64,000 nucleotides of DNA, from positions 5,642,001 to 5,706,000 of the forward strand of contig OU015567.1 of NCBI GenBank assembly GCA_907165135.1. Reading direction: 5' to 3'. The notes under the pieces are model-generated. The model saw only the letters and a program-made list of their open reading frames with translations, had not been told where the DNA came from and did not search any database. A program made the translations under genes and the position numbers. The stretch's first letter is position 1. Each line of letters begins with the position of its first letter. This stretch comes from Oikopleura dioica (Eukaryota > Animalia > Chordata). Positions 1 to 64,000 of the stretch are shown here, piece by piece.

Positions 1-2690
1 AGCAGAAGAACTGGCTGTCGAAACTGTCCGGCGGCTTTGAATCCTTGATCTTTGCCCGCTGTTGGTGGAGGTAGAAAAGTTCTTTGCATGGAGCATTTTG
101 GGATCGAGTCCGCGGGAGAGACTTTCCACTTTTCCGGAGTTGATTTCTTTCAAGAGATTGTCAAAGACCGGCTCGTCGTTGAGACTCTTTCGCGGAGTTA
201 TATGGTCGCGCTGAAACGATTAAATAAAAAATGAGCATTATGTAATCAAAGAAAACCTTGTTGGGGACGCTTTTGCTTCTCCTGTCTCCCCTCGCTTTTG
301 ACAGCTGAGCTTCGAAGTCGCCCAGAATTCGAAAATGAGAAGACAGGTCAAGTTTTTCCCCTTCATCGGGCAATTGCTCCTTCAGCCGATCTTTGAAGCT
401 CTCGACGTTTTCCTTCTGTTTCTGCAATTTTTCTATCTTTTCGTTGGAAGAAGCAAAAAAGGTTTCGAACTGGGCTCGGAGCTCTGGAAACGATTTCGTC
501 TTTCCATCGAGTCGGTTATTTTCTCTGTCGATTTTACCCAACTGCGCGTCGAAAAAAGCCAAGTCGACTGCTCCCGCTTCTCTGTAAAGAACCGAATCGT
601 TGCGCAACTGGGCCACGTGCTCGTCCGACATTTGCTCGGCGATGAAATGCAGAAGAGTGTATCTAAACAATGCTTAGATCCGGTGTTGATGGATTTGAGA
701 GGGGCGATTTTACGAGCAAAATTATTAGTGGGCAGATATCAATGAAGACCGTCCGGCAAAAATCGTTAAAAAGAAGATCAAAAATTCGATGATTTTATTT
801 CACGATTTTGACCATTACCGTATTGCGCAATTCTCAATTTTTATGTCAAAGTTAATTTAAACTTACCCTCTTTGAGTTGACCTCGTTTCCTGGAGTTTCA
901 GCAATGTATTCATTTTAAACGCGGCCGCGTTTCCGCCATAAGTTCCTGCCATTATAAAGTTGCAGCTCTCCATCACAAGCTGAACAAATAAATCTATCTA
1001 TTTTCTTCGTTTTTATTGCTTACTTTGAGGACTTGTCGGAAAGCTTCAGAGCGGAGAAACGTGTCCACCGCCATGATGACTTTACTGTAGTTGCTCGCTA
1101 CTGTCACGCAGATTTCATGAACGCTAGAAATGGTTTGAGAGTATTGTTAATCTTCTTCTTACCTGAAAAGATGCAGCATCAATTCCAGCCGCAGCGTAAA
1201 AACACTCGGATTCGGAAAATACTCGGAAAGCACGTGATAAAATTTCTCTACCGTCCCGAGCTCTCCCGTTCCGTTTTCTTCCACGAAGCTTTTGACGATT
1301 TCGACATCAGATGAAACATCTTCGAAATGCTTCAACGCGGATTTTGCCCTCTCGAACGACCAAATTTTCACATTTGTTTCGATCAGGGAAGAGATTATTT
1401 CCTCCGCGGGAATTTTGAACTGTTTGAGAAAAATGCCAATGTTCAGCGATTTTTTCTGGTCGAGGAGGGATCTTTTAGCCCTGAAGCTCGGCTTTGGCTG
1501 AAGGTTCGATTTGCTCGCTGGGAGACTTTGCTTCGCCGTGAATTTGGATTCTAGAGTCGCGTAGAGATCCTGGAGTGTTTCTTCTGTATCTGGCTCGAGT
1601 TGGCTCCAGATTGATTTTTCGAGCGGAATGTTTCTTTTGACGGGATCCCAGTGGACGGGAGTCAGCTTCACTTTTGGACTTCTTTTTGGCGAAAATGGCA
1701 GTTGCGGTTTCTGAGGTAAAAAGGCGGATGGACCTCCTGGGAGTCCTGGCGGTGGGGGCGCTCCGGGACCAGGAGGAGGTGGCGGCCCCCCGGCGCTTGG
1801 AGGAGGAGGGGGTCCATCGAGGACTTGAGGAGCGGGAGGGGGTGGAGCGCCCGGCCCAGCTGGGGGAGGAGGAGGAGGTGGAAGGGAAGATGGAGGGGGA
1901 GCGGCTGATCGTTTCGGGGGAACTGGCGGAGAAGAAACAAGACGATCAAATTCGTTTTCTTCAATTTGCTTCGACAATTTTTCAAGAGAATCGCCATCCA
2001 CTCGCGCTAGTTTTCCAAGAACGCCAAAAATGACCTCTCTCTTTTCAGCCGACATCTTCCCCAGAAGCTCTTGGAATTTTTCCAGCTCCGGGTCGACAAT
2101 GAAAACATCGTCCATTTCGTTGATCATTTTGTCGAAGAGGTCGATTTGGGTCAAGAGCTCGTCATTGTCGAGGCCGCGGCACTTGTCCACTTCTGAAGAG
2201 AAGTTGATTCCGTCCAATTCGTCCAAGAGCTGGCGTTTTTCTTGCAACTCCGCGCTGGAAAAATAAATAAAATCCTGGAATTTCGACGGTTTTACCTGAG
2301 TAAAAGACAGTTGATCAACTTCACCGTCGAAATGGCATAAGCGAGTCCACTAGCATCACTTCCAGCGTGCGCGAATTCCTTCCCAAGAAAAGCAATCGGC
2401 GTCTGATTTAAATTCTGATCGGCCGCGTTTTCTAGCGTCTCTAGAACGCGCCTTCGCCCTTGCGACGGATCCTGCGAGTTTTCGTAAACTGTCATCGCGG
2501 CGAGCATTTCGAAAAGGGCCTTTTTGACTTGCGAAGATTCCGACTTTTGTAAGGATAAAAGTGCCAAGTTCAAGAGTCGAGTCTATTGACTTTCTCTATT
2601 ATCCCCTTCCTCGAAAGTGATCGACAAAAGGTCCGCAGCATCATCTTGCTGCGTGACGTACTCCATTCCATAAGTCGAGTTTACTGTGCA
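1..2690 (-). CDS. INF2: INF2-like formin (GBD/FH3 fragment, poly-proline FH1, FH2, DAD/WH2-like motif); multi-exon, runs off the left edge, 5' exons not resolved
   Basis: ORF 1159-2247 has poly-Pro FH1 followed by FH2 (LTPVHWDPV, SLNIGIFLKQFK). Spliced exons continue ...NFIMAGTYGGNAAAFKMNTLLKLQETRSTQRGYTLLHFIAEQ. The FH3-like VKKALFEMLAAMTVY and C-terminal VFDNLLKEINSG resemble INF2. Short GT-AG introns (e.g. 2255-2295) keep frame. Confidence 0.85.
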
Positions 2691-5283
2691 CTAGAAGCAA
2701 AAGTCAGCATTTTTTCTCTCCTTCGAAAATGTCTTTCTTTTTGTTTTTCAGCCAGGGGGGCTTATTTTTTGGCAAAAGAAAAATATCAAAGAAAAGCTTA
2801 AATTTTTGGTAAGCCGCTCTTTGCTCTGATAAAATCTTCGGGATAGATCTTTCAGAACAACCGAAAAAATAGATATTGATTGAGCGTTTTACAATTTATT
2901 TTCAGAATTTGAAGCTAAATTAGCGCTTCAATAAACACCTTTGTGTATGAAAAATTTCATTTTTATAAAAAATCATAACAAGAAAATCGGAAAATTAAAA
3001 ATTTTAACCAATTGGACAAGAAAGGAACTATCTTACCCTCTTTTCTAATCGATAAAATAAGGGTATCTCATTATTAAACCATTTCTTTGTCCCGTTATTT
3101 ATCTCAGCTGATAGCTATTAAAATTTTGTTCTCTGGGAAATTTAAAATCGACCATTTTTTCTCTGAATTTCAATCACCTCTTGAAGCAAAGCTGAAGAGT
3201 CTATCTCTGAGTTAAACAAATAATTTCGTGATTTGAGCTTGAGCTTGGGCGATTTTGCAAAGCCCTTTTGAAAGGAAGAGAAAAAACTATTCAGAGTGTG
3301 GCTTTTCATTGTTACGCTGCTGCAGAAGAGCTTGCTTTTTTCGACTAATTCATTTTTAAAAGATAGAGTGGGATAAATTGAGAACAGATTCACTGTTTCG
3401 GGGAATTAAAGAAACCGGATGTGGAGGTTTTTCAAAGTGATCAGTCTTTTCGAAAAAGAGAATCAACTCATATTATGAGTGGGCGCTAGAATTAATCGGC
3501 TTTTTTTTAGTTTTAATTGTAAGACAATTTTTAGTCGTTAGAAATGGTTAATTTTGGAAGAATATAAGTAGAAATTTTATTGAAAAAACTTGAATAAAAG
3601 TGGTCAAAACTGACTTATAAATTATAAGTTATAATTTTTGATGTCATAAATAAGGGTGTCACCACACAAATTGAAGAAACAAATCTTCGTGAATTTTCAA
3701 TTTATGAGATTTTATTTCATTTTAAATTGCCGTTATTAAATTGACAACCTTATTTTTTAAATGCAAGTTTGACTCAGCCTTAACCCTTAACTAAACACCA
3801 ATGATTTCCGGACCACTTCTTTCCCAATAAATTATTGTCAATAATTTATCATCCAACAAGAAAAAAAACTGACCTTGAGAATAGTGATGCACTCAATTTG
3901 CGCCAAGGAGGTGATTAACGAGCAATTTGTGCGACTTTTACGGTTTTCGTTTTTGTTCAAAAAGGTCAAGCGATGAATCGCCCGTTCACAATAACTAAAT
4001 ATTCTCAAATTATATTATATAAACAATAAACCGTTTCCTGAAGACGAGTTCAAAAGCATGAATGATCTGGTCCAATCCGTGGCTCTGGAAAAATCTCTCT
4101 TTCCATCTGGCGTCTGTTTCCCGGCTCAGTAATTTTTAATTCTCCACGAAAGCGACCAAGACTTGAGCAAAGTTTAAAAAGTGCTTCAAACTTTTTTCGC
4201 TCTGATTTAAGAGTTTACAAGAGGCGATTCTGCACAAACACTCAACCAGAGAGAAAAATCGCAAAATTCAAAAAAAAAATTTTGAAGAAAAAATTCAGTA
4301 GTAAAATAAAAAAGTGAAAAAGGTCGCAAGGAAACAAGAGCATCTGTAAATATTTCCGGATGGGAGTCTGTTTAAAGTGATATTAGCTTTTGAAGGGTCG
4401 TTTGAAGGGAGACAATTTATGAATTTCGTGGCTTAGCTTTTCAGATCTTCAAGTTCAAGTCAAAATCCTTAGGTAAATATAAAAAGCTACTTCTGAGACG
4501 GGCCCTGATTTGTTGACTTCATAACGGACGGTGGAGAGGTTTTTCAAGGTTGGAAAGAGAAGAAGCTTTTTTCGGTCAAAATTTTTAATTTTCTTATTAT
4601 TAGGTAGATTTTATACAATAATTTTTAAAGCAAGGTCAATTAAACCGATCCTTTGCGCAATTCTCTGCTGATTTCTCAAGGCTTCCTCTAAGAATATCTC
4701 CCAATAAATTCCATTTTTCCTTCATCTTTCTCTCCTTCTTCTCTTTTTTTCTATCAATTGATTGCTGTTTGTATCTCTCTTCTAGCGCCCTTCTCTATTA
4801 TTTTCTCTCTCTTCTTTATTTTCAATGAAATAAAACCCAGTGAATCATTTCGTGGTTTTTATCGCTCTGAGGACATGCTGATTCTTCAGAATACCGCCAT
4901 TTACGCGACATAAAACAAAATTTAATAAAGGAAAACTAAAAGCGTGGGTGTCGGTGTAGAATTTGCCCGAGAGGCCGAGCTAGACTACCGTGTCAAACTC
5001 AAAGCCAAACATAGAAATCTGGCTTCAATTCACTAAATTTGTCGAGTTTTATTTGAGATGCGGACAGTGAGCACTCACCCGCTCGTAGTCATTTATCATT
5101 TTTCTGCTAGAGAACTTTAAGATCCTTCAAAAAGTAGAGAAAATGATGTCAAAACTGATAGCTTCAAATAAAATTGTTATGATTTTTATTTTTTATTCAA
5201 ATTTACAAATTAAATAAACAGAAACAGATAATTTTCTATTCAAAAAAAGCAATTTAAAAAATAATTTTCAGTAAAAATTCTTT

Positions 5284-7600
5284 TCACTGAAAGGCAGGTT
5301 GAAAAATAGAAGGAAAGCCATGAAGGAATGGATTTTGCCCAGCTGCTGTTTGAGCCGCGTAAGCCGCTGGGTTGGGATTCGAGAAAAGAGCCATGGGATT
5401 CATCGACATTGGAAACATCGAGTTGGCCATTGCTTGCAGGTCGTGAGGGTAGCTGCTTGTTGAGGGGGCGTTTGAAGCGTCTTTTGTCAGGTTCAGCTGC
5501 GGCTGCGGCGGAAAAAGAGGAATCTGGGGCGTCTCGACTTGCTGGGGAAGATGAGCTGCTTCGGGAAAATTTCCGGTCGCTGGGAAATGAGGATGGGAAT
5601 AGGGGTTGATCGCGGTTCTAGGGTCATTAGGGCGTTTTCGGCGATTCGGAAGAGCGGAGAGTTTTCGGTTGCGAGTTTGGATTCCGTCCTTTTTCATTGT
5701 TTTTGGACGAGGCACCTTAATTTTATTTTGAAATTTTTGAAGGATGAGCAAAATATAAGATCCTCTTTGATTTATATAAAAAAGGGAACTACGACAAAAT
5801 CATGTCCTGAAATCATTCTTTTTATTATAATTTTGAGACTTACCCCGTGAAGTTTTTCATACAGTCCACAAGCATTGCAGACAGGCTCGCCCTTCAAGGA
5901 TCGTCTCCAAAGAGTCGTTTGATTGGTTTTACAGTTGACGCAAATCGTGCCCACCCTTTTATTCGGAGCCTGGAAATGCAAATTATTATTTTTGAAAGTG
6001 AAAGGGTGAAAGAACTTACCACGCGCTTTTTGGGCTTGATCAAGGGCCGATTATGGCCGTTTACTTTGTAGTAGAGGCCGCAAGCGTTGCACAAATAGTT
6101 TCCGCACTTGTCCCTTCGCCACAATGGAGTCGTAGTCGCCGCGCAGTTTGCACATTCCCTTTGTCCTGAAAACCAAAGTTAGAAAAGAAGGGATGGATGA
6201 GCTTGGATGCAGAAGGTTGCAAACTTTGCGAGTTTGTAAATTTGCCCGTTTTTCAAGCCCAATTGAGCGCCAATTTGTCAAAAGTGTTTGGCACTCGGGA
6301 ATAAACCGTTTCCGGCGTGCGAGATCTGGATAGGAAATGGAAATGGTCGATAATGGAAGTATCGCTTTTCAGAATTTTAAAAAGTCTCTAAAGAGCCAGA
6401 AGCTTTTAAGCAGCCTGTGAAGAAATCTGAGTCAGGATTCAGGAAGTTCTCAATGAAAATAGCGGAGCGGCTTTAACAAAAACGATGCTGCAAAGCCAGT
6501 ATCGTAAAAGAGGTTGAAACGGAAATTTAAATTAAGTGAGATTTATGGGTGTATATGGGAAAAATGGCTTGTCTTTGAAAAAAATGAAATCTGTACCTGA
6601 TGGATCACTTTTTCTTCTTTTTGGCTCAGGTTCGAATGGTAGATCCCTTGGTTCGATTTTTGCCACGTCTGGTTCCGAAAGAGCATGTTCAAAGTTCTGT
6701 CCAGAATTTGAAAAGAGATATCCAGAGTTTTGCGCGCCGTATCCGCTGTTTCCGAGATTTTGGGCATTTGGCGCGAAGGAGGGATTTTCGAGATGATTTT
6801 GAGGATGCGGGTAGAAGTGCTGAGAGGAAAGATATTCGTTGTAGGAAAGAGGGGCGGGAGAAGGGATGACTGTATGATGCGGCTGAATCGGGCTGACGGG
6901 GAGCGGGTGATTCGCCGTCTGAGTCGGCTGAAGAGTCGGTTGGCTTCCGTTCGGCTCGGATTTGAAGGCGGAGGGGATCGTCTGAGCGACGGGAGAAGAT
7001 GTTGAAGGTCCTTCGCGCTGATTTTGAATCTGCAGCGGCTTTGGGCTGCTTTGAGGAGAAGACGATGCTTGGACGGGGAGTTGCGAAGGGAGATAGTTTG
7101 TATTGTTGAGTTGAGGAGAGACTGGACCAGTTGGGGAAGTATTTCGTACAGGAGCTGGCTGCTGGGAATTTGAGATGGAGAGATGCTGCTTCGTAGGGGA
7201 AGACTGAGCTTTGGGGAGTTGAGATTGAGATTTGTCGGAAATCGGAGAATTCAGGGAGACGTCGGCAGTGAAGGAAATTCCTGAAAAGGGAGTTTGATTT
7301 TGATCAGAAAAAAAGACTATTTTGGTCATAAAACGACCCTTGAAATCAAGAATTTAGGAAAAAAACCAAAGTTTTGCTATCAAAAATTACCTGAGTCATG
7401 GTGAGTCTGATAAAATCCACTTGAATCGAGCGAGTTTGCATCCCTCTCTTGCTTGTATCCAGCTTGCCAGGCGCTATCTGAATTGGCTATTGAAAATTTG
7501 AAGCATTCCGAAAAACCGTACTTATACTGTTGTAACTGTAGTTGCTCTGGTAAGCGCGTTGATTGAAATTCTGCTCGTAAGATACAGAATCTGTCATCTT
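5284..7600 (-). CDS. GATA: GATA transcription factor with two C4 zinc fingers; 5' end uncertain
   Basis: Spliced translation [47 protein letters not shown] / [42 protein letters not shown] / [18 protein letters not shown], with GT-AG introns at the joins and a Ser/Pro/Gln-rich upstream exon (ORF 6532-7329). Confidence 0.95.
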
Positions 7601-10600
7601 GTTGTTTTTTGCTGTTTCTCGATCGTTTATCAATTATCTTGATAAGTTCTGTTTCTGAATGGATGGAATCGACGCTCGTTTTATTAAAAAGCTTCGAAAG
7701 ATGGCGTATCGGAGGTGAAATCGAACGACGTGGAGCGCCACCTCTGGCACGAGCGGCGAAAAAGAAGAAAAAAGGGCGAATCAGAGTTTGGGAAAAAAAG
7801 ATTTTATGCTCCTGCAATATGCAAAAATTTATTCTAGCTTGTCATCATTAAACAAAGGATAAAGTTGACAAAATGATAATTGCGATCCCTGTTCTTAAAT
7901 TCAACTTAACTTTTGAGGCCTTGGTTCTGAAGCCTGAGTTGAAAACCTGAGTCGGGAGTTTAAAAAAACTTTCATCTCCTCAATATATTCAATCTTTTTT
8001 GAAGCTTGAGGGAAGCGGTTTCGCGGCTTGGATTATAAAGAAGCCGCTACGCGGCTTTTCATCATTGCAATTTTATGTCTTGACTCAGGTCTTGTTCAAA
8101 AAGTATTGCATAAAGAAAATTGATGTCTTATTATTTTGACAAGTATAAAACATCATATATGCCAGATCTTGAGCTGTAAACATGTATATTTCTCGGAATT
8201 GCCCAATTAGGCCGTAAAAACTCGCTTACCGCTGCCGGATGGACTTGGCTTATCGAAGTGGAACTCATCGTGGTTGGCCTCCTTCCCATCCTCATGTACA
8301 TTTGCCTCAATTACACGACTTTTGCACCTTATGTTTTTCTTGCTTATTTTTCAGTCAACCTTGAATTTCTTCTCCCAGCAATTTTACAGAAAGAAAAATA
8401 AAAAATATAAAAATGACAAATTGAAGCTTATTTTTCGATCTTCAAAATCTTCTTTGAACATTTTTTGGTCGCCGAAATTCGCGGTACTTATCGACAATGA
8501 ACTTTTTTCGGCGCTGATAAGGGCCGATAAGTCATTTTATGTTCCACAGGTGCGCCGTTCTGAAATCACGCTCTAGAATCAAACAAATTGCTATTCGTTT
8601 TGTTCCCACGGAAATTCGCCAATTTCGCGAAGAAGCCAAATTGGGGCCATAAAATTTGGAAAACACGCGACTTGAATTATTGAAATAAAAAAGATAGAAC
8701 TCGGATACTCGAGATGAGATAAGGAGCGGCGGAGATAAAAAATTGAGAGGGCAAGTAATTAAATTATATATAATAAATGAGGAAGTATCTTGGCCGGGCC
8801 GAGTTTTATGTAATTTTGAGGAGGAGTGAAATGAAATCGAATACAGATCAATATGGACTTGGAAATTTATATCAACAAATATTTGGAAAGGTCGCTCTTG
8901 AAGGGTTTTCGGGCTGACTCCCTTAATTTATTTTTATGTGAATCATAAGAAAATTTTTAAACGTACATTTGTTTACTCTCTATCTTTCTGTATGGGCCCC
9001 CTTGTTCGTCTTTTGGTCACGTAGCCTTACTCTTGAATGACCGAATATAAATTATATTATATAATCCGTTTCAAATAAAAAAGGGGCTTTTTCAAACCGA
9101 TAAACGAGGGGACACATTCAAAAACTTTGAGGACGAAAAAGGGCACCCGATTTTAAAAAGAAACATGAAGAAAAAAGGTTTCATTCTTTTTGAAAATTAA
9201 TACAGTAAGCATCCATCAGCTATCAGATCTCCAGTCTATAAACGCTTCAAAACATATGACCCGAAATAATACCCTCGATTATCCCCAACCCAGAACCTTA
9301 AACTTCCTCTTCATTGGTCCCTTACGTAACCAGACCCCTGTAATTGCCTGTAACTCCTCCTTCCGAGCTTGTAATGTAAGCTGCGCAATTGACGTCGAGA
9401 TCTTGAGTTCAGATAGCCTCATGGTCTCTTTGTAAAATCAGAAGAAAGCTGAAACGGTTGAACTGGCGACGTCAAATTTCGACTTCGATTTCGGAAAGTG
9501 ATACGGCGCGTGAGGGCCATAGACTTGTTAAATTGAAATAATACTGACGTTGCAGCAAAAAGACGTCAATGTACTGTAATCAGTAGAATTGCTTCACGAA
9601 TTACGATCTTCGATTTCGCCTCACATGTTTCTGAAAGGAAATACAGGGAAAGGGGATAAAGTTCAACATACTATGAAGTTTAAATTGAGTTCAAAGATGG
9701 CTGTAAATTACAGCCTGTAATTAAACGAAGATTAATCGCAGCAGAGTCAGAGAAAGATGCCTCTCTACAGAATACTTCAAAAAAAATGCTCTCGCGCTTT
9801 TCTCAACCTCTATCCGGCTGTTTGTCACGTGAGCAGGGATAACAAATCAGACAAGTTCTATTCCGGAAATCCCCTCGCAAACAATTTCCTGGCCTGGGCG
9901 AGCGAGGTCACACTATTCAATTTCGCGCTCGAGTGGAGAAACCAACACCCATTGCTACTCCGGCTCGTGCTCAGCTTCGGACTCCCTTATCGCCAAAAAT
10001 ATACAAAAAACGAAGTAAACAAAACAGTCGAATTTCTCTAAAAAGAACAAACTCAATAAACTATTGTTGATTTGCGATAAGAGCAGCGCGTGGCTACTCG
10101 CTCATTAATAAACCCGTAATCTACAAATTCAAAGAACCAAAGCTTCTGTTTGCGCCTCTGTCTGCAAGACATCGTCTCTGTCTGGCAGACAAATATGGGA
10201 TCGGCAACCTGTCTTTAAATCCTGAGTCAGGGTCTTAAAAAGCCGCCTTTCATAAAATCGATTTCAGACCCTGACTCAGGTTTTCTAAACAGGCTGCCGA
10301 TCTCAGCTGTCTGGCAGACAGTCTAACAGTCGCAAACCTCGACTTTTCGATGGTTTATTTTGACGAAAATTCTAAGCTCGATGATATTTTTGATTCGATT
10401 CTTACTTTGGAATTCACCAACTTGAGCTCTTTTTCTTGATTTTTAGAAGATATTTTTTGAATATTAGATTTCCGGTCGGCCGAGCTTCCGGTCGAGTTTT
10501 GAAGTGCGAGTGCCTAATCATGGAATATGGGAGTTGAAGGGTGAAACGGAAATCGTTTGAAGGCGACACTTATCTGCTCTTTGATCACGCAAATGATAAT

Positions 10601-12127
10601 TAATTCTGAATTAGCAAAACTTTGGGGAGGGGAAAATGACCTTGATTTTCGAAAATACAAAAAGGAATCAAGCTTTCTTTCTTGGCTCGAAAATCTGCTT
10701 AGAAAACCTTTTGTCAAAATATTTTCAGGTGGCTTCAAGCCAATGGTGAGACCCTGTCTGAAAACCCTGACTCAGGTTTTTACACAGATTTTTGAGCTCA
10801 AGATCTTTCATATTTTGTCTTGATGAAATTTCGTTCAATTATATTTTTCAAAGAAAAACAAAAGGAAAAGTTATTTGCCGATTAATATCTCCGTCTTGAC
10901 ATGCCTTCTTTACCAAAAACACGGGTCGCGAGTCGGGACAAAGCAGGCACGCGCAATGGCGGATTCTTCCTTCCGTTGAGTTTGCGTTTCATGTCCGCTC
11001 TTCGTCGGATTGTGTTCAAAACAATCGGAACTAATTGAAGCCGCTCGTGTGGATCGAGCAGTTCCTTCCGCTCCGAGATATTATATGTTTCTTCCATGGA
11101 GATTAGATACCATCATCTTTCCACGACAATTTTATATGTAGTTATTCTTATATAAAGCGATATTTTTGTTTTGATGAATTTTGGGTAAGAATCTAACGAC
11201 CTGAATAAAAACCTAAGTGAGGGTCCTAAAAAAGTTCAATTTTAAAATACCAAAATGATCCCTAAGAACATTTCTACACGGCTTTACATATTCTTAATCC
11301 TGAGTCAGGATTCCATCCGGACTTGGCAGCCTGAGTCAGGTCATAATAAGCGACAGTTCTGAAAATTTCACGAATGGCACGAAGACATGTTTCTTTTTGT
11401 CAAATTTTTAGCAAAATCATGACATTCGTGACATTAGTGACATTCTTGACATTTTCAATACTGACCAACATAAGCATTGAATCCGAAAGACGTTTCAATA
11501 CCTGACTCCGGTTCAAAATACAGGTTGTCGAGCCTAGGTTTCATAACAGGGTGTTAAACACAGATAATGTTCAGTAAAGAACCTGGGCCATTGACTGTCA
11601 GCATTACTGGATCTAAACTCGAGTTGACATTTTCAATTTTTCATTTTATGATCGACAGTTTTGACAGATTTCGCGGCGTCTTGTCAATTCTCCGCTGTCA
11701 AAAGAACCTTCAACGAAAGCTGAATTATAAATGCTTTCCATTCCTTTTCTCATATAAGTAAGACTGTCATTTTCGTTGTTATTTCGAGAGAAAATGTTTC
11801 ATTTGAAGCTTCTGGCTATTTTCGCGGCTGTTTCTTTCGCTCAATTTTCTTCCAGCGCGACAATTCCCTTTCCGATTCCCAGACCGCCGCTCGAAGAAAA
11901 TCATTCTTCTGACGATTTGTTTTCAACCTTGTTTGGTTTGTGCTCAATTTTTGAACGACTAAGTCTCTTTTTTAGACAAAGGAGCGAGAGATGATTACAG
12001 CAGAAATGCGAAGTTTCGACAAATTTTCCGACAGACTTAAAAAATAAACATTTTGAAAACTACGCTTATTTATTTTGAAGCATTTTTATGGCACGATTTT
12101 TGAAGAAAAGCAGTTTGAAAAATGATT

Positions 12128-13782
12128 CTAGAGCTCGTCATGATGGAGAAGGGAGCTTCCCCAGTGAGTAGCAGGCGATTCAATGAAGGCATCATAAGCT
12201 TTCGTCCGTTTTTCTTCATAATAAACTTAGGTTGACCGCGGTTACCCAAGGTTTTGATTGATCTAACGGTTAGATTCTAACCGAGGTTTAAAATGGTTGA
12301 ATCTTTTAAAATTATTCCTTATTTACCACAAGTGTATCCTTTTATGAGAAAACCGCGGTTCACCACGATAAAACGACAGCATTTTTTATAAACCGTGGTT
12401 AACCGCGGTTAACTATCATCGCTTACTGATAAACGAGAAGAGTTGAAATCGAAGAAATACGGTTCCTTTTAAAACTTCTTGTTTGGAAAGCGTGCTCGAT
12501 CCGTCACGGTCGGCAGTTGCGATCAGATAATCTGCCTCAGATTGTATCACATCGAAGTCCTAAAGCTACGAATTATCATTCCTCGAGAATTATTACCGGC
12601 GGATTCATCCAGAGCATCACTTCGGCCATGTTCAAAAATCCGTCGCCATTAATGTCTCTTTCTTCGTTGAAAATGCGCTTTTCATTTTCGATCCAATCAT
12701 CGTCGATTCCCGGCGCTTTCCAAGTGTTTGGTTCTTCGTCGAACTCGTCGTCGCCCATCGGAAGAATCGTCTCTTCTTCTTGATCTGGTTCGTCAGAGAA
12801 CGATCTCGCTCCGATGTCGCCAAGATATTCTTCTAGATCGATGTACCCATCGCTGTTTTTATCAAGATCTTCCAAGGTTTCCAAAGCGATCACTTCCATC
12901 ATCTCCATGTGTCCCGTAGGATGGAGATAATGGGCGAATTCGTTTCGGGAGAGATGGCGATCTTCGTTTCTGAAAAAAGGACGATCATCAATACCCTCAT
13001 TTTCGAACAACTAGAATGATTCTTTTTCCCGAAGAGTTATCTTTTGAATCAGCTAAAAAAGCTACGTACGTGTCAGCAGCGTTGAATCTTCGTAAATCCT
13101 TCTTTTTCTGGTACATAGCTGTCGCTGCATTTAATGAGGGATCTTTGTAAATTCGCTCTGTTTTGATTTTGATAAAAATTGAGCTTTTCATTTTTCATCT
13201 GTTTTCAGCAACAAAGAACCGATAAAATCATTCCTGGGTTATACTTCGCCTCCTTGAACTCCTCCATCGAGACCATCCCGTCTTTGTCCAAGTCCATTTG
13301 TTCCATCTTCGCATCCGTGTCCTCAAACACAAATCTGTTCTCGACGTATCTCATCCACTGCTGCAACTCGTCCTCGTCAACTTCCTCATTTTCATCGGCG
13401 TCCATTTTCTTGAAGATTTCTTCCAAACTGAAGAGCTTTTCTTCCTGCGTCATTTTTTGAAACTCTCGCGATTGGTTTTGGTCGAGGATTCCGTCGACGT
13501 GGGAATTAAAGGATTCGCTGGTAGGATCATTTGTGGGTGTTTGAAGATGACTGGTTCCTCGGGCCAGGATTTGGAATGGAAAAGAAAGCGCTAGAAATTG
13601 AAGACATGAGAAAGTCTCTTCCTTGATTTCAAAAGGGATCGAAGACCTGAGTCAAAAACCTGAGTCGGGGCCCTGAAAAATAAAAGCGGCTTCTTATAAC
13701 AGCTTCAAAAATATTCTTTGACTTTATATTTGCGCTACGAAAAATCCTCATTTTCGAAATAACAATTACCGATGTTCCTCAT
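12128..13782 (-). CDS. CREC-family (calumenin/reticulocalbin-like) multi-EF-hand ER protein ending in HDEL
   Basis: EF-hand loops DADENEEVDEDE, DLDKDGMVSMEE, DTNEDRHLSRNE, DKNSDGYIDLEE, DINGDGFLNMAE and DRDGSSTLSKQE. The last exon reads AYDAFIESPATHWGSSLLHHDEL* (stop 12128-12130). Hydrophobic N-terminus; first exon (ATG 13782) is inferred. Confidence 0.9.
12228..12415. mobile_element. Small MITE-like palindromic element in the last CREC intron
   Basis: Ends TAGGTTGACCGCGGTTACC and GGTTAACCGCGGTTAACTA are imperfect inverted repeats, with an internal AACCGCGGTT repeat. No clear TSD. Confidence 0.6.
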
Positions 13783-14068
13783 TTTCTTTCTCTTTTTTCT
13801 CCTTTTGTAGTCCTTTTTTCTCTAACGCCGGAGAAAACAAACAATTAACAACCTGAGCCCTCGTCAACTGACTCTCTCTGACTCAAATTTTTTAGCACTT
13901 TTTTGAGAAAAGCTATTTTTTATTTCAGAAATATAGAATTTTAGACAGTTGGCAAGGACATGGCTGGAGTTTCCACGCTCTTTTTCGGCGGAATGGGCTC
14001 TTCGAATTGAAATTGAAAAACGACAGAAAACAAATTCTAGTAAAAAAGGATAAGAAAAGACGGCCAAT

Positions 14069-15035
14069 CTATTTGAAGATAAACTTCGGGTCCATGAACA
14101 TTTTATGGTCCATGATAAAGTCATGAATGGTTAGGCCCTCGACCCCGATCGCCTCGGAATGGAGCTTCAAATTCGCGCGTTTTTCAATTTTTCCTTCAGC
14201 GTCTTCCGGTTGGCTCTTGCACATCATCAGCGCTTGAAGATATTCGGAAAATCTCTCTCGCCGGGCTGAACAATTGTTCGAATTGCGAGAACAGAAAAAA
14301 AGCTTACTCATCCAGGGATTTGAGCTGTTGCGGCTTCGATTAATGAGCGGATCTTCTTCTGAAAAATATAAGAATAAAAAATCAATTGCTTCTTCAGAAA
14401 CCTGACTCAAGGAACTTGAGGCAGGATCAAGTCGTTCAAGAACCCTAAGTCAGATTTTCGTCACAGTTTTTCCATCGAAAGAAAAGAGACTCACGCTCAT
14501 TGTCGATGCAAAAAGTCATTATCTGCCCCACCGCTTCTGAAATCTTGAGTCTTTTCATGTTGAGCAGGTTCATCTCCATTTCGATGATTTTTCTTCCTTC
14601 TTCGATGACTTCTCTTTTGAGCTCCTCGAAGCAGCGGCCGTCGGGCTTGATCAGTGTCGTTTTCTCAAACAGCATTTTCGCTCTGATTCGCCGATCTGCT
14701 TGCTTAAAATCACATTTTCAACTTTGAAGAGGTGACCAGCCGGGCTCGCAAATCTGTGTTGCTAAAGGAATTCGAAGAATAGCCGCGTAGCGGCTCTTTT
14801 AAAATCCAAGCCGCATAGTGGCTTCACCGAGATCGGGAACCCAAAACAAGTTCAAAAATCCGGCCACAATAAAAAAAATCCCGCATACCTCGAATCTCGG
14901 ATCCAGCATGGTCTTGACAACTGGCTCTCGAAGACAAACTTGTCCATCCAAGTTCTCTAGAATGAGTTCTTGCGATCCCTCGCGCTTAAGAAGCTCTTTT
15001 TTACCTGGATCCATGGCGAGTGCTTCTTTACTCAA
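14069..15035 (-). CDS. Small protein with G-protein gamma-like (GGL) domain; 5' exons uncertain
   Basis: Spliced ...MEMNLLNMKRLKISEAVGQIMTFCIDNE / EEDPLINRSRNSSNPWM matches the G-gamma/GGL pattern R(L/I)K(V/I)S....L..(Y/F)C....DP(L/F)....NPW. It is followed by about 65 further residues. Confidence 0.55.
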
Positions 15036-15419
15036 AGATTATATACGCTGCGGCGATTTAATGACGGGGAAAGGGGCACAAATGACGAGAATTGATCGCT
15101 AGAAAAAGGATCAGCGCGCGAATTTCAGCACTGCGCTGGGGAAAATTAAATCGATCAAAGGGTTTTTTATCTATTAAATCATTTTTCGAATTCCTTTATT
15201 TGATCAAATGAAATAATTGGCTTTTCATGCTCGGATCTTCCGCTTTCTTCTTGATGGTAAATTTCCTCCTTGATTTCTTTTGAGCTTATGCTCTTTTTCA
15301 AGACCTGAGTCAATGTCTCCGGCTGAACTATCAATCAGTGTAAAAATGATTTATTTCGAACAACAAAAACAACAAGGATAGTCTAACCAGACAAATCAAG
15401 AAATGTCTTTCGAAATCAA

Positions 15420-16310
15420 AATGGATGACAAGAAAACTTGAATACTGTTCAAGCCTCGATCCTCCATATTCACTTATTCCAGTTCCAACCGTCTTGACTG
15501 CGGAAGAGCAATGACTTTCGAGAAGACGATATCTTTAAGCCGACTCCGGTCTCAGTTTAAACGTACCCCATGTGATTTTCCTGCAGCAAAAACAGGATTT
15601 GCAAGCGACATTCGACCAAGCGACATCGACGTCTTCCACGCTGCAGCAAAGCGCTTTGCTTCAATGCACATCATCAGTGAAGAAGAGAGTCAAAGGCCGA
15701 TCAAGACCTGCTACCACGCCTGGCCCTGGAACACGAAAGCGATCAGATCGCACTACAAAACAGCTACTTATCCCGAAAAATTGATCAAAATTTATGTTCA
15801 GTGGGGCACAATCTCGACGCCAACGACGGAAGAATTTTCATCCCTCAGAAGGCACATCGATAGAGGAAAGACTGCTGCTGGTTGACAACGACAACTCAGA
15901 ATTCGGCACTAGAGCCTTCGACGTCGCCTATAACATTATTCGCTTCTACGAAAAAATCAACTTAGATATTATCAAGGACTTCTTGAACATTCACTTGCGG
16001 GAGAAAATAAAACCAGCGGATAACGCAAATTTTCGATCGAAGCTTTAACCAAGCAGTGCACGGACTCGAATTCCTTCTAGAGCTAGAGCAAGAAATGACA
16101 AGCGTCTGGCCATATAATTTCATGGAGCAATCCGAGTTCTACCGCTCAATCGGCGTCGACGAGGAGGATTTCTGCAACTAAGTGTTCGACGTGATACGAG
16201 CAATGCTGGACGAATGCGCGAATGGGAAAGCAAGCTCCCCCTAGACCGGCCGATAAAGCGAGTTTCCAAAACGCAAGCCGCCAGCGAAATGAGAATTCAA
16301 TTTTGTTTTA
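15420..16310 (+). pseudogene. Intronless frameshifted coding-like region of unknown family
   Basis: Protein-like reading passes from ORF 15511-15885 to ORF 15794-16048 and then to a third frame (FNQAVHGLEFLLELEQEMTSVWPYNFMEQSEFYRSIGVDEEDFCN*VFDVIRAMLDEC). No family recognised. Confidence 0.35.
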
Positions 16311-16346
16311 ATTGCAGAAACAAAAATTCAGTCTTGAAAACTTCGT

Positions 16347-17300
16347 TTATAAGTAATTAAGAAGCAGAGAGAACTCTTTGAATATTTCTTTCAGAACTGC
16401 TATCACGGAACTTTGAATAGACTCCACTATTTGAGTTCGCAAAAAGGATAAATTCAAACTTTGAATTTCAAAGTTTTGAAACTGCATTTTTGTAAGAAAA
16501 TTTGCGAACTGTCCTACTGCTTCCGGGCAAAATCCATCTTTTGTGCTCCTGGCGAGGCGAATTTCCGCTGGAAGGCCTAAATCAGCAAAAACGCTTCGCA
16601 CTTTCGCACCAAATCGCTTAATCATCTGCTCGACTTCCTGGTCCGTGGGAATATGCACGGGCAGCGCGGGTCGGTCGTCTTGACTGGTCCTGCCGGCGTT
16701 ATAAATCAGCAAGCCATCGTTGCCTTCAGAGCAGTGGAGTTTCTTCGCTCGTCGCTTTTGAAACTCTTCGTGCAGTTCTATTGGGGCTGCTCTCCTAGCT
16801 GCTTTCCTTACATATCGGCTTTCTTTACTTTCTTCAATAATGACTGCATCTACCCGCAGAAAAAGACGCTCCAATGGTGACCAAATCAGATCAAGAAAGG
16901 AAATCTGAAAATTTTGAATAAATTGACAATTCTCCTCGGCGCAGTAGGTCGCGTCAGAAGTGAAGTAATCCCACGACCAGCTCACGGCAAGCCTGGTCTT
17001 TCCCTTTTCGATGATTCCTTCCGCAAAGCCGACGGAAAGCTCTCTTCTGCCGTCTTCAAGTTGATCGGCCCAGGGAGGATGCAGCCAGTTTATTTCCTTC
17101 AAGTGGCTGGCGCAGACGAGCGGGAGGATCCAGTACTCGATCGAGGTCATTTCTCGCATCTTTTCTGCGTTTGAAATGTGCTCCATTGAGAAGCTGATCG
17201 GCGCACTTTTCTTTGGTTGTTTCAGCTTCAGAAGTAGCTCCTAGAATAGCGTCAACCACGTTCCAGAGATCAGGATGCGAGTCGTAGTGGATCATTTGAA
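16347..17300 (-). CDS. Hypothetical protein (279-aa open frame plus possible upstream segment)
   Basis: Long uninterrupted ORF with normal amino-acid composition, convergent with the 15.4-16.3 kb region. No family recognised. Confidence 0.45.
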
Positions 17301-17835
17301 GCCTCTTTGCCCCTAATCGACATCGACGGCGAAATCCGCCGAAAGGGCCGAAACTGGCACAAACTTCTCAACAAGAAGTGAATCTCAGCCAAGAACCTCT
17401 CCATTTCCTCCGCTTAAAATATCTGGCAGACCAAGAAACCGATGCAACTCTGAAATTCGAACAAACAGCATGCAGCTTTTTCTGTCCTGGCAAATTTTTT
17501 ACTTTTCAAAGAAATTTCGGAAAAGCCGCTTTGCAGCTTCATTTTTGACAAAATCGCAGTTCAACTATGAATTTAAACTGTTTCAGAACCTGACTCGGGA
17601 ATTTTTGCTTTTTCCGGAAAAGCGAAAGTTTGGAAAAAGAAAACTATATTTTTTACGCCAAGTCCTTTTTTCCAGTCACCCATTATCTCCTTTTTACGAA
17701 AAAAAGGCCGGGCGACATTTTAGTCGGAGCGAAAGAAACAGCCGCAAAAATAGCCAAAAGCTTCAAATAAAACATTTTCTCTCGAAATAAAAAGCCAATT
17801 CTAGCGGCTGAAAATCCTCCTTTTTCTCCGAGAAG

Positions 17836-17903
17836 TGACAGGAGTGGGATTCGAACCCACGTCCCGGAGAAATTCCGCGCTCTGGCCGCTGAGCTACCCT
17901 GTT
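17836..17903 (-). pseudogene. tRNA-derived element (pseudo-tRNA / SINE head)
   Basis: Minus strand AACAGGG-TA-GCTC-AGCGGCCA-GAGC-G-CGGAATTTCTCCG-GGAC-GTGGG-TTCGAAT-CCCAC-TCCTGTC-A. D arm, T arm and Pol III A/B boxes are intact. The anticodon arm is 4 nt short and position 1:72 is mismatched. Confidence 0.75.
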
Positions 17904-19480
17904 TGATCACTTCCGGTGAAAAAAGGGACTCTCTGCCGCTTGAATTCGGCTTTCTTTTTTTAGAATAACTGTGTCAGGGTCCTGATAAAGCTTTTTTGGA
18001 GCCTTTTTTCCGAAGGATTTTCCCCCAAATTTTTCAAAAAGCTCGTTCAAGAGATTGGGATCGTAGTGGATCATTTTGAAGCCTTCCAGAGCCAGTTTTC
18101 CGCGCGCAAGCAGCCGCTGGATAAAGTAGAGACATTAAGACTGCTAATCGACTTCTCTCAATTCCACATTTGGCATTCTAAAAACGATAATTTTCAAAAA
18201 CTTTCTCAAAAGTTCATTCTTCGTTCATTTCCGCTTCTTTTTCAGAACCGTCAGTTGACTTGCTTTTCTCTGCTTCCGAAAGCTAAAATTTATCAATTTT
18301 GGACGACTAGAAAATCAGTTCATTACTGTACCTTGACAGGGCAGTCAGGAAGTTCCAAATGGCAGTGCGTTTCCTGAACAACTTCCCACTCGTCGTCATC
18401 TTCGCCGAATTCTTCCTAATCTGGCATTTGTTTTCGCGCTTTTCGCCTGCTCAAATATTCTTCGATATATTTCTCTCCCTTTTTTCATCCTCTCTCTTTT
18501 CTATTTCTGCTTTCCCAGCGCTAGAATCGACCTACATTCAAGATTTTCAGAAATCTCGGTGATTCAAATCTTTCGCTCCGCGCGCGGACCAATCAGCGCG
18601 CGCGGAGATTTCAAAGGCGAGAAAAAGAGAAAAGGCGAAAAATGGTGCGAAGGGATGAAAATGAAGAATACAGAGAAGGAGAGAACAAGAAATATAAAGA
18701 AGGGGTTTTCTTCACTGATTATTTTTGATCTGCACTCGATTGAATGTGAAATTAGTCTTCGCAATCGTCGTCCGTTTTACCAGCCCGGTGGCAACCCAGC
18801 TGCTTTGACGCTCAAGCCCGATTCCTTCGAACCAGATGAAGTGGCGCACTACCAAACCTTTCCACCCGCCGCGCAGAGATTATTCTAGCGGTGAGAAATC
18901 TGGTCGTTTCGATGTGGTCTATTTCTCCGACGATTTTGGTTACTCCAAAGAGCTGCATGCAAAATGTGATTGTAAGAGGATACATTCGCGCCGCTCTGCC
19001 AGAACTATTCAACCTTGTTATAAAATTTCTTACGATAAAAGGCATTATCAACTTTGGCATCTTTGAGGACATACCCAGGCCGTTGGTTCTCAAAAACATT
19101 CCGCTGGAGAAACGAGAAACGATTGTTGTAATTGGAGCTGCACCATCAGGAATTTCTACAGCCAGACAGCTTTCTTTTGAAGATTCTAGAGGCGGGGAGA
19201 GGATAGGAGGACGAGTTCATGTTTGGGCACCTTAGGTTCGTTTGAGTGAAAAAGCTCACTTATCGTCCATTTTAAGGTAGCTGTAGGAGCAATGGTCATC
19301 AACGGCCGCCAAAACAACCCTATCATCACCATCAGTCGTCAAATCTACCACGATGTCCACATCCTCGGAAGCGAATGCGACCTTTTTGTCAAATCCGAAT
19401 CGATTGCTCGTGGACCAGACTTGAGAATGGAGCATCATTTCAACACGATTTTCGATATTTTATCCGACTGGAGATTAGAC

Positions 19481-20680
19481 CAGGGGTCTAAATATCAGCC
19501 GAAATCCTAGTGCGAAAGCGAAGCGAAAGCGAACCATTTTTTCAAATTTTTTGCGAAGCGAAAGCGAAGCGAATTCTTCGCCCATGTGCGAAGCGAAAGC
19601 GAAGCGAAATATCATTGAAAATTGCGAAAAAAAGCGAAAATTTTTTCGCTTGAATTGAAACGCATTCTCGGCAAGAATCTTTAGCAATCAGCCACTCAAA
19701 AGCAAAGATGATTTCAAAAACCTATTTTTGGAGCAGAAAATAACAAAAAAATCTGTTATTGTACTTTTTCAGCTCGTCAATATAAGCCGAATGCTGGGTC
19801 TAACTGTTGATAATTCCAAGTTAGTAACAAACTCGATAGCGGAGGTGACCGTTCGGGCATCGTGAAGTCGGGGAAAACGGACAATTTTCGGGCAAAATGT
19901 GTTCGGCCGGGCATTCTCAGCCCCTTAAATTTGGCCGGGCAAAAGCGGGCATTTTGGCAAGTTCGGCACTTTCGGGGAATTCAGCGCTTTCGGGCATTTC
20001 AGTCTAGCCCGCGCCGAGGAAAATTCTTAAATTTCGCATTCTTTACAACAATTTTTACTCTCTTGCTCCTCTTACTGAATCAAAAGCCTCTCGAAACTTA
20101 TTTTTCAAACCCTTATCTATTGAAAATCCCATCACCAGGTCGACCGGGCATTCGGACGGTGCGACTCTTGGCCCTTCATTTCGGCCGGGCATTCGGATGG
20201 CCAATCGACGATTTCTTGCCCGAATGGTCACCCTTGCTCGATACTATCGAGTCGATAGGAGAGGAGATCATCTTCGATTCTAGATAAGCCCTGTTCATAA
20301 AGATCACTCTGATCATTCAAAAAATATTCTAGCATACTTACAAGCATACTAGCAAAAGGCTGGTGACAACGTGTATTCCGGGGATTTATTGAGAGTTAGA
20401 CCCACCATTAGACTCGTCTTCAGAAGACTGAGAAAACTTGAATTTATAAGAGCATCAATAAATTATTGACAAAGATGCCCCTCTCCAACTCTTTGATAAA
20501 GAATCTTCCGAATAGCAAAGTCGCTTGATGTGCGAAAATCTATGCGAAAATTTGGGAATTTTTGCGAAGCGAAAGCGAAGCGAATTCTGCTCTCCAGTGC
20601 GAAGCGAAGCGAAAGCGAATTCGCTTCGCTTCGCATCGCTTCGCAATAAAGCGAATTCGCACTGCGAATTTAGACCCCTG
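19481..20680. mobile_element. Non-autonomous hAT-like TIR element inserted in a KDM1B exon
   Basis: Terminal inverted repeats CAGGGGTCTAAAT...ATTTAGACCCCTG are flanked by direct repeat (g)attagac (7-8 bp). Subterminal GCGAA(A)GCGAA arrays lie near both ends. Removal restores SDWRLDKKKDIPL. Confidence 0.85.
19839..20237. mobile_element. MITE nested inside the hAT-like element
   Basis: Inverted ends GCGGAGGTGACCGTTCGGGCA / TGCCCGAATGGTCACCCTTGC, flanked by direct repeat tcgata. Internal CGGGCATT repeats. Confidence 0.75.
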
Positions 20681-21833
20681 ATTAGACAAGAAAAAGGACA
20701 TTCCACTCATCGACGCTCACAAAGAATACGTCAGCCAAAGCGCGGAAAGATACTCAAAAACAGAAATGAAACAGCTCGACTTCCACATCAACAACTTGGA
20801 ATACGAGCCTTTCTAGCGTTTCAGCGCTCAATTGGGACCAGAACGAGCGTTTTCCGCAATTTGGCGGGGATCATGCGATCGTGACATACGGATTTTCTGA
20901 TGTTTTGGAAGAATTGTCGAAACCGCTGAATACAGAGTTTGAAATTTTTCGGTTAACCGGTGGCGAGCATTGATCATTCTGGGGAAAAGGTGGTCGTCGA
21001 GACGACTCATGGGGAGAAAATTGAGGCGGATAGGATTGGATACAGATAAATAATAGATCTTGAAGCCGCAAGTGGCTGACCAATTTTGTAAAATAGCTTG
21101 AAATAAGACTTCTGTATCCATTTCAAAGATGCGTCGTGTCAATCCCACTCGCCCTCATGAAAAAGAAAACCATCAATTTCACCCCCGACTTATCTCAGCG
21201 AAAATGGCGCGCTGTAGAAAACATCGGCGCCGGCCTGATAGAAAAATGCCTCCTCCGCTTCGATTCAAAATGGTGGAGTTACAAGATCGGTGGCGCTGAT
21301 TTCTTTGGCTCCATCAGCGTTTCTGGCTCCGACTCAGGCGTCGAAGCTGATGATGAACACGATACGTCGGGAATTTTTAATGTGTTCTACGATATCAATC
21401 GCCTGGGAGTGATCATTTTACGCTCATGTCGATCGCAGCTGGAGCTTCGCTTGATATTTATCATTCGATGAGTGATAAACAGCTCGTTTCCAGTGCGATA
21501 GCGACGCTTCAAGGCAAGAGTCAATTAACAAGCTCCTTTTTACTTGAATTTTCGCCATTTTGTGACTCTTAAAAAAGAAATCTTCAAAGAAAACACGAGC
21601 CCAGAGCCCCTGAGCTTCCACATTACACGCTGGGGAAAAGAAGAATACTCCCATATGAGTTATTCTTTTATCAAACTCGGTTCAACCGGAAAAGACTACG
21701 ACAAAATGGCGGAACCAGCTTCCGATCGATTATTTTTCGCTGGAGAAGCCACCCATCGGTACGTTAAAGCGCATCTCTCTATAAAAAATGTTTGATAGTG
21801 TAGTAAAATGATCAGTAAAATGGTGTTTTACTG

Positions 21834-22496
21834 ATGGACTGCGACATCGAGAAAGAAACTTATATATCCGAGTGTATTCCTCTTTTCCACCAGGTGAGTA
21901 TAACTTTTGTTGCGCAGTTGTGATCTGAATTGTCAGGGCATTTCGCTGAAGCCAATGTTCCAAGTAGCGATGAGAACGGTAGAAGACTACTGCGAGCGGA
22001 ACAATCTGGCCATCGCTGGCTACTACGAGTCGCCCGAAATCGTCAAGAGCGCCACGCCATCGCAGTACGCGGAGAAGGTCGGCGACAAGCTCCGGGAGCA
22101 ATTCAAGGATGCCTTCCTTCTCCACAACATTTGGCAAGAAGACTCCAAGTTCGCCCTGAGACCGTTTGTCAAAGAGGTGCGAAATTTTATCGATTCTTCT
22201 AGAATCTGTGTTCATTGATTTGCATTTAGTCTGGAAAGTGGGTGTACTCTTCAAACAAGCTCAGCTTTGAGAACGAAAACGTTTTCAAGACCGTCGCTCA
22301 GCTGCATAAAGCCGACTTCTGCCTCGAACTTCAAGTAAGAACTTCTATTATTTTGCGCACGCATGGCCACTTCTAGGACTTTGACTGCTACCTCGATAAC
22401 TTCACGAACGACTGGACAAACAGATCTCTGCAAGAAGTGATTATGCTTGTGGACGCGCAAACCGAGCACCAAGACGCTAGTATAAAGGCGAAATGA
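21834..22496 (+). pseudogene. EMC8: EMC8/9 (ER membrane complex, neighbour-of-COX4 family), 5'-truncated
   Basis: Exons YISECIPLFH / GISLKPMFQVAMRTVEDYCERNNLAIAGYYES / DFDCYLDNFTNDWTN match EMC8/9. The conserved N-terminal KM.LH..KYP...VNG segment is absent. Confidence 0.8.
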
Positions 22497-22661
22497 CACG
22501 AATTGAACAATGGCGCTACTATTTCTACCCTTTCCTTCCCAAAATGTCTCACACCGAGCTTTACTTTCTTAGATTATTTCGAATTTGTGCAATCTTCAAA
22601 CATGTTGTGTGCGCTCCGTTAATTCAATAGCGTCGCTAAACTGATTTCGCTTGTTCAGAAG

Positions 22662-23124
22662 ATGTTGAACAGAACTCTCGCTCGACAGATCGTCTCCGTC
22701 AGAAACTTCCGATCTGGCTCTTTCCAGGTAATTCGCTTTAGAAAGAGGAGTTACTGATCTGCGCTTGTAGAACAAGTTCAACCAAGTCCCACTAAAGAAG
22801 GTCTACTGGGGCTCTGCCAAGCTCTCTGGTGAAGCTTTCCTCGCTGCCGGCGCCATTTTCTTCTTCTGGGCCTTTGATCGACTCGCTCGAGCTGACTTCC
22901 TTTACTCCAAGTTCCACATGTCTGCCTCTCACTTCCAGATGGGTACGCTTCGTGTTTGAGCTGGCACCAACTGACAAAATCGTTAAGATAACATCATCAT
23001 CGTCGATGGCAAGTACCGATACATCCCCACCAAAATGCACCCCGCCGAGCACGAAAAGGATGTCTCCTACATGTCCAACTTCACCGAGTACGACTGGACC
23101 CCTACTGATGGCAAGGATGGCAAG
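22662..23124 (+). CDS. Small putative mitochondrial single-TM protein, 3' end fused to UBA1
   Basis: Three GT-AG-spliced exons: [22 protein letters not shown] / [43 protein letters not shown]... / [12 protein letters not shown]... The Arg-rich acid-free N-terminus resembles a mitochondrial presequence. No own stop codon. Confidence 0.5.
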
Positions 23125-24110
23125 GTCTCCGAGTCCTACGGCTCTTCCCGCGATGCACAAGAGAAATCCATTCCCATCTGTACTTTGAAAAATTTCCCAA
23201 ATGCCATCGAGCATTGCCTTCAGGTACCTTTTGAGCCTATTTTGGTCAAAGTATGACCTTTTTTAGTGGGCGCGAGATAATTTTGAAGGACTCTTTACTG
23301 GACAGGCAGGCTCTGCGAAACAGTTCCTTTCCGATCCCGCCGACTTGTCGCAAAAACTGAGAAGCTGCCCGGCAACGAGCCAATCACCTCTGCTCAGGGA
23401 GTCGTTGAGTCAACTCGTTGACTTCCTCATCGACCAAAAACCAAATGACTTCAATGACTGCATCGAATGGGCGCGCCACAGATTCGAAGAGAACTACGTC
23501 ACCACCATTCTCCAGCTTCTTCACCGCCCTCGTCGCCGGTCTAATCTCTGCCGAGCTTTACAAGATCGTCAACGGAATCGACGACATTGAAAAGTATCGA
23601 AATACGTTCATGAATCTCGCGATTCCAGCGTATTCCTTCTCCGAGCCCATGACTCCACCAAAGGTGAAACTGAAAGTATGGCTCTTTTATACAAAACAGT
23701 TTTAGAACACTTATTTTGGAGACCAGCACTGGACCCTCTGGGATCGATTTGACATCGACGGACGAAAAGAAAATGGCGGAGAGATGACAATTGGCGAGCT
23801 CCTCGACCATTTCAAGAATGATAGGAAGCTTGAGGTCCAGATGCTGAGCTCTGGAGTGACACTTCTCTACTCCTTCTTCCTCAACCCGCCGAAGAAGAAG
23901 CAGGACCGACTTGCCATGACTGTCAGGTAAGCTCTCTACACTTGTTACTGCAGCTAAATGCTCATTCTTTCTAGTGAGGCAGTGAAAACAGTCGACAAAA
24001 AAGAAATCGGCGCGCACGAGCGATACCTCGTGCTCGACGTCTGCTGTAATGACATGACAGAAGCCGAAGAAGATCAAGACGTTCCATATCTTCGCTATTG
24101 TTTCCGATAG
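23125..24110 (+). pseudogene. UBA1: UBA1 ubiquitin-activating enzyme E1, C-terminal half only, internally deleted
   Basis: [42 protein letters not shown] (active-site Cys region), DCIEWARHRFEENY, ALVAGLISAELYKIV, WTLWDRF, MLSSGVTLLYSFF and VLDVCCND...DVPYLRY*. There is a frameshift at about 23346, an insertion at 23409-23421 and a large deletion at about 23523. Confidence 0.95.
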
Positions 24111-24417
24111 TTCAAAGGTTGAATAAACCAATTGAAAAACATGAAAATTATAAACAGAAACTCCCTTTTTCGATTTTGTGCATTCATACCGCGCTTACTT
24201 GTTACTTCTGCACTTCTTCATGTAAAACACGGCCTGTTTAAATTTAGCTGCAATTTCCCAAGAAGATACATTGAAAAATTACACACCGTAGGCCATTTTT
24301 ATCTTAGTACTATAAATCATTGATTTATGGAAGATATTTATGGAAGAAAATTGAAATAAAATATGGGAGAAAGGATCCCATATTATTTTCTTCAGACAGT
24401 GCGCTATCGGATTGAAA

Positions 24418-27400
24418 ATGAAACTAAAACAGAGTGATGAATCCCCTTCGTCGGATGATAATTCGAGAGAGCGTGTCATTGACGAGGGTGAATCTTCAGA
24501 AATAGGTAAAATTAAAGCCAGTTGACGTATTTTCATGCAATTCCGCGTAGATATCCCCCCGCTGGAACGAGCTGCTGAGTTTTCGCAGCCTTCACCCCAC
24601 TTCAAATCGCCGGAGAAGACTTCTAACAAATCATCCAACTCAAAGGTGGCCTCAAATCTTGATCCCGACGAGCCAAGTAAGCGATCAAATAAATATTGAA
24701 AATAAACTCGAATTATAGCGCCGATTCCCCAACGAAAGACAAGTTCTCCAAAGGAATCAACTGAGATTCCCCCTCGAATACCGTTAGCGGAGCTTCTCCA
24801 ATCTCAGAAGAGCACCGATGGCCGGGAAACTCAGGAAACTCAACCTTCTCAACTGAGCCGATATGAGATGATGGAGCGAGCTGCTGAGTTTTCTCAAAGA
24901 ACTAGTCAAGAAGAACTACTCAATGATCAGGTGCCTTCGGATCCAGAGATCTCCCTCTCCGTCAGCGGAGAACTTTTCGATAATGAGGTGCCTTCGGATC
25001 CAGAGATCTCCCTCTCCGTCAGCGGAGAACTTTTCAATGAGGAGCTGCAGCCAATGGATACTACGGAGATTTCCCAGCAAGAAGAAAAGAAAGCGAACTC
25101 CTCTCAAGGCTCCTCCGTCTATGAAACGCCTGAAAAGAGTCTACCGAAAACGCCGAGTAAGGCTGATCAATCAGCACCCGCAACACCTCCTCAGCCCTCG
25201 AGAAAGCTTCGGCGAAGCCTCTTCAATGAAAATCAGGAAGAAGAACCGATGGATTCCCCGGAGATAATCATGGCGTCCTCAGGAGACACGACGGTGAGAT
25301 CAAAAAAGGTCGAAGATTCCTGGTCGCAGGTTTCTGGAGAGACGCTACGAGAGACTGAAGGGAGAAAAAGGAGAACTCACGATGCGCTGAACTTATGCGC
25401 CGGGAAGTCTCAAGAAGAAAGAAAGAAGAAGTCACAAGAAGGGATAAACCAGACCCAGCGAGTGGGCGATCTTTTAAACCACACAGCGCTTGCTCTCGAC
25501 TCACAACAGTCAACCCAAGCAACTCAAGCTCGACAAGAGTCAACATCAGCAACTCAACTTCAACCTCAAGAAGAGTCACAAGGGACTAATGAAAAATATT
25601 TTACGCCTCCCACTTCTCCAACCTTGGAGAAAGCCTCAGCCACGCAGAAGACTTTCGACGAGGATTTAGATGACGATTACTTTGCGAAGCTCAAATCGCC
25701 GAAAATTAACAAGCAAGCAGATCAGGCTAAACAGCAAAAAAGAGTTAACAGAAAAATGCCGAGATCGAGAGCAAAACCAACGCGTGATGAGGTCAAAGAA
25801 TCGGTGGCTAAAGCCTGTCGAAAATTACAAGCTGGCGGTATTAGTGGACGTCTGGAATTCGCGAGGGCTTTTATTTTAAGAAGAAACCGAGCACGAGATT
25901 CGAGCGATCCCTTGAATCGAGAACTCGAAAATGCGACTTCTTGGGAGCCAAAAGTACCGAATGCGAATTTTTCTCAAAAAAGAGTTAACAGAAAAATGCC
26001 GAGATCGAGAGCAAAACCAACGCGCGACGAGTTGGATAAATCTTTGGCTAGAGCCCTTCGAAAATTACAAGCTGGCGGTATTAGTCGACGTCTGGAATTC
26101 GCGAGAGCTTTCACTTCAACAAGATACCGACCACGAGATTCGAGCTTGAATCGAGAATTTGAAAAAGCGATTTCTTGGGAGCCAAAAGTGCCAAACGTGA
26201 ATTTTTCGAAGCCCGTTCCAGGATCATCAAGCCGTTTCAGAAAGCCTCTTCCAGTAGCGGAAAAGCCTGCAAAAAAAAACCGGGACCTTCGAAATCTAAA
26301 GCTTCAAAATCGCAAAGTCAGGAACGCTCGCAGCCACGAGAAGAGCAGGAGTCAGCTCATAACTGGTCGCAGCAAGTTCTGTTCGATGAATCTGCGGAGG
26401 ATCGACAAGCACTATCGCCTGAACATGATCAGTCCCCACCCGCGCCAATTGACAGAGAGGACGTTCGCGAATCTATGTTTCCCACCTCAAACAAGAGAAA
26501 GCTTCAGACTCCTGAAAAGGAAGCGCAGGGCGAAGCAAGCGCGAAAGATCACGCAGCGAAAAGGAGCAAGCACGAGAAGGAAAATATAACGCCTAAGAAA
26601 AGCGCTTCAAAGCCGACGATTCTCAAGCCAGCTGTGGATATCACCATTGCTCGTCGTCCAGGAAGAGATATTCAACGAGCAACTTCCTCACCGAAGCCTA
26701 ATCCTGCCTCGGTGAGAACATCGTCGCGACCGAATATCCGACCACCGCCACCACCACCGGTCCCTGCTACGAGAGGCCCTGCTCCTCCACCACCAACTGG
26801 ACCAACTTTTCAGCCTCGAGCAGCTACTCCAGTCAGTAGGAGAGCTGGAAGAGGATGTATGGTCCAGGAAGATGTCCTGAGCGAGATTTCGGACTTGTCT
26901 TCTGCATTTGATAATGACAGTCCAGTTAGAGGAGTCGGAAAGATGCAGCAAAAGAGTGCGAAACTGAGGCATGACGAACCAACGTGCAGCAAGAATTTAA
27001 CACCTCCAGCGATGCCACCAGATGCTGATCTTTCTAGCTTCTTGAACTCGAGCGAGGATGAGGAAGTTGACACATCGGAAGTTTCAGAGATTTCAGGCAT
27101 ATTCGACAACACTGCTAACGTCACCAATCATACGTCCGAGAGAAACGTTGCAGTCACTAATGGTACCTCCGAACAGCCTGAGCCTGCGTTTTCTGGCTCT
27201 TCTTTAGATGTTTCCTCCAGAAGGTCGGCACGAAAGGACGATAAAGGCTCTTCAATTGCTGATGCTGTAAAAAGACGACGGAAAGAGAAGGTAACGATTT
27301 GTAATCATGAAAAAGTATTCTAACTTTACCTTAGTCTGACGAGTCCGCCAGTGAAGTGTCAGTCCAACCAGCTTCCAGCTTCAAGCCTTACAAGGTAAAC

Positions 27401-28065
27401 ACACTTCAACTTCTAGCGCTCATTGAATAATTTCCTAGTGCCCAGAGGCGAACTGCGAGATGGCCTTTGTAACATCTAAGGATTTGACGAGACACAGGCG
27501 GTACAAACACACCCACGAAAAACCGTTCAAATGCACTTTGTGCGAATACGCTTCCGCCGAAAAATCAAATCTTCGTCGCCATTTGAAGTCAGTTCAACAT
27601 AGAATACTAAAAAAACTTCGTTATTTATTTTATTAACCCTAACCCCTAACCCTAACCAACCCTGGATAAAAGTTTTTCAGAACTCACTCGGGCGAAAAGC
27701 CCCACGAGTGTCCGCACTGCAAGGCGCGATTTACGCAGAACAGCAGTCTCAAAGTGCACGTCATGCAGCAGCACACGAAGACCGCGCCGAAGTTCGAATG
27801 TAAGTAACAAAAATAAGTTATTTGTTGTTGATTTCAATTCCGCGTTTTAAGGCGAAATTTGCCACACGATGTTTGGCCGAAAGTCCGACTTGAATGTTCA
27901 CTTGCGCAAGCAACATTCTTATCAAGAGGTAACACCGGTTCTCGTTCTTTTTGTTTTGTTTATCGCCGTTTCGTTTAGATTCCCATGCAATGTCGCTACT
28001 GCGAAGAACTCTTCCACGACAGATGGTCGCTCATGCAGCATCAAAAGACGCACCGCTCCAAATAA
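24418..28065 (+). CDS. CTCF: CTCF-derived C2H2 zinc-finger protein with five fingers and a long disordered N-terminus; one homopolymer frameshift at about 26271-26279
   Basis: Spliced C-terminus [140 protein letters not shown] carries CTCF-diagnostic strings ([35 protein letters not shown]). All introns are GT-AG and in frame from ATG 24418. Confidence 0.85.
24931..26210 (+). repeat. In-frame tandem duplications in the CTCF-like N-terminus: 57-bp unit (19 aa) at 24931/24988 and about 240-bp unit (about 80 aa) at 25741/25981
   Basis: Directly visible repeats [16 protein letters not shown] x2 and [18 protein letters not shown]...SWEPKVPN x2. Confidence 0.9.
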
Positions 28066-28293
28066 TGGCGACCCACGGGTGAAGGAAAAATACTAAACCC
28101 CTTTCCTTCTTCTTCACTGTATATAGTTCACACATCACCTCACTTTTATACTCTTAATTCACTGCCTTCCTTTATTTTTTCATTACTGCCTAACTATGAT
28201 TTTAAATTAACGTCTTTTCAATATTAAAAATCTTTTGAAAAATTTAAATACTGCCAAATCGGAAATTTCAATAAACTGACATGATAAAAAAGT

Positions 28294-28915
28294 GTGTATG
28301 AGCCTTCTGAGGATTCGTTTGTCTTTCTTGATGGCATTGAAAAGGAACTTCAGGATCAATGTTTAGGCAAGAAAGTCAGATACAGAAGCATGTTTTGTAG
28401 CGCTTGTTGATTATTTCCACAGAAAAGCCTGGTCTAGCAGTTGAAATCGGGGGTCATTTCATGTGCCTTTGCGAGTTGGACAAAAAGCTACATTCTTTCT
28501 TTTGACATCAACGAGTTATGTTCCGAATGCACGAGTAAAAATGCAAAGAACAATTCACTTATAGACAGCGCCGTAGACAACGCGGGTAGTTGCCTTCGTA
28601 CAGGTCTATTCGATTTTGTCTTGCTAAAGCCTCCGTATGTCGTGACAACCAGTGAGAAGCTCCACAAACCACCAGAAGAGCAAGATCTGAGTGCTTCATG
28701 GAACGGTGGAAATAATGGAACAGAACTTTTATTATCCAGTCTTTTGCAAAAGCACTGAAGTTGTTGAATAACTCTGGTTGCTTGTACCTAATAGCGATAA
28801 GAGAAAACATTCTGGAAGAAATACGCGAGTTTTTGAATGAACGAAGTTATTTGATGAAGATTGTTATTGAAAGAAAACCTGGGCGAGAGTATTAATACTT
28901 GCTCAAGGTTACTCA
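28294..28915 (+). pseudogene. N6AMT1: N6AMT1/HEMK2 methyltransferase pseudogene
   Basis: VYEPSEDSFVFLDGIEKEL, AVEIG..VISCAF, DIN, (N>K)PPYV, WNGGNNG and GCLYLIAIREN follow the family. The SAM-binding GxGxG is collapsed at 28449-28453 with a frameshift, NPPY reads KPPY (28627), and a premature TAA lies at 28893. Confidence 0.85.
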
Positions 28916-28940
28916 TTCATGCGTGAATTTCGATGAGCAA

Positions 28941-30966
28941 ATGCGGCAAAACGAAGCTGCGGGGGACAATATGGACCTGGATGTTGATGAAGAAGGTAAT
29001 TTGTTGTTTTCTTGTCGTAAATTTCGACATTTTAACTTGATTCAGTCTTCCGGAATAGACTTATGAGGCGCCGAAGCGTTACTTCTATCTCTCGCGGTAG
29101 ATTTTCGAAAAGAAACACTCATTCGGTGCAAAATCACGTTCATTAATTAGTAGATGCCTGAAATTTAATAGAAATTCGGGCACCAATACTCACTTCACGG
29201 TGCTAGCTAGGGCTCTAGAAATCATAGAATTCGCCTCTCCCACATTTTTTACGACATTCACTCGAGATACTTTTTCATCCTTTTCGACTGATAAACTCAA
29301 ATTCAGGAAGCAGTGATGAAGGAAGTTCGCTCAGTTTGGGTTCCCCGAAGCATGAAAATCGTACAAGGTAACTCTAACATCTACTCACAAACAGGCTCAT
29401 CGTTCCATTATTTAGCTTTTTCATGGGTCAGCCGAAGCCATCAGACACTGCACTAGAAGATCGATCGCCCCCTCCTCAGCTTCGAAATCGCTCTATCGAC
29501 GTAAACACTCCTCGGCGACAACAAGACGCGGAAGAGGAGCTCGAAACCGCTGCAAAATGCTCCGAACTTCTCTACGAAAACATCGGCCATTACTTCCGGC
29601 TCTTCGCCGACGATCAGGATATGAATGCTCGACTTTTTACTTCGTCGAGCCAGATTATACTCACGGCGAGTATTCTCCTCATAATGAAAATTTCTCCCAA
29701 GACGGATTTGGGCGAGACCAGATTGTGGAAGAAAATCAAAGCGAAAAGGAAGACGACATTGTTTTCGAACATCAGCAGACCAAGGAGGAGCAGAAAAAGA
29801 CGATTCACGACTACGATTTCGAGCAAATGTCGTGTGAAGGTACCTTTTTGAAATAAGAAACAATCTCTTAGGTGGGTTTTGAATTTAATCGGGCAAATTT
29901 GCTCCTGCTCTCTCTTTGACCTTGAGAATATAAACCTATTGTATCATACATGTATGGATAGAACGTTCTCTTCACCTGAGCCAGAAAAGGTTTCTCTTTC
30001 GCCAGTTTCGAGCCCTAGAAAGGTCTCACCGAAGAAGATTCTTTTCGGAGCCCCCGCAAGCCCGGCGAAAAGTGACAGCACGCTAGAAGAAGACTCGATA
30101 GGAAAAGGTCGAAAGTACATTTATAAGATTTTCTTACTAAGCAACTAAAAAGTTCTTTTCTTTCAACCTTTCGAAAGAAATCACTGTCATCGAGAATCCC
30201 AACCGGGCTTTATCAGATACATCTGAAACAGAGCCGCTGACAAAACCGGAAGACGATGAAGTCTTCGAACGAACCTCTTCCCCTGCTTCACTTTCCCCAA
30301 TCCGTTCTTCGTCAGTTTCGCCTGGACGAAGACCGAGACCTCCAGCTGGACTTGGCCTTGGCTTGAGAGCCACTCAAAGCTTATCTTCGAGAGGCCGCTC
30401 GGATTCAAGACGTGCGAAGAATCTCTTGACAAAGGTTTATATCTAGCCAAAGAAGCGGTCAATAAAAGTGATTTTAGAATAACACGGCGAATTTCAAACC
30501 TCTTCTTCTCCAAAACATCTCAGGAGGAGCAAAGAAAGATCGAATATCCGCCGCAGAAAGACTCAAAGACTTTGAGTCAAAGTTCAACCTGGCCAAACTC
30601 TTCAGGATCTTTACAAGCCAAAATCAGACTCAGCATCAAGTCCGAATCGGTCAAAATCGGAGTCATTAACAACTGATCAAAGGTATCACCAAGCCTTTTT
30701 TCTAAACGATTACAGTAATTTTAGCCCGAAAAGACGGAACAAATCGAAAAACCGCTTCAACTCGGCCCACCGCCTGGCCTCTATCGTTGAAGAAAAAGAC
30801 CTCCAAGCGGCGAAAGAATTCTATCAAAACAACTACTGTAATAGAAACGGAGACAACTGTAACGACTCTAGCGCTACTGCGAAAACGGAAAACTGTACTA
30901 CGCTTAATGACAACTGTACGAGCTCAGAACAACCCGCCGCCGATCAAAAGAATCAGACAGCAGTTT
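28941..30966 (+). pseudogene. Multi-exon Ser/Pro-rich gene of unknown family, apparently frameshifted
   Basis: GT-AG-bounded exons can be chained from ATG 28941 through 29046-29096, 29308-29368 and 29417-29839, with a frame break in a T-run near 29635. Later exons are fragmented. Confidence 0.35.
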
Positions 30967-31606
30967 GATTGCTTTTTATTTAATTAGTAGTAATTATTAT
31001 TTAAATCTTATCCTGTTTCATTTTTTTTCTTTTTATCGTTCGAGTACTTTTTGTATATTTGAAATTCGCAACATAAAATTTTCCGTGCCTTGTTAAAACA
31101 GAGAAAAACTAGCGCCTAAACTTTTTCAACTCTTTATTTCCATCCTCGATTCTTGATACATAAAAATTAATTTGCTTATATAAATAATAAATGTTGAATA
31201 ACTGACCTTTCATTTCTGTCGCCTGCTCTTTCCCTAAATTACAAAAGATTTTACATTTGCTTCTCTTAAAAACATCATCGTTTCAGACCTTGCTTCTTGA
31301 AATCATTCCGTACTTTCCATATTGAAATTAATAAATTATTTAAAAAATCACCCTCTTTTCTTTTTTACCTTAATTTCAAGTAATGAAATGAGTTAACTTC
31401 TGAGACGACCTTCTTTACCTAAAGCTCGTCGCATTGCTCATTTTACAGTTCCCTGGGGAATTGTGCGGGCAGTCATTTTGTATTGATTTCGCACCTCCGA
31501 CTTTCCCCTCTGGCCGCACATCTTATTTTATTATTATATTTTTCTTTTTATTCAGAAGCGAAGTGAGACTGAGGGAGTAGAGACGCCTCTGTTTCGCTAT
31601 CTAAAA

Positions 31607-34600
31607 ATGTCGTCGATTCTTCGGTCGGAAGAGATGTGCCTAGCACAGCTCTTCTTGCAGGTAAGAAAACTCAAGTTTAGAGCGATGATTTTCTTCAAAT
31701 TTCGATAAAAATTGGCTGTCGTTTAAATTTTTTCCTAGTCCGATGCTGCTTAATAAGCAGTGCTTATTCCTGCATTTCTGAGCTTGGCGAACTTGGTCTG
31801 GTTCAGTTTCGCGACTTGAACGCCGATGTCTCCGCTTTCCAGCGCAAATTCGTTCCAGAACTTCGCCGCTGCGACGAGATGGAAAGAAAACTTCGTTACT
31901 TGGAAGAAGAGCTTCAAAAAGCCGATATTCCGGTCATCGACAACAATGAGAGTCCCGAAGCTCCCTTGCCTAAGGAGACGCTTCCTTTAGAAAACGATCT
32001 GGAACAGCTGGAGAAGCAGATGCGTGAAGTCTCGCAGAATCAAGAACAGCTGAATAAGAACTTTTCCGAGTTGACGGAGCTCAAGCACGTTCTCCGCAAA
32101 ACTTAGGTCAGTCTGAGCAAGCAGCCATCTTTCAACCCCTTTTCAGAGCTTTTTCGAAGAAGCCCAAGACTTTGTAGCGCAACGACCGGGCGCTGTCGAT
32201 CCCGAAACTGGCGAAGAAGAAAGAATTCGGTTACTGAACAGGCCCGCTCACTTCAGATCCATTAAAAACTTTCATATTGTTATTTCTCATGTTTCACGCG
32301 GCTCTGATTTGCTGCACGAGGAAAAACGCATTTGGAAAAAAAATCGGCCAAGGCGTTTTTTCTTTCTTAATTTTATTGTCACGTGCATGTTCTTATTTGA
32401 TGATTACCCATTCGAAGTATTCCCCGAGCATGAAACCTTCAACTATATTTGGTGAATTTAGATTAATCTCCTCGTATTCGTCTTGTAAGTCTGTATAAGT
32501 CTGATTGTTCATTCTTCGTTTCTATTTTGGGCCGATTAGGTGCTGGCTTAGCCGCTCACAATTGACGGTACTAGTCGCTTCCGCTTGAAAATTATGTGTA
32601 GGGGAAAAGGTGCTAAACAAATCACGTATCAGTATCAATTTTTACGCAATAACTAGACTAGTGGGTAGATCATCGGCCCTTGCCACATCTTCTTCGGATT
32701 GTAAGTGAGCCCAAGAATAGCACTGGACATGAGGAGATGTCTACCAATCCTCTTCGACTTGGATTCATTGCTGGAGTCATTGTCCGAGAGCGCATTCCGC
32801 TCTTTGAGAGAATTCTCTGGCGAGCCTACCGAGGTTAGAATTTCACTTCGATCGATTTGTTTTAAGAAATGTTTCTTAGGAAATGTATTTTTGCGTCACA
32901 TCGAAATCGATACACCCCTGAAAGACCCTGTTACTGGACATGAAGTTCACAAGTCCGTCTTTATCATCTTTTTCCAAGGTATTCCCCAAAACATCGATTC
33001 ACTCTTGCAAGAGTTTTTAGGTGAACAACTCAGAAGCCGCACAAAGAAAATCTGCGAGCCGCTCAAAGCCTCGATCTATCCCTGCCCGGAAAACCCTCAA
33101 GAGCGCCGCGAAGTCGCTATGAACGTCATGACCCGTATCCAAGACCTCGATCAAGTTCTGAAAACGACGAACGAACAGCGAAACCGCATCCTCGCCCAGG
33201 TCGCGCGAAACATTCGAGTATGGTTCATCAAGGTTCGAAAAGTCGCTGCGATTTACCTCTCACTGCATATGTTCTCCGTTGATCTTGGCCAACGATGCCT
33301 GATTGGCGAAATCTGGTGCCCAGTAGCTGAGATTGATCGGATTCAACTAGCCTTCCGTCGTGGAACTGAGCGCTGTGGAGCTTCTGTCAACTCCATTCTA
33401 CACCGAATCAAGACGAACATGACCCCTCCGACATATTTCCGCACGGACAAATTCACCACCGGTTTTCAGGCCATCATCGAAGCCTATGGCGTAGCTGACT
33501 ACCGCGAAATTAACCCTGCTTTCTTTACCATCATCTCCTTCCCGTTCCTCTACGGAGTTATGCTCGGCGACATGGGTCACGGAATCATCATGGCTTTGGT
33601 AGCTGCATTCATGTGTTGGAAAGAAAATGAAATTGGCCGGAAAAAGGACTTGAATGAAATGATCGAGATCTTGTTCAGCGGACGCTATATCATTCTGCTC
33701 ATGGGCTTGTTCTCCACATACGCCGGTTTTATCTACAACGATATTTTCTCCAAATCTTTGAATATTTTCGGCTTTTTACTGGACTGTCAGTGACCAGCCG
33801 GGCATAGAAGATTGGCTGAAAACTGCTCCCGCTGAATCTACGATCCAATTGAACCCGAACTACATCTCTGACGGCCCGTATCCTTATGGTATGGACCCGA
33901 TTTGGCAGTTGTCTAGCAACAAGATCGTCTTCATCGACTCGTTCAAGATGAAGGGCTCGGTTATCTTGGGAGTAACTCACATGTGCTTTGGCTTGGTTCT
34001 TTCTTACTTTAATCACAAGCACTTCAACGATCACGTGACTATTATTTGGGAGTGGATTCCTCGATGTCTTTTCATGGGCTGCATTTTCGTCTATCTTTGC
34101 TTGACTATCTTCATCAAGTGGATTTTCTAGGATGCAACGACTTCTGGCAGCGCTCCTTCCTTGTTGATCAATCTTATTGGCATGTTCATGTTAAAGACTC
34201 CAACGAAGCAGGACAACACATGGGTCTACGGTTCCCTGAATGCTGATGGAGAGGCGACAGCGCAAGGATTGGTCCAAAAGTTCTTGCTTTTCATCGCTTT
34301 TGCCAGCTTGCCAGTTATGCTCTGTGCCAAGCCGTACATCAAGTACAAAGAGTGGAAGGACCGACAAAATCGGAGCACTGCTTACTTTGGCGGCGTTCGA
34401 GTTGAAATCGAGGGCAACGACGATACAGAAGGAATCCTCGACGGAGACGAGCTCGCGCAAGAAAACACTCAAGAACAGCCTCAAGAAGAAGTTGAGGAGT
34501 TCGATATCGGCGGAATGGCATTGCCATTCATGCATGTAAAATTTTTACAGATTATTCACACGATCGAATTCGCGCTTGGTTGCATTTCGCACACTGCTTC

Positions 34601-34948
34601 TTACCTTCGTCTCTGGGCCCTGTCCTTGGCTCACGCTGAGTTGTCGGAAGTCCTTTGGAACATGGTTTTGAAAATGGGTCTTTCTATGTCTAGCTCTGGC
34701 TCTGTCGGTGCGATCATGAGCTATTTGGTTTTCTGGGCTTTTGCTTGTCTTTCTGTTAGTATTCTCCTTTGCATGGAAGGTATCAAAGCTCTTATCAGGA
34801 GCAGTTTTAATAATTTTTTCAAGGTCTTTCTGCATTCTTGCACGCGATGCGTCTCCACTGGGTCGAGTTCAGCGACAAGTTCTACCACGGAGAAGGAATC
34901 ATCTTCAAACCTTTCTACTTCCAGTCAATTTTGTGCGGCGAAGAGTAG
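31607..34948 (+). pseudogene. ATP6V0A: V-ATPase V0 subunit a pseudogene
   Basis: MSSILRSEEMCLAQLFLQ, FQRKFVPELRRCDEMERKLR, YREINPA, GDMGHG, FIDSFKMK, SHTASYLRLWALSLAHAELSEVLW and [11 protein letters not shown]. Lesions: 14-nt insertion 31753-31766, TAG 32104 (expected Gln), frameshift about 33775, TAG 34128 (expected Tyr). Confidence 0.95.
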
Positions 34949-35305
34949 ACTTCATTCACTATTTAATCATAATTTCACATGTATCGTCACAATTATATTC
35001 TGTCATCGTTCGTTCGAATTTCTTCATTTCCAAAATTTATCTTATACACATTTCGGCAATAAATGGAAACTCCTCTGAGGACATAGAATCCTCCTTCAAG
35101 ATATTCGTAAATTACCCATATCTTGCGAAAAGTGTTTTGTATGAAAGGATTGAAAAAGAAGTTTTTATGATTGTTTTCGTTGAAATTTAGCAGCTAAGCT
35201 TGCTGAAAGGCGAACGAGGCTGGTAGTGAAAGAGAGAATGAGAAATTTTGTGCTTTTGATTTTGAATTTTGCTTTGGGTCAAGGATAAAAGTTTTAAAAA
35301 ATGGT

Positions 35306-35814
35306 GATACGGCCTAATTCTTCGGCTTGAAGGCCGAAGGATTGATGCGTATAAGAACACTGATTCTTCGGCAAAAACCGAAGAATAAGTGATAAAAGAT
35401 ACACTGATTCTTCGGCTTAGGAAAATTAATTCACAGATTCCTGAGGAATCATTCTCTGCCCCTTACCACGGGGCTCCGCCCCTTAGGTCCTAAAATGCCG
35501 GGGTCTAGTCTATGGTTACTTAGGGTTACCTTCGTCATTTTGCCCAGTGCCCCCTAACCCTAACCTCAAATTATAGAATGCTCTTATTGCTAAAAATGAG
35601 TTTTTCTCTAGAAAATGTCTTTTTTTGCATAAGTTATGACTCACAGATTACAATTCTCAAAAGATTTTCGACAATGGATTCTAGAAAATTTGCCGAAGAA
35701 TCACTGTCAATTTTATCATAAATCCTTCGGTTCAAGGGAATTCCCAATATGCCGAAGAATCAGTGTGAATGAAAGCATCAATTCTTCGGTCTTGCCGAAG
35801 AATCAGCCCATACC
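35306..35814. mobile_element. Foldback/MITE-like element in the first protease intron
   Basis: Left arm carries repeated (G)ATTCTTCGGC and right arm the reverse complement GCCGAAGAATC. The ends GATACGGCCTAATTCTTCGGC / GCCGAAGAATCAGCCCATACC are imperfect inverted repeats. Confidence 0.75.
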
Positions 35815-36756
35815 ACGTAAAAAATTGATAAGGTGTTCGAGATTTTATTGAGGAAACGTGAAATATGCCAAATTGAAATCTCCAAAAAGCGAAACAGACG
35901 TCGATGGTGGATCAATAAGATGCGACAATAATGAGTGCTCTCTAATTTGCAAGGAAAATCATATTCTTGAGGGAAGCGAGGCTTCCAGATGCATCTATTT
36001 TCGAGGCTTTAATCGCTGGGAACTGAAAAGAGAATTAGGAATATGCGAGCCGATACGACGAAAGCAGGACGGCCTCGATTGCGATGAGTTCTCAATCAGC
36101 GATGAATTCAGGGTCAACTACAAGCACGGCAAAAACGGAAGAAGCAGGGCAATTATAAAATGCACAAACAATCAGCCGGTCAAAATGAAGGGTGAAATTT
36201 ACCCTCGCATTTATGCTGCGTGTTTTTGGAAACATTCCTTGTGCCAGTGGACTTTCCGAGCGCAAGACTGGAAGTACGAGAGGGAGAATAAGTTTGAACG
36301 GGATCACGATATTTTGGAAATAAGCCTTGCCGAGTTGAACCTGAAATGTATGCCTTCCTTTAAGCCACTTGACAATCAAATCTGACGAGTTGTTCTTCGA
36401 GAGAAAATGAAACGGGCGAGCGAATACATCTGAGAATAGAAAATGGGCCATTTAAAATGGCGAAAAAGCTAGCTTAAAAACTTGGCCGGGTTTTGCTTAC
36501 TTGAGATTCTGTGGAGCTACTGTTATTTCCCATGAATGGATCGCTACAGGTTTATTCATTTTCTATTAATTTTGTTTGTAGTATTTTAGCTGCTCATTGT
36601 CTCGACTATTATTATTTACGTGACTTTCATAACCTTGAAATCGAAATTGAAACTCCAGATAATACGCTAGTTAATTTAACCACAGAGAGAATTCTTCTTC
36701 ATCCTGAGTACCTAACTATTGACTCGTTGTATCGACCGATTGAACAGGAAGAATAT

Positions 36757-37011
36757 TATTGGGATCTTAGATTCGTTAGACTCCCTCGTCCCCTAAGGTC
36801 ACTTGCTTATCTAGATCGAGCTTTGCTCGGTCGCCGCCGTGTATTTCTCTTCATTCGGTAATTCACGCAGTTCGTGAATTAACCTCTATTTTACTCCAGC
36901 TCGAAATACAGACGTCAAGATACTTTACTCGTTTTCTTCACTCGTCCAGATATAGAGAGCAGGCAAACTACGCTAGAAGTGGGAGATTCAGCAGAAGCTA
37001 GGATCCCTTCA
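36757..37011 (+). repeat. 5' LTR
   Basis: Matches 42991-43245; termini TATTGGGATC...GATCCCTTCA. Confidence 0.97.
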
Positions 37012-37012
37012 G

Positions 37013-37024
37013 TGGTATCAGAGT
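37013..37024 (+). promoter_or_regulatory. Primer-binding site (tRNA-iMet type)
   Basis: TGGTATCAGAGT, one base after the LTR end. Confidence 0.8.
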
Positions 37025-37527
37025 AGTCCCGTTGGAGAAAAGATAAATTTTTCCGCCATCGACAACCGAAGTTTCGCAACTTGGACGCTGATTGGCCGTC
37101 AGCGGAGTCGAGGGGAACCGAATCACCAACCGCCACCGCGCCGCCGGAGAAACTCCACTCAGAGAATTTTCCGCGCCGCACCACACCAACACCACCCCGA
37201 GCGAGCGCCACCACACGAGCGCCACCACGACCCACGCGCCGAAAGTCGCGCCCACGCAACCACGCACGCACGCCGGGGAAAACCTAAAATACTGAGAAAA
37301 ACATAATTCTTTCGCCACTTTTCACCAAAAATCGAGAGAAGTTTACGAAGAATCGACCCTTGGACCAGACCTTGAAATTTCGACAATCGCTGGACAGAGA
37401 AATCGTCGGGCGTTTGCGCAAAAGGCACCTCAGCTCATCATATTGCGACTTTTAGTCGCAGTATTTTCTGAGGGCCTGAAAGGTAATCCAAGGCCCATAA
37501 ACCCTTACTGCCGATATATTTCGAGCT

Positions 37528-39333
37528 ATGGCGGCGAACAAATCACTGCTAGAAACCGTCACCGAAATAAGAAGCATAAACGATCGAGTAAACTACCTCG
37601 AAGAACAAGTGCGAAATGACGAATCACTAAAGCCAAGCCTAGAGCCCTTGATCACAGAAAGCAGAGTAAAATTAGAACAGCTCAGTACAACGCTTCTTAC
37701 CTGCGAGCTCGATCAAGGAAAAGACTCTACGAATGCGACAATGAGAGAAGAAGCATGGGTGGCCACTACCTGGTCTCGTCACGTCCAAGACTTGCCGAAG
37801 CTGGACGCCGCATGCAACACATCTTTCAACACCTTCTTGGGCAGAGCCGACATTTATCACCGCGCCTACGTCCGCGACAGACCTTCACGTGAACAGCCTT
37901 TCATCGCAGCAGTGTACAGCCACTTCGACTTGAACATCGAACGCTCACTTGGAACCGAATTTCTGAATTGTCAAGACTGGAAATCGGCCAAGGCGCTGCT
38001 AGAGAAATCATTCGCCGCGAAGAGTCACTACTTACTGAAGCTAAGCGAAGTTTTCGACGTCGAATACGACCATTCGAAGCCGTTTGCACACTACACCGCC
38101 AACGTCTTGCAAAAGATGAACGAGGCGAAGCAAGCGACTTTGAACTCTTACCGACAAGAGAAGTCAGCCGACGCCGGGGTCGATGAAATATTTGACATAT
38201 TCTCGACGATGATGCTGTACTTGAATCTTAGGAAAGAAGAACCAGACGTTTTCAACGCAATCCTTCCAAGCCTATCAAAAGTTTACGATATCAACGAACT
38301 CTGCCGTCTCGCCCAATCCACAAGACAGAATCGAGTTGACAGCGCGACCGTCTCCCAGCACTTCAACAGAAATAAGAACAAAAAGAAGAAGAATGCTAAG
38401 CGCGCCAGCAACGATTCTAAGGATGGGAAAGACGATAAACAACCAGAATCCAAGAAGATAAATACGACTAAGAACGTTGAAGATTTCCAACCATTCGACG
38501 TTCACTTTTACACAGTGAAGAAGAAGCGACCAGGAAAGGCTTATTTCGCTTCGGCTACCATCATTACGGGCTCTAAAAGTTTTGACGTATCGATGGAAGT
38601 CGACAGCGGAGCCGAGTCCTCCTGTCTGTCCGCTGCTTACGTTCCCGACGAATTTCTCCAGATGCTGAAGCCCTGTCCCTTCAAGGTCACCGGTTTCAGC
38701 CCAAATATTCCCGCCGAGCAGCCGATGGGTATCCTTCCCTGCCGCTTATCATTCAATGGTGGCCCTGCATTCTCCCTGAATCTCACCATTATGCCAGGCA
38801 GTAAATACCCAAGTCTACTGGGCCGCGATATACTAGAGAATGCGATGACGGACAGCTTCACAGTCGACAATAAGAATCGTACTCTCTCATTTTGCTACAA
38901 CGAAGCCTTCACACAAACTGAGACTCAAGTGGTGAAGCTGGACGGAGTGAAGCGGACCAAAATCAAGAAATACTTGACTACTAGATCAGCGGTCAAGGAT
39001 AGCGATCGATCCCGCACTCAACCGCCACCAAAAGTCCCAAAGCTGGACGCACCTAACAAGAACGCAGCCAGGTGCCCCATTCAGCTAGCGAAGCAAAAAC
39101 TCGGAATTACCCTACCAGCAAACGCCGACCCGGGGCAAAAGAAGGTGGTCGCCGAGCTGTGTTTGGAATTCGACGACAGATTCGGCTGCGACGGTCAAAA
39201 ATGGGTGAATTCCCGTTCGAGATCGAAATCCCGACTGATGGTACGAGTCGAAACATCAGTCAACACCCGATTCCGCAAGCTTTTCATGGTCAGGTCAGCG
39301 ATCACATCTCCGAACTGCTCGAAACGAAAATAA
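37528..39333 (+). CDS. gag: Gag-protease polyprotein
   Basis: 601-aa ORF with a coiled-coil N-terminus, a basic patch and aspartic protease motif MEVDSGAESSCL...LLGRDIL. No CCHC knuckle seen. Confidence 0.9.
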   Translation: MAANKSLLETVTEIRSINDRVNYLEEQVRNDESLKPSLEPLITESRVKLEQLSTTLLTCELDQGKDSTNATMREEAWVATTWSRHVQDLPKLDAACNTSFNTFLGRADIYHRAYVRDRPSREQPFIAAVYSHFDLNIERSLGTEFLNCQDWKSAKALLEKSFAAKSHYLLKLSEVFDVEYDHSKPFAHYTANVLQKMNEAKQATLNSYRQEKSADAGVDEIFDIFSTMMLYLNLRKEEPDVFNAILPSLSKVYDINELCRLAQSTRQNRVDSATVSQHFNRNKNKKKKNAKRASNDSKDGKDDKQPESKKINTTKNVEDFQPFDVHFYTVKKKRPGKAYFASATIITGSKSFDVSMEVDSGAESSCLSAAYVPDEFLQMLKPCPFKVTGFSPNIPAEQPMGILPCRLSFNGGPAFSLNLTIMPGSKYPSLLGRDILENAMTDSFTVDNKNRTLSFCYNEAFTQTETQVVKLDGVKRTKIKKYLTTRSAVKDSDRSRTQPPPKVPKLDAPNKNAARCPIQLAKQKLGITLPANADPGQKKVVAELCLEFDDRFGCDGQKWVNSRSRSKSRLMVRVETSVNTRFRKLFMVRSAITSPNCSKRK

Positions 39334-42300
39334 TAGAAGAGATCAAAGACCAGAAAGGGTTTAACAGCCCGGTATTGCCTATTCCTAAGAAATCTGGGGA
39401 AATGCGCTTCTGCATCAACTACAAAAACAGCCTGAACAAATGCCTCTCCGACAAATCCGACCCTTACCATCTCCCAAGCATGGAGGATACGATTGCGAAC
39501 ATTGGACCGGGCAATAAGTTTTTCGCCACAGTTGATCTACGAAGTGGATATTGGCAGTGCCCTGTAAAGAAAAGCGACAGGTACAAGACTTCCTTCCAGT
39601 GGGGTGGGAAATCTTACGCCTTCTGCAGACTACCATTCGGTTATCGATGCTCGGGGAATATATTCTCGCGCGTCGTAAACACAATTCTCGACTCAAGCCC
39701 CACCAGGAAAAAGATGCTTTCTTATATCGATGACATAGTGTGTTTTGGGAAGACTTTCAGCTGCTATTACAACACTCTCCGAAACCTATTCATCGCGCTC
39801 CGCAAGTTTAACGCTAAACTCAAGGGCGAAAAGTGCTCTTTCCTACAATCCGAAGCTCACTTTTTGGGCCGAATCATCAACGAAGATGGAATCAAACCGG
39901 ACCCTGCGCAAGTCTCCGCTCTTCGTCAGATGAAACCCCCACGCTCCCAAAAGGAGTTAGCTTCATTAATCGGGTCATTGAATTGGATCCGAGGTTTTCT
40001 AGAAACGAAAATGGGCGAAGCTATTTCATCCGGTTGCTTCTCGAGCAGAATGAAGCCCATAAACGATGTTCGAAATTCGGCGAACGAAACAAATTGTTTC
40101 AAGTGGACCAAAGAAGCGGATTTGGCGCTCAAGGAAATTCAACGACGACTCTCCGAGACTCCAGTCATAAGTTTTCCTAACTTTGACGAGTCTTTTCATC
40201 TCTACACAGACGCGAGCCTGTACGCAGCGGGTGGCGTCCTGCTACAAGAGTATGGCGGGAGAGTGCACCTAGTAAGCGCGATTTCCCACACCTTCAACAA
40301 AGCTGAAAGAAAATGGAACACTTCAGAAAAGGAAATGTTTAGCATTGTCTGGTGCTGCGAGCGACTGGAAAAGCTCCTGAAAGGTAGATTCTTTCAGATT
40401 CACACAGACCACCGATCTTTGATCTTCCTACACAAAAAGAAGTTCAAGAATTCTAAAATAAGCCGATGGCAAAGCCGATTGGAAGAATTCGATTTTCACA
40501 TTGTCTACATCAAGGGATCAGAAAATCAATTCGCCGACTTTATGAGCCGCAGACCTGGCGAGGACGACAAATCACTTGGATACGACTCTGAGTTTCCCGT
40601 TGGTCGCGAGTACGAAATCGACAAGAATTCACCAGTACGTGTCTTCGTCCCTTTCTGGAACGAAAATCAGTTTCCGGAGAAAATCACTTTATCAGAGGTG
40701 AAGATACATAAGGTAAACGTCAAGGCTATCGCGGCGCCAATGGAGATTCCGTTGGTGTCAGCGAATTATAATAACATTCTGGACTATCAAAGGGAGGACT
40801 CTGCTCTGAGTGCAATCATCACTTTTCTGGAATCTGGTAAGGAGCCACTGGACATAAAATCGCTGGTGAAGGACTCCGACCACCGACAATCGTCTCTACT
40901 CAAGATGGAAAAAGCTCTGTTCCTGGATAACACTACCGGGTGCTTGATGTGTCAATTCAAATCTGGCGCGCGGGCGGTGGTACCGGAAGCGGTAAAAAGT
41001 CACTTTCTCTTTCTAGCTCACGACTTGTCCGGTCATCTGGGCGAGCCGCGGACTTTAGAGCGATTAGAGGACGTTTGGTGGCCTTCATTTCAAGACGATG
41101 TTTCTAACTACGTCCACAGCTGCGTCCCTTGCCTACGCAGAAAAGGATCTGCTGGAACTCGTACCAAACCGCCACTTGGAACCCTTCGTCGTGGAAAAAC
41201 AGCTGGCGAATCGATTCAGATCGATTTCGCTTGTATGCCTCCCGCTGGCGGATTCAAGTATTATTTGGTGGTGGCGGACACTTTCTCTCGCTACACTTGG
41301 TGCATTCCGACGCGGTCCGACACTGCTATCTGCGCTGCAAAAGCGCTCATCTACAAGGTCTTCCTTCCCATGGATTTCTTGCCGAAACATCTACACAGTG
41401 ACAGAGGTACCCACTTCTGCGCAAGCGTGATTGACGAAATGTGTAAGCTTAACCAGATAAAACATACAATAAGTACCGCATTTCACCCTCAATCAAACGC
41501 TTTCGCAGAAAGAGCGAATCGGACTATCAAAAACAGTCTATTCTGCATGGTCAACTCATCTTCCGGTCGAAAAACTTGGGCCGACTGCGTTCCCCACGTG
41601 ATGCGCGCGCTCAATAGTGTGAAAAACAAAAGCACGAAAATTTCACCGCGAGAAGTTTGGTTTGGCCGAAAAAGTACTTTCACCCACTCTACTGGCGCAG
41701 AAATGACAGCGGAAACACCTCAGGTGTTTGGTCTCAATGTGGGAGCTTTAGCGAAATCGGCGGAAGCCATTGTGAAAACTGCGATGGAAGCTGCTGACCG
41801 AGCCATGGAGCACAGGCTGAAAAACGAGCCTAAGCCGAGACCAATCCCCGCTGGCGCTGTCGTGTACATTAAGCGAGAAAACCTGACCGACGCTAAAAGC
41901 AAGAAGGAACGCTGGGTAGGTCCCCTGAAAGCCGTTTCGAGCAACGACTGGGTCGTCATGGTCGAAGATAAAAAAGGACAACGTGATTTCATCCATCGAG
42001 AACACGTGGTTCACGCCGCAGAACGAAATCACGACTTACGCTGGATTGATTACTACGAGGCCGAGTACGTATTCCCACATTTAACCGAAATCGTTAAGTC
42101 GAAAGTCCCACAAAAATCGCCTGTTCCTACTTCCAAACCGATGGAAAAGTCCGGGTCGAAGTCGCATGGGGGGAGGAAATCTTCTCAGGTCGCGTCGACT
42201 CCGATGGTTGCTATGGAAAAACCGCCAAGATCATCTCTATCACCTATTTTGGAAAGTAGACGCCGATTGGACATGGAAAATCTGGGAGATACAACCGCTA

Positions 42301-42680
42301 CATCTATTTTGGACTCGTCGGTAGCTCCAGCCGAGCCGTCAGATCGCTGGTACTCTGGTGGTACTCTTTATGAAACTGCCGAGGACATGTCAGCTGATGC
42401 TACAGTGATTTCGGAGGTTGCTGCGCCCGACAATAGCCATATGTCAGTCGATAAACATAATTCAACAGTAGTTGAGGGCTCAGCAACTGAAAACAGCAAG
42501 AAAAGAACCCGTCCAAAGTCTTCACCAGATCGTCAATACTCAGCCGGCGCCGATCCGAATGCGACTTTAACCGAAGTTGGAGCAGCTCATCTCCCGAAAC
42601 ATACAAAACGAGCACACCGTGAAACGAGGCCCGTCGAACCTCTAAACATCGGCACAAACTCGGGTCAGTCATACGACTAA
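39072..42680 (+). CDS. pol: Pol (RT-RNase H-integrase), -1 frame relative to gag-pro
   Basis: RT (VDLRSGYWQ, LPFG, YIDD), RNase H (TDAS, HTDH), integrase (HDLSGH...CVPC, QIDF, HSDRG, ERANR), GPY/F-like WVGP, and a long disordered tail. Confidence 0.97.
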   Translation: MPHSASEAKTRNYPTSKRRPGAKEGGRRAVFGIRRQIRLRRSKMGEFPFEIEIPTDGTSRNISQHPIPQAFHGQVSDHISELLETKIIEEIKDQKGFNSPVLPIPKKSGEMRFCINYKNSLNKCLSDKSDPYHLPSMEDTIANIGPGNKFFATVDLRSGYWQCPVKKSDRYKTSFQWGGKSYAFCRLPFGYRCSGNIFSRVVNTILDSSPTRKKMLSYIDDIVCFGKTFSCYYNTLRNLFIALRKFNAKLKGEKCSFLQSEAHFLGRIINEDGIKPDPAQVSALRQMKPPRSQKELASLIGSLNWIRGFLETKMGEAISSGCFSSRMKPINDVRNSANETNCFKWTKEADLALKEIQRRLSETPVISFPNFDESFHLYTDASLYAAGGVLLQEYGGRVHLVSAISHTFNKAERKWNTSEKEMFSIVWCCERLEKLLKGRFFQIHTDHRSLIFLHKKKFKNSKISRWQSRLEEFDFHIVYIKGSENQFADFMSRRPGEDDKSLGYDSEFPVGREYEIDKNSPVRVFVPFWNENQFPEKITLSEVKIHKVNVKAIAAPMEIPLVSANYNNILDYQREDSALSAIITFLESGKEPLDIKSLVKDSDHRQSSLLKMEKALFLDNTTGCLMCQFKSGARAVVPEAVKSHFLFLAHDLSGHLGEPRTLERLEDVWWPSFQDDVSNYVHSCVPCLRRKGSAGTRTKPPLGTLRRGKTAGESIQIDFACMPPAGGFKYYLVVADTFSRYTWCIPTRSDTAICAAKALIYKVFLPMDFLPKHLHSDRGTHFCASVIDEMCKLNQIKHTISTAFHPQSNAFAERANRTIKNSLFCMVNSSSGRKTWADCVPHVMRALNSVKNKSTKISPREVWFGRKSTFTHSTGAEMTAETPQVFGLNVGALAKSAEAIVKTAMEAADRAMEHRLKNEPKPRPIPAGAVVYIKRENLTDAKSKKERWVGPLKAVSSNDWVVMVEDKKGQRDFIHREHVVHAAERNHDLRWIDYYEAEYVFPHLTEIVKSKVPQKSPVPTSKPMEKSGSKSHGGRKSSQVASTPMVAMEKPPRSSLSPILESRRRLDMENLGDTTATSILDSSVAPAEPSDRWYSGGTLYETAEDMSADATVISEVAAPDNSHMSVDKHNSTVVEGSATENSKKRTRPKSSPDRQYSAGADPNATLTEVGAAHLPKHTKRAHRETRPVEPLNIGTNSGQSYD

Positions 42681-42990
42681 GCGCAAGTACTGCCCCACTC
42701 AGGTCCCCTATTCATCGACCGGGGCCTGAAAAGGTACGGAAATTATCACAGTTTACCGTCGCCGACGTATTTTGAGTTCTTCTACATGTGCAGCTACTCC
42801 TTCATGTCATCACCGCTCGGACATCACGAAAACTTCGCATCTGATTCAAGCTTTTTCCCAAAAAAGGGTTTTTTAACGCGAATCAGACTGCCTCGACGTT
42901 TCGAACCTGCCATGTTACTCATCTTACGCTTATACTCCTGCAAAAATCACACACTTTGGCCTTAGAGGACGTTTCAGTCTCATGGGGGGG

Positions 42991-43245
42991 TATTGGGATC
43001 TTAGATTCGTTAGACTCCCTCGTCCCCTAAGGTCACTTGCTTATCTAGATCGAGCTTTGCTCGGTCGCCGCCGTGTATTTCTCTTCATTCGGTAATTCAC
43101 GCAGTTCGTGAATTAACCTCTATTTTACTCCAGCTCGAAATACAGACGTCAAGATACTTTACTCGTTTTCTTCACTCGTCCAGATATAGAGAGCAGGCAA
43201 ACTACGCTAGAAGTGGGAGATTCAGCAGAAGCTAGGATCCCTTCA
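42991..43245 (+). repeat. 3' LTR
   Basis: Matches 36757-37011; preceded by GGGGGGG PPT. Confidence 0.97.
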
Positions 43246-44101
43246 ATATGATATGGATTATGGTTTTTATGAGTTAATTTTACAAGCATGAGTAGGGATT
43301 CTCACGGGAAAGCGGCGCGCGGCGTGGCGCTTCTGGCCCAAAATGACGGAAGTCAATTTCGTTTTCTTCGACATAATTTTTATGAAAAAATCTTTTGAAT
43401 ACTAAAAAGATGACGCTCTTTCATGATTTGACCTTTAAAAGTAATTTGATCGTCAAAAAGCGTCAAAATCGTAAAAGTTCACTTTCTAGGTGCCGCACCC
43501 ATCTTTAAAAATTCTGATTTCAAGATATGTAAAGAAACTGACCCTTTACAAGATTCTGTGAAATTTTCAAGGCGCAACAAAAACCAGAACCTCCCGAAAA
43601 CATCAGATTACTGAGCGAAGGTCGCGGCGCGCTAGTGCATTAGAGGGTGAGCGGCGTGTTTTTCAACATCTGTGAAAGTTTAAAGACGCAACAGCAAGTA
43701 GAACCCTCCGAAACCAACCGATGATTGACTGAAAATGACGTCGTGCTAGTGCTTTACGCGCTCCCCGGGAGGCCCGGAAGAGGCTCGCAGTATGAAAGGG
43801 GCGATGGTTCTTTTCAGGAATTTCAATCAGGTGACTACATTGTATCTCAAGAAATGAAGAATTATTTTTGAAGTTGGAGTAAATATCATTAGCAGAAATT
43901 ATGTTCAATTGAAGACAAAGCCGATGACAGCGTTCATGAACAGTGACGTTTATAAACATGGTTTTTCTTCCTGCGAATTCAGAAGAATAGAATTATCTTA
44001 GATTTCAATATTTATGCGGAGATGCCAGATCTTGATAATGATGGACTTCTCGACGGAAAAATTGATAGCTGCCAAGGTAGCTTTTATGGTCAAGAGTCCT
44101 A

Positions 44102-44701
44102 TTAACGCTTGAACGCACGTTTGTAAAGTTTCGCTGAACGCATATTGCGCAGATTTCTGCGCAGGGCCTTTGACGGGTTCTAGCGCCGACTTATTAAAAG
44201 ATTGGAGAATATTTCAGATTGCTGATTAAAGCTGAGACGCTTGGCAACCAGAAAAATATAGTTTTGAGTCCTAACCTTAACCAAAACCTAGCCAAAACAA
44301 GTGATTTCAAGTATTACCGAAGATATGCCATTTTCTCAACTTTTATCGACTATCATACCAAAGAATCTATCATTTCGACAATAAATAGTCATTTTGATTC
44401 TTCTTAGAGGTTAAACTTTACTAAAATAAAATTTAACCATGAAAAATTTTCTGATTTCGTCAAAAAAGAATCAAATTATAAGGAAAATTTGGAGAATTTG
44501 GGCGGGACGGAAATTTTCGCTCTGAAGCCAAATTTTTAACCAGAGGCCAAAATATTTTTTTGATGATGGATTCGGGCTCTTCATCGAAAAAGACCCCGAA
44601 AAGTGGGGGTTCATTTTAAATTTTGATAAAGTTAAGCATGAGATATCGACCTTTAAAGGTGCTCTGCGCAGAAATATGCGCAATATGCGTTCAAGCGTTA
44701 A
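44102..44701. mobile_element. TTAA-flanked (piggyBac-like) non-autonomous element in a protease intron
   Basis: TTAA-CGCTTGAACGCA...TGCGTTCAAGCG-TTAA, with extended inverted arms GAACGCATATTGCGCA(G/T)ATTTCTGCGCAG. Confidence 0.8.
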
Positions 44702-47586
44702 AAGTTCTCCTAAGGCGATTCTGGTGGATGTTGATGGATATGCAACTCTAGTCGGCGTTGTATCGAGAGGTATCGGCTGTGGAAGAGAAGGACAAGCGGG
44801 TGTTTATACCAACATTGGCCAGTGTTTGTCCTGGATTCAAAAGACTATCAAAAACTTCAAGAAAAAATCTAATGAATAAAATTCTTCCAAGAACTCTTCA
44901 TTTATTTTCTTGACGCTCTTTTCCCTCTCCGTAGTAACCAGAAATCTTCGTCATTATCTCAAAAAAACTAACACCGAGATTTAATTGTGAAAATGACGGA
45001 TTAGAAATCCAAGAGAAACAAATCTAAAAATGAAGAGATCCGTGGTTATCTCGGAGAACCACTCAAACTTGCCAGATGATCTTCGACAATCAATGGGTAG
45101 TTATGTGGTGGCGCCGAGGAATCCGGTGTTGATCAAAGAACCAGAAAATGAGTATTTTGAAAAGATCAAGCCGTCTCAGGAAAGATCAACAAAGATTATT
45201 CTCGCAAAGATTTTTTATCTGTAGTTTGTTTTTCCTGGATTTTGTTAAATCAAAAAAGTACATTTCATCGATGAGTTTGGACACATACGACCGCTTTAAC
45301 ACCAGTCGCCACATGAAAGTCCCCCAAATCGTCGAACTACTCGAACTTGGCGATAAATCTCCCCCAGAAAACCTGTCGAGTAGACCTTGACCAGACGATT
45401 TTCCAGCCTTATCCTTCTGATTTCGTGTTCCAGAATTTCAAGCCATTTCAACTTACAGACTCCGGTTTATCCCAGACGCAGTGAAGGATTACTTTCATGA
45501 AATCATCGTGACATCAGAGCGGGAGAAGTTCATCATTCCTATCAAATGCATCGGAGCGAGAGGAGTCGTTGATTTTCCTGATGTGATCGACGTCGGCGAC
45601 TCTCCAGTCAAAATGACTCGAGAGAAGACACTGTTGTTGAGAAATATCGGAACGGATACCGCGAGATTTACAGTTGGCTTCAGTTCCGCAGCTTTTTCAG
45701 CGACTCCATCAAGCGGGGAACTTGAACGTGGGCAGTTGATGCAGATGACAGTAGAATTCAGCCCTCTGTTTGCGATGAAGTACGAGGCGGAAATGAGAAT
45801 TTCCTACGATACAGGGGAAGAAATCTTCTCAGATCTTCAAGGAAATGGAATCAGCATCGATGCGCAATTGTCTCACAAGAGTATTTGAAATACTGTATTT
45901 CAATAATGCCTACCTACATCGAAATGACGAATTTTCAAATCTTCGAGATAAATTATCTCAGATAATGAACAACTCTAGCGAAACAGTGAAGTACTTCTTT
46001 TCAAGTTACGCATTGAAGGAAAACGAAGATATAGCAAAAACTGCGACGCTAGAATCAATTCAAGCGGAAGAAGACAAGGAACGAAAAAGATTTCTTGAAG
46101 AACAAAGCGCGAGTCCGGAGCTTGCCGATAAGATTTCTATCCTCACAAAATCCTTCCAAAACCAGCGAGATTTGATTTCTACAGATCCGATGCTGCTAGA
46201 AGAAGCAGAATTGGAAATAACTCCAGTTGAGGGAATCATCCTTCCGGGCAAAGAAATGGAGGTTCACGTGGTCTTCAAGCCAGATCGAATCGGACAGTAT
46301 AAGAAAACTGTTTTCTGTGACATTCAAGGCCGCGAAAATCGAATTCCATTGACCATCAAAGCTCGTGGAATCGGGCCACAGCTTCGGCTGAGCTACGATT
46401 CTGTAAATCTTGGAAAAATTTTTGTTGGATCAAAGCACACTTATGAAATTCTGATGAAAAATCGCGGGGAAATTGAGGGAATCTTTTCCATTCGAGAGAC
46501 GAAATCAGAAATTCGGAACCAACTTTCTTTCGATCCAACAGAAGGGATTGTGATGAAAGATGGTTACCAACTAATCAACCTGTATATTGATGCACAACTT
46601 CTTGGATCATTCGAGGAAGAACTCAAGTTTGAAATCGATGGGACAAATACAGAGCTGAGCCTCAAGGTTTCTGGTGAAGTTATTGCTCCAACCATGTCGT
46701 TCGAACTTGAAAAACTTAATCTCGGCCTTATCTCTACGAGTTTTGAAAAATCAACGACAATTTCCCTCAAAAATGTTTCCCTCGTTCCTGTCAATTTTGT
46801 GATCAAGTCGACAGCGCGAGAAATTTCATTCGACATCAATGAAGGATTTCTTGAAGCAGAGGAGTCAGTGGAGCTCGAACTGGTTTATAACGGAGATGAA
46901 CAGAAAGCTTTTGAAGGATCTGTTTATGTCGGCATTCCAAATATAGCTGAGCGTGTTGCAGTTCTTCCGATAAAGGCTCAGGTTCAATCACCACCTGTTC
47001 AGTTTACAGAAAGCATTGTCGATATTGGCTGCTTATTTCTCGGTCATGAGTACCACGCGTCTTTGACTCTTCAAAATGACCATGCTCATCTTTCCGCGCG
47101 CTATCGACTTCTACCTCCTGTTGATGCTTCCCTCAAAGTTGAGTCATTTTACCCGGAAGGCTGTGTGGATCCAGATTCTAATTTTGCCGTTCCAATAACA
47201 GTAACGCCTTCCAAACTTGGCGCGTTCAACAACACCGTCGGCTTGAAAATGGCTGGAATAGATGAACCGCTGATGACGACAATAGCTGGCACTGTTGCAG
47301 GACCTGTATTAATTCCTATCGAGACAAAAGTAGATCTAGGGAATGTGAAAGTCCTCGTGCCACAAAAAACTCCTCATAAAATCATGCTGCAGAATGAGTC
47401 GCCGATTCCCGCGAAAATATCTGTCTCAATGAGAAAAGATCAGAATATTTGGAAGCTCGAATACCCAGAAATTGTGGATCCAGCATCGCACGCTGATATT
47501 TTGATAAACGCGGTTCTCGATAATACTCTTGATTTCAGGGATGAAATGGTTATTGATGTCGACCACACAAATCAGATCATTATTCC

Positions 47587-48103
47587 GGAAGGGTTCCTCT
47601 CGTGGTCATTTCGAGAAATGTTCCTCTCGTGGTCATTACTCACCGGCTTATGAAAGTTAGGGTCTCCCAATTTCCCCCGAATTTCCTCAAAGATAGTGCT
47701 TACACGCTTTATATATTTATAATAAGAGGTCATCAATTAATTTTTTAAATGAATAAAAATCGAGATGAATTGATGAAAACAATTTTTTTAATCGAAAAAC
47801 CTGAGAAAGATAATTACATTAAATATAGTTTGCCTCATACGTTTGCCTCTTATTCTAAAGAGAATTTCTTCTGGTTTGTGCAAATAAATATACTTATTCT
47901 TATTTGAAAATTATTGAAAATTTAACTCAATCAAATGGACCTTCTCATAGTATCCTTGAAAAAATGCTTGGAGACCCAACTAATCATCAAAATGCTCCGT
48001 GATCGCAAGTCTCTACGTCATGACCACGAGAGGAATATGACCACGAGAGGAACATGACCACGAGAGGAACATTTCTCGAAATGACCACGAGAGGAACCCT
48101 TCC
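47587..48103. mobile_element. 517-bp TIR element with 9-bp TSD (CATTATTCC), Mutator/foldback-like, in a HYDIN exon
   Basis: Ends GGAAGGGTTCCTCTCGTGGTCATTTCGAGAAATG and its reverse complement, with subterminal 16-bp repeats. TSD at 47578-47586 and 48104-48112. Confidence 0.92.
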
Positions 48104-50967
48104 CATTATTCCTGTTCGCGCAAAACAATTGTTGCCCAACCGACTCTAGGCGGACCAAAAGCAGGGTTAGATCTCGGACGTCAATTTGCAACGAGAGAAT
48201 TCAGGAAAGAAATTACCTTCACAAATTACGGAAGAAGACATCATGCGCTCATTTGGTTTGTAGCCGGTTACGAGCGACTTTCGCAAAGAGACATCAACGA
48301 GAGAAGGGCTTATGAAGAGCGGAAAAGATCAAAAGATGTAAAATTCAAAAGCGCACCTGACTTGCCTCCACCACCACAGAGCATTTTCGAGCTGTCAAAA
48401 ATGGACTTTGAGTTGGAACCCGGACAAAGTATCAAAGTCAAGCTTTTAGGTTTATCGCCGGAACCTGGAACAGTCCGAGAGACACTCCAATGCCACGCTG
48501 TTATCGGTCGGAAAAAAGGTCGAGAGAGAATCTTCAGCATTCCAATTCACTGTCAATTCATCGAACCAGTCCTTCTTATTTCCCACAAGAAACTAGAATT
48601 CAGATTCGATAAGGATACTAAAGACGAGCTTCAGGATGTTGAAGGATCAACAGAAATTACAAATAGTGGAGATGTCGATTTACGATTTGATCTCAAAACT
48701 GTTTCGCCATTTTATGTTGGAAAAGTCGGTGAGAAATGTATCAGTCACGTTTTATTCCCTGGCCAAACAGTAGAAGTCAACGTCGTTTTCCATACTGGCT
48801 TCCAGAAGCATTACAGATCTTCAAAAACGATTTCTCAGCTTCTCATCGATTACAAAGATCATCCAAGTCAGGATGTCGTCGAGCTTGTTGGCGAACTAAA
48901 CTTTCCGAACATCGAGTTCAATCACGCGGACATCAATTTTGGCCCGATCAGAAACGGAGCTGAAAAGGCAGCAGTTGTTACAATGTCGAATAAATCGCCA
49001 ATGACGACAGAGTATCGCTGGTGGTTCGAGATTGAGGATGAGTTAGGAGTTTTCTCAAAGCGAAAAGAACAGCAGGACGCTCTTGTTCGATCTGCATCTG
49101 GGCTTGGTACAAGTGCGCCCTCTCGTGAAGCCACGAATACTGATGGAACAGAACCTGAGCTTGCTGATTTAGCCAGAGATTTACCCGGTATCGACGATGT
49201 TTTCGACATTCGTCCAATTTTCGGCAAACTGGAGCCTGGGGAGCAAATTCAAACAACAATTCTATTCAATGGTCATCAAGACATCAACGCTCTCTGCAGA
49301 GCTGTTTGTGAAGTGGACGGCGGGCCACAGTACGAGTTGAACATTGCTGGAGCTTCTGCTGATGTGAGATACAGTGTGTCAAGCGAGACGATAAAATTTA
49401 GAGAAGTGATGTTCGACAGTTTGGCGGAGAGACAATTCACGCTCAAGAATACTTCTTTTGTTCCTTTTGATTTCTGTCTTTTGGGAGGAATAAAAGATTT
49501 GTCAGCAATCAATCACGAGTTTTTCATATCTCCATTTCATGGTCATCATCTTGGATCCTTAAGGGTCCTTAAGATTACGATAATTTATCTTCCTGGTTTC
49601 CCGCACAACTTTGAGAAAGCATTTTCTCTTATTGTTGCGAATTTTCTTCCGGCTGAGATGAAAATTTCTGGAAATGCAGTCTTCCCAAGAATATCCCTTG
49701 ATTTGCCTAGAAAAGGAGGAGACGAAGATCTTTCTGCTATCATCGATAATATTCGTGGAGATATGGAGAAGGAGCGGCCGGATATTTCCGAGCGTGAAAT
49801 CGAACTAGAAGCAGAAAGACTCATCATTTCGGCAAAAGCCCAAGATATGCCTGTCCATGAACTGATGATCTACCAAAAACGACCGCCTTTCTATTTGGCA
49901 GACTATGAGCTTGATCTTGGACCGGTGATTCTCGGTGATGTTCGAAAAGCACTGATTAGAATCGATAATTTCGGAGACATCCCTGTTGCTTTTGCACCAG
50001 ATGTACGAGAGTTGGATAATTTTGGCTTCTTTTGTGAAGTCTCTAGAATTGGGAAAATGGCGCCGGGTCATACTGTCTCAGTAGAAATCACCTTTGATCT
50101 GTTGACTTACCAGTCGGTCAAGTCGGTCCAGTATGTGTTCCTATTCAAATCGAGCGAGGACCTGTTGTGAATCTTCATATCAAAGCTTTGGTTACTATGC
50201 TGAGACTTTTTGCTACTCTCGATAAACAAAACACTCCAGAGCCGAGAATCAACGTTGATTTTGGCGAGGTAGAATGTGGTCGCGTAGAAGTCGTGACTGT
50301 GCAACTCTACTATGAGCTACAGGTTGAGTCATCCTGGAAATAGCAAAAGTACAAAGACAAGAGATTCTTCATTGATCCTCGACTTCCATTGCACCAGAAA
50401 AAGGCATTGAAAGAAGCTCAAAAGCCTCTCCCGCGAATATTTCAAGTAATACCAGAAGAAGGCGTTCTAGCACCGGGAGAACGATCTACAGTTCAGGTGG
50501 AATTCATGCCGACAGAAGAAAGCACTTTCGAAGAAAATCTTCTCATCTTTGTTGAAAACTCGACCCAACGAATGGAATTTAACGTCTCTGGCTCTGGGGT
50601 TTGTCCAAGTCTCATTTTCTCCAAATCACCGATTGAGCTCGGTCCAATTATGCCTGATTCTGCGGGAGCAACAGAGATATTCAGTATCAAAAATAACTCG
50701 AAAGTCGAGGTAGAATTTTACTCGTTGGACTTTGATGAGAAATATTTGAAAGAAGAAGAGATGATAAGAAATTTGGCCGAGAAGTATTTCAATGCATTCC
50801 AAAAAGTAAGAATGCCGACTCGAAGACCCGGTCAGAGCTTACCCTTTATCGAATACATCAAGGAAGAGACTCCTCCTTCCGTTTCAGAAGACGACGAATT
50901 GATCAAAACTGAGCCTAAGGACCCTCTCGAGCTCGCGTTGGAAAAACATTCTGGAATCGATAATTCG

Positions 50968-51382
50968 GGGGGTACTGAATAGCGCCGCCTTGCGCCGCCC
51001 TGCGCCGCCCGGTTCGGTACAAACCGGGTCTCGTCTGACCAAATCCTGACCAAACTAAATGATCGGAAAAAGAGCGAGAGCTGGGCCCCGCCAACCCAAT
51101 GAGTTCTCTACCAGAAAATGCGCGCGTAAGGGCCTCTGGCCCGTCGCGTGCTTAATAAATTGGTGATTTTATGCCAAAATATGGAGATAATTTAGACTCC
51201 CGCTAATTTCACCCTAAATTATTAGTTTTCTTTTTTCTAGTGGTCAGACTATTCAAATATACAAGAATAAACGTTCTGATAAGAAAACAGAAAATAATCA
51301 TCATTGAAACGCCGAAAATCTTCGAGAAGAAAAATTTTAAGCAGGACTGGGCGGCGCAGGGCGGCGCTATTAAGTGACTCCC
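50968..51382. mobile_element. 415-bp TIR element with 9-bp TSD (GATAATTCG) in a HYDIN exon
   Basis: Ends GGGGGTACTGAATAGCGCCGCC / GGCGGCGCTATTAAGTGACTCCC. TSD at 50959-50967 and 51383-51391. Removal restores GIDNSPEGLAARNR. Confidence 0.9.
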
Positions 51383-51986
51383 GATAATTCGCCAGAAGGT
51401 CTTGCTGCACGAAATCGACTTGGTTTCGGTGGAATTATGTGGGGAGCTCCGTTCAGTGGCAAGTCAACTTTGGCAAAGCAAATGTCTGAAAATACGATAC
51501 TGTTGTTGTAACCATCGATGAGATACTCGCGAGTGCCGTTCAATCACCTAAATCAGCTGCGAGCAAAACAGCTCGCGAAAAGTGCGAAGAAGAGTCAAGA
51601 AGATTGGAACAGGAAAAAATGAATGCATTGGAATCAGAAAATACGACAAAGGAAGCTCCTGCATTGAGAGATGATGCATCTGTGATGACTATGAGAACCG
51701 GCGTCACTCAGAATACAAGCAAGCCATCAAAAAGAGGAGGGAAGGTCAAGAATATCCCGGAAGTCCAAAGCCTTCTGACCCAGAAAAACATCGAGCGTCT
51801 CGAAAGCGAACTTACCGACGCTGCAGAAGCCAACCGCCCACTGGTCTCAACAGTTTTACCAGTCGATCTCGCCGCTGAAATCATCTCAGAAAAACTTCAA
51901 GAAAAAGAGTTCTATAAAGGAGTTATATTCGATGGAATAGAGTCGAGTTTTCTGACAAAGCTCAAGGATAGCATAGAAGTTTTGCT

Positions 51987-52237
51987 GGCCACCGGGTACT
52001 CCCAGTACCAATTTTGGCAAGGCAAAATTTTAGTCAGCCAGGAACGCCCGCTCTGCGGGTTCTGTGGTAAGAAACTCACTGATTAGGCCAAGATATAGTT
52101 CTATTTACCCGCTTACTATTGTTCCAACTGAAATATTTTGTTAAAATATCACTCGAAAAGCCGAAATTGGTACTCCCAGTACCAAAATTGGTACTGGCAG
52201 TACCAAAAAGCTTTGGTACTGCGAGTCCCCGACGCCC
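51987..52237. mobile_element. About 250-bp TIR element with 8-9-bp TSD (GTTTTGCT[G]) in a HYDIN exon
   Basis: Ends GGCCACCGGGTACTCCCAGTACC / GGTACTGCGAGTCCCCGACGCCC, with internal GGTACT..CAGTACC hairpins. Removal restores IEVLLKALNNRKH. Confidence 0.85.
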
Positions 52238-53097
52238 GTTTTGCTGAAAGCACTTAACAATCGAAAACATCTTCGGGTGTTTCACTTGCCACTCACCATG
52301 GCAGATTACCTGGAAAGGGTTGAAAAAGCAAAGCGCAAAGCAGAAGAGGAAGAAGCAGAACGGGTCAGGATAGAGATGGAAATGATCAGAGATATGACCG
52401 AGGACGAGTACGATGCTTTGCCAGAAGAAGAAAAACAGCGAATTGACAATATTCGGTAAATAAAACGAATATTTTCAGGTGGTTTATTTTCAGACTTGCT
52501 TAAAAGAAAGAACGCATAGCTGAGGAAAAAAGAATTGCAGAAAAAAAGCGAGAAGAAGCCGAACGACTTCCTGAACTACAAGCAGAAAGCGCGAAGAAAA
52601 AAGGGAAGGGCTCAAAATCGCATCTCAATAAGAGCGACTCGACGAAATCTTCAGGTAAAAATAGAAATGATATTTCGATGAAAAATTGGAATTCTAACTT
52701 TAGCTCCGCGAGCTCGCTTAAATAGCCGACAAAGTAAGGAAAACCTAAACTTGCGTCGGTGGCGGAGGAATCCTCTAGCCACCGACGACATCGCTCTGAG
52801 ACGGAAGTGGAGCGTAGCTCAGAGAGCGCAACGCGTGGCACACTCGCCCGGGGCCAATCCACCCGCTCGCTATTCAGTGATACGCGCGCGCCATCTACTG
52901 GTGAACTTTTAATAGTTGCCATGAAAGAATATTTTTTAAAATTCGAATCAAAAATATTTCTGGAAGAAAATTTAATGAATTTTCTTGTTCAGCTGTTTTT
53001 AGAAATAGCCATTTTGTTTTTTTAGATGAGGCCCCATCTGGGAAGAAGGAGAAAAGTAAATGGAGTCAAATTAAAACAGCGGTGGCTATTGCCGAGC

Positions 53098-53250
53098 TTG
53101 GTACTTTTAGCCCACTAGAAAAAAACAACAATATACTTTTCTCATTATATATTTTGACTAACCCCATATTCGCTTCTAACGATATTGCGAACGGTTTCAA
53201 AATGCTAACTAAAAATTCAGGTCGAGTAACTGATGATCAGCCGGGACTTA
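53098..53250. mobile_element. 153-bp insertion flanked by 7-bp direct repeat GCCGAGC
   Basis: Direct repeats at 53091-53097 and 53251-53257. Removal gives in-frame AIAEPQVQWEKT. No convincing TIR. Confidence 0.55.
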
Positions 53251-56200
53251 GCCGAGCCTCAAGTTCAATGGGAAAAAACAGGTGCAGTGATAGTCATCAA
53301 ATTAAATTGCCAGTGTGAAACATTCACTAATACTTTTCAACAACACTGCACCACCACCAACACGGGATCGCGTTCTCTCTCGAGCCGAGAGTGTTGCTTC
53401 ATCCCGGCATCTTGGGTAACCGATGCATGAGAAATTATGACATTCATGATTTTTATGATTCACTGATTTAAAAATTTCATTGAAATTTTCTAATGAGCCT
53501 TTTTCATAAGGTAGCAACCGTCTTGCCCACTTTGCCGTTCTGTAAAAATTCATGTTTAACTCTGATTTAGACGGAGAAAAGGCAGAAAAATCTCAGAACA
53601 AACTGGTCTTCCTGAACAATCACCAGCTGAAAAACTTATTGCGTTCCGCTTTTTCAATGCTGCTGAAACGCAACTTGAGCCGAGTGATAAAGTAGAGTGG
53701 ATATTGAAATACTGGAATATGGTCGAACAAGATGTTATCTCACAAGTAAAACAGACTCAGGAAGATGAGTCGCCGAAGAAAGCGAAATCAAGAATGAAAC
53801 CTGAAGAAATAAAAGCCTAGGAAGAGAGAATTGCGGCAGAGATTGAGAACGAATTGAAAAAGGAAGAAGTCGGCGTGATAATGATCGAAATTGAAGCTGA
53901 GTGCGAGCCCCTTTCGCTCGAAAAAATCTACGACCAGCTACCAACTGTTGAAGAAGTAGACGACGATCTCGGTCTTGGAGTGAACGGACCACCGATTCCT
54001 GAGCCAATCGAATTCTCGGTCGTTCCAAAGCCGCAAAAACGCCACCCGCCTTATCACGACAAGCAAAAGTTCTTTAATCTAATTGCTTTGAATCAAGACG
54101 ATCCAAATATCAACTCAGATGATCGTATTCAAGAATCACTGACAGAATAAGTAATGACAGAAGCAAGTGACAAACCATCAAGCAGCTCGAAGAAAAATCG
54201 AGGTAAAGGAAGAAGCTCCAGCAATGCGAGCAGAGCAGAAACAGATCGGCCAACTCGATCGCCACTTCCGGAAGCAGAAACGCAACCAGAAGACAAATTT
54301 TATCGGCTGCAGGATTATCGTTGGGTCCTAACAGCCAGGCAAAGAAGTGACGCTTAAGGGTCAAGTTCGACTGTAACAAAGTTGGAACCATCGATTGAGA
54401 ACTCTCATTCGAAACAGTCAGCACACGACAGGTTTTTAAAATAGCAGTCCGCGGAGTTTGCGTTTTCCCAGACATTATCAGAGATATCAAGAAAATCTTC
54501 ATGCCACCCAAGCCAGTCGAAAGTCCAGATGGAATTATCAGCCCTATCGGGACTCTTGTCGAAAAGAAAAAGAAAACAATCGTCAAATTTGAACCTGCGC
54601 TCATTGGGAAGATGGAATCAAAGGAAAAAGATTCTGGCGCTGCTAAATTCAAAATTGTGAACTCTGGTCCCATTGAAGCTGAAGTTACATTTGCCATGAA
54701 AAAAGGAGACTCCGTTTTTACACTTGAACCGTTCAACATGAATCTGGCGCCGTTTGAGAAGAAGATTTTGACAATAAATGCTTTCCCGAAATCTTCTGGA
54801 ACTCATGATGACGCTCTTATCGTCTGACAACCCTGTTCCTGCGATTTTCCCCGTTCAAGTAACGAGAGTTCGCCCAGAAGTTCAAATATCATGGAATGGC
54901 GAAGGAAAACCAATTAACTTTGGAAAAGTGATGCTCCATCGTCTGTCGAGTTAGATTTTGCATTTGTTCAATCCAACTGATCTCCCAATAAACTGGAGAA
55001 TAGAAGGCCTGGATAACCTGGGCGACGAATTCTCGCGAAATTGCGATTCGGGAACTATCAATCCGAAGGAAACCTTTGATTTCATTCTTGATTTCAGAGC
55101 GCTCAAAGCTCAGAACCACAAGCGAAACATACGCCTTGTCGTGAGCGATACTGACAATATCATCGGCGACTGTCAATCCGAAAGGATACCAGTTTTTGCA
55201 GAAGCTTACGATGTAGCTATAGACATGAGCTTTCCAAAGGGCTGCGATGGCGGGCTAGAATTCGGCACAAACAAGGTTCATGATGAGATGAAGCAAGTTT
55301 GAACGTTGAAAAATCGCGGGCGATATGAAATTTCGTTCAAATTTACTCTCGAAGATCATCTTTTCAACAGCGAGCTGTCGCGCTTTTTCAAAATCATGCT
55401 TCAGCAGGGCTGTTTATTGCCCAACGATAGGCCGATGCAAGTAAACATCGTTTTCAACCCACCAGAAGAGTTCCACCTGGCTAACCTACCAATCATTAAA
55501 TGTCACGTGATAGAAGCAGTAATCGGCGAAACCATCGCTGCAATTCCGATCAAGGTTTCAGCTCGATCAGTGTTTTCTCAATATGTGATCACGCCTTCCA
55601 AAGATGTCGATTTCGGCCCAGTTCCGTATGGAAATCATAAACGAAGCTTTGAAATTGAAAATCATCGAGAATTTGATTTCAAGTTCGCTATTTCGAAGCT
55701 GGTTAAACCTGGCTCTCCACCAAAGTCAGAGCGGCCGAAGAGAACCAAAGATTCGCGCCAGATCTTTGCTCAGTCGAGAAGACCTGGTCAACTGATTAGA
55801 GAGCAGACGCAAGTAATGAAACTCGCTCATGGGCCTTTTATTATCTCACCTGGCTATGGAAATGTTCCTGTCGGAGAATCAATCGTCATCAATGTTGACT
55901 GCAATGTAGAGGCATCGAAGAAATTCGAAGAATTCATCGCTATTGAAATCGCAGACAGAGAAGTCCGTAAAAGCCGGCAGGAATCAACTATAAATTGATT
56001 GCTGAAGGATGCCAGCCAGTTATTGACACAAAGAATAATGAAGCGATCTTTGAAGAACACAGAATTCTTCATTCAATCGAAGAAGCTATTCATTTGCTAC
56101 TTTTTGACTTGCAATGTGGCATCTACGGCCAGATGGAGAGTCAGTTCAACTTTCCGTTTTCGACAGTCGGCGTTCCGAATTCCGTTCGCTTCAAGATCCT

Positions 56201-58084
56201 CAACCCTTCGAAACTGCCATGCAAATTCGTCGCTTCCGTAAAACCACTTATTCCAAAAAACAGACAACGGGTTTCAGACAGCTTCGAATTTGACCCTCCA
56301 CGCGGTCAAATAACTCCGCATGAATGTGTTTTTGTAACAATAACAGTCAAGCCAAAAGCAATTGGTGAATACTGCGCCCTATTCGAAGCGGCTGTCGAAG
56401 GCGCACCAAAAGCTAAGCCGTTGGTTTTTACGATGAAGGCTGAAGCTTACTTGCCAAGAGTAGAACTTGTCCATCCTGCCGCAAACCCTACCGATGGTAT
56501 GAGACGACTGTATTTTCGAAATGCAATGATTGGAGAAATGACTTCAACAAAGATTCAGCTTCGAAACACTAATAGGCTCCCAGCAAGGGCGAGGTTGGCA
56601 ATTTCAGACTCACCCGCGTTCAAAATAATGGACAAAGAAGAAATCATCAATGAAAGAACTGATGTTTGTCTAAATCAAGGAGAGACGGAGATTCTTGAAG
56701 TGTTCTTCTGTCCTGCTGATATTGGCAACTTCGAAGCTGAGCTAACCATGAAAATCATCAACAACGACTTTGAAATCAGCGAAGCTCTGCTTTTCGGTGA
56801 GTGTATTCAACCTGACGTTATGTTGACAAATCTCCCGTCATTGCCTACTAATCTTGTCGGAAAATACTCCAAAGCTGCTCTTGATTTTGGTGGAATCGCT
56901 ATAAACGAAACGCAACGAAAGAGCTTTACGATATCGAATAATCTCAATGCTGCAGTCCGATTTGAATGGGATGAGCATCTAGCGATTTCGTTCGAGCCCT
57001 CTGTTGGACATATTCCGGCTAAGTCGACTATTGACATTCTCGTCGCTCTGCAATCATCGGAAACGATCGAACTTGACGGCGATGTTGTGGAATGCACGAT
57101 TTTACCAATTATTTACGAGGAAGAAAGCAGTTCAGTTCAATGGGATGACCGGCTCAAAATAATAAAATGGATCGATGGCAAAAACGCATCAGGAGGGCGA
57201 ACCAAAGAAAAGGTTATTGAAACAGAAGAAGAACCAAAATATGAAACAAATGGAGATGCTCGCGCTTTGCCAATTTATGTTTCTGGAATCGTCGATTATT
57301 CCCCCCTCACGTCATAATGTGCCCGGCAAATGAGCTCGGGTGACGACACGTTTAGGATTATTAGGCGCGGGATAAGTCTTTCTAACTCTAATATCAGGTT
57401 ATTTCCATTCTGCCATCTCTCCTTGTCACAGCAACAGAAAGTGCTTCAGCAGAATCGATGACTGAATTGCTTGAAAACAGCAGCGGCAAAAACAAACGAC
57501 TTTACGAAATGCTCATGTACGCCGGTCTTCAGAGCAGCATGGAACCAGCCGGAGATGCGGAACATACAACTGACTTTTCCCGATTCGCTGCCATCATGAA
57601 CTTCATTCGAGTGAGTTCTTGAAACATTAATTTGTCAAAGACATCCAAATAGTCATTGTCGTTCATTTTCCTTTCGAACACAAATTTAGAGCAGAAAATT
57701 TCCACCTTAAAAGATTCAAACGCTCACCCCGAGTACTACAAACAGACCGTTGAAAATGACTACAAGGTTCAGCAGCCTCATCAAGGATTCAGCCCAGGTA
57801 CTTTAAATACTTTCATCTTATTTCAAAGACGTTATTGTTCGAGGAGTTTATTTTCATCCTTCAAAGTACTCTCTCACTCGCCCAAGATCCGATCATTCCC
57901 TACTTGTACATGAAAGATTCTGACAACCACGAAAACTGCGCACTTATTTGATGGCCCGTTTGCTAAACCCAGAGCTCTTCCAGAACAACGGAAATAATAT
58001 GTCCACGGCTTTGGCACTCCTTCAATAATATCTTGTTCTTATTACTGTTGTCTCGCTACCTCAAACTTTCGCCCAATAAATTAT

Positions 58085-58110
58085 AGAAAGAAAGAAAGAA
58101 AGAAAGAAAA
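58085..58110 (+). repeat. (AGAA)n microsatellite
   Basis: agaaagaaagaaagaaagaaagaaaa just before the satellite. Confidence 0.9.
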
Positions 58111-58145
58111 TCATTTGAAAATTTATTGATCTCAATTTAAAGAAG

Positions 58146-61100
58146 AGTGGTAAGAATTTTACGAGGTTAGGGTTATCATTAAGTTGAAGCTTAGGTTATG
58201 CTTTCAGAGGGTCCAAGTTAGTTTAAAAGCGTGGGCGCGTGGCTAGGGTTATCATTAAGTTGAGAGGAGGCGTCAAGTGGTAAGAATTTTACGAAGGGGG
58301 TTCTCATTAAGTTGAGAGTAAAACCGGTTTCTGCCGGTTTGTGATTAGGGTAAGGAATTTGGATAAGGTTCAAGATAGTTTGAGAGTATTTTAGGCGTCA
58401 AGTTTAGGCGTCCAAGTTAGTTTAAAAGCGTGGGCGCGTGGCTAGGGTTATCATTAAGTTGAGAGGAGGCGTCAAGTGGTAAGAATTTTACGAAGGGGTT
58501 CTCATTAAGTTGAGAGTAAAACCGGTTTCTGCCGGTTTGTGATTAGGGTAAGGAATTTGGATAAGGTTCAAGATAGTTTGAGAGTATTTTAGGCGTCAAG
58601 TGGTAAGAATTTTACGAGGTTAGGGTTATCATTAAGTTGAAGCTTAGGTTATGCTTTCAGAGGGTCCAAGTTAGTTTAAAAGCGTGGGCGCGTGGCTAGG
58701 GTTATCATTAAGTTGAGAGGAGGCGTCAAGTGGTAAGAATTTTACGAAGGGGTTCTCATTAAGTTGAGAGTAAAACCGGTTTCTGCCGGTTTGTGATTAG
58801 GGTAAGGAATTTGGATAAGGTTCAAGATAGTTTGAGAGTATTTTAGGCGTCAAGTGGTAAGAATTTTACGAGGTTAGGGTTATCATTAAGTTGAAGCTTA
58901 GGTTATGCTTTCAGAGGGTCCAAGTTAGTTTAAAAGCGTGGGCGCGTGGCTAGGGTTATCATTAAGTTGAGAGGAGGCGTCAAGTGGTAAGAATTTTACG
59001 AAGGGGGTTCTCATTAAGTTGAGAGTAAAACCGGTTTCTGCCGGTTTGTGATTAGGGTAAGGAATTTGGATAAGGTTCAAGATAGTTTGAGAGTATTTTA
59101 GGCGTCAAGTGGTAAGAATTTTACGAGGTTAGGGTTATCATTAAGTTGAAGCTTAGGTTATGCTTTCAGAGGGTCCAAGTTAGTTTAAAAGCGTGGGCGC
59201 GTGGCTAGGGTTATCATTAAGTTGAGAGGAGGCGTCAAGTGGTAAGAATTTTACGAAGGGGTTCTCATTAAGTTGAGAGTAAAACCGGTTTCTGCCGGTT
59301 TGTGATTAGGGTAAGGAATTTGGATAAGGTTCAAGATAGTTTGAGAGTATTTTAGGCGTCAAGTGGTAAGAATTTTACGAGGTTAGGGTTATCATTAAGT
59401 TGAAGCTTAGGTTATGCTTTCAGAGGGTCCAAGTTAGTTTAAAAGCGTGGGCGCGTGGCTAGGGTTATCATTAAGTTGAGAGGAGGCGTCAAGTGGTAAG
59501 AATTTTACGAAGGGGTTCTCATTAAGTTGAGAGTAAAACCGGTTTCTGCCGGTTTGTGATTAGGGTAAGGAATTTGGATAAGGTTCAAGATAGTTTGAGA
59601 GTATTTTAGGCGTCAAGTGGTAAGAATTTTACGAGGTTAGGGTTATCATTAAGTTGAAGCTTAGGTTATGCTTTCAGAGGGTCCAAGTTAGTTTAAAAGC
59701 GTGGGCGCGTGGCTAGGGTTATCATTAAGTTGAGAGGAGGCGTCAAGTGGTAAGAATTTTACGAAGGGGTTCTCATTAAGTTGAGAGTAAAACCGGTTTC
59801 TGCCGGTTTGTGATTAGGGTAAGGAATTTGGATAAGGTTCAAGATAGTTTGAGAGTATTTTAGGCGTCAAGTGGTAAGAATTTTACGAGGTTAGGGTTAT
59901 CATTAAGTTGAAGCTTAGGTTATGCTTTCAGAGGGTCCAAGTTAGTTTAAAAGCGTGGGCGCGTGGCTAGGGTTATCATTAAGTTGAGAGGAGGCGTCAA
60001 GTGGTAAGAATTTTACGAAGGGGTTCTCATTAAGTTGAGAGTAAAACCGGTTTCTGCCGGTTTGTGATTAGGGTAAGGAATTTGGATAAGGTTCAAGATA
60101 GTTTGAGAGTATTTTAGGCGTCAAGTGGTAAGAATTTTACGAGGTTAGGGTTATCATTAAGTTGAAGCTTAGGTTATGCTTTCAGAGGGTCCAAGTTAGT
60201 TTAAAAGCGTGGGCGCGTGGCTAGGGTTATCATTAAGTTGAGAGGAGGCGTCAAGTGGTAAGAATTTTACGAAGGGGTTCTCATTAAGTTGAGAGTAAAA
60301 CCGGTTTCTGCCGGTTTGTGATTAGGGTAAGGAATTTGGATAAGGTTCAAGATAGTTTGAGAGTATTTTAGGCGTCAAGTGGTAAGAATTTTACGAGGTT
60401 AGGGTTATCATTAAGTTGAAGCTTAGGTTATGCTTTCAGAGGGTCCAAGTTAGTTTAAAAGCGTGGGCGCGTGGCTAGGGTTATCATTAAGTTGAGAGGA
60501 GGCGTCAAGTGGTAAGAATTTTACGAAGGGGTTCTCATTAAGTTGAGAGTAAAACCGGTTTCTGCCGGTTTGTGATTAGGGTAAGGAATTTGGATAAGGT
60601 TCAAGATAGTTTGAGAGTATTTTAGGCGTCAAGTGGTAAGAATTTTACGAGGTTAGGGTTATCATTAAGTTGAAGCTTAGGTTATGCTTTCAGAGGGTCC
60701 AAGTTAGTTTAAAAGCGTGGGCGCGTGGCTAGGGTTATCATTAAGTTGAGAGGAGGCGTCAAGTGGTAAGAATTTTACGAAGGGGGTTCTCATTAAGTTG
60801 AGAGTAAAACCGGTTTCTGCCGGTTTGTGATTAGGGTAAGGAATTTGGATAAGGTTCAAGATAGTTTGAGAGTATTTTAGGCGTCAAGTGGTAAGAATTT
60901 TACGAGGTTAGGGTTATCATTAAGTTGAAGCTTAGGTTATGCTTTCAGAGGGTCCAAGTTAGTTTAAAAGCGTGGGCGCGTGGCTAGGGTTATCATTAAG
61001 TTGAGAGGAGGCGTCAAGTGGTAAGAATTTTACGAAGGGGTTCTCATTAAGTTGAGAGTAAAACCGGTTTCTGCCGGTTTGTGATTAGGGTAAGGAATTT

Positions 61101-64000
61101 GGATAAGGTTCAAGATAGTTTGAGAGTATTTTAGGCGTCAAGTGGTAAGAATTTTACGAGGTTAGGGTTATCATTAAGTTGAAGCTTAGGTTATGCTTTC
61201 AGAGGGTCCAAGTTAGTTTAAAAGCGTGGGCGCGTGGCTAGGGTTATCATTAAGTTGAGAGGAGGCGTCAAGTGGTAAGAATTTTACGAAGGGGGTTCTC
61301 ATTAAGTTGAGAGTAAAACCGGTTTCTGCCGGTTTGTGATTAGGGTAAGGAATTTGGATAAGGTTCAAGATAGTTTGAGAGTATTTTAGGCGTCAAGTGG
61401 TAAGAATTTTACGAGGTTAGGGTTATCATTAAGTTGAAGCTTAGGTTATGCTTTCAGAGGGTCCAAGTTAGTTTAAAAGCGTGGGCGCGTGGCTAGGGTT
61501 ATCATTAAGTTGAGAGGAGGCGTCAAGTGGTAAGAATTTTACGAAGGGGTTCTCATTAAGTTGAGAGTAAAACCGGTTTCTGCCGGTTTGTGATTAGGGT
61601 AAGGAATTTGGATAAGGTTCAAGATAGTTTGAGAGTATTTTAGGCGTCAAGTGGTAAGAATTTTACGAGGTTAGGGTTATCATTAAGTTGAAGCTTAGGT
61701 TATGCTTTCAGAGGGTCCAAGTTAGTTTAAAAGCGTGGGCGCGTGGCTAGGGTTATCATTAAGTTGAGAGGAGGCGTCAAGTGGTAAGAATTTTACGAAG
61801 GGGGTTCTCATTAAGTTGAGAGTAAAACCGGTTTCTGCCGGTTTGTGATTAGGGTAAGGAATTTGGATAAGGTTCAAGATAGTTTGAGAGTATTTTAGGC
61901 GTCAAGTGGTAAGAATTTTACGAGGTTAGGGTTATCATTAAGTTGAAGCTTAGGTTATGCTTTCAGAGGGTCCAAGTTAGTTTAAAAGCGTGGGCGCGTG
62001 GCTAGGGTTATCATTAAGTTGAGAGGAGGCGTCAAGTGGTAAGAATTTTACGAAGGGGTTCTCATTAAGTTGAGAGTAAAACCGGTTTCTGCCGGTTTGT
62101 GATTAGGGTAAGGAATTTGGATAAGGTTCAAGATAGTTTGAGAGTATTTTAGGCGTCAAGTGGTAAGAATTTTACGAGGTTAGGGTTATCATTAAGTTGA
62201 AGCTTAGGTTATGCTTTCAGAGGGTCCAAGTTAGTTTAAAAGCGTGGGCGCGTGGCTAGGGTTATCATTAAGTTGAGAGGAGGCGTCAAGTGGTAAGAAT
62301 TTTACGAAGGGGTTCTCATTAAGTTGAGAGTAAAACCGGTTTCTGCCGGTTTGTGATTAGGGTAAGGAATTTGGATAAGGTTCAAGATAGTTTGAGAGTA
62401 TTTTAGGCGTCAAGTGGTAAGAATTTTACGAGGTTAGGGTTATCATTAAGTTGAAGCTTAGGTTATGCTTTCAGAGGGTCCAAGTTAGTTTAAAAGCGTG
62501 GGCGCGTGGCTAGGGTTATCATTAAGTTGAGAGGAGGCGTCAAGTGGTAAGAATTTTACGAAGGGGTTCTCATTAAGTTGAGAGTAAAACCGGTTTCTGC
62601 CGGTTTGTGATTAGGGTAAGGAATTTGGATAAGGTTCAAGATAGTTTGAGAGTATTTTAGGCGTCAAGTGGTAAGAATTTTACGAGGTTAGGGTTATCAT
62701 TAAGTTGAAGCTTAGGTTATGCTTTCAGAGGGTCCAAGTTAGTTTAAAAGCGTGGGCGCGTGGCTAGGGTTATCATTAAGTTGAGAGGAGGCGTCAAGTG
62801 GTAAGAATTTTACGAAGGGGTTCTCATTAAGTTGAGAGTAAAACCGGTTTCTGCCGGTTTGTGATTAGGGTAAGGAATTTGGATAAGGTTCAAGATAGTT
62901 TGAGAGTATTTTAGGCGTCAAGTGGTAAGAATTTTACGAGGTTAGGGTTATCATTAAGTTGAAGCTTAGGTTATGCTTTCAGAGGGTCCAAGTTAGTTTA
63001 AAAGCGTGGGCGCGTGGCTAGGGTTATCATTAAGTTGAGAGGAGGCGTCAAGTGGTAAGAATTTTACGAAGGGGTTCTCATTAAGTTGAGAGTAAAACCG
63101 GTTTCTGCCGGTTTGTGATTAGGGTAAGGAATTTGGATAAGGTTCAAGATAGTTTGAGAGTATTTTAGGCGTCAAGTGGTAAGAATTTTACGAGGTTAGG
63201 GTTATCATTAAGTTGAAGCTTAGGTTATGCTTTCAGAGGGTCCAAGTTAGTTTAAAAGCGTGGGCGCGTGGCTAGGGTTATCATTAAGTTGAGAGGAGGC
63301 GTCAAGTGGTAAGAATTTTACGAAGGGGTTCTCATTAAGTTGAGAGTAAAACCGGTTTCTGCCGGTTTGTGATTAGGGTAAGGAATTTGGATAAGGTTCA
63401 AGATAGTTTGAGAGTATTTTAGGCGTCAAGTGGTAAGAATTTTACGAGGTTAGGGTTATCATTAAGTTGAAGCTTAGGTTATGCTTTCAGAGGGTCCAAG
63501 TTAGTTTAAAAGCGTGGGCGCGTGGCTAGGGTTATCATTAAGTTGAGAGGAGGCGTCAAGTGGTAAGAATTTTACGAAGGGGTTCTCATTAAGTTGAGAG
63601 TAAAACCGGTTTCTGCCGGTTTGTGATTAGGGTAAGGAATTTGGATAAGGTTCAAGATAGTTTGAGAGTATTTTAGGCGTCAAGTGGTAAGAATTTTACG
63701 AGGTTAGGGTTATCATTAAGTTGAAGCTTAGGTTATGCTTTCAGAGGGTCCAAGTTAGTTTAAAAGCGTGGGCGCGTGGCTAGGGTTATCATTAAGTTGA
63801 GAGGAGGCGTCAAGTGGTAAGAATTTTACGAAGGGGGTTCTCATTAAGTTGAGAGTAAAACCGGTTTCTGCCGGTTTGTGATTAGGGTAAGGAATTTGGA
63901 TAAGGTTCAAGATAGTTTGAGAGTATTTTAGGCGTCAAGTGGTAAGAATTTTACGAGGTTAGGGTTATCATTAAGTTGAAGCTTAGGTTATGCTTTCAGA
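58146..64000 (+). repeat. 254-bp tandem satellite, about 23 near-identical copies, continuing past the window end
   Basis: The landmark CCGGTTTCTGCCGG recurs at 59285, 59539, 59793 and 60301 (254-bp period). The unit is a 130+124 bp dimer sharing GGCGTC-AAGTGGTAAGAATTTTACGA. Beyond the irregular second copy, the only variation noticed is G4/G5 in GAAGGGG. Confidence 0.98.

Follow-up and report, generated by a model that had tools for sequence, protein, structure and literature searches.

A probable pericentromeric graveyard of segmentally duplicated genes at the chromosome 2 centromere gap of Oikopleura dioica

The window, a stretch of 64,000 nucleotides from the Oikopleura dioica assembly OKI2018_I69 (contig OU015567.1, positions 5,642,001 to 5,706,000), contains seven recognisable genes, all on the plus strand: KDM1B, EMC8, UBA1, N6AMT1, V-ATPase subunit a, a trypsin-like serine protease and HYDIN. 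The names are backed by Pfam domains (Amino_oxidase, UPF0172 for EMC8, UBA_E1_SCCH, MTS, V_ATPase_I, Trypsin and the HYDIN Ig-like domains), and the best PDB match of the KDM1B copy is KDM1B. Each of the seven copies is damaged when compared with a source copy found elsewhere in this genome, and the lesions reported in the first-pass annotation are real: truncations, frameshifts, nonsense changes and splits by transposons. Proteins were compared one exon at a time, by reference or with tblastn searches of genomic DNA, and not on a joined spliced model. The features, in window coordinates, are:

12109–18754, no strand assigned: segment A, a multi-copy pericentromeric unit whose CREC/EF-hand and UPF0489 genes lie on the minus strand
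18754–21797, plus strand: segment B, a 5'-truncated KDM1B fragment (SWIRM end and amine oxidase), 98.7% identical to chromosome 1 5,175,998–5,177,835
19484–20690, no strand assigned: a 1.2-kb TIR DNA transposon splitting the KDM1B fragment, missing from the chromosome 1 copy
21818–23116, plus strand: segment C, an EMC8 copy with downstream sequence, 98.15% identical to XSR 5,540,128–5,541,423
23121–24315, plus strand: segment D, a UBA1 3' fragment, matching PAR 9,305,813–9,307,712
24367–28057, plus strand: segments E–F, a copy of a multi-copy gene, colinear with PAR 7,931,357–7,927,0xx (minus strand)
28059–28920, plus strand: segment G, an N6AMT1/HemK2 pseudogene, source PAR 7,926,730–7,926,185 (minus strand)
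28921–29865, plus strand: segment H, a fragment 89% identical to chromosome 1 1,899,806–1,898,846 (minus strand)
29959–31300, plus strand: start of segment I, a Ser/Pro-rich gene, 3' part, cut mid-exon, the breakpoint being PAR 8,668,642
31607–34948, plus strand: V-ATPase subunit a pseudogene, all exons of which align to the transcript-derived protein P0001
35316–35818, no strand assigned: a high-copy repeat between V-ATPase a and the protease, missing at PAR 8,673,91x
35852–36756, plus strand: trypsin-like protease pseudogene, 5' part, 88% identical to PAR 8,673,909–8,674,862
36757–43245, plus strand: a gypsy-type LTR retroelement in a protease exon, missing from the PAR copy
43246–44880, plus strand: protease pseudogene, 3' part, colinear with the PAR source
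45200–57301, plus strand: HYDIN pseudogene, 3'-truncated mid-exon, compared with source frames of 2051 and 2511 codons
47594–48103, no strand assigned: a MITE in a HYDIN exon, with a 9-bp TSD CATTATTCC and a 29-bp TIR
50968–51382, no strand assigned: a MITE in a HYDIN exon, with a 9-bp TSD GATAATTCG and at least 12 copies
51988–52238, no strand assigned: a MITE in a HYDIN exon, with a 9-bp TSD GTTTTGCTG and at least 10 copies
57302–58145, no strand assigned: the stretch from the HYDIN breakpoint to the satellite, with no homology to the PAR source past 57301
58146–64000, no strand assigned: a 254-bp satellite, 22 copies at 99% (TRF)

The window occupies the terminal 65 kb of the chromosome 2 short arm and is continuous with unique genes of that arm; chromosome 2 is an autosome with telomeres at both ends; YSR is a separate 2.9-Mb scaffold. 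A gap of 500 N lies 1 kb past the window end, at chromosome 2 5,707,009–5,707,508. This is the central gap of the 16,158,756-bp host scaffold, and it matches exactly the boundary of the short and long arms given in the OKI2018_I69 assembly paper, which infers the centromere position from Hi-C. The window adjoins the presumed centromere position of chromosome 2, for which this Hi-C-placed gap is the marker, the real centromere being skipped by the assembly. The assembly itself is Nanopore-based, with merging of haplotypes, and the sequenced animal was a male. The satellite array goes on to 5,706,949, up to the gap, and the full 254-bp unit is present at the chromosome 2 gap only. It was rejected as a marker of the chromosome 1 gap, where the array has a period of 51 bp and shares 40 nt at 85%.

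Many apparent breaks in the genes are ordinary tiny introns, such as an in-frame intron of 42 nt near 32.98 kb. Tiny introns are rejected as the whole story, given the stops, frameshifts and insertions found within exons by comparison with the sources and with the protein of a spliced transcript.

KDM1B has at least seven copies in the genome, and longer open frames at chromosome 1 0.656 Mb, seen in match tables, suggest that the source there is intact. The transposon that splits the window fragment has a 7-bp TSD (ATTAGAC), a perfect 13-bp TIR and more than 20 copies genome-wide. The EMC8 copy lacks exon 1, which in the source lies upstream of the breakpoint, and begins inside exon 2, being otherwise clean. 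The UBA1 fragment begins mid-exon, just before the catalytic-Cys motif, and carries a 701-bp deletion, indels of −1, −1, +13, −1 and −14 and a TCA>TGA change at 24120; the 521-codon ThiF/FCCH/4HB frame found upstream in the source is missing from the window. The N6AMT1 source has an open reading frame with EIGSGSG and NPPY, while the window copy shows a frameshift in the GSGSG motif, KPPY in place of NPPY, a second frameshift and a stop.

The V-ATPase a, protease and HYDIN genes lie together on a 27-kb piece, segment I, the breakpoint of which falls inside the source ORF at PAR 8,668,496–8,669,035. V-ATPase a contains a TGG>TAG change at 34128 and one additional T at 33774, and 21 nt are inserted (34518–34546) in the conserved stretch before IHTIEF. 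When polarised with an outgroup transcript, 16 residue changes, including the stop, are specific to the window copy and none to the PAR copy. The PAR copy has a one-base frameshift of its own in an A run (A4 versus A5), which is probably an assembly error. The high-copy repeat that follows has an 8-bp TSD, and its word depth is very high in every DNA run. In the protease, indels of −13, −10 and +14 interrupt the 238-codon source frame in the 5' part, and the 3' part has lost 14 nt at 44729, immediately behind GDSGG; the protease has other frameshifts as well. The gypsy element between the two parts has LTRs of 255 nt (36757–37011 and 42991–43245) that are 100% identical and encodes gag and pol frames of 601 and 1202 amino acids, and a TTAA-flanked element occupies 44104–44698 in a protease intron. 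HYDIN carries seven nonsense changes (50095, 50341, 53818, 54148, 54396, 54952 and 55300), more than 15 frameshifting indels and a 138-nt deletion, and its source extends 3.8 kb beyond the breakpoint at 57301.

Insertions of 14 nt with an inverted-plus-direct structure are stereotyped and recurrent among the lesions.

The sequence is found in short reads as well. Contigs of the window type are present in DNA runs of three studies, and these Illumina-derived contigs are 0–2 letters off the window sequence where the PAR copy differs at 7–18. They span the TAG at 34128; the additional T at 33774 is seen in run X1, and the insertion of 21 nt in run X5. Single-base indels within homopolymers may be noise from the assembly. 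Among the contigs shown, none bridges a segment junction on its own, and the order of the pieces therefore rests on the Nanopore assembly. One bulk RNA run, probably from another cryptic lineage, yielded 37 partial reads, at a 45-nt repeat, and the source mRNA showed no cross-mapping either. The window copies are assumed to be transcriptionally silent.

Colinear matches with abrupt ends show that the interval from 12.1 to 57.3 kb is a mosaic, made up of eight or more DNA-level duplicates that were derived independently and differ in age and orientation, and not one block of about 39 kb as had been proposed. The sources lie on PAR (7.93, 8.67 and 9.31 Mb), XSR (5.54 Mb) and chromosome 1 (1.90 and 5.16–5.18 Mb). 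In the V-ATPase a piece, colinearity with the PAR source extends over introns, the spacers between genes and three neighbouring genes. Processed pseudogenes, which would be intronless and poly(A)-tailed, were rejected, since introns are kept and neighbours and spacers are co-duplicated. Exonic breakpoints occur in EMC8, UBA1, the Ser/Pro-rich gene and HYDIN; several pieces are cut mid-exon and were thus dead on arrival rather than killed later. The junctions, read directly in the sequence, are blunt or contain short fillers, and one has a templated duplication of 9 nt. H, for example, joins G bluntly and is separated from I by a 93-nt filler. In capture by transposons of the Pack-MULE or Helitron type, the pieces would lie between the termini of the element, with a TSD around the whole; the junctions read between pieces are blunt or carry fillers and have no shared termini, and the TIR/TSD elements found are simple insertions within pieces.

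The pieces fall into two layers. Segment A is 90–96% identical to chromosome 1 5,163,649–5,175,750, where it is tandemly doubled, and 88% identical to PAR 6.04 Mb, and it has an inverted copy at chromosome 2 5,759,375–5,762,544. The duplicated zone begins at about 12.1 kb, and the CREC gene, earlier taken for an intact neighbour to the left, therefore lies within it. Segments E–F are 94.6% identical to chromosome 2 5,745,321–5,747,629 (minus strand), with more copies at the start of XSR and the distal end of chromosome 1. Segments A and E–G have inverted copies across the chromosome 2 gap, a mirror image on the long-arm side, and A, B and E are found again, with polarity unchanged, 9–28 kb from the chromosome 1 and PAR gaps. 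The older layer, formed by A and E–G, is part of a low-copy repeat family that flanks all three centromere gaps in one polarity, the flanks of the PAR gap being read from match tables. The recurrence of A, B and E points to secondary spread among pericentromeres. Segment B is contiguous with A in one unit, yet its best match, the chromosome 1 copy at 98.7%, is recent. The younger layer (EMC8, UBA1 and the V-ATPase–protease–HYDIN piece) is specific to chromosome 2 and has an unconstrained divergence of about 2%.

Between the 27-kb piece and PAR, dN/dS is 0.05–0.11. Overall divergence is 5.5%, codon positions 1 and 2 differ by 2.2%, and fourfold sites differ by 15.4% versus 5.6% for introns and intergenic DNA, an approximately threefold excess. 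The comparable value for the UBA1 fragment is 2.2%, and the EMC8 piece differs by 1.85% overall. All polarised amino-acid changes fall on the window copy, which indicates a short decay phase of roughly 1–2%; amino-acid changes alone were polarised, synonymous sites being saturated in the outgroup cDNA (75–78% identity). A reverse control, in which frames open in the window were checked in the source, is inflated by out-of-frame stretches after frameshifts. The proposal that the genes were recently killed fits the 27-kb piece with its short relaxed phase and fails for several pieces cut mid-exon.

The excess of synonymous differences in the 27-kb piece most likely arose before the copying and would reflect standing haplotype variation in a very polymorphic species, with a published heterozygosity of about 3.6%. 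For this reading to fit the gap between fourfold and noncoding sites, strong constraint on the noncoding DNA is required. The fourfold excess would likewise be explained if the duplicate had stayed functional for a long time. The piece would then be a long-lived cluster on chromosome 2, maintained by purifying selection through most of its existence (Ks about 0.17), only recently silenced, for example by a spread of centromeric heterochromatin or by a truncating rearrangement, and left to decay. The low dN/dS and the stronger conservation of noncoding than of fourfold sites are expected if both copies were functional, and the relaxed phase is short. However, both ends of the piece are cut in exons and abut unrelated fragments, at least two genes are unworkable in the present arrangement, and the retention of four neighbouring duplicates for so long, including the single-copy-type HYDIN, is unlikely; a divergence of 5.5% is about 1.5 times the heterozygosity, so standing variation suffices. 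We consider such a long-lived cluster improbable.

Still less credence is due to an assembly artefact, be it a contig that is misplaced or chimeric, a haplotig left uncollapsed or lesions made by Nanopore error. Haplotype merging in a Nanopore assembly and a repeat-rich region that ends at a scaffold gap would allow it, and some one-base indels do lie in homopolymers, the PAR copy having one itself. Against this, Illumina-derived contigs from three studies match the window type, lesions included, and nonsense substitutions, indels of 13–700 nt and TSD-flanked transposons with empty source sites are not error types. A degenerating Y-linked or other sex-linked non-recombining stratum, another suggestion of the first-pass annotation, has almost no chance of being correct. 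A male was sequenced, most source loci are on PAR or XSR, and many neighbouring dead genes resemble Y decay, but the block is on an autosome, joined to unique short-arm genes, with YSR on a separate scaffold. Its sources are scattered over three PAR sites, XSR and chromosome 1 in both orientations, with no single homologous X interval, and its repeat family also flanks the chromosome 1 and PAR gaps. Nothing points to a B chromosome, so that of the three alternatives offered only a segmental duplicate captured beside satellite heterochromatin holds.

The region is thus very probably a pericentromeric graveyard of segmental duplicates at the chromosome 2 centromere gap. Pieces of DNA of 1–27 kb, with introns and intergenic DNA, would have been copied from euchromatic loci on PAR, XSR and chromosome 1 and joined end to end beside the satellite, and the anatomy of the junctions is consistent with joining by end-joining or template-switching repair. 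Most pieces would have been non-functional on arrival through exon cuts and the remainder redundant. In this repeat-rich and presumably low-recombination setting they would not be removed, and would gather nonsense changes, small indels, 14-nt inverted-plus-direct insertions and transposon insertions. The young pieces (EMC8, UBA1 and possibly H and the 27-kb piece) have a similar unconstrained divergence, about 2%, and might have been stitched together in one complex event of template-switching repair. The polar mirror-image repeat unit at all three gaps might mean that sequence passes between the flanks of the centromeres and that copied gene fragments collect there. The two together are a speculative and rather doubtful extension. 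If true, the region would preserve, in readable form, the duplication and repair process that underlies the extreme scrambling of gene order in Oikopleura lineages.

The working genes are likely those at PAR 8.67 Mb (V-ATPase a, protease and HYDIN), PAR 9.30 Mb (UBA1), PAR 7.93 Mb (N6AMT1) and XSR 5.54 Mb (EMC8), with KDM1B probably at chromosome 1 0.66 Mb. The functional copies of UBA1 and V-ATPase a that had been expected elsewhere would therefore both be on PAR. The HYDIN and N6AMT1 sources are open and colinear with the broken window copies; the PAR V-ATPase a has its one-base frameshift. Gene models in the region should be flagged as pseudogenes, which neither the OKI2018_I69 assembly paper nor the genome-scrambling paper mentions. 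The dead copies offer a neutral yardstick for the mutation spectrum of the species, including the 14-nt inverted-plus-direct insertion and frequent MITE hits. The chromosome 2-specific 254-bp satellite and the repeat family common to the three gaps are landmarks for unassembled centromeres, and the junctions document the rejoining of broken DNA in this species.

The Oikopleura dioica genome is among the smallest and fastest-evolving in animals, and the species has been reported to be without classical end joining. Complex rearrangements arise by template switching (MMBIR/FoSTeS) and by polymerase-theta end joining. The window resembles their products in its several templates in both orientations, in its blunt, filler and templated-duplication junctions and in the recurrent small inverted-plus-direct insertions, the likeness in mechanism being drawn from junction anatomy. 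With degenerating Y strata it shares neighbouring genes with independent disabling lesions, a build-up of transposons and a low-recombination setting, but it is autosomal, has several unrelated sources and mid-exon cuts and lacks a single partner interval. Pericentromeric segmental duplications with unprocessed pseudogenes are known from human, from other primates and from Arabidopsis. Unlike those, the scale in Oikopleura is tiny, with pieces of 1–27 kb, a 64-Mb genome and introns of about 50 nt, and the copies are mirror images across the gap of an unassembled centromere, with one polarity on all three chromosomes. As in those pericentromeres, a DNA-level mosaic from several non-homologous chromosomes lies beside satellite with its introns kept, genes are truncated at duplication boundaries, copies spread between pericentromeres, and decay proceeds by point lesions and transposons. 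The region is an ordinary kind of gene graveyard and not a decaying sex chromosome.

The assembly of Oikopleura dioica (64,281,565 bp, 19 scaffolds) includes scaffolds C1 (PAR, 17,092,476 bp), C2 (the X-specific region, XSR, 12,959,145 bp), C3 (the Y-specific region, YSR, 2,916,375 bp), C4 (chr 1, 14,533,022 bp) and C5 (chr 2, 16,158,756 bp). Since the scaffold and gap coordinates agree with the published OKI2018_I69 values, C5 is chromosome 2, an autosome, and the window (C5:5,642,001-5,706,000) is the final 65 kb of its short arm. The published arms of chr 2 span 1-5,707,009 (short) and 5,707,508-16,158,756 (long), the corresponding gaps lie at 5,191,657-5,192,156 on chr 1 and 6,029,625-6,030,124 on the PAR, and centromeric regions were left out of the assembly, each being replaced by a 500-bp gap (PMC8008620). 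The 500-N gap found at C5:5,707,009-5,707,508 coincides with the chr 2 arm boundary. A Y-linked stratum, one of the origins suggested in the first-pass annotation, is thus incompatible with the location, the Y-specific region being the separate scaffold C3.

A 254-bp satellite occupies 58,146-64,000 and extends to chr 2 5,706,949, at most 60 bp short of the gap. The full unit is found at the chr 2 gap only. Its positions 113-185 match a 72-bp satellite at distal chr 1 (14.50-14.53 Mb) with 95-97% identity, and the 51-bp array flanking the chr 1 gap has just 40 nt in common with it (85%). The 844 nt at 57302-58145, which separate the satellite from the HYDIN breakpoint, showed no match to the PAR source.

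The first-pass annotation treated 18765-57300 as a single block of about 39 kb. Instead, the window from 12.1 to 57.3 kb is a mosaic of matches to sites on chr 1, the XSR and the PAR.

Segments of the mosaic, with the best match elsewhere in the genome and identity
12,109-18,754: A; chr 1 5.164-5.176 Mb; 90-96%
18,754-21,797: B, KDM1B; chr 1 5.176-5.178 Mb; 98.7%
21,818-23,116: C, EMC8; XSR 5.540 Mb; 98.2%
23,121-24,315: D, UBA1; PAR 9.306 Mb; 93-96%
24,367-28,920: E-G, multi-copy gene and N6AMT1; PAR 7.931-7.926 Mb, inverted; 77-96%
28,921-29,865: H; chr 1 1.899 Mb, inverted; 89%
29,959-57,301: I, V-ATPase a, trypsin-like protease and HYDIN; PAR 8.669-8.687 Mb; 93-94%

Segment I, a 27-kb piece, is colinear with PAR 8,668,642-8,686,990 at ~93-94% identity, and no large duplicate was found of the first 11.5 kb of the window (formin, GATA). 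Junction G|H is a blunt join and C|D carries a 9-nt templated duplication; other junction fillers are ~15, 51 and 93 nt long. The gene at 24367-28057 is one member of a dispersed duplicate, of which the genome has at least six copies; the others include an inverted pair at PAR 7.88 and 7.93 Mb, and copies at chr 2 5.745 Mb, at the start of the XSR and at chr 1 14.49 Mb.

The expectation that functional copies should exist elsewhere was borne out to the extent that a second copy of every gene, here called the source, is present in the genome, and true damage is seen against these copies. Many of the apparent lesions are merely the ~50-nt introns of a compact genome, while others are true damage relative to the source copies. 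Protein comparisons were done exon by exon; V-ATPase a was aligned to P0001, an 853-residue protein whose transcript contig comes from a different lineage. An in-frame 42-nt insert in V-ATPase a is absent from this transcript-derived protein and is an intron.

The PAR source of HYDIN has open frames of 2051 and 2511 codons. The window copy contains seven nonsense changes, more than 15 frameshifting indels and one 138-nt deletion, and it ends mid-exon at 57,301, where the source frame runs 3.8 kb further. Its exons also carry three MITEs of three different families, each with at least 10 copies genome-wide, flanked by 9-bp target-site duplications (Mutator-like) and with the sites empty in the source:
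47594-48103: MITE
50968-51382: MITE
51988-52238: MITE
A TTAA-flanked element lies at 44104-44698, in an intron of the protease.

In the window copy of V-ATPase a, TGG at 34,128 has become TAG, one T is added at 33,774, and 21 additional bases lie in the conserved stretch preceding IHTIEF. Exon 2 of the PAR copy has an A4 run (C1 8,670,553); A5 is present in the window copy and is needed to keep the frame. This one-base frameshift in the presumed functional gene is probably an assembly error. The trypsin-like protease shows a 14-nt deletion right after GDSGG and further frameshifts, and one of its exons holds a gypsy-type LTR element (36757-43245). The 255-nt LTRs of this element are 100% identical, and its gag (601 aa) and pol (1202 aa) frames are long and open; the element, which sits in a dead gene, is very young.

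In N6AMT1, the source of which is open at PAR 7.926 Mb, NPPY has become KPPY, the GSGSG motif is frameshifted and one stop is present. UBA1 is a 3' fragment only, starting mid-exon at 23,121, with a 701-bp deletion, several frameshifts and one nonsense change; a 521-codon ThiF/FCCH/4HB frame located upstream in the PAR source is missing from the window. EMC8, 98% identical to the XSR copy, begins within exon 2 and therefore lacks exon 1 and the start codon. KDM1B (the best PDB match) is a 5'-truncated fragment. A TIR transposon of 1.2 kb, flanked by a 7-bp duplication, interrupts it and is missing from the chr 1 copy, to which the fragment is 98.7% identical.

The possibility that the lesions are assembly errors was addressed with short reads. 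For window 29,700-35,600, 49-75% of the sampled words were found in six runs (five samples, three studies) labelled as O. dioica or as the coded “organism B”, and small shares in three marine-metagenome runs from two further studies. Contigs from three runs are of the window type: they depart from the window at 0-2 letters, compared with 7-18 for the PAR copy. One contig from run X1 covers the TAG at 34,128, the extra T at 33,774 is retained in the same run, and a contig from run X5 covers the 21-nt insertion gap-free. Alternative letters at the window in the read table are mostly cross-mapping of the PAR copy. The authenticity of one-base homopolymer indels is doubtful. An RNA run yielded no usable reads.

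The dN/dS and divergence comparison called for in the first-pass annotation was performed on the 27-kb piece; between the window and PAR copies, dN/dS was 0.10 in HYDIN and 0.055 in V-ATPase a. Divergence is 12% at third codon positions and 2.2% at positions 1+2. At fourfold sites it reaches 15.4%, about three times the 5.6% of introns and intergenic DNA, which implies either that noncoding DNA is strongly constrained in this genome or that the history is incompletely explained. The low dN/dS, together with the codon-position and fourfold contrasts, indicates that most of the divergence accumulated under constraint, as in a long-lived functional duplicate. Both ends of the piece are, however, cut within exons, and its overall divergence of 5.5% exceeds the published heterozygosity (~3.6%; PMC8008620) by a factor of only about 1.5. 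For these reasons fairly recent copying from a PAR haplotype already distinct from the reference haplotype is favoured, and the long-lived duplicate is considered quite improbable. When the amino-acid differences in V-ATPase a are polarised with the outgroup protein, all 16 are assigned to the window copy and 0 to the PAR copy, and relaxation is therefore confined to the window copy. It has been relaxed for a neutral divergence of roughly 1-2%, with which eight stops in ~11.5 kb of coding sequence are compatible. Unconstrained change is similar in the UBA1 fragment (2.2%, positions 1+2) and EMC8 (1.85% overall); the N6AMT1 copy is older.

Segments A, B and E recur near the gaps of chr 1 and the PAR, at distances of 9-28 kb and in the same orientation towards the gap. 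Across the chr 2 gap, on the long arm, A, E and F/G are present as inverted copies. One repeat family of constant polarity towards the gap borders all three central gaps:
window 15.6-28.5 kb
chr 2 5,734,933-5,762,544
PAR 6.008-6.021 Mb, + strand
PAR 6.044-6.087 Mb, - strand
chr 1 5.164-5.178 Mb, + strand
The chr 2 members make up a degenerate mirror image, with comparable distances from the gap on the window and long-arm sides: respectively 46-49 and 52-55 kb for A, 38 and 38 kb for E, and 37 and 27-28 kb for F/G.

The mosaic may have arisen from breaks close to the centromere that were mended by end joining or template switching, with ectopic DNA copied in. The pieces would be redundant or truncated and located where recombination is presumably rare, and it is proposed that they therefore persist and decay. 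Decay would proceed through substitutions, small indels, transposon hits and recurrent 14-nt inverted-plus-direct insertions. In the latter, a flank of ~7 nt is present three times in a row, the second time in inverted form (X, inverted X, X), for a net gain of 14 nt:
30567, 31747, 36440, 45887 and 45952: 14 nt each
23409-23421: 13 nt
34518-34546: composite, 21 nt
One such insertion is found on the source side (C1:8,683,194), and deletions of 13-14 nt are likewise over-represented. The insertions could be a signature of snap-back repair or footprints of transposon excision.

No account of this region was found for Oikopleura, the word “pseudogene” being absent from the assembly paper (PMC8008620) and the genome-scrambling paper, nor was such a description among the matches listed for the wider literature. 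The region is of value as a record of neutral mutation, a set of centromere landmarks and a collection of repair junctions. Retrocopies were rejected as an explanation for it, since introns and intergenic spacers are retained, and the junctions show no shared termini of the kind that capture by a transposon would leave. It matches, in miniature, a known kind of structure, that of pericentromeric segmental duplications with unprocessed pseudogenes.

Follow-up and report, generated by a model that had tools for sequence, protein, structure and literature searches.

Whether chr2.g5486, a gene annotated in the OKI2018_I69 assembly of Oikopleura dioica, is the CTCF of its lineage in a radically reduced form, a neofunctionalized paralog, or a disabled copy is the question raised by the 64,000-nt stretch of DNA analyzed here (the window, to which all positions refer; Table 1). 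Window positions 14418-38065 correspond, with identical sequence, to OU015567.1 5656418-5680065. We favor, with a probability of roughly 0.55, the reading that chr2.g5486 is a recently disabled copy of a chimeric CTCF-finger family of the Okinawa lineage, and that the family itself is a working one in the course of being re-specified. The gene consists of eight exons separated by seven introns of 42 to 93 nt, all of them GT-AG, and its stop codon lies at 28063-28065. The 449-nt "intron" of the public gene model shifts that model into the downstream frame ahead of the A-run, where its residues differ from those of the paralogs; it is probably a gene-prediction artefact.

Table 1. Features of chr2.g5486 and its 3′ flank, in window coordinates
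Feature	Position	Strand	Description
Whole gene chr2.g5486	24418..28065	+	Annotated gene; conceptual product ~1089 aa, X at frame break
Exons 1-4	24418-24505, 24551-24676, 24719-27290, 27335-27394	+	
Exons 5-8	27439-27587, 27681-27799, 27852-27928, 27979-28065	+	
Scaffold part	24418..27394	+	942 aa preceding KPYKCPE; low-complexity; common to chr1, chr2, and PAR paralogs
Tandem duplication, 57 nt (19 aa) x2	24912..25025	+	91% identity
Duplication, ~240 nt (80 aa) x2	25735..26207	+	87-88% identity
449-nt GT-AG "intron" of public gene model	25792..26240	+	
Frame break	26271..26279	+	9 A in window; 10 letters in three paralogs (AAAAGAAAA plus A, T or G)
Small exon with scaffold/CTCF junction	27335..27394	+	KPYK at end = ZF2-ZF3 linker of CTCF
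Finger 1 = CTCF ZF3	27439..27510	+	Tunicate C-X4-C spacing; helix TSKDLTR (parent TSGELTR)
Finger 2 = ZF4/ZF5 hybrid	27532..27687	+	ZF4 body, helix EKSNLRR (parent EISKLRR), then post-ZF5 linker
Three CCCTAA-type telomere-like units	27637..27655	+	Inside intron 27588-27680
Finger 3 = ZF6	27709..27774	+	Helix QNSSLKV (parent QHGSLKM)
Finger 4 = ZF7	27799..27916	+	Helix RKSDLNV as in parent; interrupted by intron 27800-27851
Finger 5 = ZF8	27991..28053	+	Helix DRWSLMQ as in parent
3′ tail	28068..28226	+	Homologous to last codons (GDPRVKEKY, stop) and 3′UTR of the PAR paralog's TRF-type Myb exon

The 3′ part of the gene encodes five C2H2 fingers in which all 20 zinc ligands are intact. A phmmer comparison of this cassette with the PDB returned CTCF chains as its top nine matches, the best being human CTCF (E = 8.3e-84), with ZNF568 (E = 2.7e-54) as the best non-CTCF match. 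Cassette residues 1-64 align with ZF3-ZF4 of human CTCF and residues 28-146 with ZF5-ZF8, so that the second finger matches both ZF4 and ZF5. These matches bear out the assignment of the fingers to ZF3, a ZF4/ZF5 hybrid, ZF6, ZF7, and ZF8 proposed in the sequence-only reading, which had also quoted the helix strings correctly, including the conserved RKSDL of ZF7, and had correctly noted the lack of ZF1-2 and the end of the protein just after ZF8: no finger was found in chr2.g5486 upstream of 27439. Among database proteins, tunicate CTCFs come closest: the cassette shares 70 to 74% identity with those of appendicularians (P0156, P0157, and P0159) and ~50% with vertebrate CTCF. At finger 2, chr2.g5496 has exactly 84 nt (28 codons) more than chr2.g5486; by alignment, ZF5 has been removed by an exact linker-to-linker deletion of this size. 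The hybrid finger is interrupted by a 93-nt intron (27588-27680), whose telomere-like units are missing from the homologous intron (65 nt) in the chr1 and g5496 copies and fall within a segment (27631-27660) that the read tables skip as repeat. A processed (retro-copied) pseudogene was rejected on account of the four GT-AG introns lying within or at the cassette.

The N-terminal scaffold is rich in S, P, E, R, A, and K. A Pfam search of the N terminus detected no domain, its ORFs hold no fingers, and a scan for [YFW]x[YFW] across the entire conceptual protein found no match, in agreement with the disordered N terminus of about 950 aa without a YDF motif described earlier. The internal duplications reported with it are real but, at 87 to 91% identity, not especially fresh. 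They came from a separate repeat search, Tandem Repeats Finder having returned nothing over 24400-28100, and the ~240-nt unit is present once in the chr2.g5496 protein.

This scaffold belongs to a family of at least four related loci, namely chr2.g5486, chr2.g5496, chr1.g1380, and a PAR locus (paralog proteins P0001, P0167, P0003, and P0004), with 88 to 99% DNA identity between the scaffold and its paralogs. The CTCF ZF3-8 cassette ends the first three loci and a TRF-type Myb domain ends the PAR copy, which has the same start of the junction exon and then runs into the Myb domain; in P0004, TRF2 and TRF1 are the best-populated PDB matches to this domain (E of about 1e-5). The window copy is 99% identical to the chr1 copy across the 5′ half and carries a 3′ tail of the PAR type, the chr1 and g5496 copies having a different, short A/T-rich tail; family copies evidently exchange segments. 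The chr1 copy carries a separate in-register 93-nt ZF3/ZF4 fusion and a 1-nt loss leading to a stop, and has no intron matching the ZF7 intron of chr2.g5486. Its ZF5-7 segment was considered as a fresh CTCF copy on account of the missing intron and ancestral-like residues, and this was rejected, its coding DNA being 94 to 95% identical to the paralogs and 82 to 88% to CTCF transcripts. Doubtful introns are present in the public gene models of all family copies. Neighbors common to the paralogs are a UPF0172 gene, a decayed UBA1 fragment, and the start of an N6AMT1-like gene. Upstream of chr2.g5486, the UBA1 fragment jumps from residue ~728 to residue ~895 of human UBA1, so the description of the surroundings as a decayed block holds at least for this fragment. 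Sex linkage, also suggested previously, finds no support, chr2.g5486 being autosomal (chr2) and the further copies lying on chr1, chr2, and the PAR.

We propose that a low-complexity, fast-evolving scaffold of ~940 aa formed the base of a young, lineage-restricted chimeric family, onto which a cassette reaching from the ZF2-ZF3 linker to ZF8 would have been copied from a tunicate eight-finger CTCF, the same scaffold having presumably been joined to the TRF-type Myb domain at the PAR locus. The chr2.g5486 copy would then have lost ZF5 (84 nt) and one letter of the scaffold ORF, a loss that would leave the reference chr2.g5486 unable to join scaffold and fingers. If translated, the protein would be predicted to read a CTCF-core-like site of ~12 bp lacking the ZF5 triplet and shifted at the ZF3, ZF4, and ZF6 triplets, and it would probably be unable to halt cohesin because the CTCF N terminus and the YxF motif are absent.

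Whether chr2.g5486 is disabled hinges on the frame break. Precisely at the A-run (26271-26279), the coding sequence passes from one frame to another; in alignment with the three paralogs, the missing letter is apparently the G. The lesion had been described as A9 instead of A10; the frame switch and the one-letter deficit stand, but the 10-letter run of the paralogs includes a G. Inspection of the run in reads, recommended at the time, gave a mixed answer: most of the depth has nine letters, whereas extra-letter contigs make up ~37% of the depth in two DNA runs (11 to 36% at other paralog-specific indels), a share that mixes paralogs since contigs of the four family loci are indistinguishable in the read tables. 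The one-letter loss is probably real, and chr2.g5486 may be a dead copy.

Alternatively, and with distinctly lower but still appreciable likelihood, chr2.g5486 is itself a functional neofunctionalized CTCF paralog whose five-finger product would have a different and shorter target site; the nine-letter run would then either reflect an assembly error or segregate as an allele, or else the 449-nt intron would be real. The intact ligands and seven intact splice sites, the ~1089 codons free of stops save for the single break, and the 5 of 14 cassette changes that fall on specificity positions (p 0.04) speak in its favor, as do the occurrence of extra-letter contigs in two independent DNA runs and the GT-AG ends of the annotated intron. 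Homopolymer errors are also plausible: the assembly is Nanopore-based and short-read polished, polishing is weak in duplicates that are 95 to 99% identical, and a neighboring C-run (24769-24773) differs between copies in length only (C5 in chr2.g5486, C6 in g5496, and C4 in chr1), so single-letter breaks could be assembly errors. However, the three paralogs account for the extra-letter contigs, and their 37% share leaves most of the depth at nine letters; all paralogs have a G within the run as the extra letter, a difference that does not amount to a simple homopolymer miscount; the annotated intron sets the model out of the family frame upstream of the run; and scaffold variants (21 nonsynonymous to 9 synonymous) are near neutral. 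RNA support is likewise wanting. Two RNA runs (X12 and X13) searched at ≥90% likeness yielded no usable coverage of chr2.g5486, their matches being a cross-match to a Pro-rich stretch (26719-26759) and a handful of reads over the exons of ZF7-8 only; both runs probably derive from another cryptic lineage and are uninformative on expression. None of the indexed RNA runs contains the stretch. A metagenome scan with a pattern spanning the A-run returned nothing, a protein-guided one recovered ordinary CTCF transcripts only, and an exhaustive profile search with the 49-aa ZF3-4 exon was uninformative, since scores accumulate with every finger and long poly-finger proteins filled the list.

The case for a working family rests on the distribution of changes within the fingers. 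Relative to its appendicularian CTCF parent, chr2.g5486 differs at five specificity positions: G2K and E3D in ZF3, K3N in ZF4, and G2S and M6V in ZF6. The helices had been called rewired with respect to vertebrate CTCF; these five changes hold against the proper parent, but some of the differences are merely tunicate states, e.g., in ZF6 (QHGSLKM in appendicularian CTCF and QSGTMKM in vertebrates). Across the three cassettes, 15 of 40 derived residues occupy the 24 specificity positions versus 5.8 expected (2.6-fold; p 2.7e-4) and none the 24 zinc ligands (p 0.002), and some sites were hit more than once: position 3 of ZF3 (E to D and E to G), position 6 of ZF6 (M to V and M to R), and position -1 of ZF5. 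Unchanged ligands together with DNA-contact residues that changed repeatedly and independently suggest a working array that is being re-specified. In comparisons of the cassette with the nearest CTCF, pS is 0.55 to 0.72 while only 3 to 7% of nonsynonymous sites differ, which indicates constraint for most of the history of the cassette. Comparison of the chr2.g5486 cassette with that of g5496 gives a dN/dS of 1.0 from few changes (25 nonsynonymous and 5.8 synonymous), a value as compatible with plain neutrality as with diversification. Quite tentatively, the family may be under diversifying selection at contact residues, its members competing with CTCF for its sites close to promoters or binding mobile elements that carry CTCF-like motif arrays, in an arms race like that of KZFPs; to our knowledge, KRAB-ZNFs are lacking in this chordate.

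It is unlikely that the whole family is nonfunctional segmental-duplication debris, in which a CTCF fragment fused by chance to another gene was copied around with decayed neighbors and never functioned. Consistent with such an origin, every copy sits beside incomplete genes, either a decayed piece of UBA1 or others, each public model needs odd "introns" to keep open, the cassette on chr1 is frameshifted and interrupted by a stop, omega between family copies is 0.5 to 1.0, and searches of Logan and JGI proteins and contigs recovered no family transcripts. Nevertheless, neutral decay does not predict spared ligands, an excess at contact positions, and recurrently hit sites, nor does the long constraint on the cassette fit it, and long ORFs have been kept in four diverged copies.

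Evidence on the true CTCF of the lineage comes from Oikopleura transcripts, of uncertain lineage, that encode an eight-finger protein (P0156 and P0157; ZF1-8). P0156, found as uninterrupted transcripts in three runs, has an N-terminal domain 65% identical to that of Ciona CTCF (E = 3e-46) and a Y-D-Y motif; the cohesin-binding YxF-type motif takes the form YDF in humans and YDY or YEF in tunicates. BLASTP of residues 1-795 of the window protein (P0002) against the P0156 N terminus detected no similarity (E > 3), and the conserved N-terminal block of tunicate CTCFs (TTTVQFIAV...AAEQAGI) is absent from the chr2.g5486 protein. As Oikopleura transcripts encode a normal eight-finger CTCF, chr2.g5486 is a paralog rather than a reduced ortholog. 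All tunicate CTCFs retrieved end after ZF8, and a 2026 preprint describes an eight-finger Ciona CTCF confirmed by 3′RACE. The end after ZF8 is thus inherited, and the absence of ZF9-11 stands as an observation, not as a novelty; it is a tunicate-wide trait. That chr2.g5486 is the lineage's own CTCF cut to five fingers, the radical reduction first entertained, is most improbable: two length-limited protein searches did retrieve no annotated OKI2018_I69 protein resembling full CTCF, but Oikopleura transcripts encode eight fingers together with the conserved N-terminal domain, the N terminus of chr2.g5486 is unrelated and ZF1-2 are absent, the sequence is present as several diverging copies, and a custom antibody has already served for ChIP of O. 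dioica CTCF (PMC5240408).

Among known systems, tunicate CTCF (Ciona P0200; P0156, P0157, and P0159) is the closest: it is collinear with chr2.g5486 from KPYK to ZF8, shares the C-X4-C spacing in ZF3 and identical ZF7 and ZF8 helices, and also ends shortly after ZF8. Unlike it, chr2.g5486 is part of a multi-copy family, has 942 aa of unrelated N terminus, and misses several features of a CTCF ortholog, i.e., ZF1-2, the N-terminal domain, a YxF-type motif, and a complete ZF3-7 core, whose tunicate-invariant contacts are broken by the deletion of ZF5 and by the five altered specificity residues in ZF3, ZF4, and ZF6. Outside amniotes, a single copy of CTCF is the rule, and the contact residues of ZF3-7 rank with the best conserved in bilaterians. 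Amniote CTCFL/BORIS resembles chr2.g5486 in being a CTCF paralog that keeps CTCF fingers between unrelated flanks and has no cohesin-anchoring N terminus. BORIS is a single, testis-expressed gene with all 11 fingers and near-identical contact residues, whereas the chr2.g5486 family copied ZF3-8 only, is losing fingers, has changed contact residues, and comprises several copies; the two arose independently. The suggestion of a neofunctionalized, BORIS-like paralog was therefore right as to the kind of paralog but missed the multi-copy chimeric family, the autosomal position, and the probably real one-letter loss. Genes of the KRAB-ZNF/PRDM9 type share with the family the preserved ligands and fold, changes at helix positions -1, 2, 3, and 6, in-register loss of fingers, and copy-number turnover, and this general pattern is already described for fast-evolving poly-zinc-finger genes. 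Unlike them, the family has no KRAB, SET, or other effector domain, and its array, which stems from CTCF and not from a tandem ZNF cluster, has only five to six fingers. The likeness to TRF1/TRF2 resides in the Myb domain of the PAR paralog on the same scaffold, and chr2.g5486 keeps the last codons and 3′UTR of that Myb exon past its own stop; in contrast to TRF1/TRF2, no TRFH dimerization domain was detected, and chr2.g5486 has no Myb domain.

A module that was copied, fused to a new scaffold, trimmed by the finger, and altered in its contacts amounts to a natural experiment on the drift open to CTCF specificity when the constraints acting on the ortholog are lifted, and chr2.g5486, not being the CTCF of its lineage, matters mainly as a record of the CTCF DNA-reading module being copied and re-tuned. 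Antibodies to the finger region or motif scans in Oikopleura may pick up these paralogs.

The gene is annotated as chr2.g5486 (P0002, 942 aa) and lies on chromosome 2, where window 14418-38065 is identical to OU015567.1 5656418-5680065. Our own exon map of this locus gives it seven introns, all GT-AG and of 42-93 nt, the usual size for Oikopleura dioica. chr2.g5486 is a chimeric CTCF-derived paralog, in which a low-complexity N-terminal scaffold precedes a CTCF-derived finger cassette, and it belongs to a young family whose copies recombine; this copy has lost its ZF5, and its scaffold ORF is probably broken. Among all PDB sequences, human CTCF chains were the best matches of the cassette (E 8.3e-84), with ZNF568 as the best non-CTCF match (E 2.7e-54). 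HMMER aligned cassette residues 1-64 with CTCF ZF3-ZF4 and residues 28-146 with ZF5-ZF8, which identifies the second finger as a ZF4/ZF5 hybrid, as the sequence-only reading had it. The N-terminal 942 aa are S/P/E/R/A/K-rich, with no Pfam domain and zero aromatic-x-aromatic motifs, in agreement with the reported lack of a YDF cohesin-binding motif. The internal duplications described there are real and number two (57 nt x2, 91% identity; about 240 nt x2, 87-88%). The original sequence observation as a whole is thus confirmed.

Coordinates of chr2.g5486, its neighbors, and the other family loci
Feature	Sequence	Coordinates	Remarks
chr2.g5486 exons	window (+)	24418-24505, 24551-24676, 24719-27290, 27335-27394, 27439-27587, 27681-27799, 27852-27928, 27979-28065	own exon map
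Five canonical C2H2 fingers	window	27439-27510, 27532-27687, 27709-27774, 27799-27916, 27991-28053	within last four exons
Telomere-like array	window	27631-27660	CCCTAA-type units at 27637, 27644, 27650
UBA1-like fragment	window	23267-23702	upstream neighbor
V-ATPase subunit a models	window	28941-32106, 32737-34948	downstream neighbor
V-ATPase subunit a models	L001	14524-17689, 18320-20531	
chr1.g1380 (L002)	OU015566.1		same upstream neighbors as window: UPF0172 gene and 386-aa UBA1 fragment
chr2.g5496 (P0167, L006)		~29 kb past window's end, inverted	encodes PDZ domain
PAR.g10080 and PAR.g10079 (L007)	OU015568.1	L007 12502-16027 (PAR.g10079, P0004)	family scaffold and PDZ; C-terminal Myb domain
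N6AMT1/HemK2-like gene start	window	28293-28787	
N6AMT1/HemK2-like gene start	L002	13733-14241	
N6AMT1/HemK2-like gene start	L006	18487-18647	
N6AMT1/HemK2-like gene start	L007	14856-15013	

The window gene is very probably not the CTCF of its lineage. The appendicularian CTCFs P0156, P0157, and P0159, to which the window cassette is 70-74% identical, each possess ZF1-8, an N-terminal domain, and a Y-D-Y or Y-E-Y or Y-D-F motif. Contigs of 3.2 kb from three different runs, presumably transcripts, carry uninterrupted ORFs for P0156, whose N-terminal domain shares 65% identity with that of Ciona (E 3e-46). The N terminus of the window protein showed no similarity to this conserved domain (E > 3). 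The existence of appendicularian eight-finger CTCF transcripts and the dissimilar N terminus argue against a radically reduced CTCF, one of the two options raised earlier. The array does end after ZF8, as noted, but this is no lineage-specific reduction: all tunicate CTCFs retrieved with the finger region of the window gene (Ciona [P0200, 634 aa], Phallusia, Styela, Clavelina, and several planktonic tunicate transcripts) stop shortly after ZF8, and the eight-finger state of Ciona CTCF was verified by 3'RACE (2026 preprint, bioRxiv 10.64898/2026.10.19.759930). Absence of ZF9-11 is therefore a tunicate trait. ChIP for O. dioica CTCF has been done with a custom antibody (PMC5240408); we found no description of CTCF paralogs in this species in the literature.

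The scaffold sequence retrieved three more annotated loci in the same assembly (chr1.g1380, chr2.g5496, and PAR.g10080/PAR.g10079). The chr1 copy is 96-99% identical to the window across window 20997-25691 and 82-96% beyond. At all four loci the start of an N6AMT1/HemK2-like methyltransferase gene comes next (92-97% identity), and the duplicated unit therefore reaches into the next gene. The window 3' tail (28068-28226) shares homology with the PAR.g10079 Myb exon, specifically its last codons (GDPRVKEKY, stop) and 3'UTR (L007 14528-14680), whereas the chr1 and g5496 copies carry another short 3' tail, a difference that argues for recombination of the family copies with one another. The PAR-type tail would point either to such recombination or to an ancestor with the finger cassette upstream of the Myb exon. 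PDB matches of the PAR Myb domain were mostly TRF2 and TRF1, along with zebrafish Terfa and yeast TBF1; P0004, with its unusual architecture, may bind telomere repeats. Family copies occupy autosomes chr1 and chr2 and the pseudo-autosomal region, with none in sex-specific regions, which lends the suggested sex linkage no support.

The genomic sequence of g5496 contains a complete six-finger cassette, ZF3 to ZF8. Between two TGEKP-type linkers, the window is shorter than g5496 by exactly 84 nt (28 codons), and ZF5 was therefore lost in register in the window copy. The five-finger layout of the chr1 copy (L002 13020-13616) consists of a 93-nt in-register ZF3/ZF4 fusion followed by ZF5-8; this copy has no intron between ZF6 and ZF7, and a 1-nt loss creates a stop inside the fused finger. 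In the public annotation, the chr1 protein is ended by read-through into an intron and ZF5-8 are called as a separate 127-aa gene. Similarly, the public 1375-aa g5496 model leaves ZF8 by splicing into downstream sequence, so that the eighth finger seems broken; it is intact in the genome (L006 18265-18360; C terminus ...HQKTHRFNKNK). A short interstitial telomere-like array takes the place of the middle of window intron 27588-27680; the chr1 and g5496 copies lack it in their homologous intron, which is 65 nt long. The array precedes the exon with the 84-nt deletion by a few tens of bases, and, given this proximity, telomerase-assisted break repair is one possible reading.

The window frame switches exactly at the A-run 26271-26279, where the three paralogs have AAAAGAAAA plus one further letter, ten in total and in frame, and the window has nine A, as the sequence-only reading had stated. 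The public chr2.g5486 model sidesteps the break by a 449-nt GT-AG intron (25792-26240), which shifts it to the downstream frame ahead of the A-run. We take this intron as an artefact, since the resulting frame does not match that of the paralog proteins. At the A-run, 37% of depth in DNA runs X1 and X5 came from contigs longer by one letter, and the other indels (24385, 25237, 25976, 27477/27483; shares of 11-36%) are exactly g5496/PAR differences. On the simplest reading, the extra-letter contigs would be paralogs and the remainder, window locus included, would have nine letters. The alternative, that the lesion is not real, draws on the construction of the OKI2018_I69 assembly (Canu/Nanopore, polished with 150-bp reads; PMC8008620) and on a C-run at window 24769-24773, which counts five letters in the window, six in g5496 (L006 about 6355), and four in the chr1 copy (L002 about 10350). 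These length differences are likely homopolymer errors left unpolished in duplicated sequence, or else real frameshifts. The ~100 nt past the C-run are identical in the three copies, and the public models place a 52-nt (g5496) or 113-nt (chr1) "intron" there. We rate the chance of a real one-letter lesion at about two in three. The proposed neofunctionalised paralog holds as to its kind, but this copy is probably broken in its scaffold ORF.

Recognition helices are essentially invariant across all tunicate CTCFs retrieved (ZF3 TSGELTR; ZF4 EISKLRR; ZF5 DSFHLKR; ZF6 Q(H/R)GS(L/V)KM; ZF7 RKSDLNV; ZF8 DRW(S/N)LMQ). The window differs in ZF3 (TSKDLTR), ZF4 (EKSNLRR), and ZF6 (QNSSLKV), and matches them in ZF7 and ZF8; the helices are rewired to that extent, but some of the change first reported, above all in ZF6, is what tunicate CTCFs share. 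Derived residues were scored at columns identical among the three appendicularian CTCFs, with -1, 2, 3, and 6 as specificity positions. The window cassette has 14 derived changes, five of them at specificity positions (p 0.04) and none at ligands; in g5496 the corresponding figures are 11 of 28 (p 0.001) and zero (p 0.013). Pooling the three cassettes yielded 40 distinct derived states; specificity positions account for 15 of them, against 5.8 expected (p 2.7e-4), and the 24 ligand columns for none (p 0.002). Independent repeat changes between copies affect ZF3 position 3 (E to D, E to G), ZF6 position 6 (M to V, M to R), and ZF5 position -1 (D to S, D to N). Although numbers are small, the substitutions look like those of rapidly evolving zinc-finger genes, not like plain decay. 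The interest lies in this family-level re-specification signal, which appears to be undescribed so far; family function, expression, and binding motif we infer.

A comparison of the window cassette with that of g5496 gave dN = dS = 0.074 (25 nonsynonymous and 5.8 synonymous differences). Compared with CTCF transcripts, the cassette differs at 55-72% (L003) or 82-87% (L008) of synonymous sites and at only 3-7% of nonsynonymous sites, and purifying selection therefore acted on it through most of its history. It is nearest to L003-type CTCF, the Ala in CPEANC also being common to both. Scaffold omega between family copies is 0.5-0.9, and the best-supported variants in two DNA runs comprise 21 nonsynonymous and 9 synonymous changes; the scaffold sequence is thus barely constrained. 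Despite this, its reading frame is open across 942 codons.

No indexed RNA run contained the window stretch. Two raw RNA runs, probably from another cryptic lineage, gave no coverage at a likeness of at least 90%, except for a few reads that fell on the exons of ZF7-8 and a cross-matching segment, 26719-26759. About 90 reads of these runs match this segment, a Pro-rich 40-nt stretch, at 90-95%; they match that stretch only, run into unrelated sequence at both ends, and come from another gene whose poly-proline segment is similar. Protein searches and JGI contigs, where ordinary CTCF transcripts appeared, yielded no transcript-derived family proteins, which is weak evidence against expression.

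The term "decayed block" is fair for the upstream UBA1-like neighbor. This gene is a fragment that starts around residue 600, the N-terminal 600 residues being absent; relative to human UBA1, its homology breaks off at about residue 728 and resumes in a changed frame at about 895. The same 386-aa fragment model is annotated on chr1. Downstream, the annotation splits the V-ATPase subunit a gene into two models (315 and 515 aa), consistent with the insertion reported in it.
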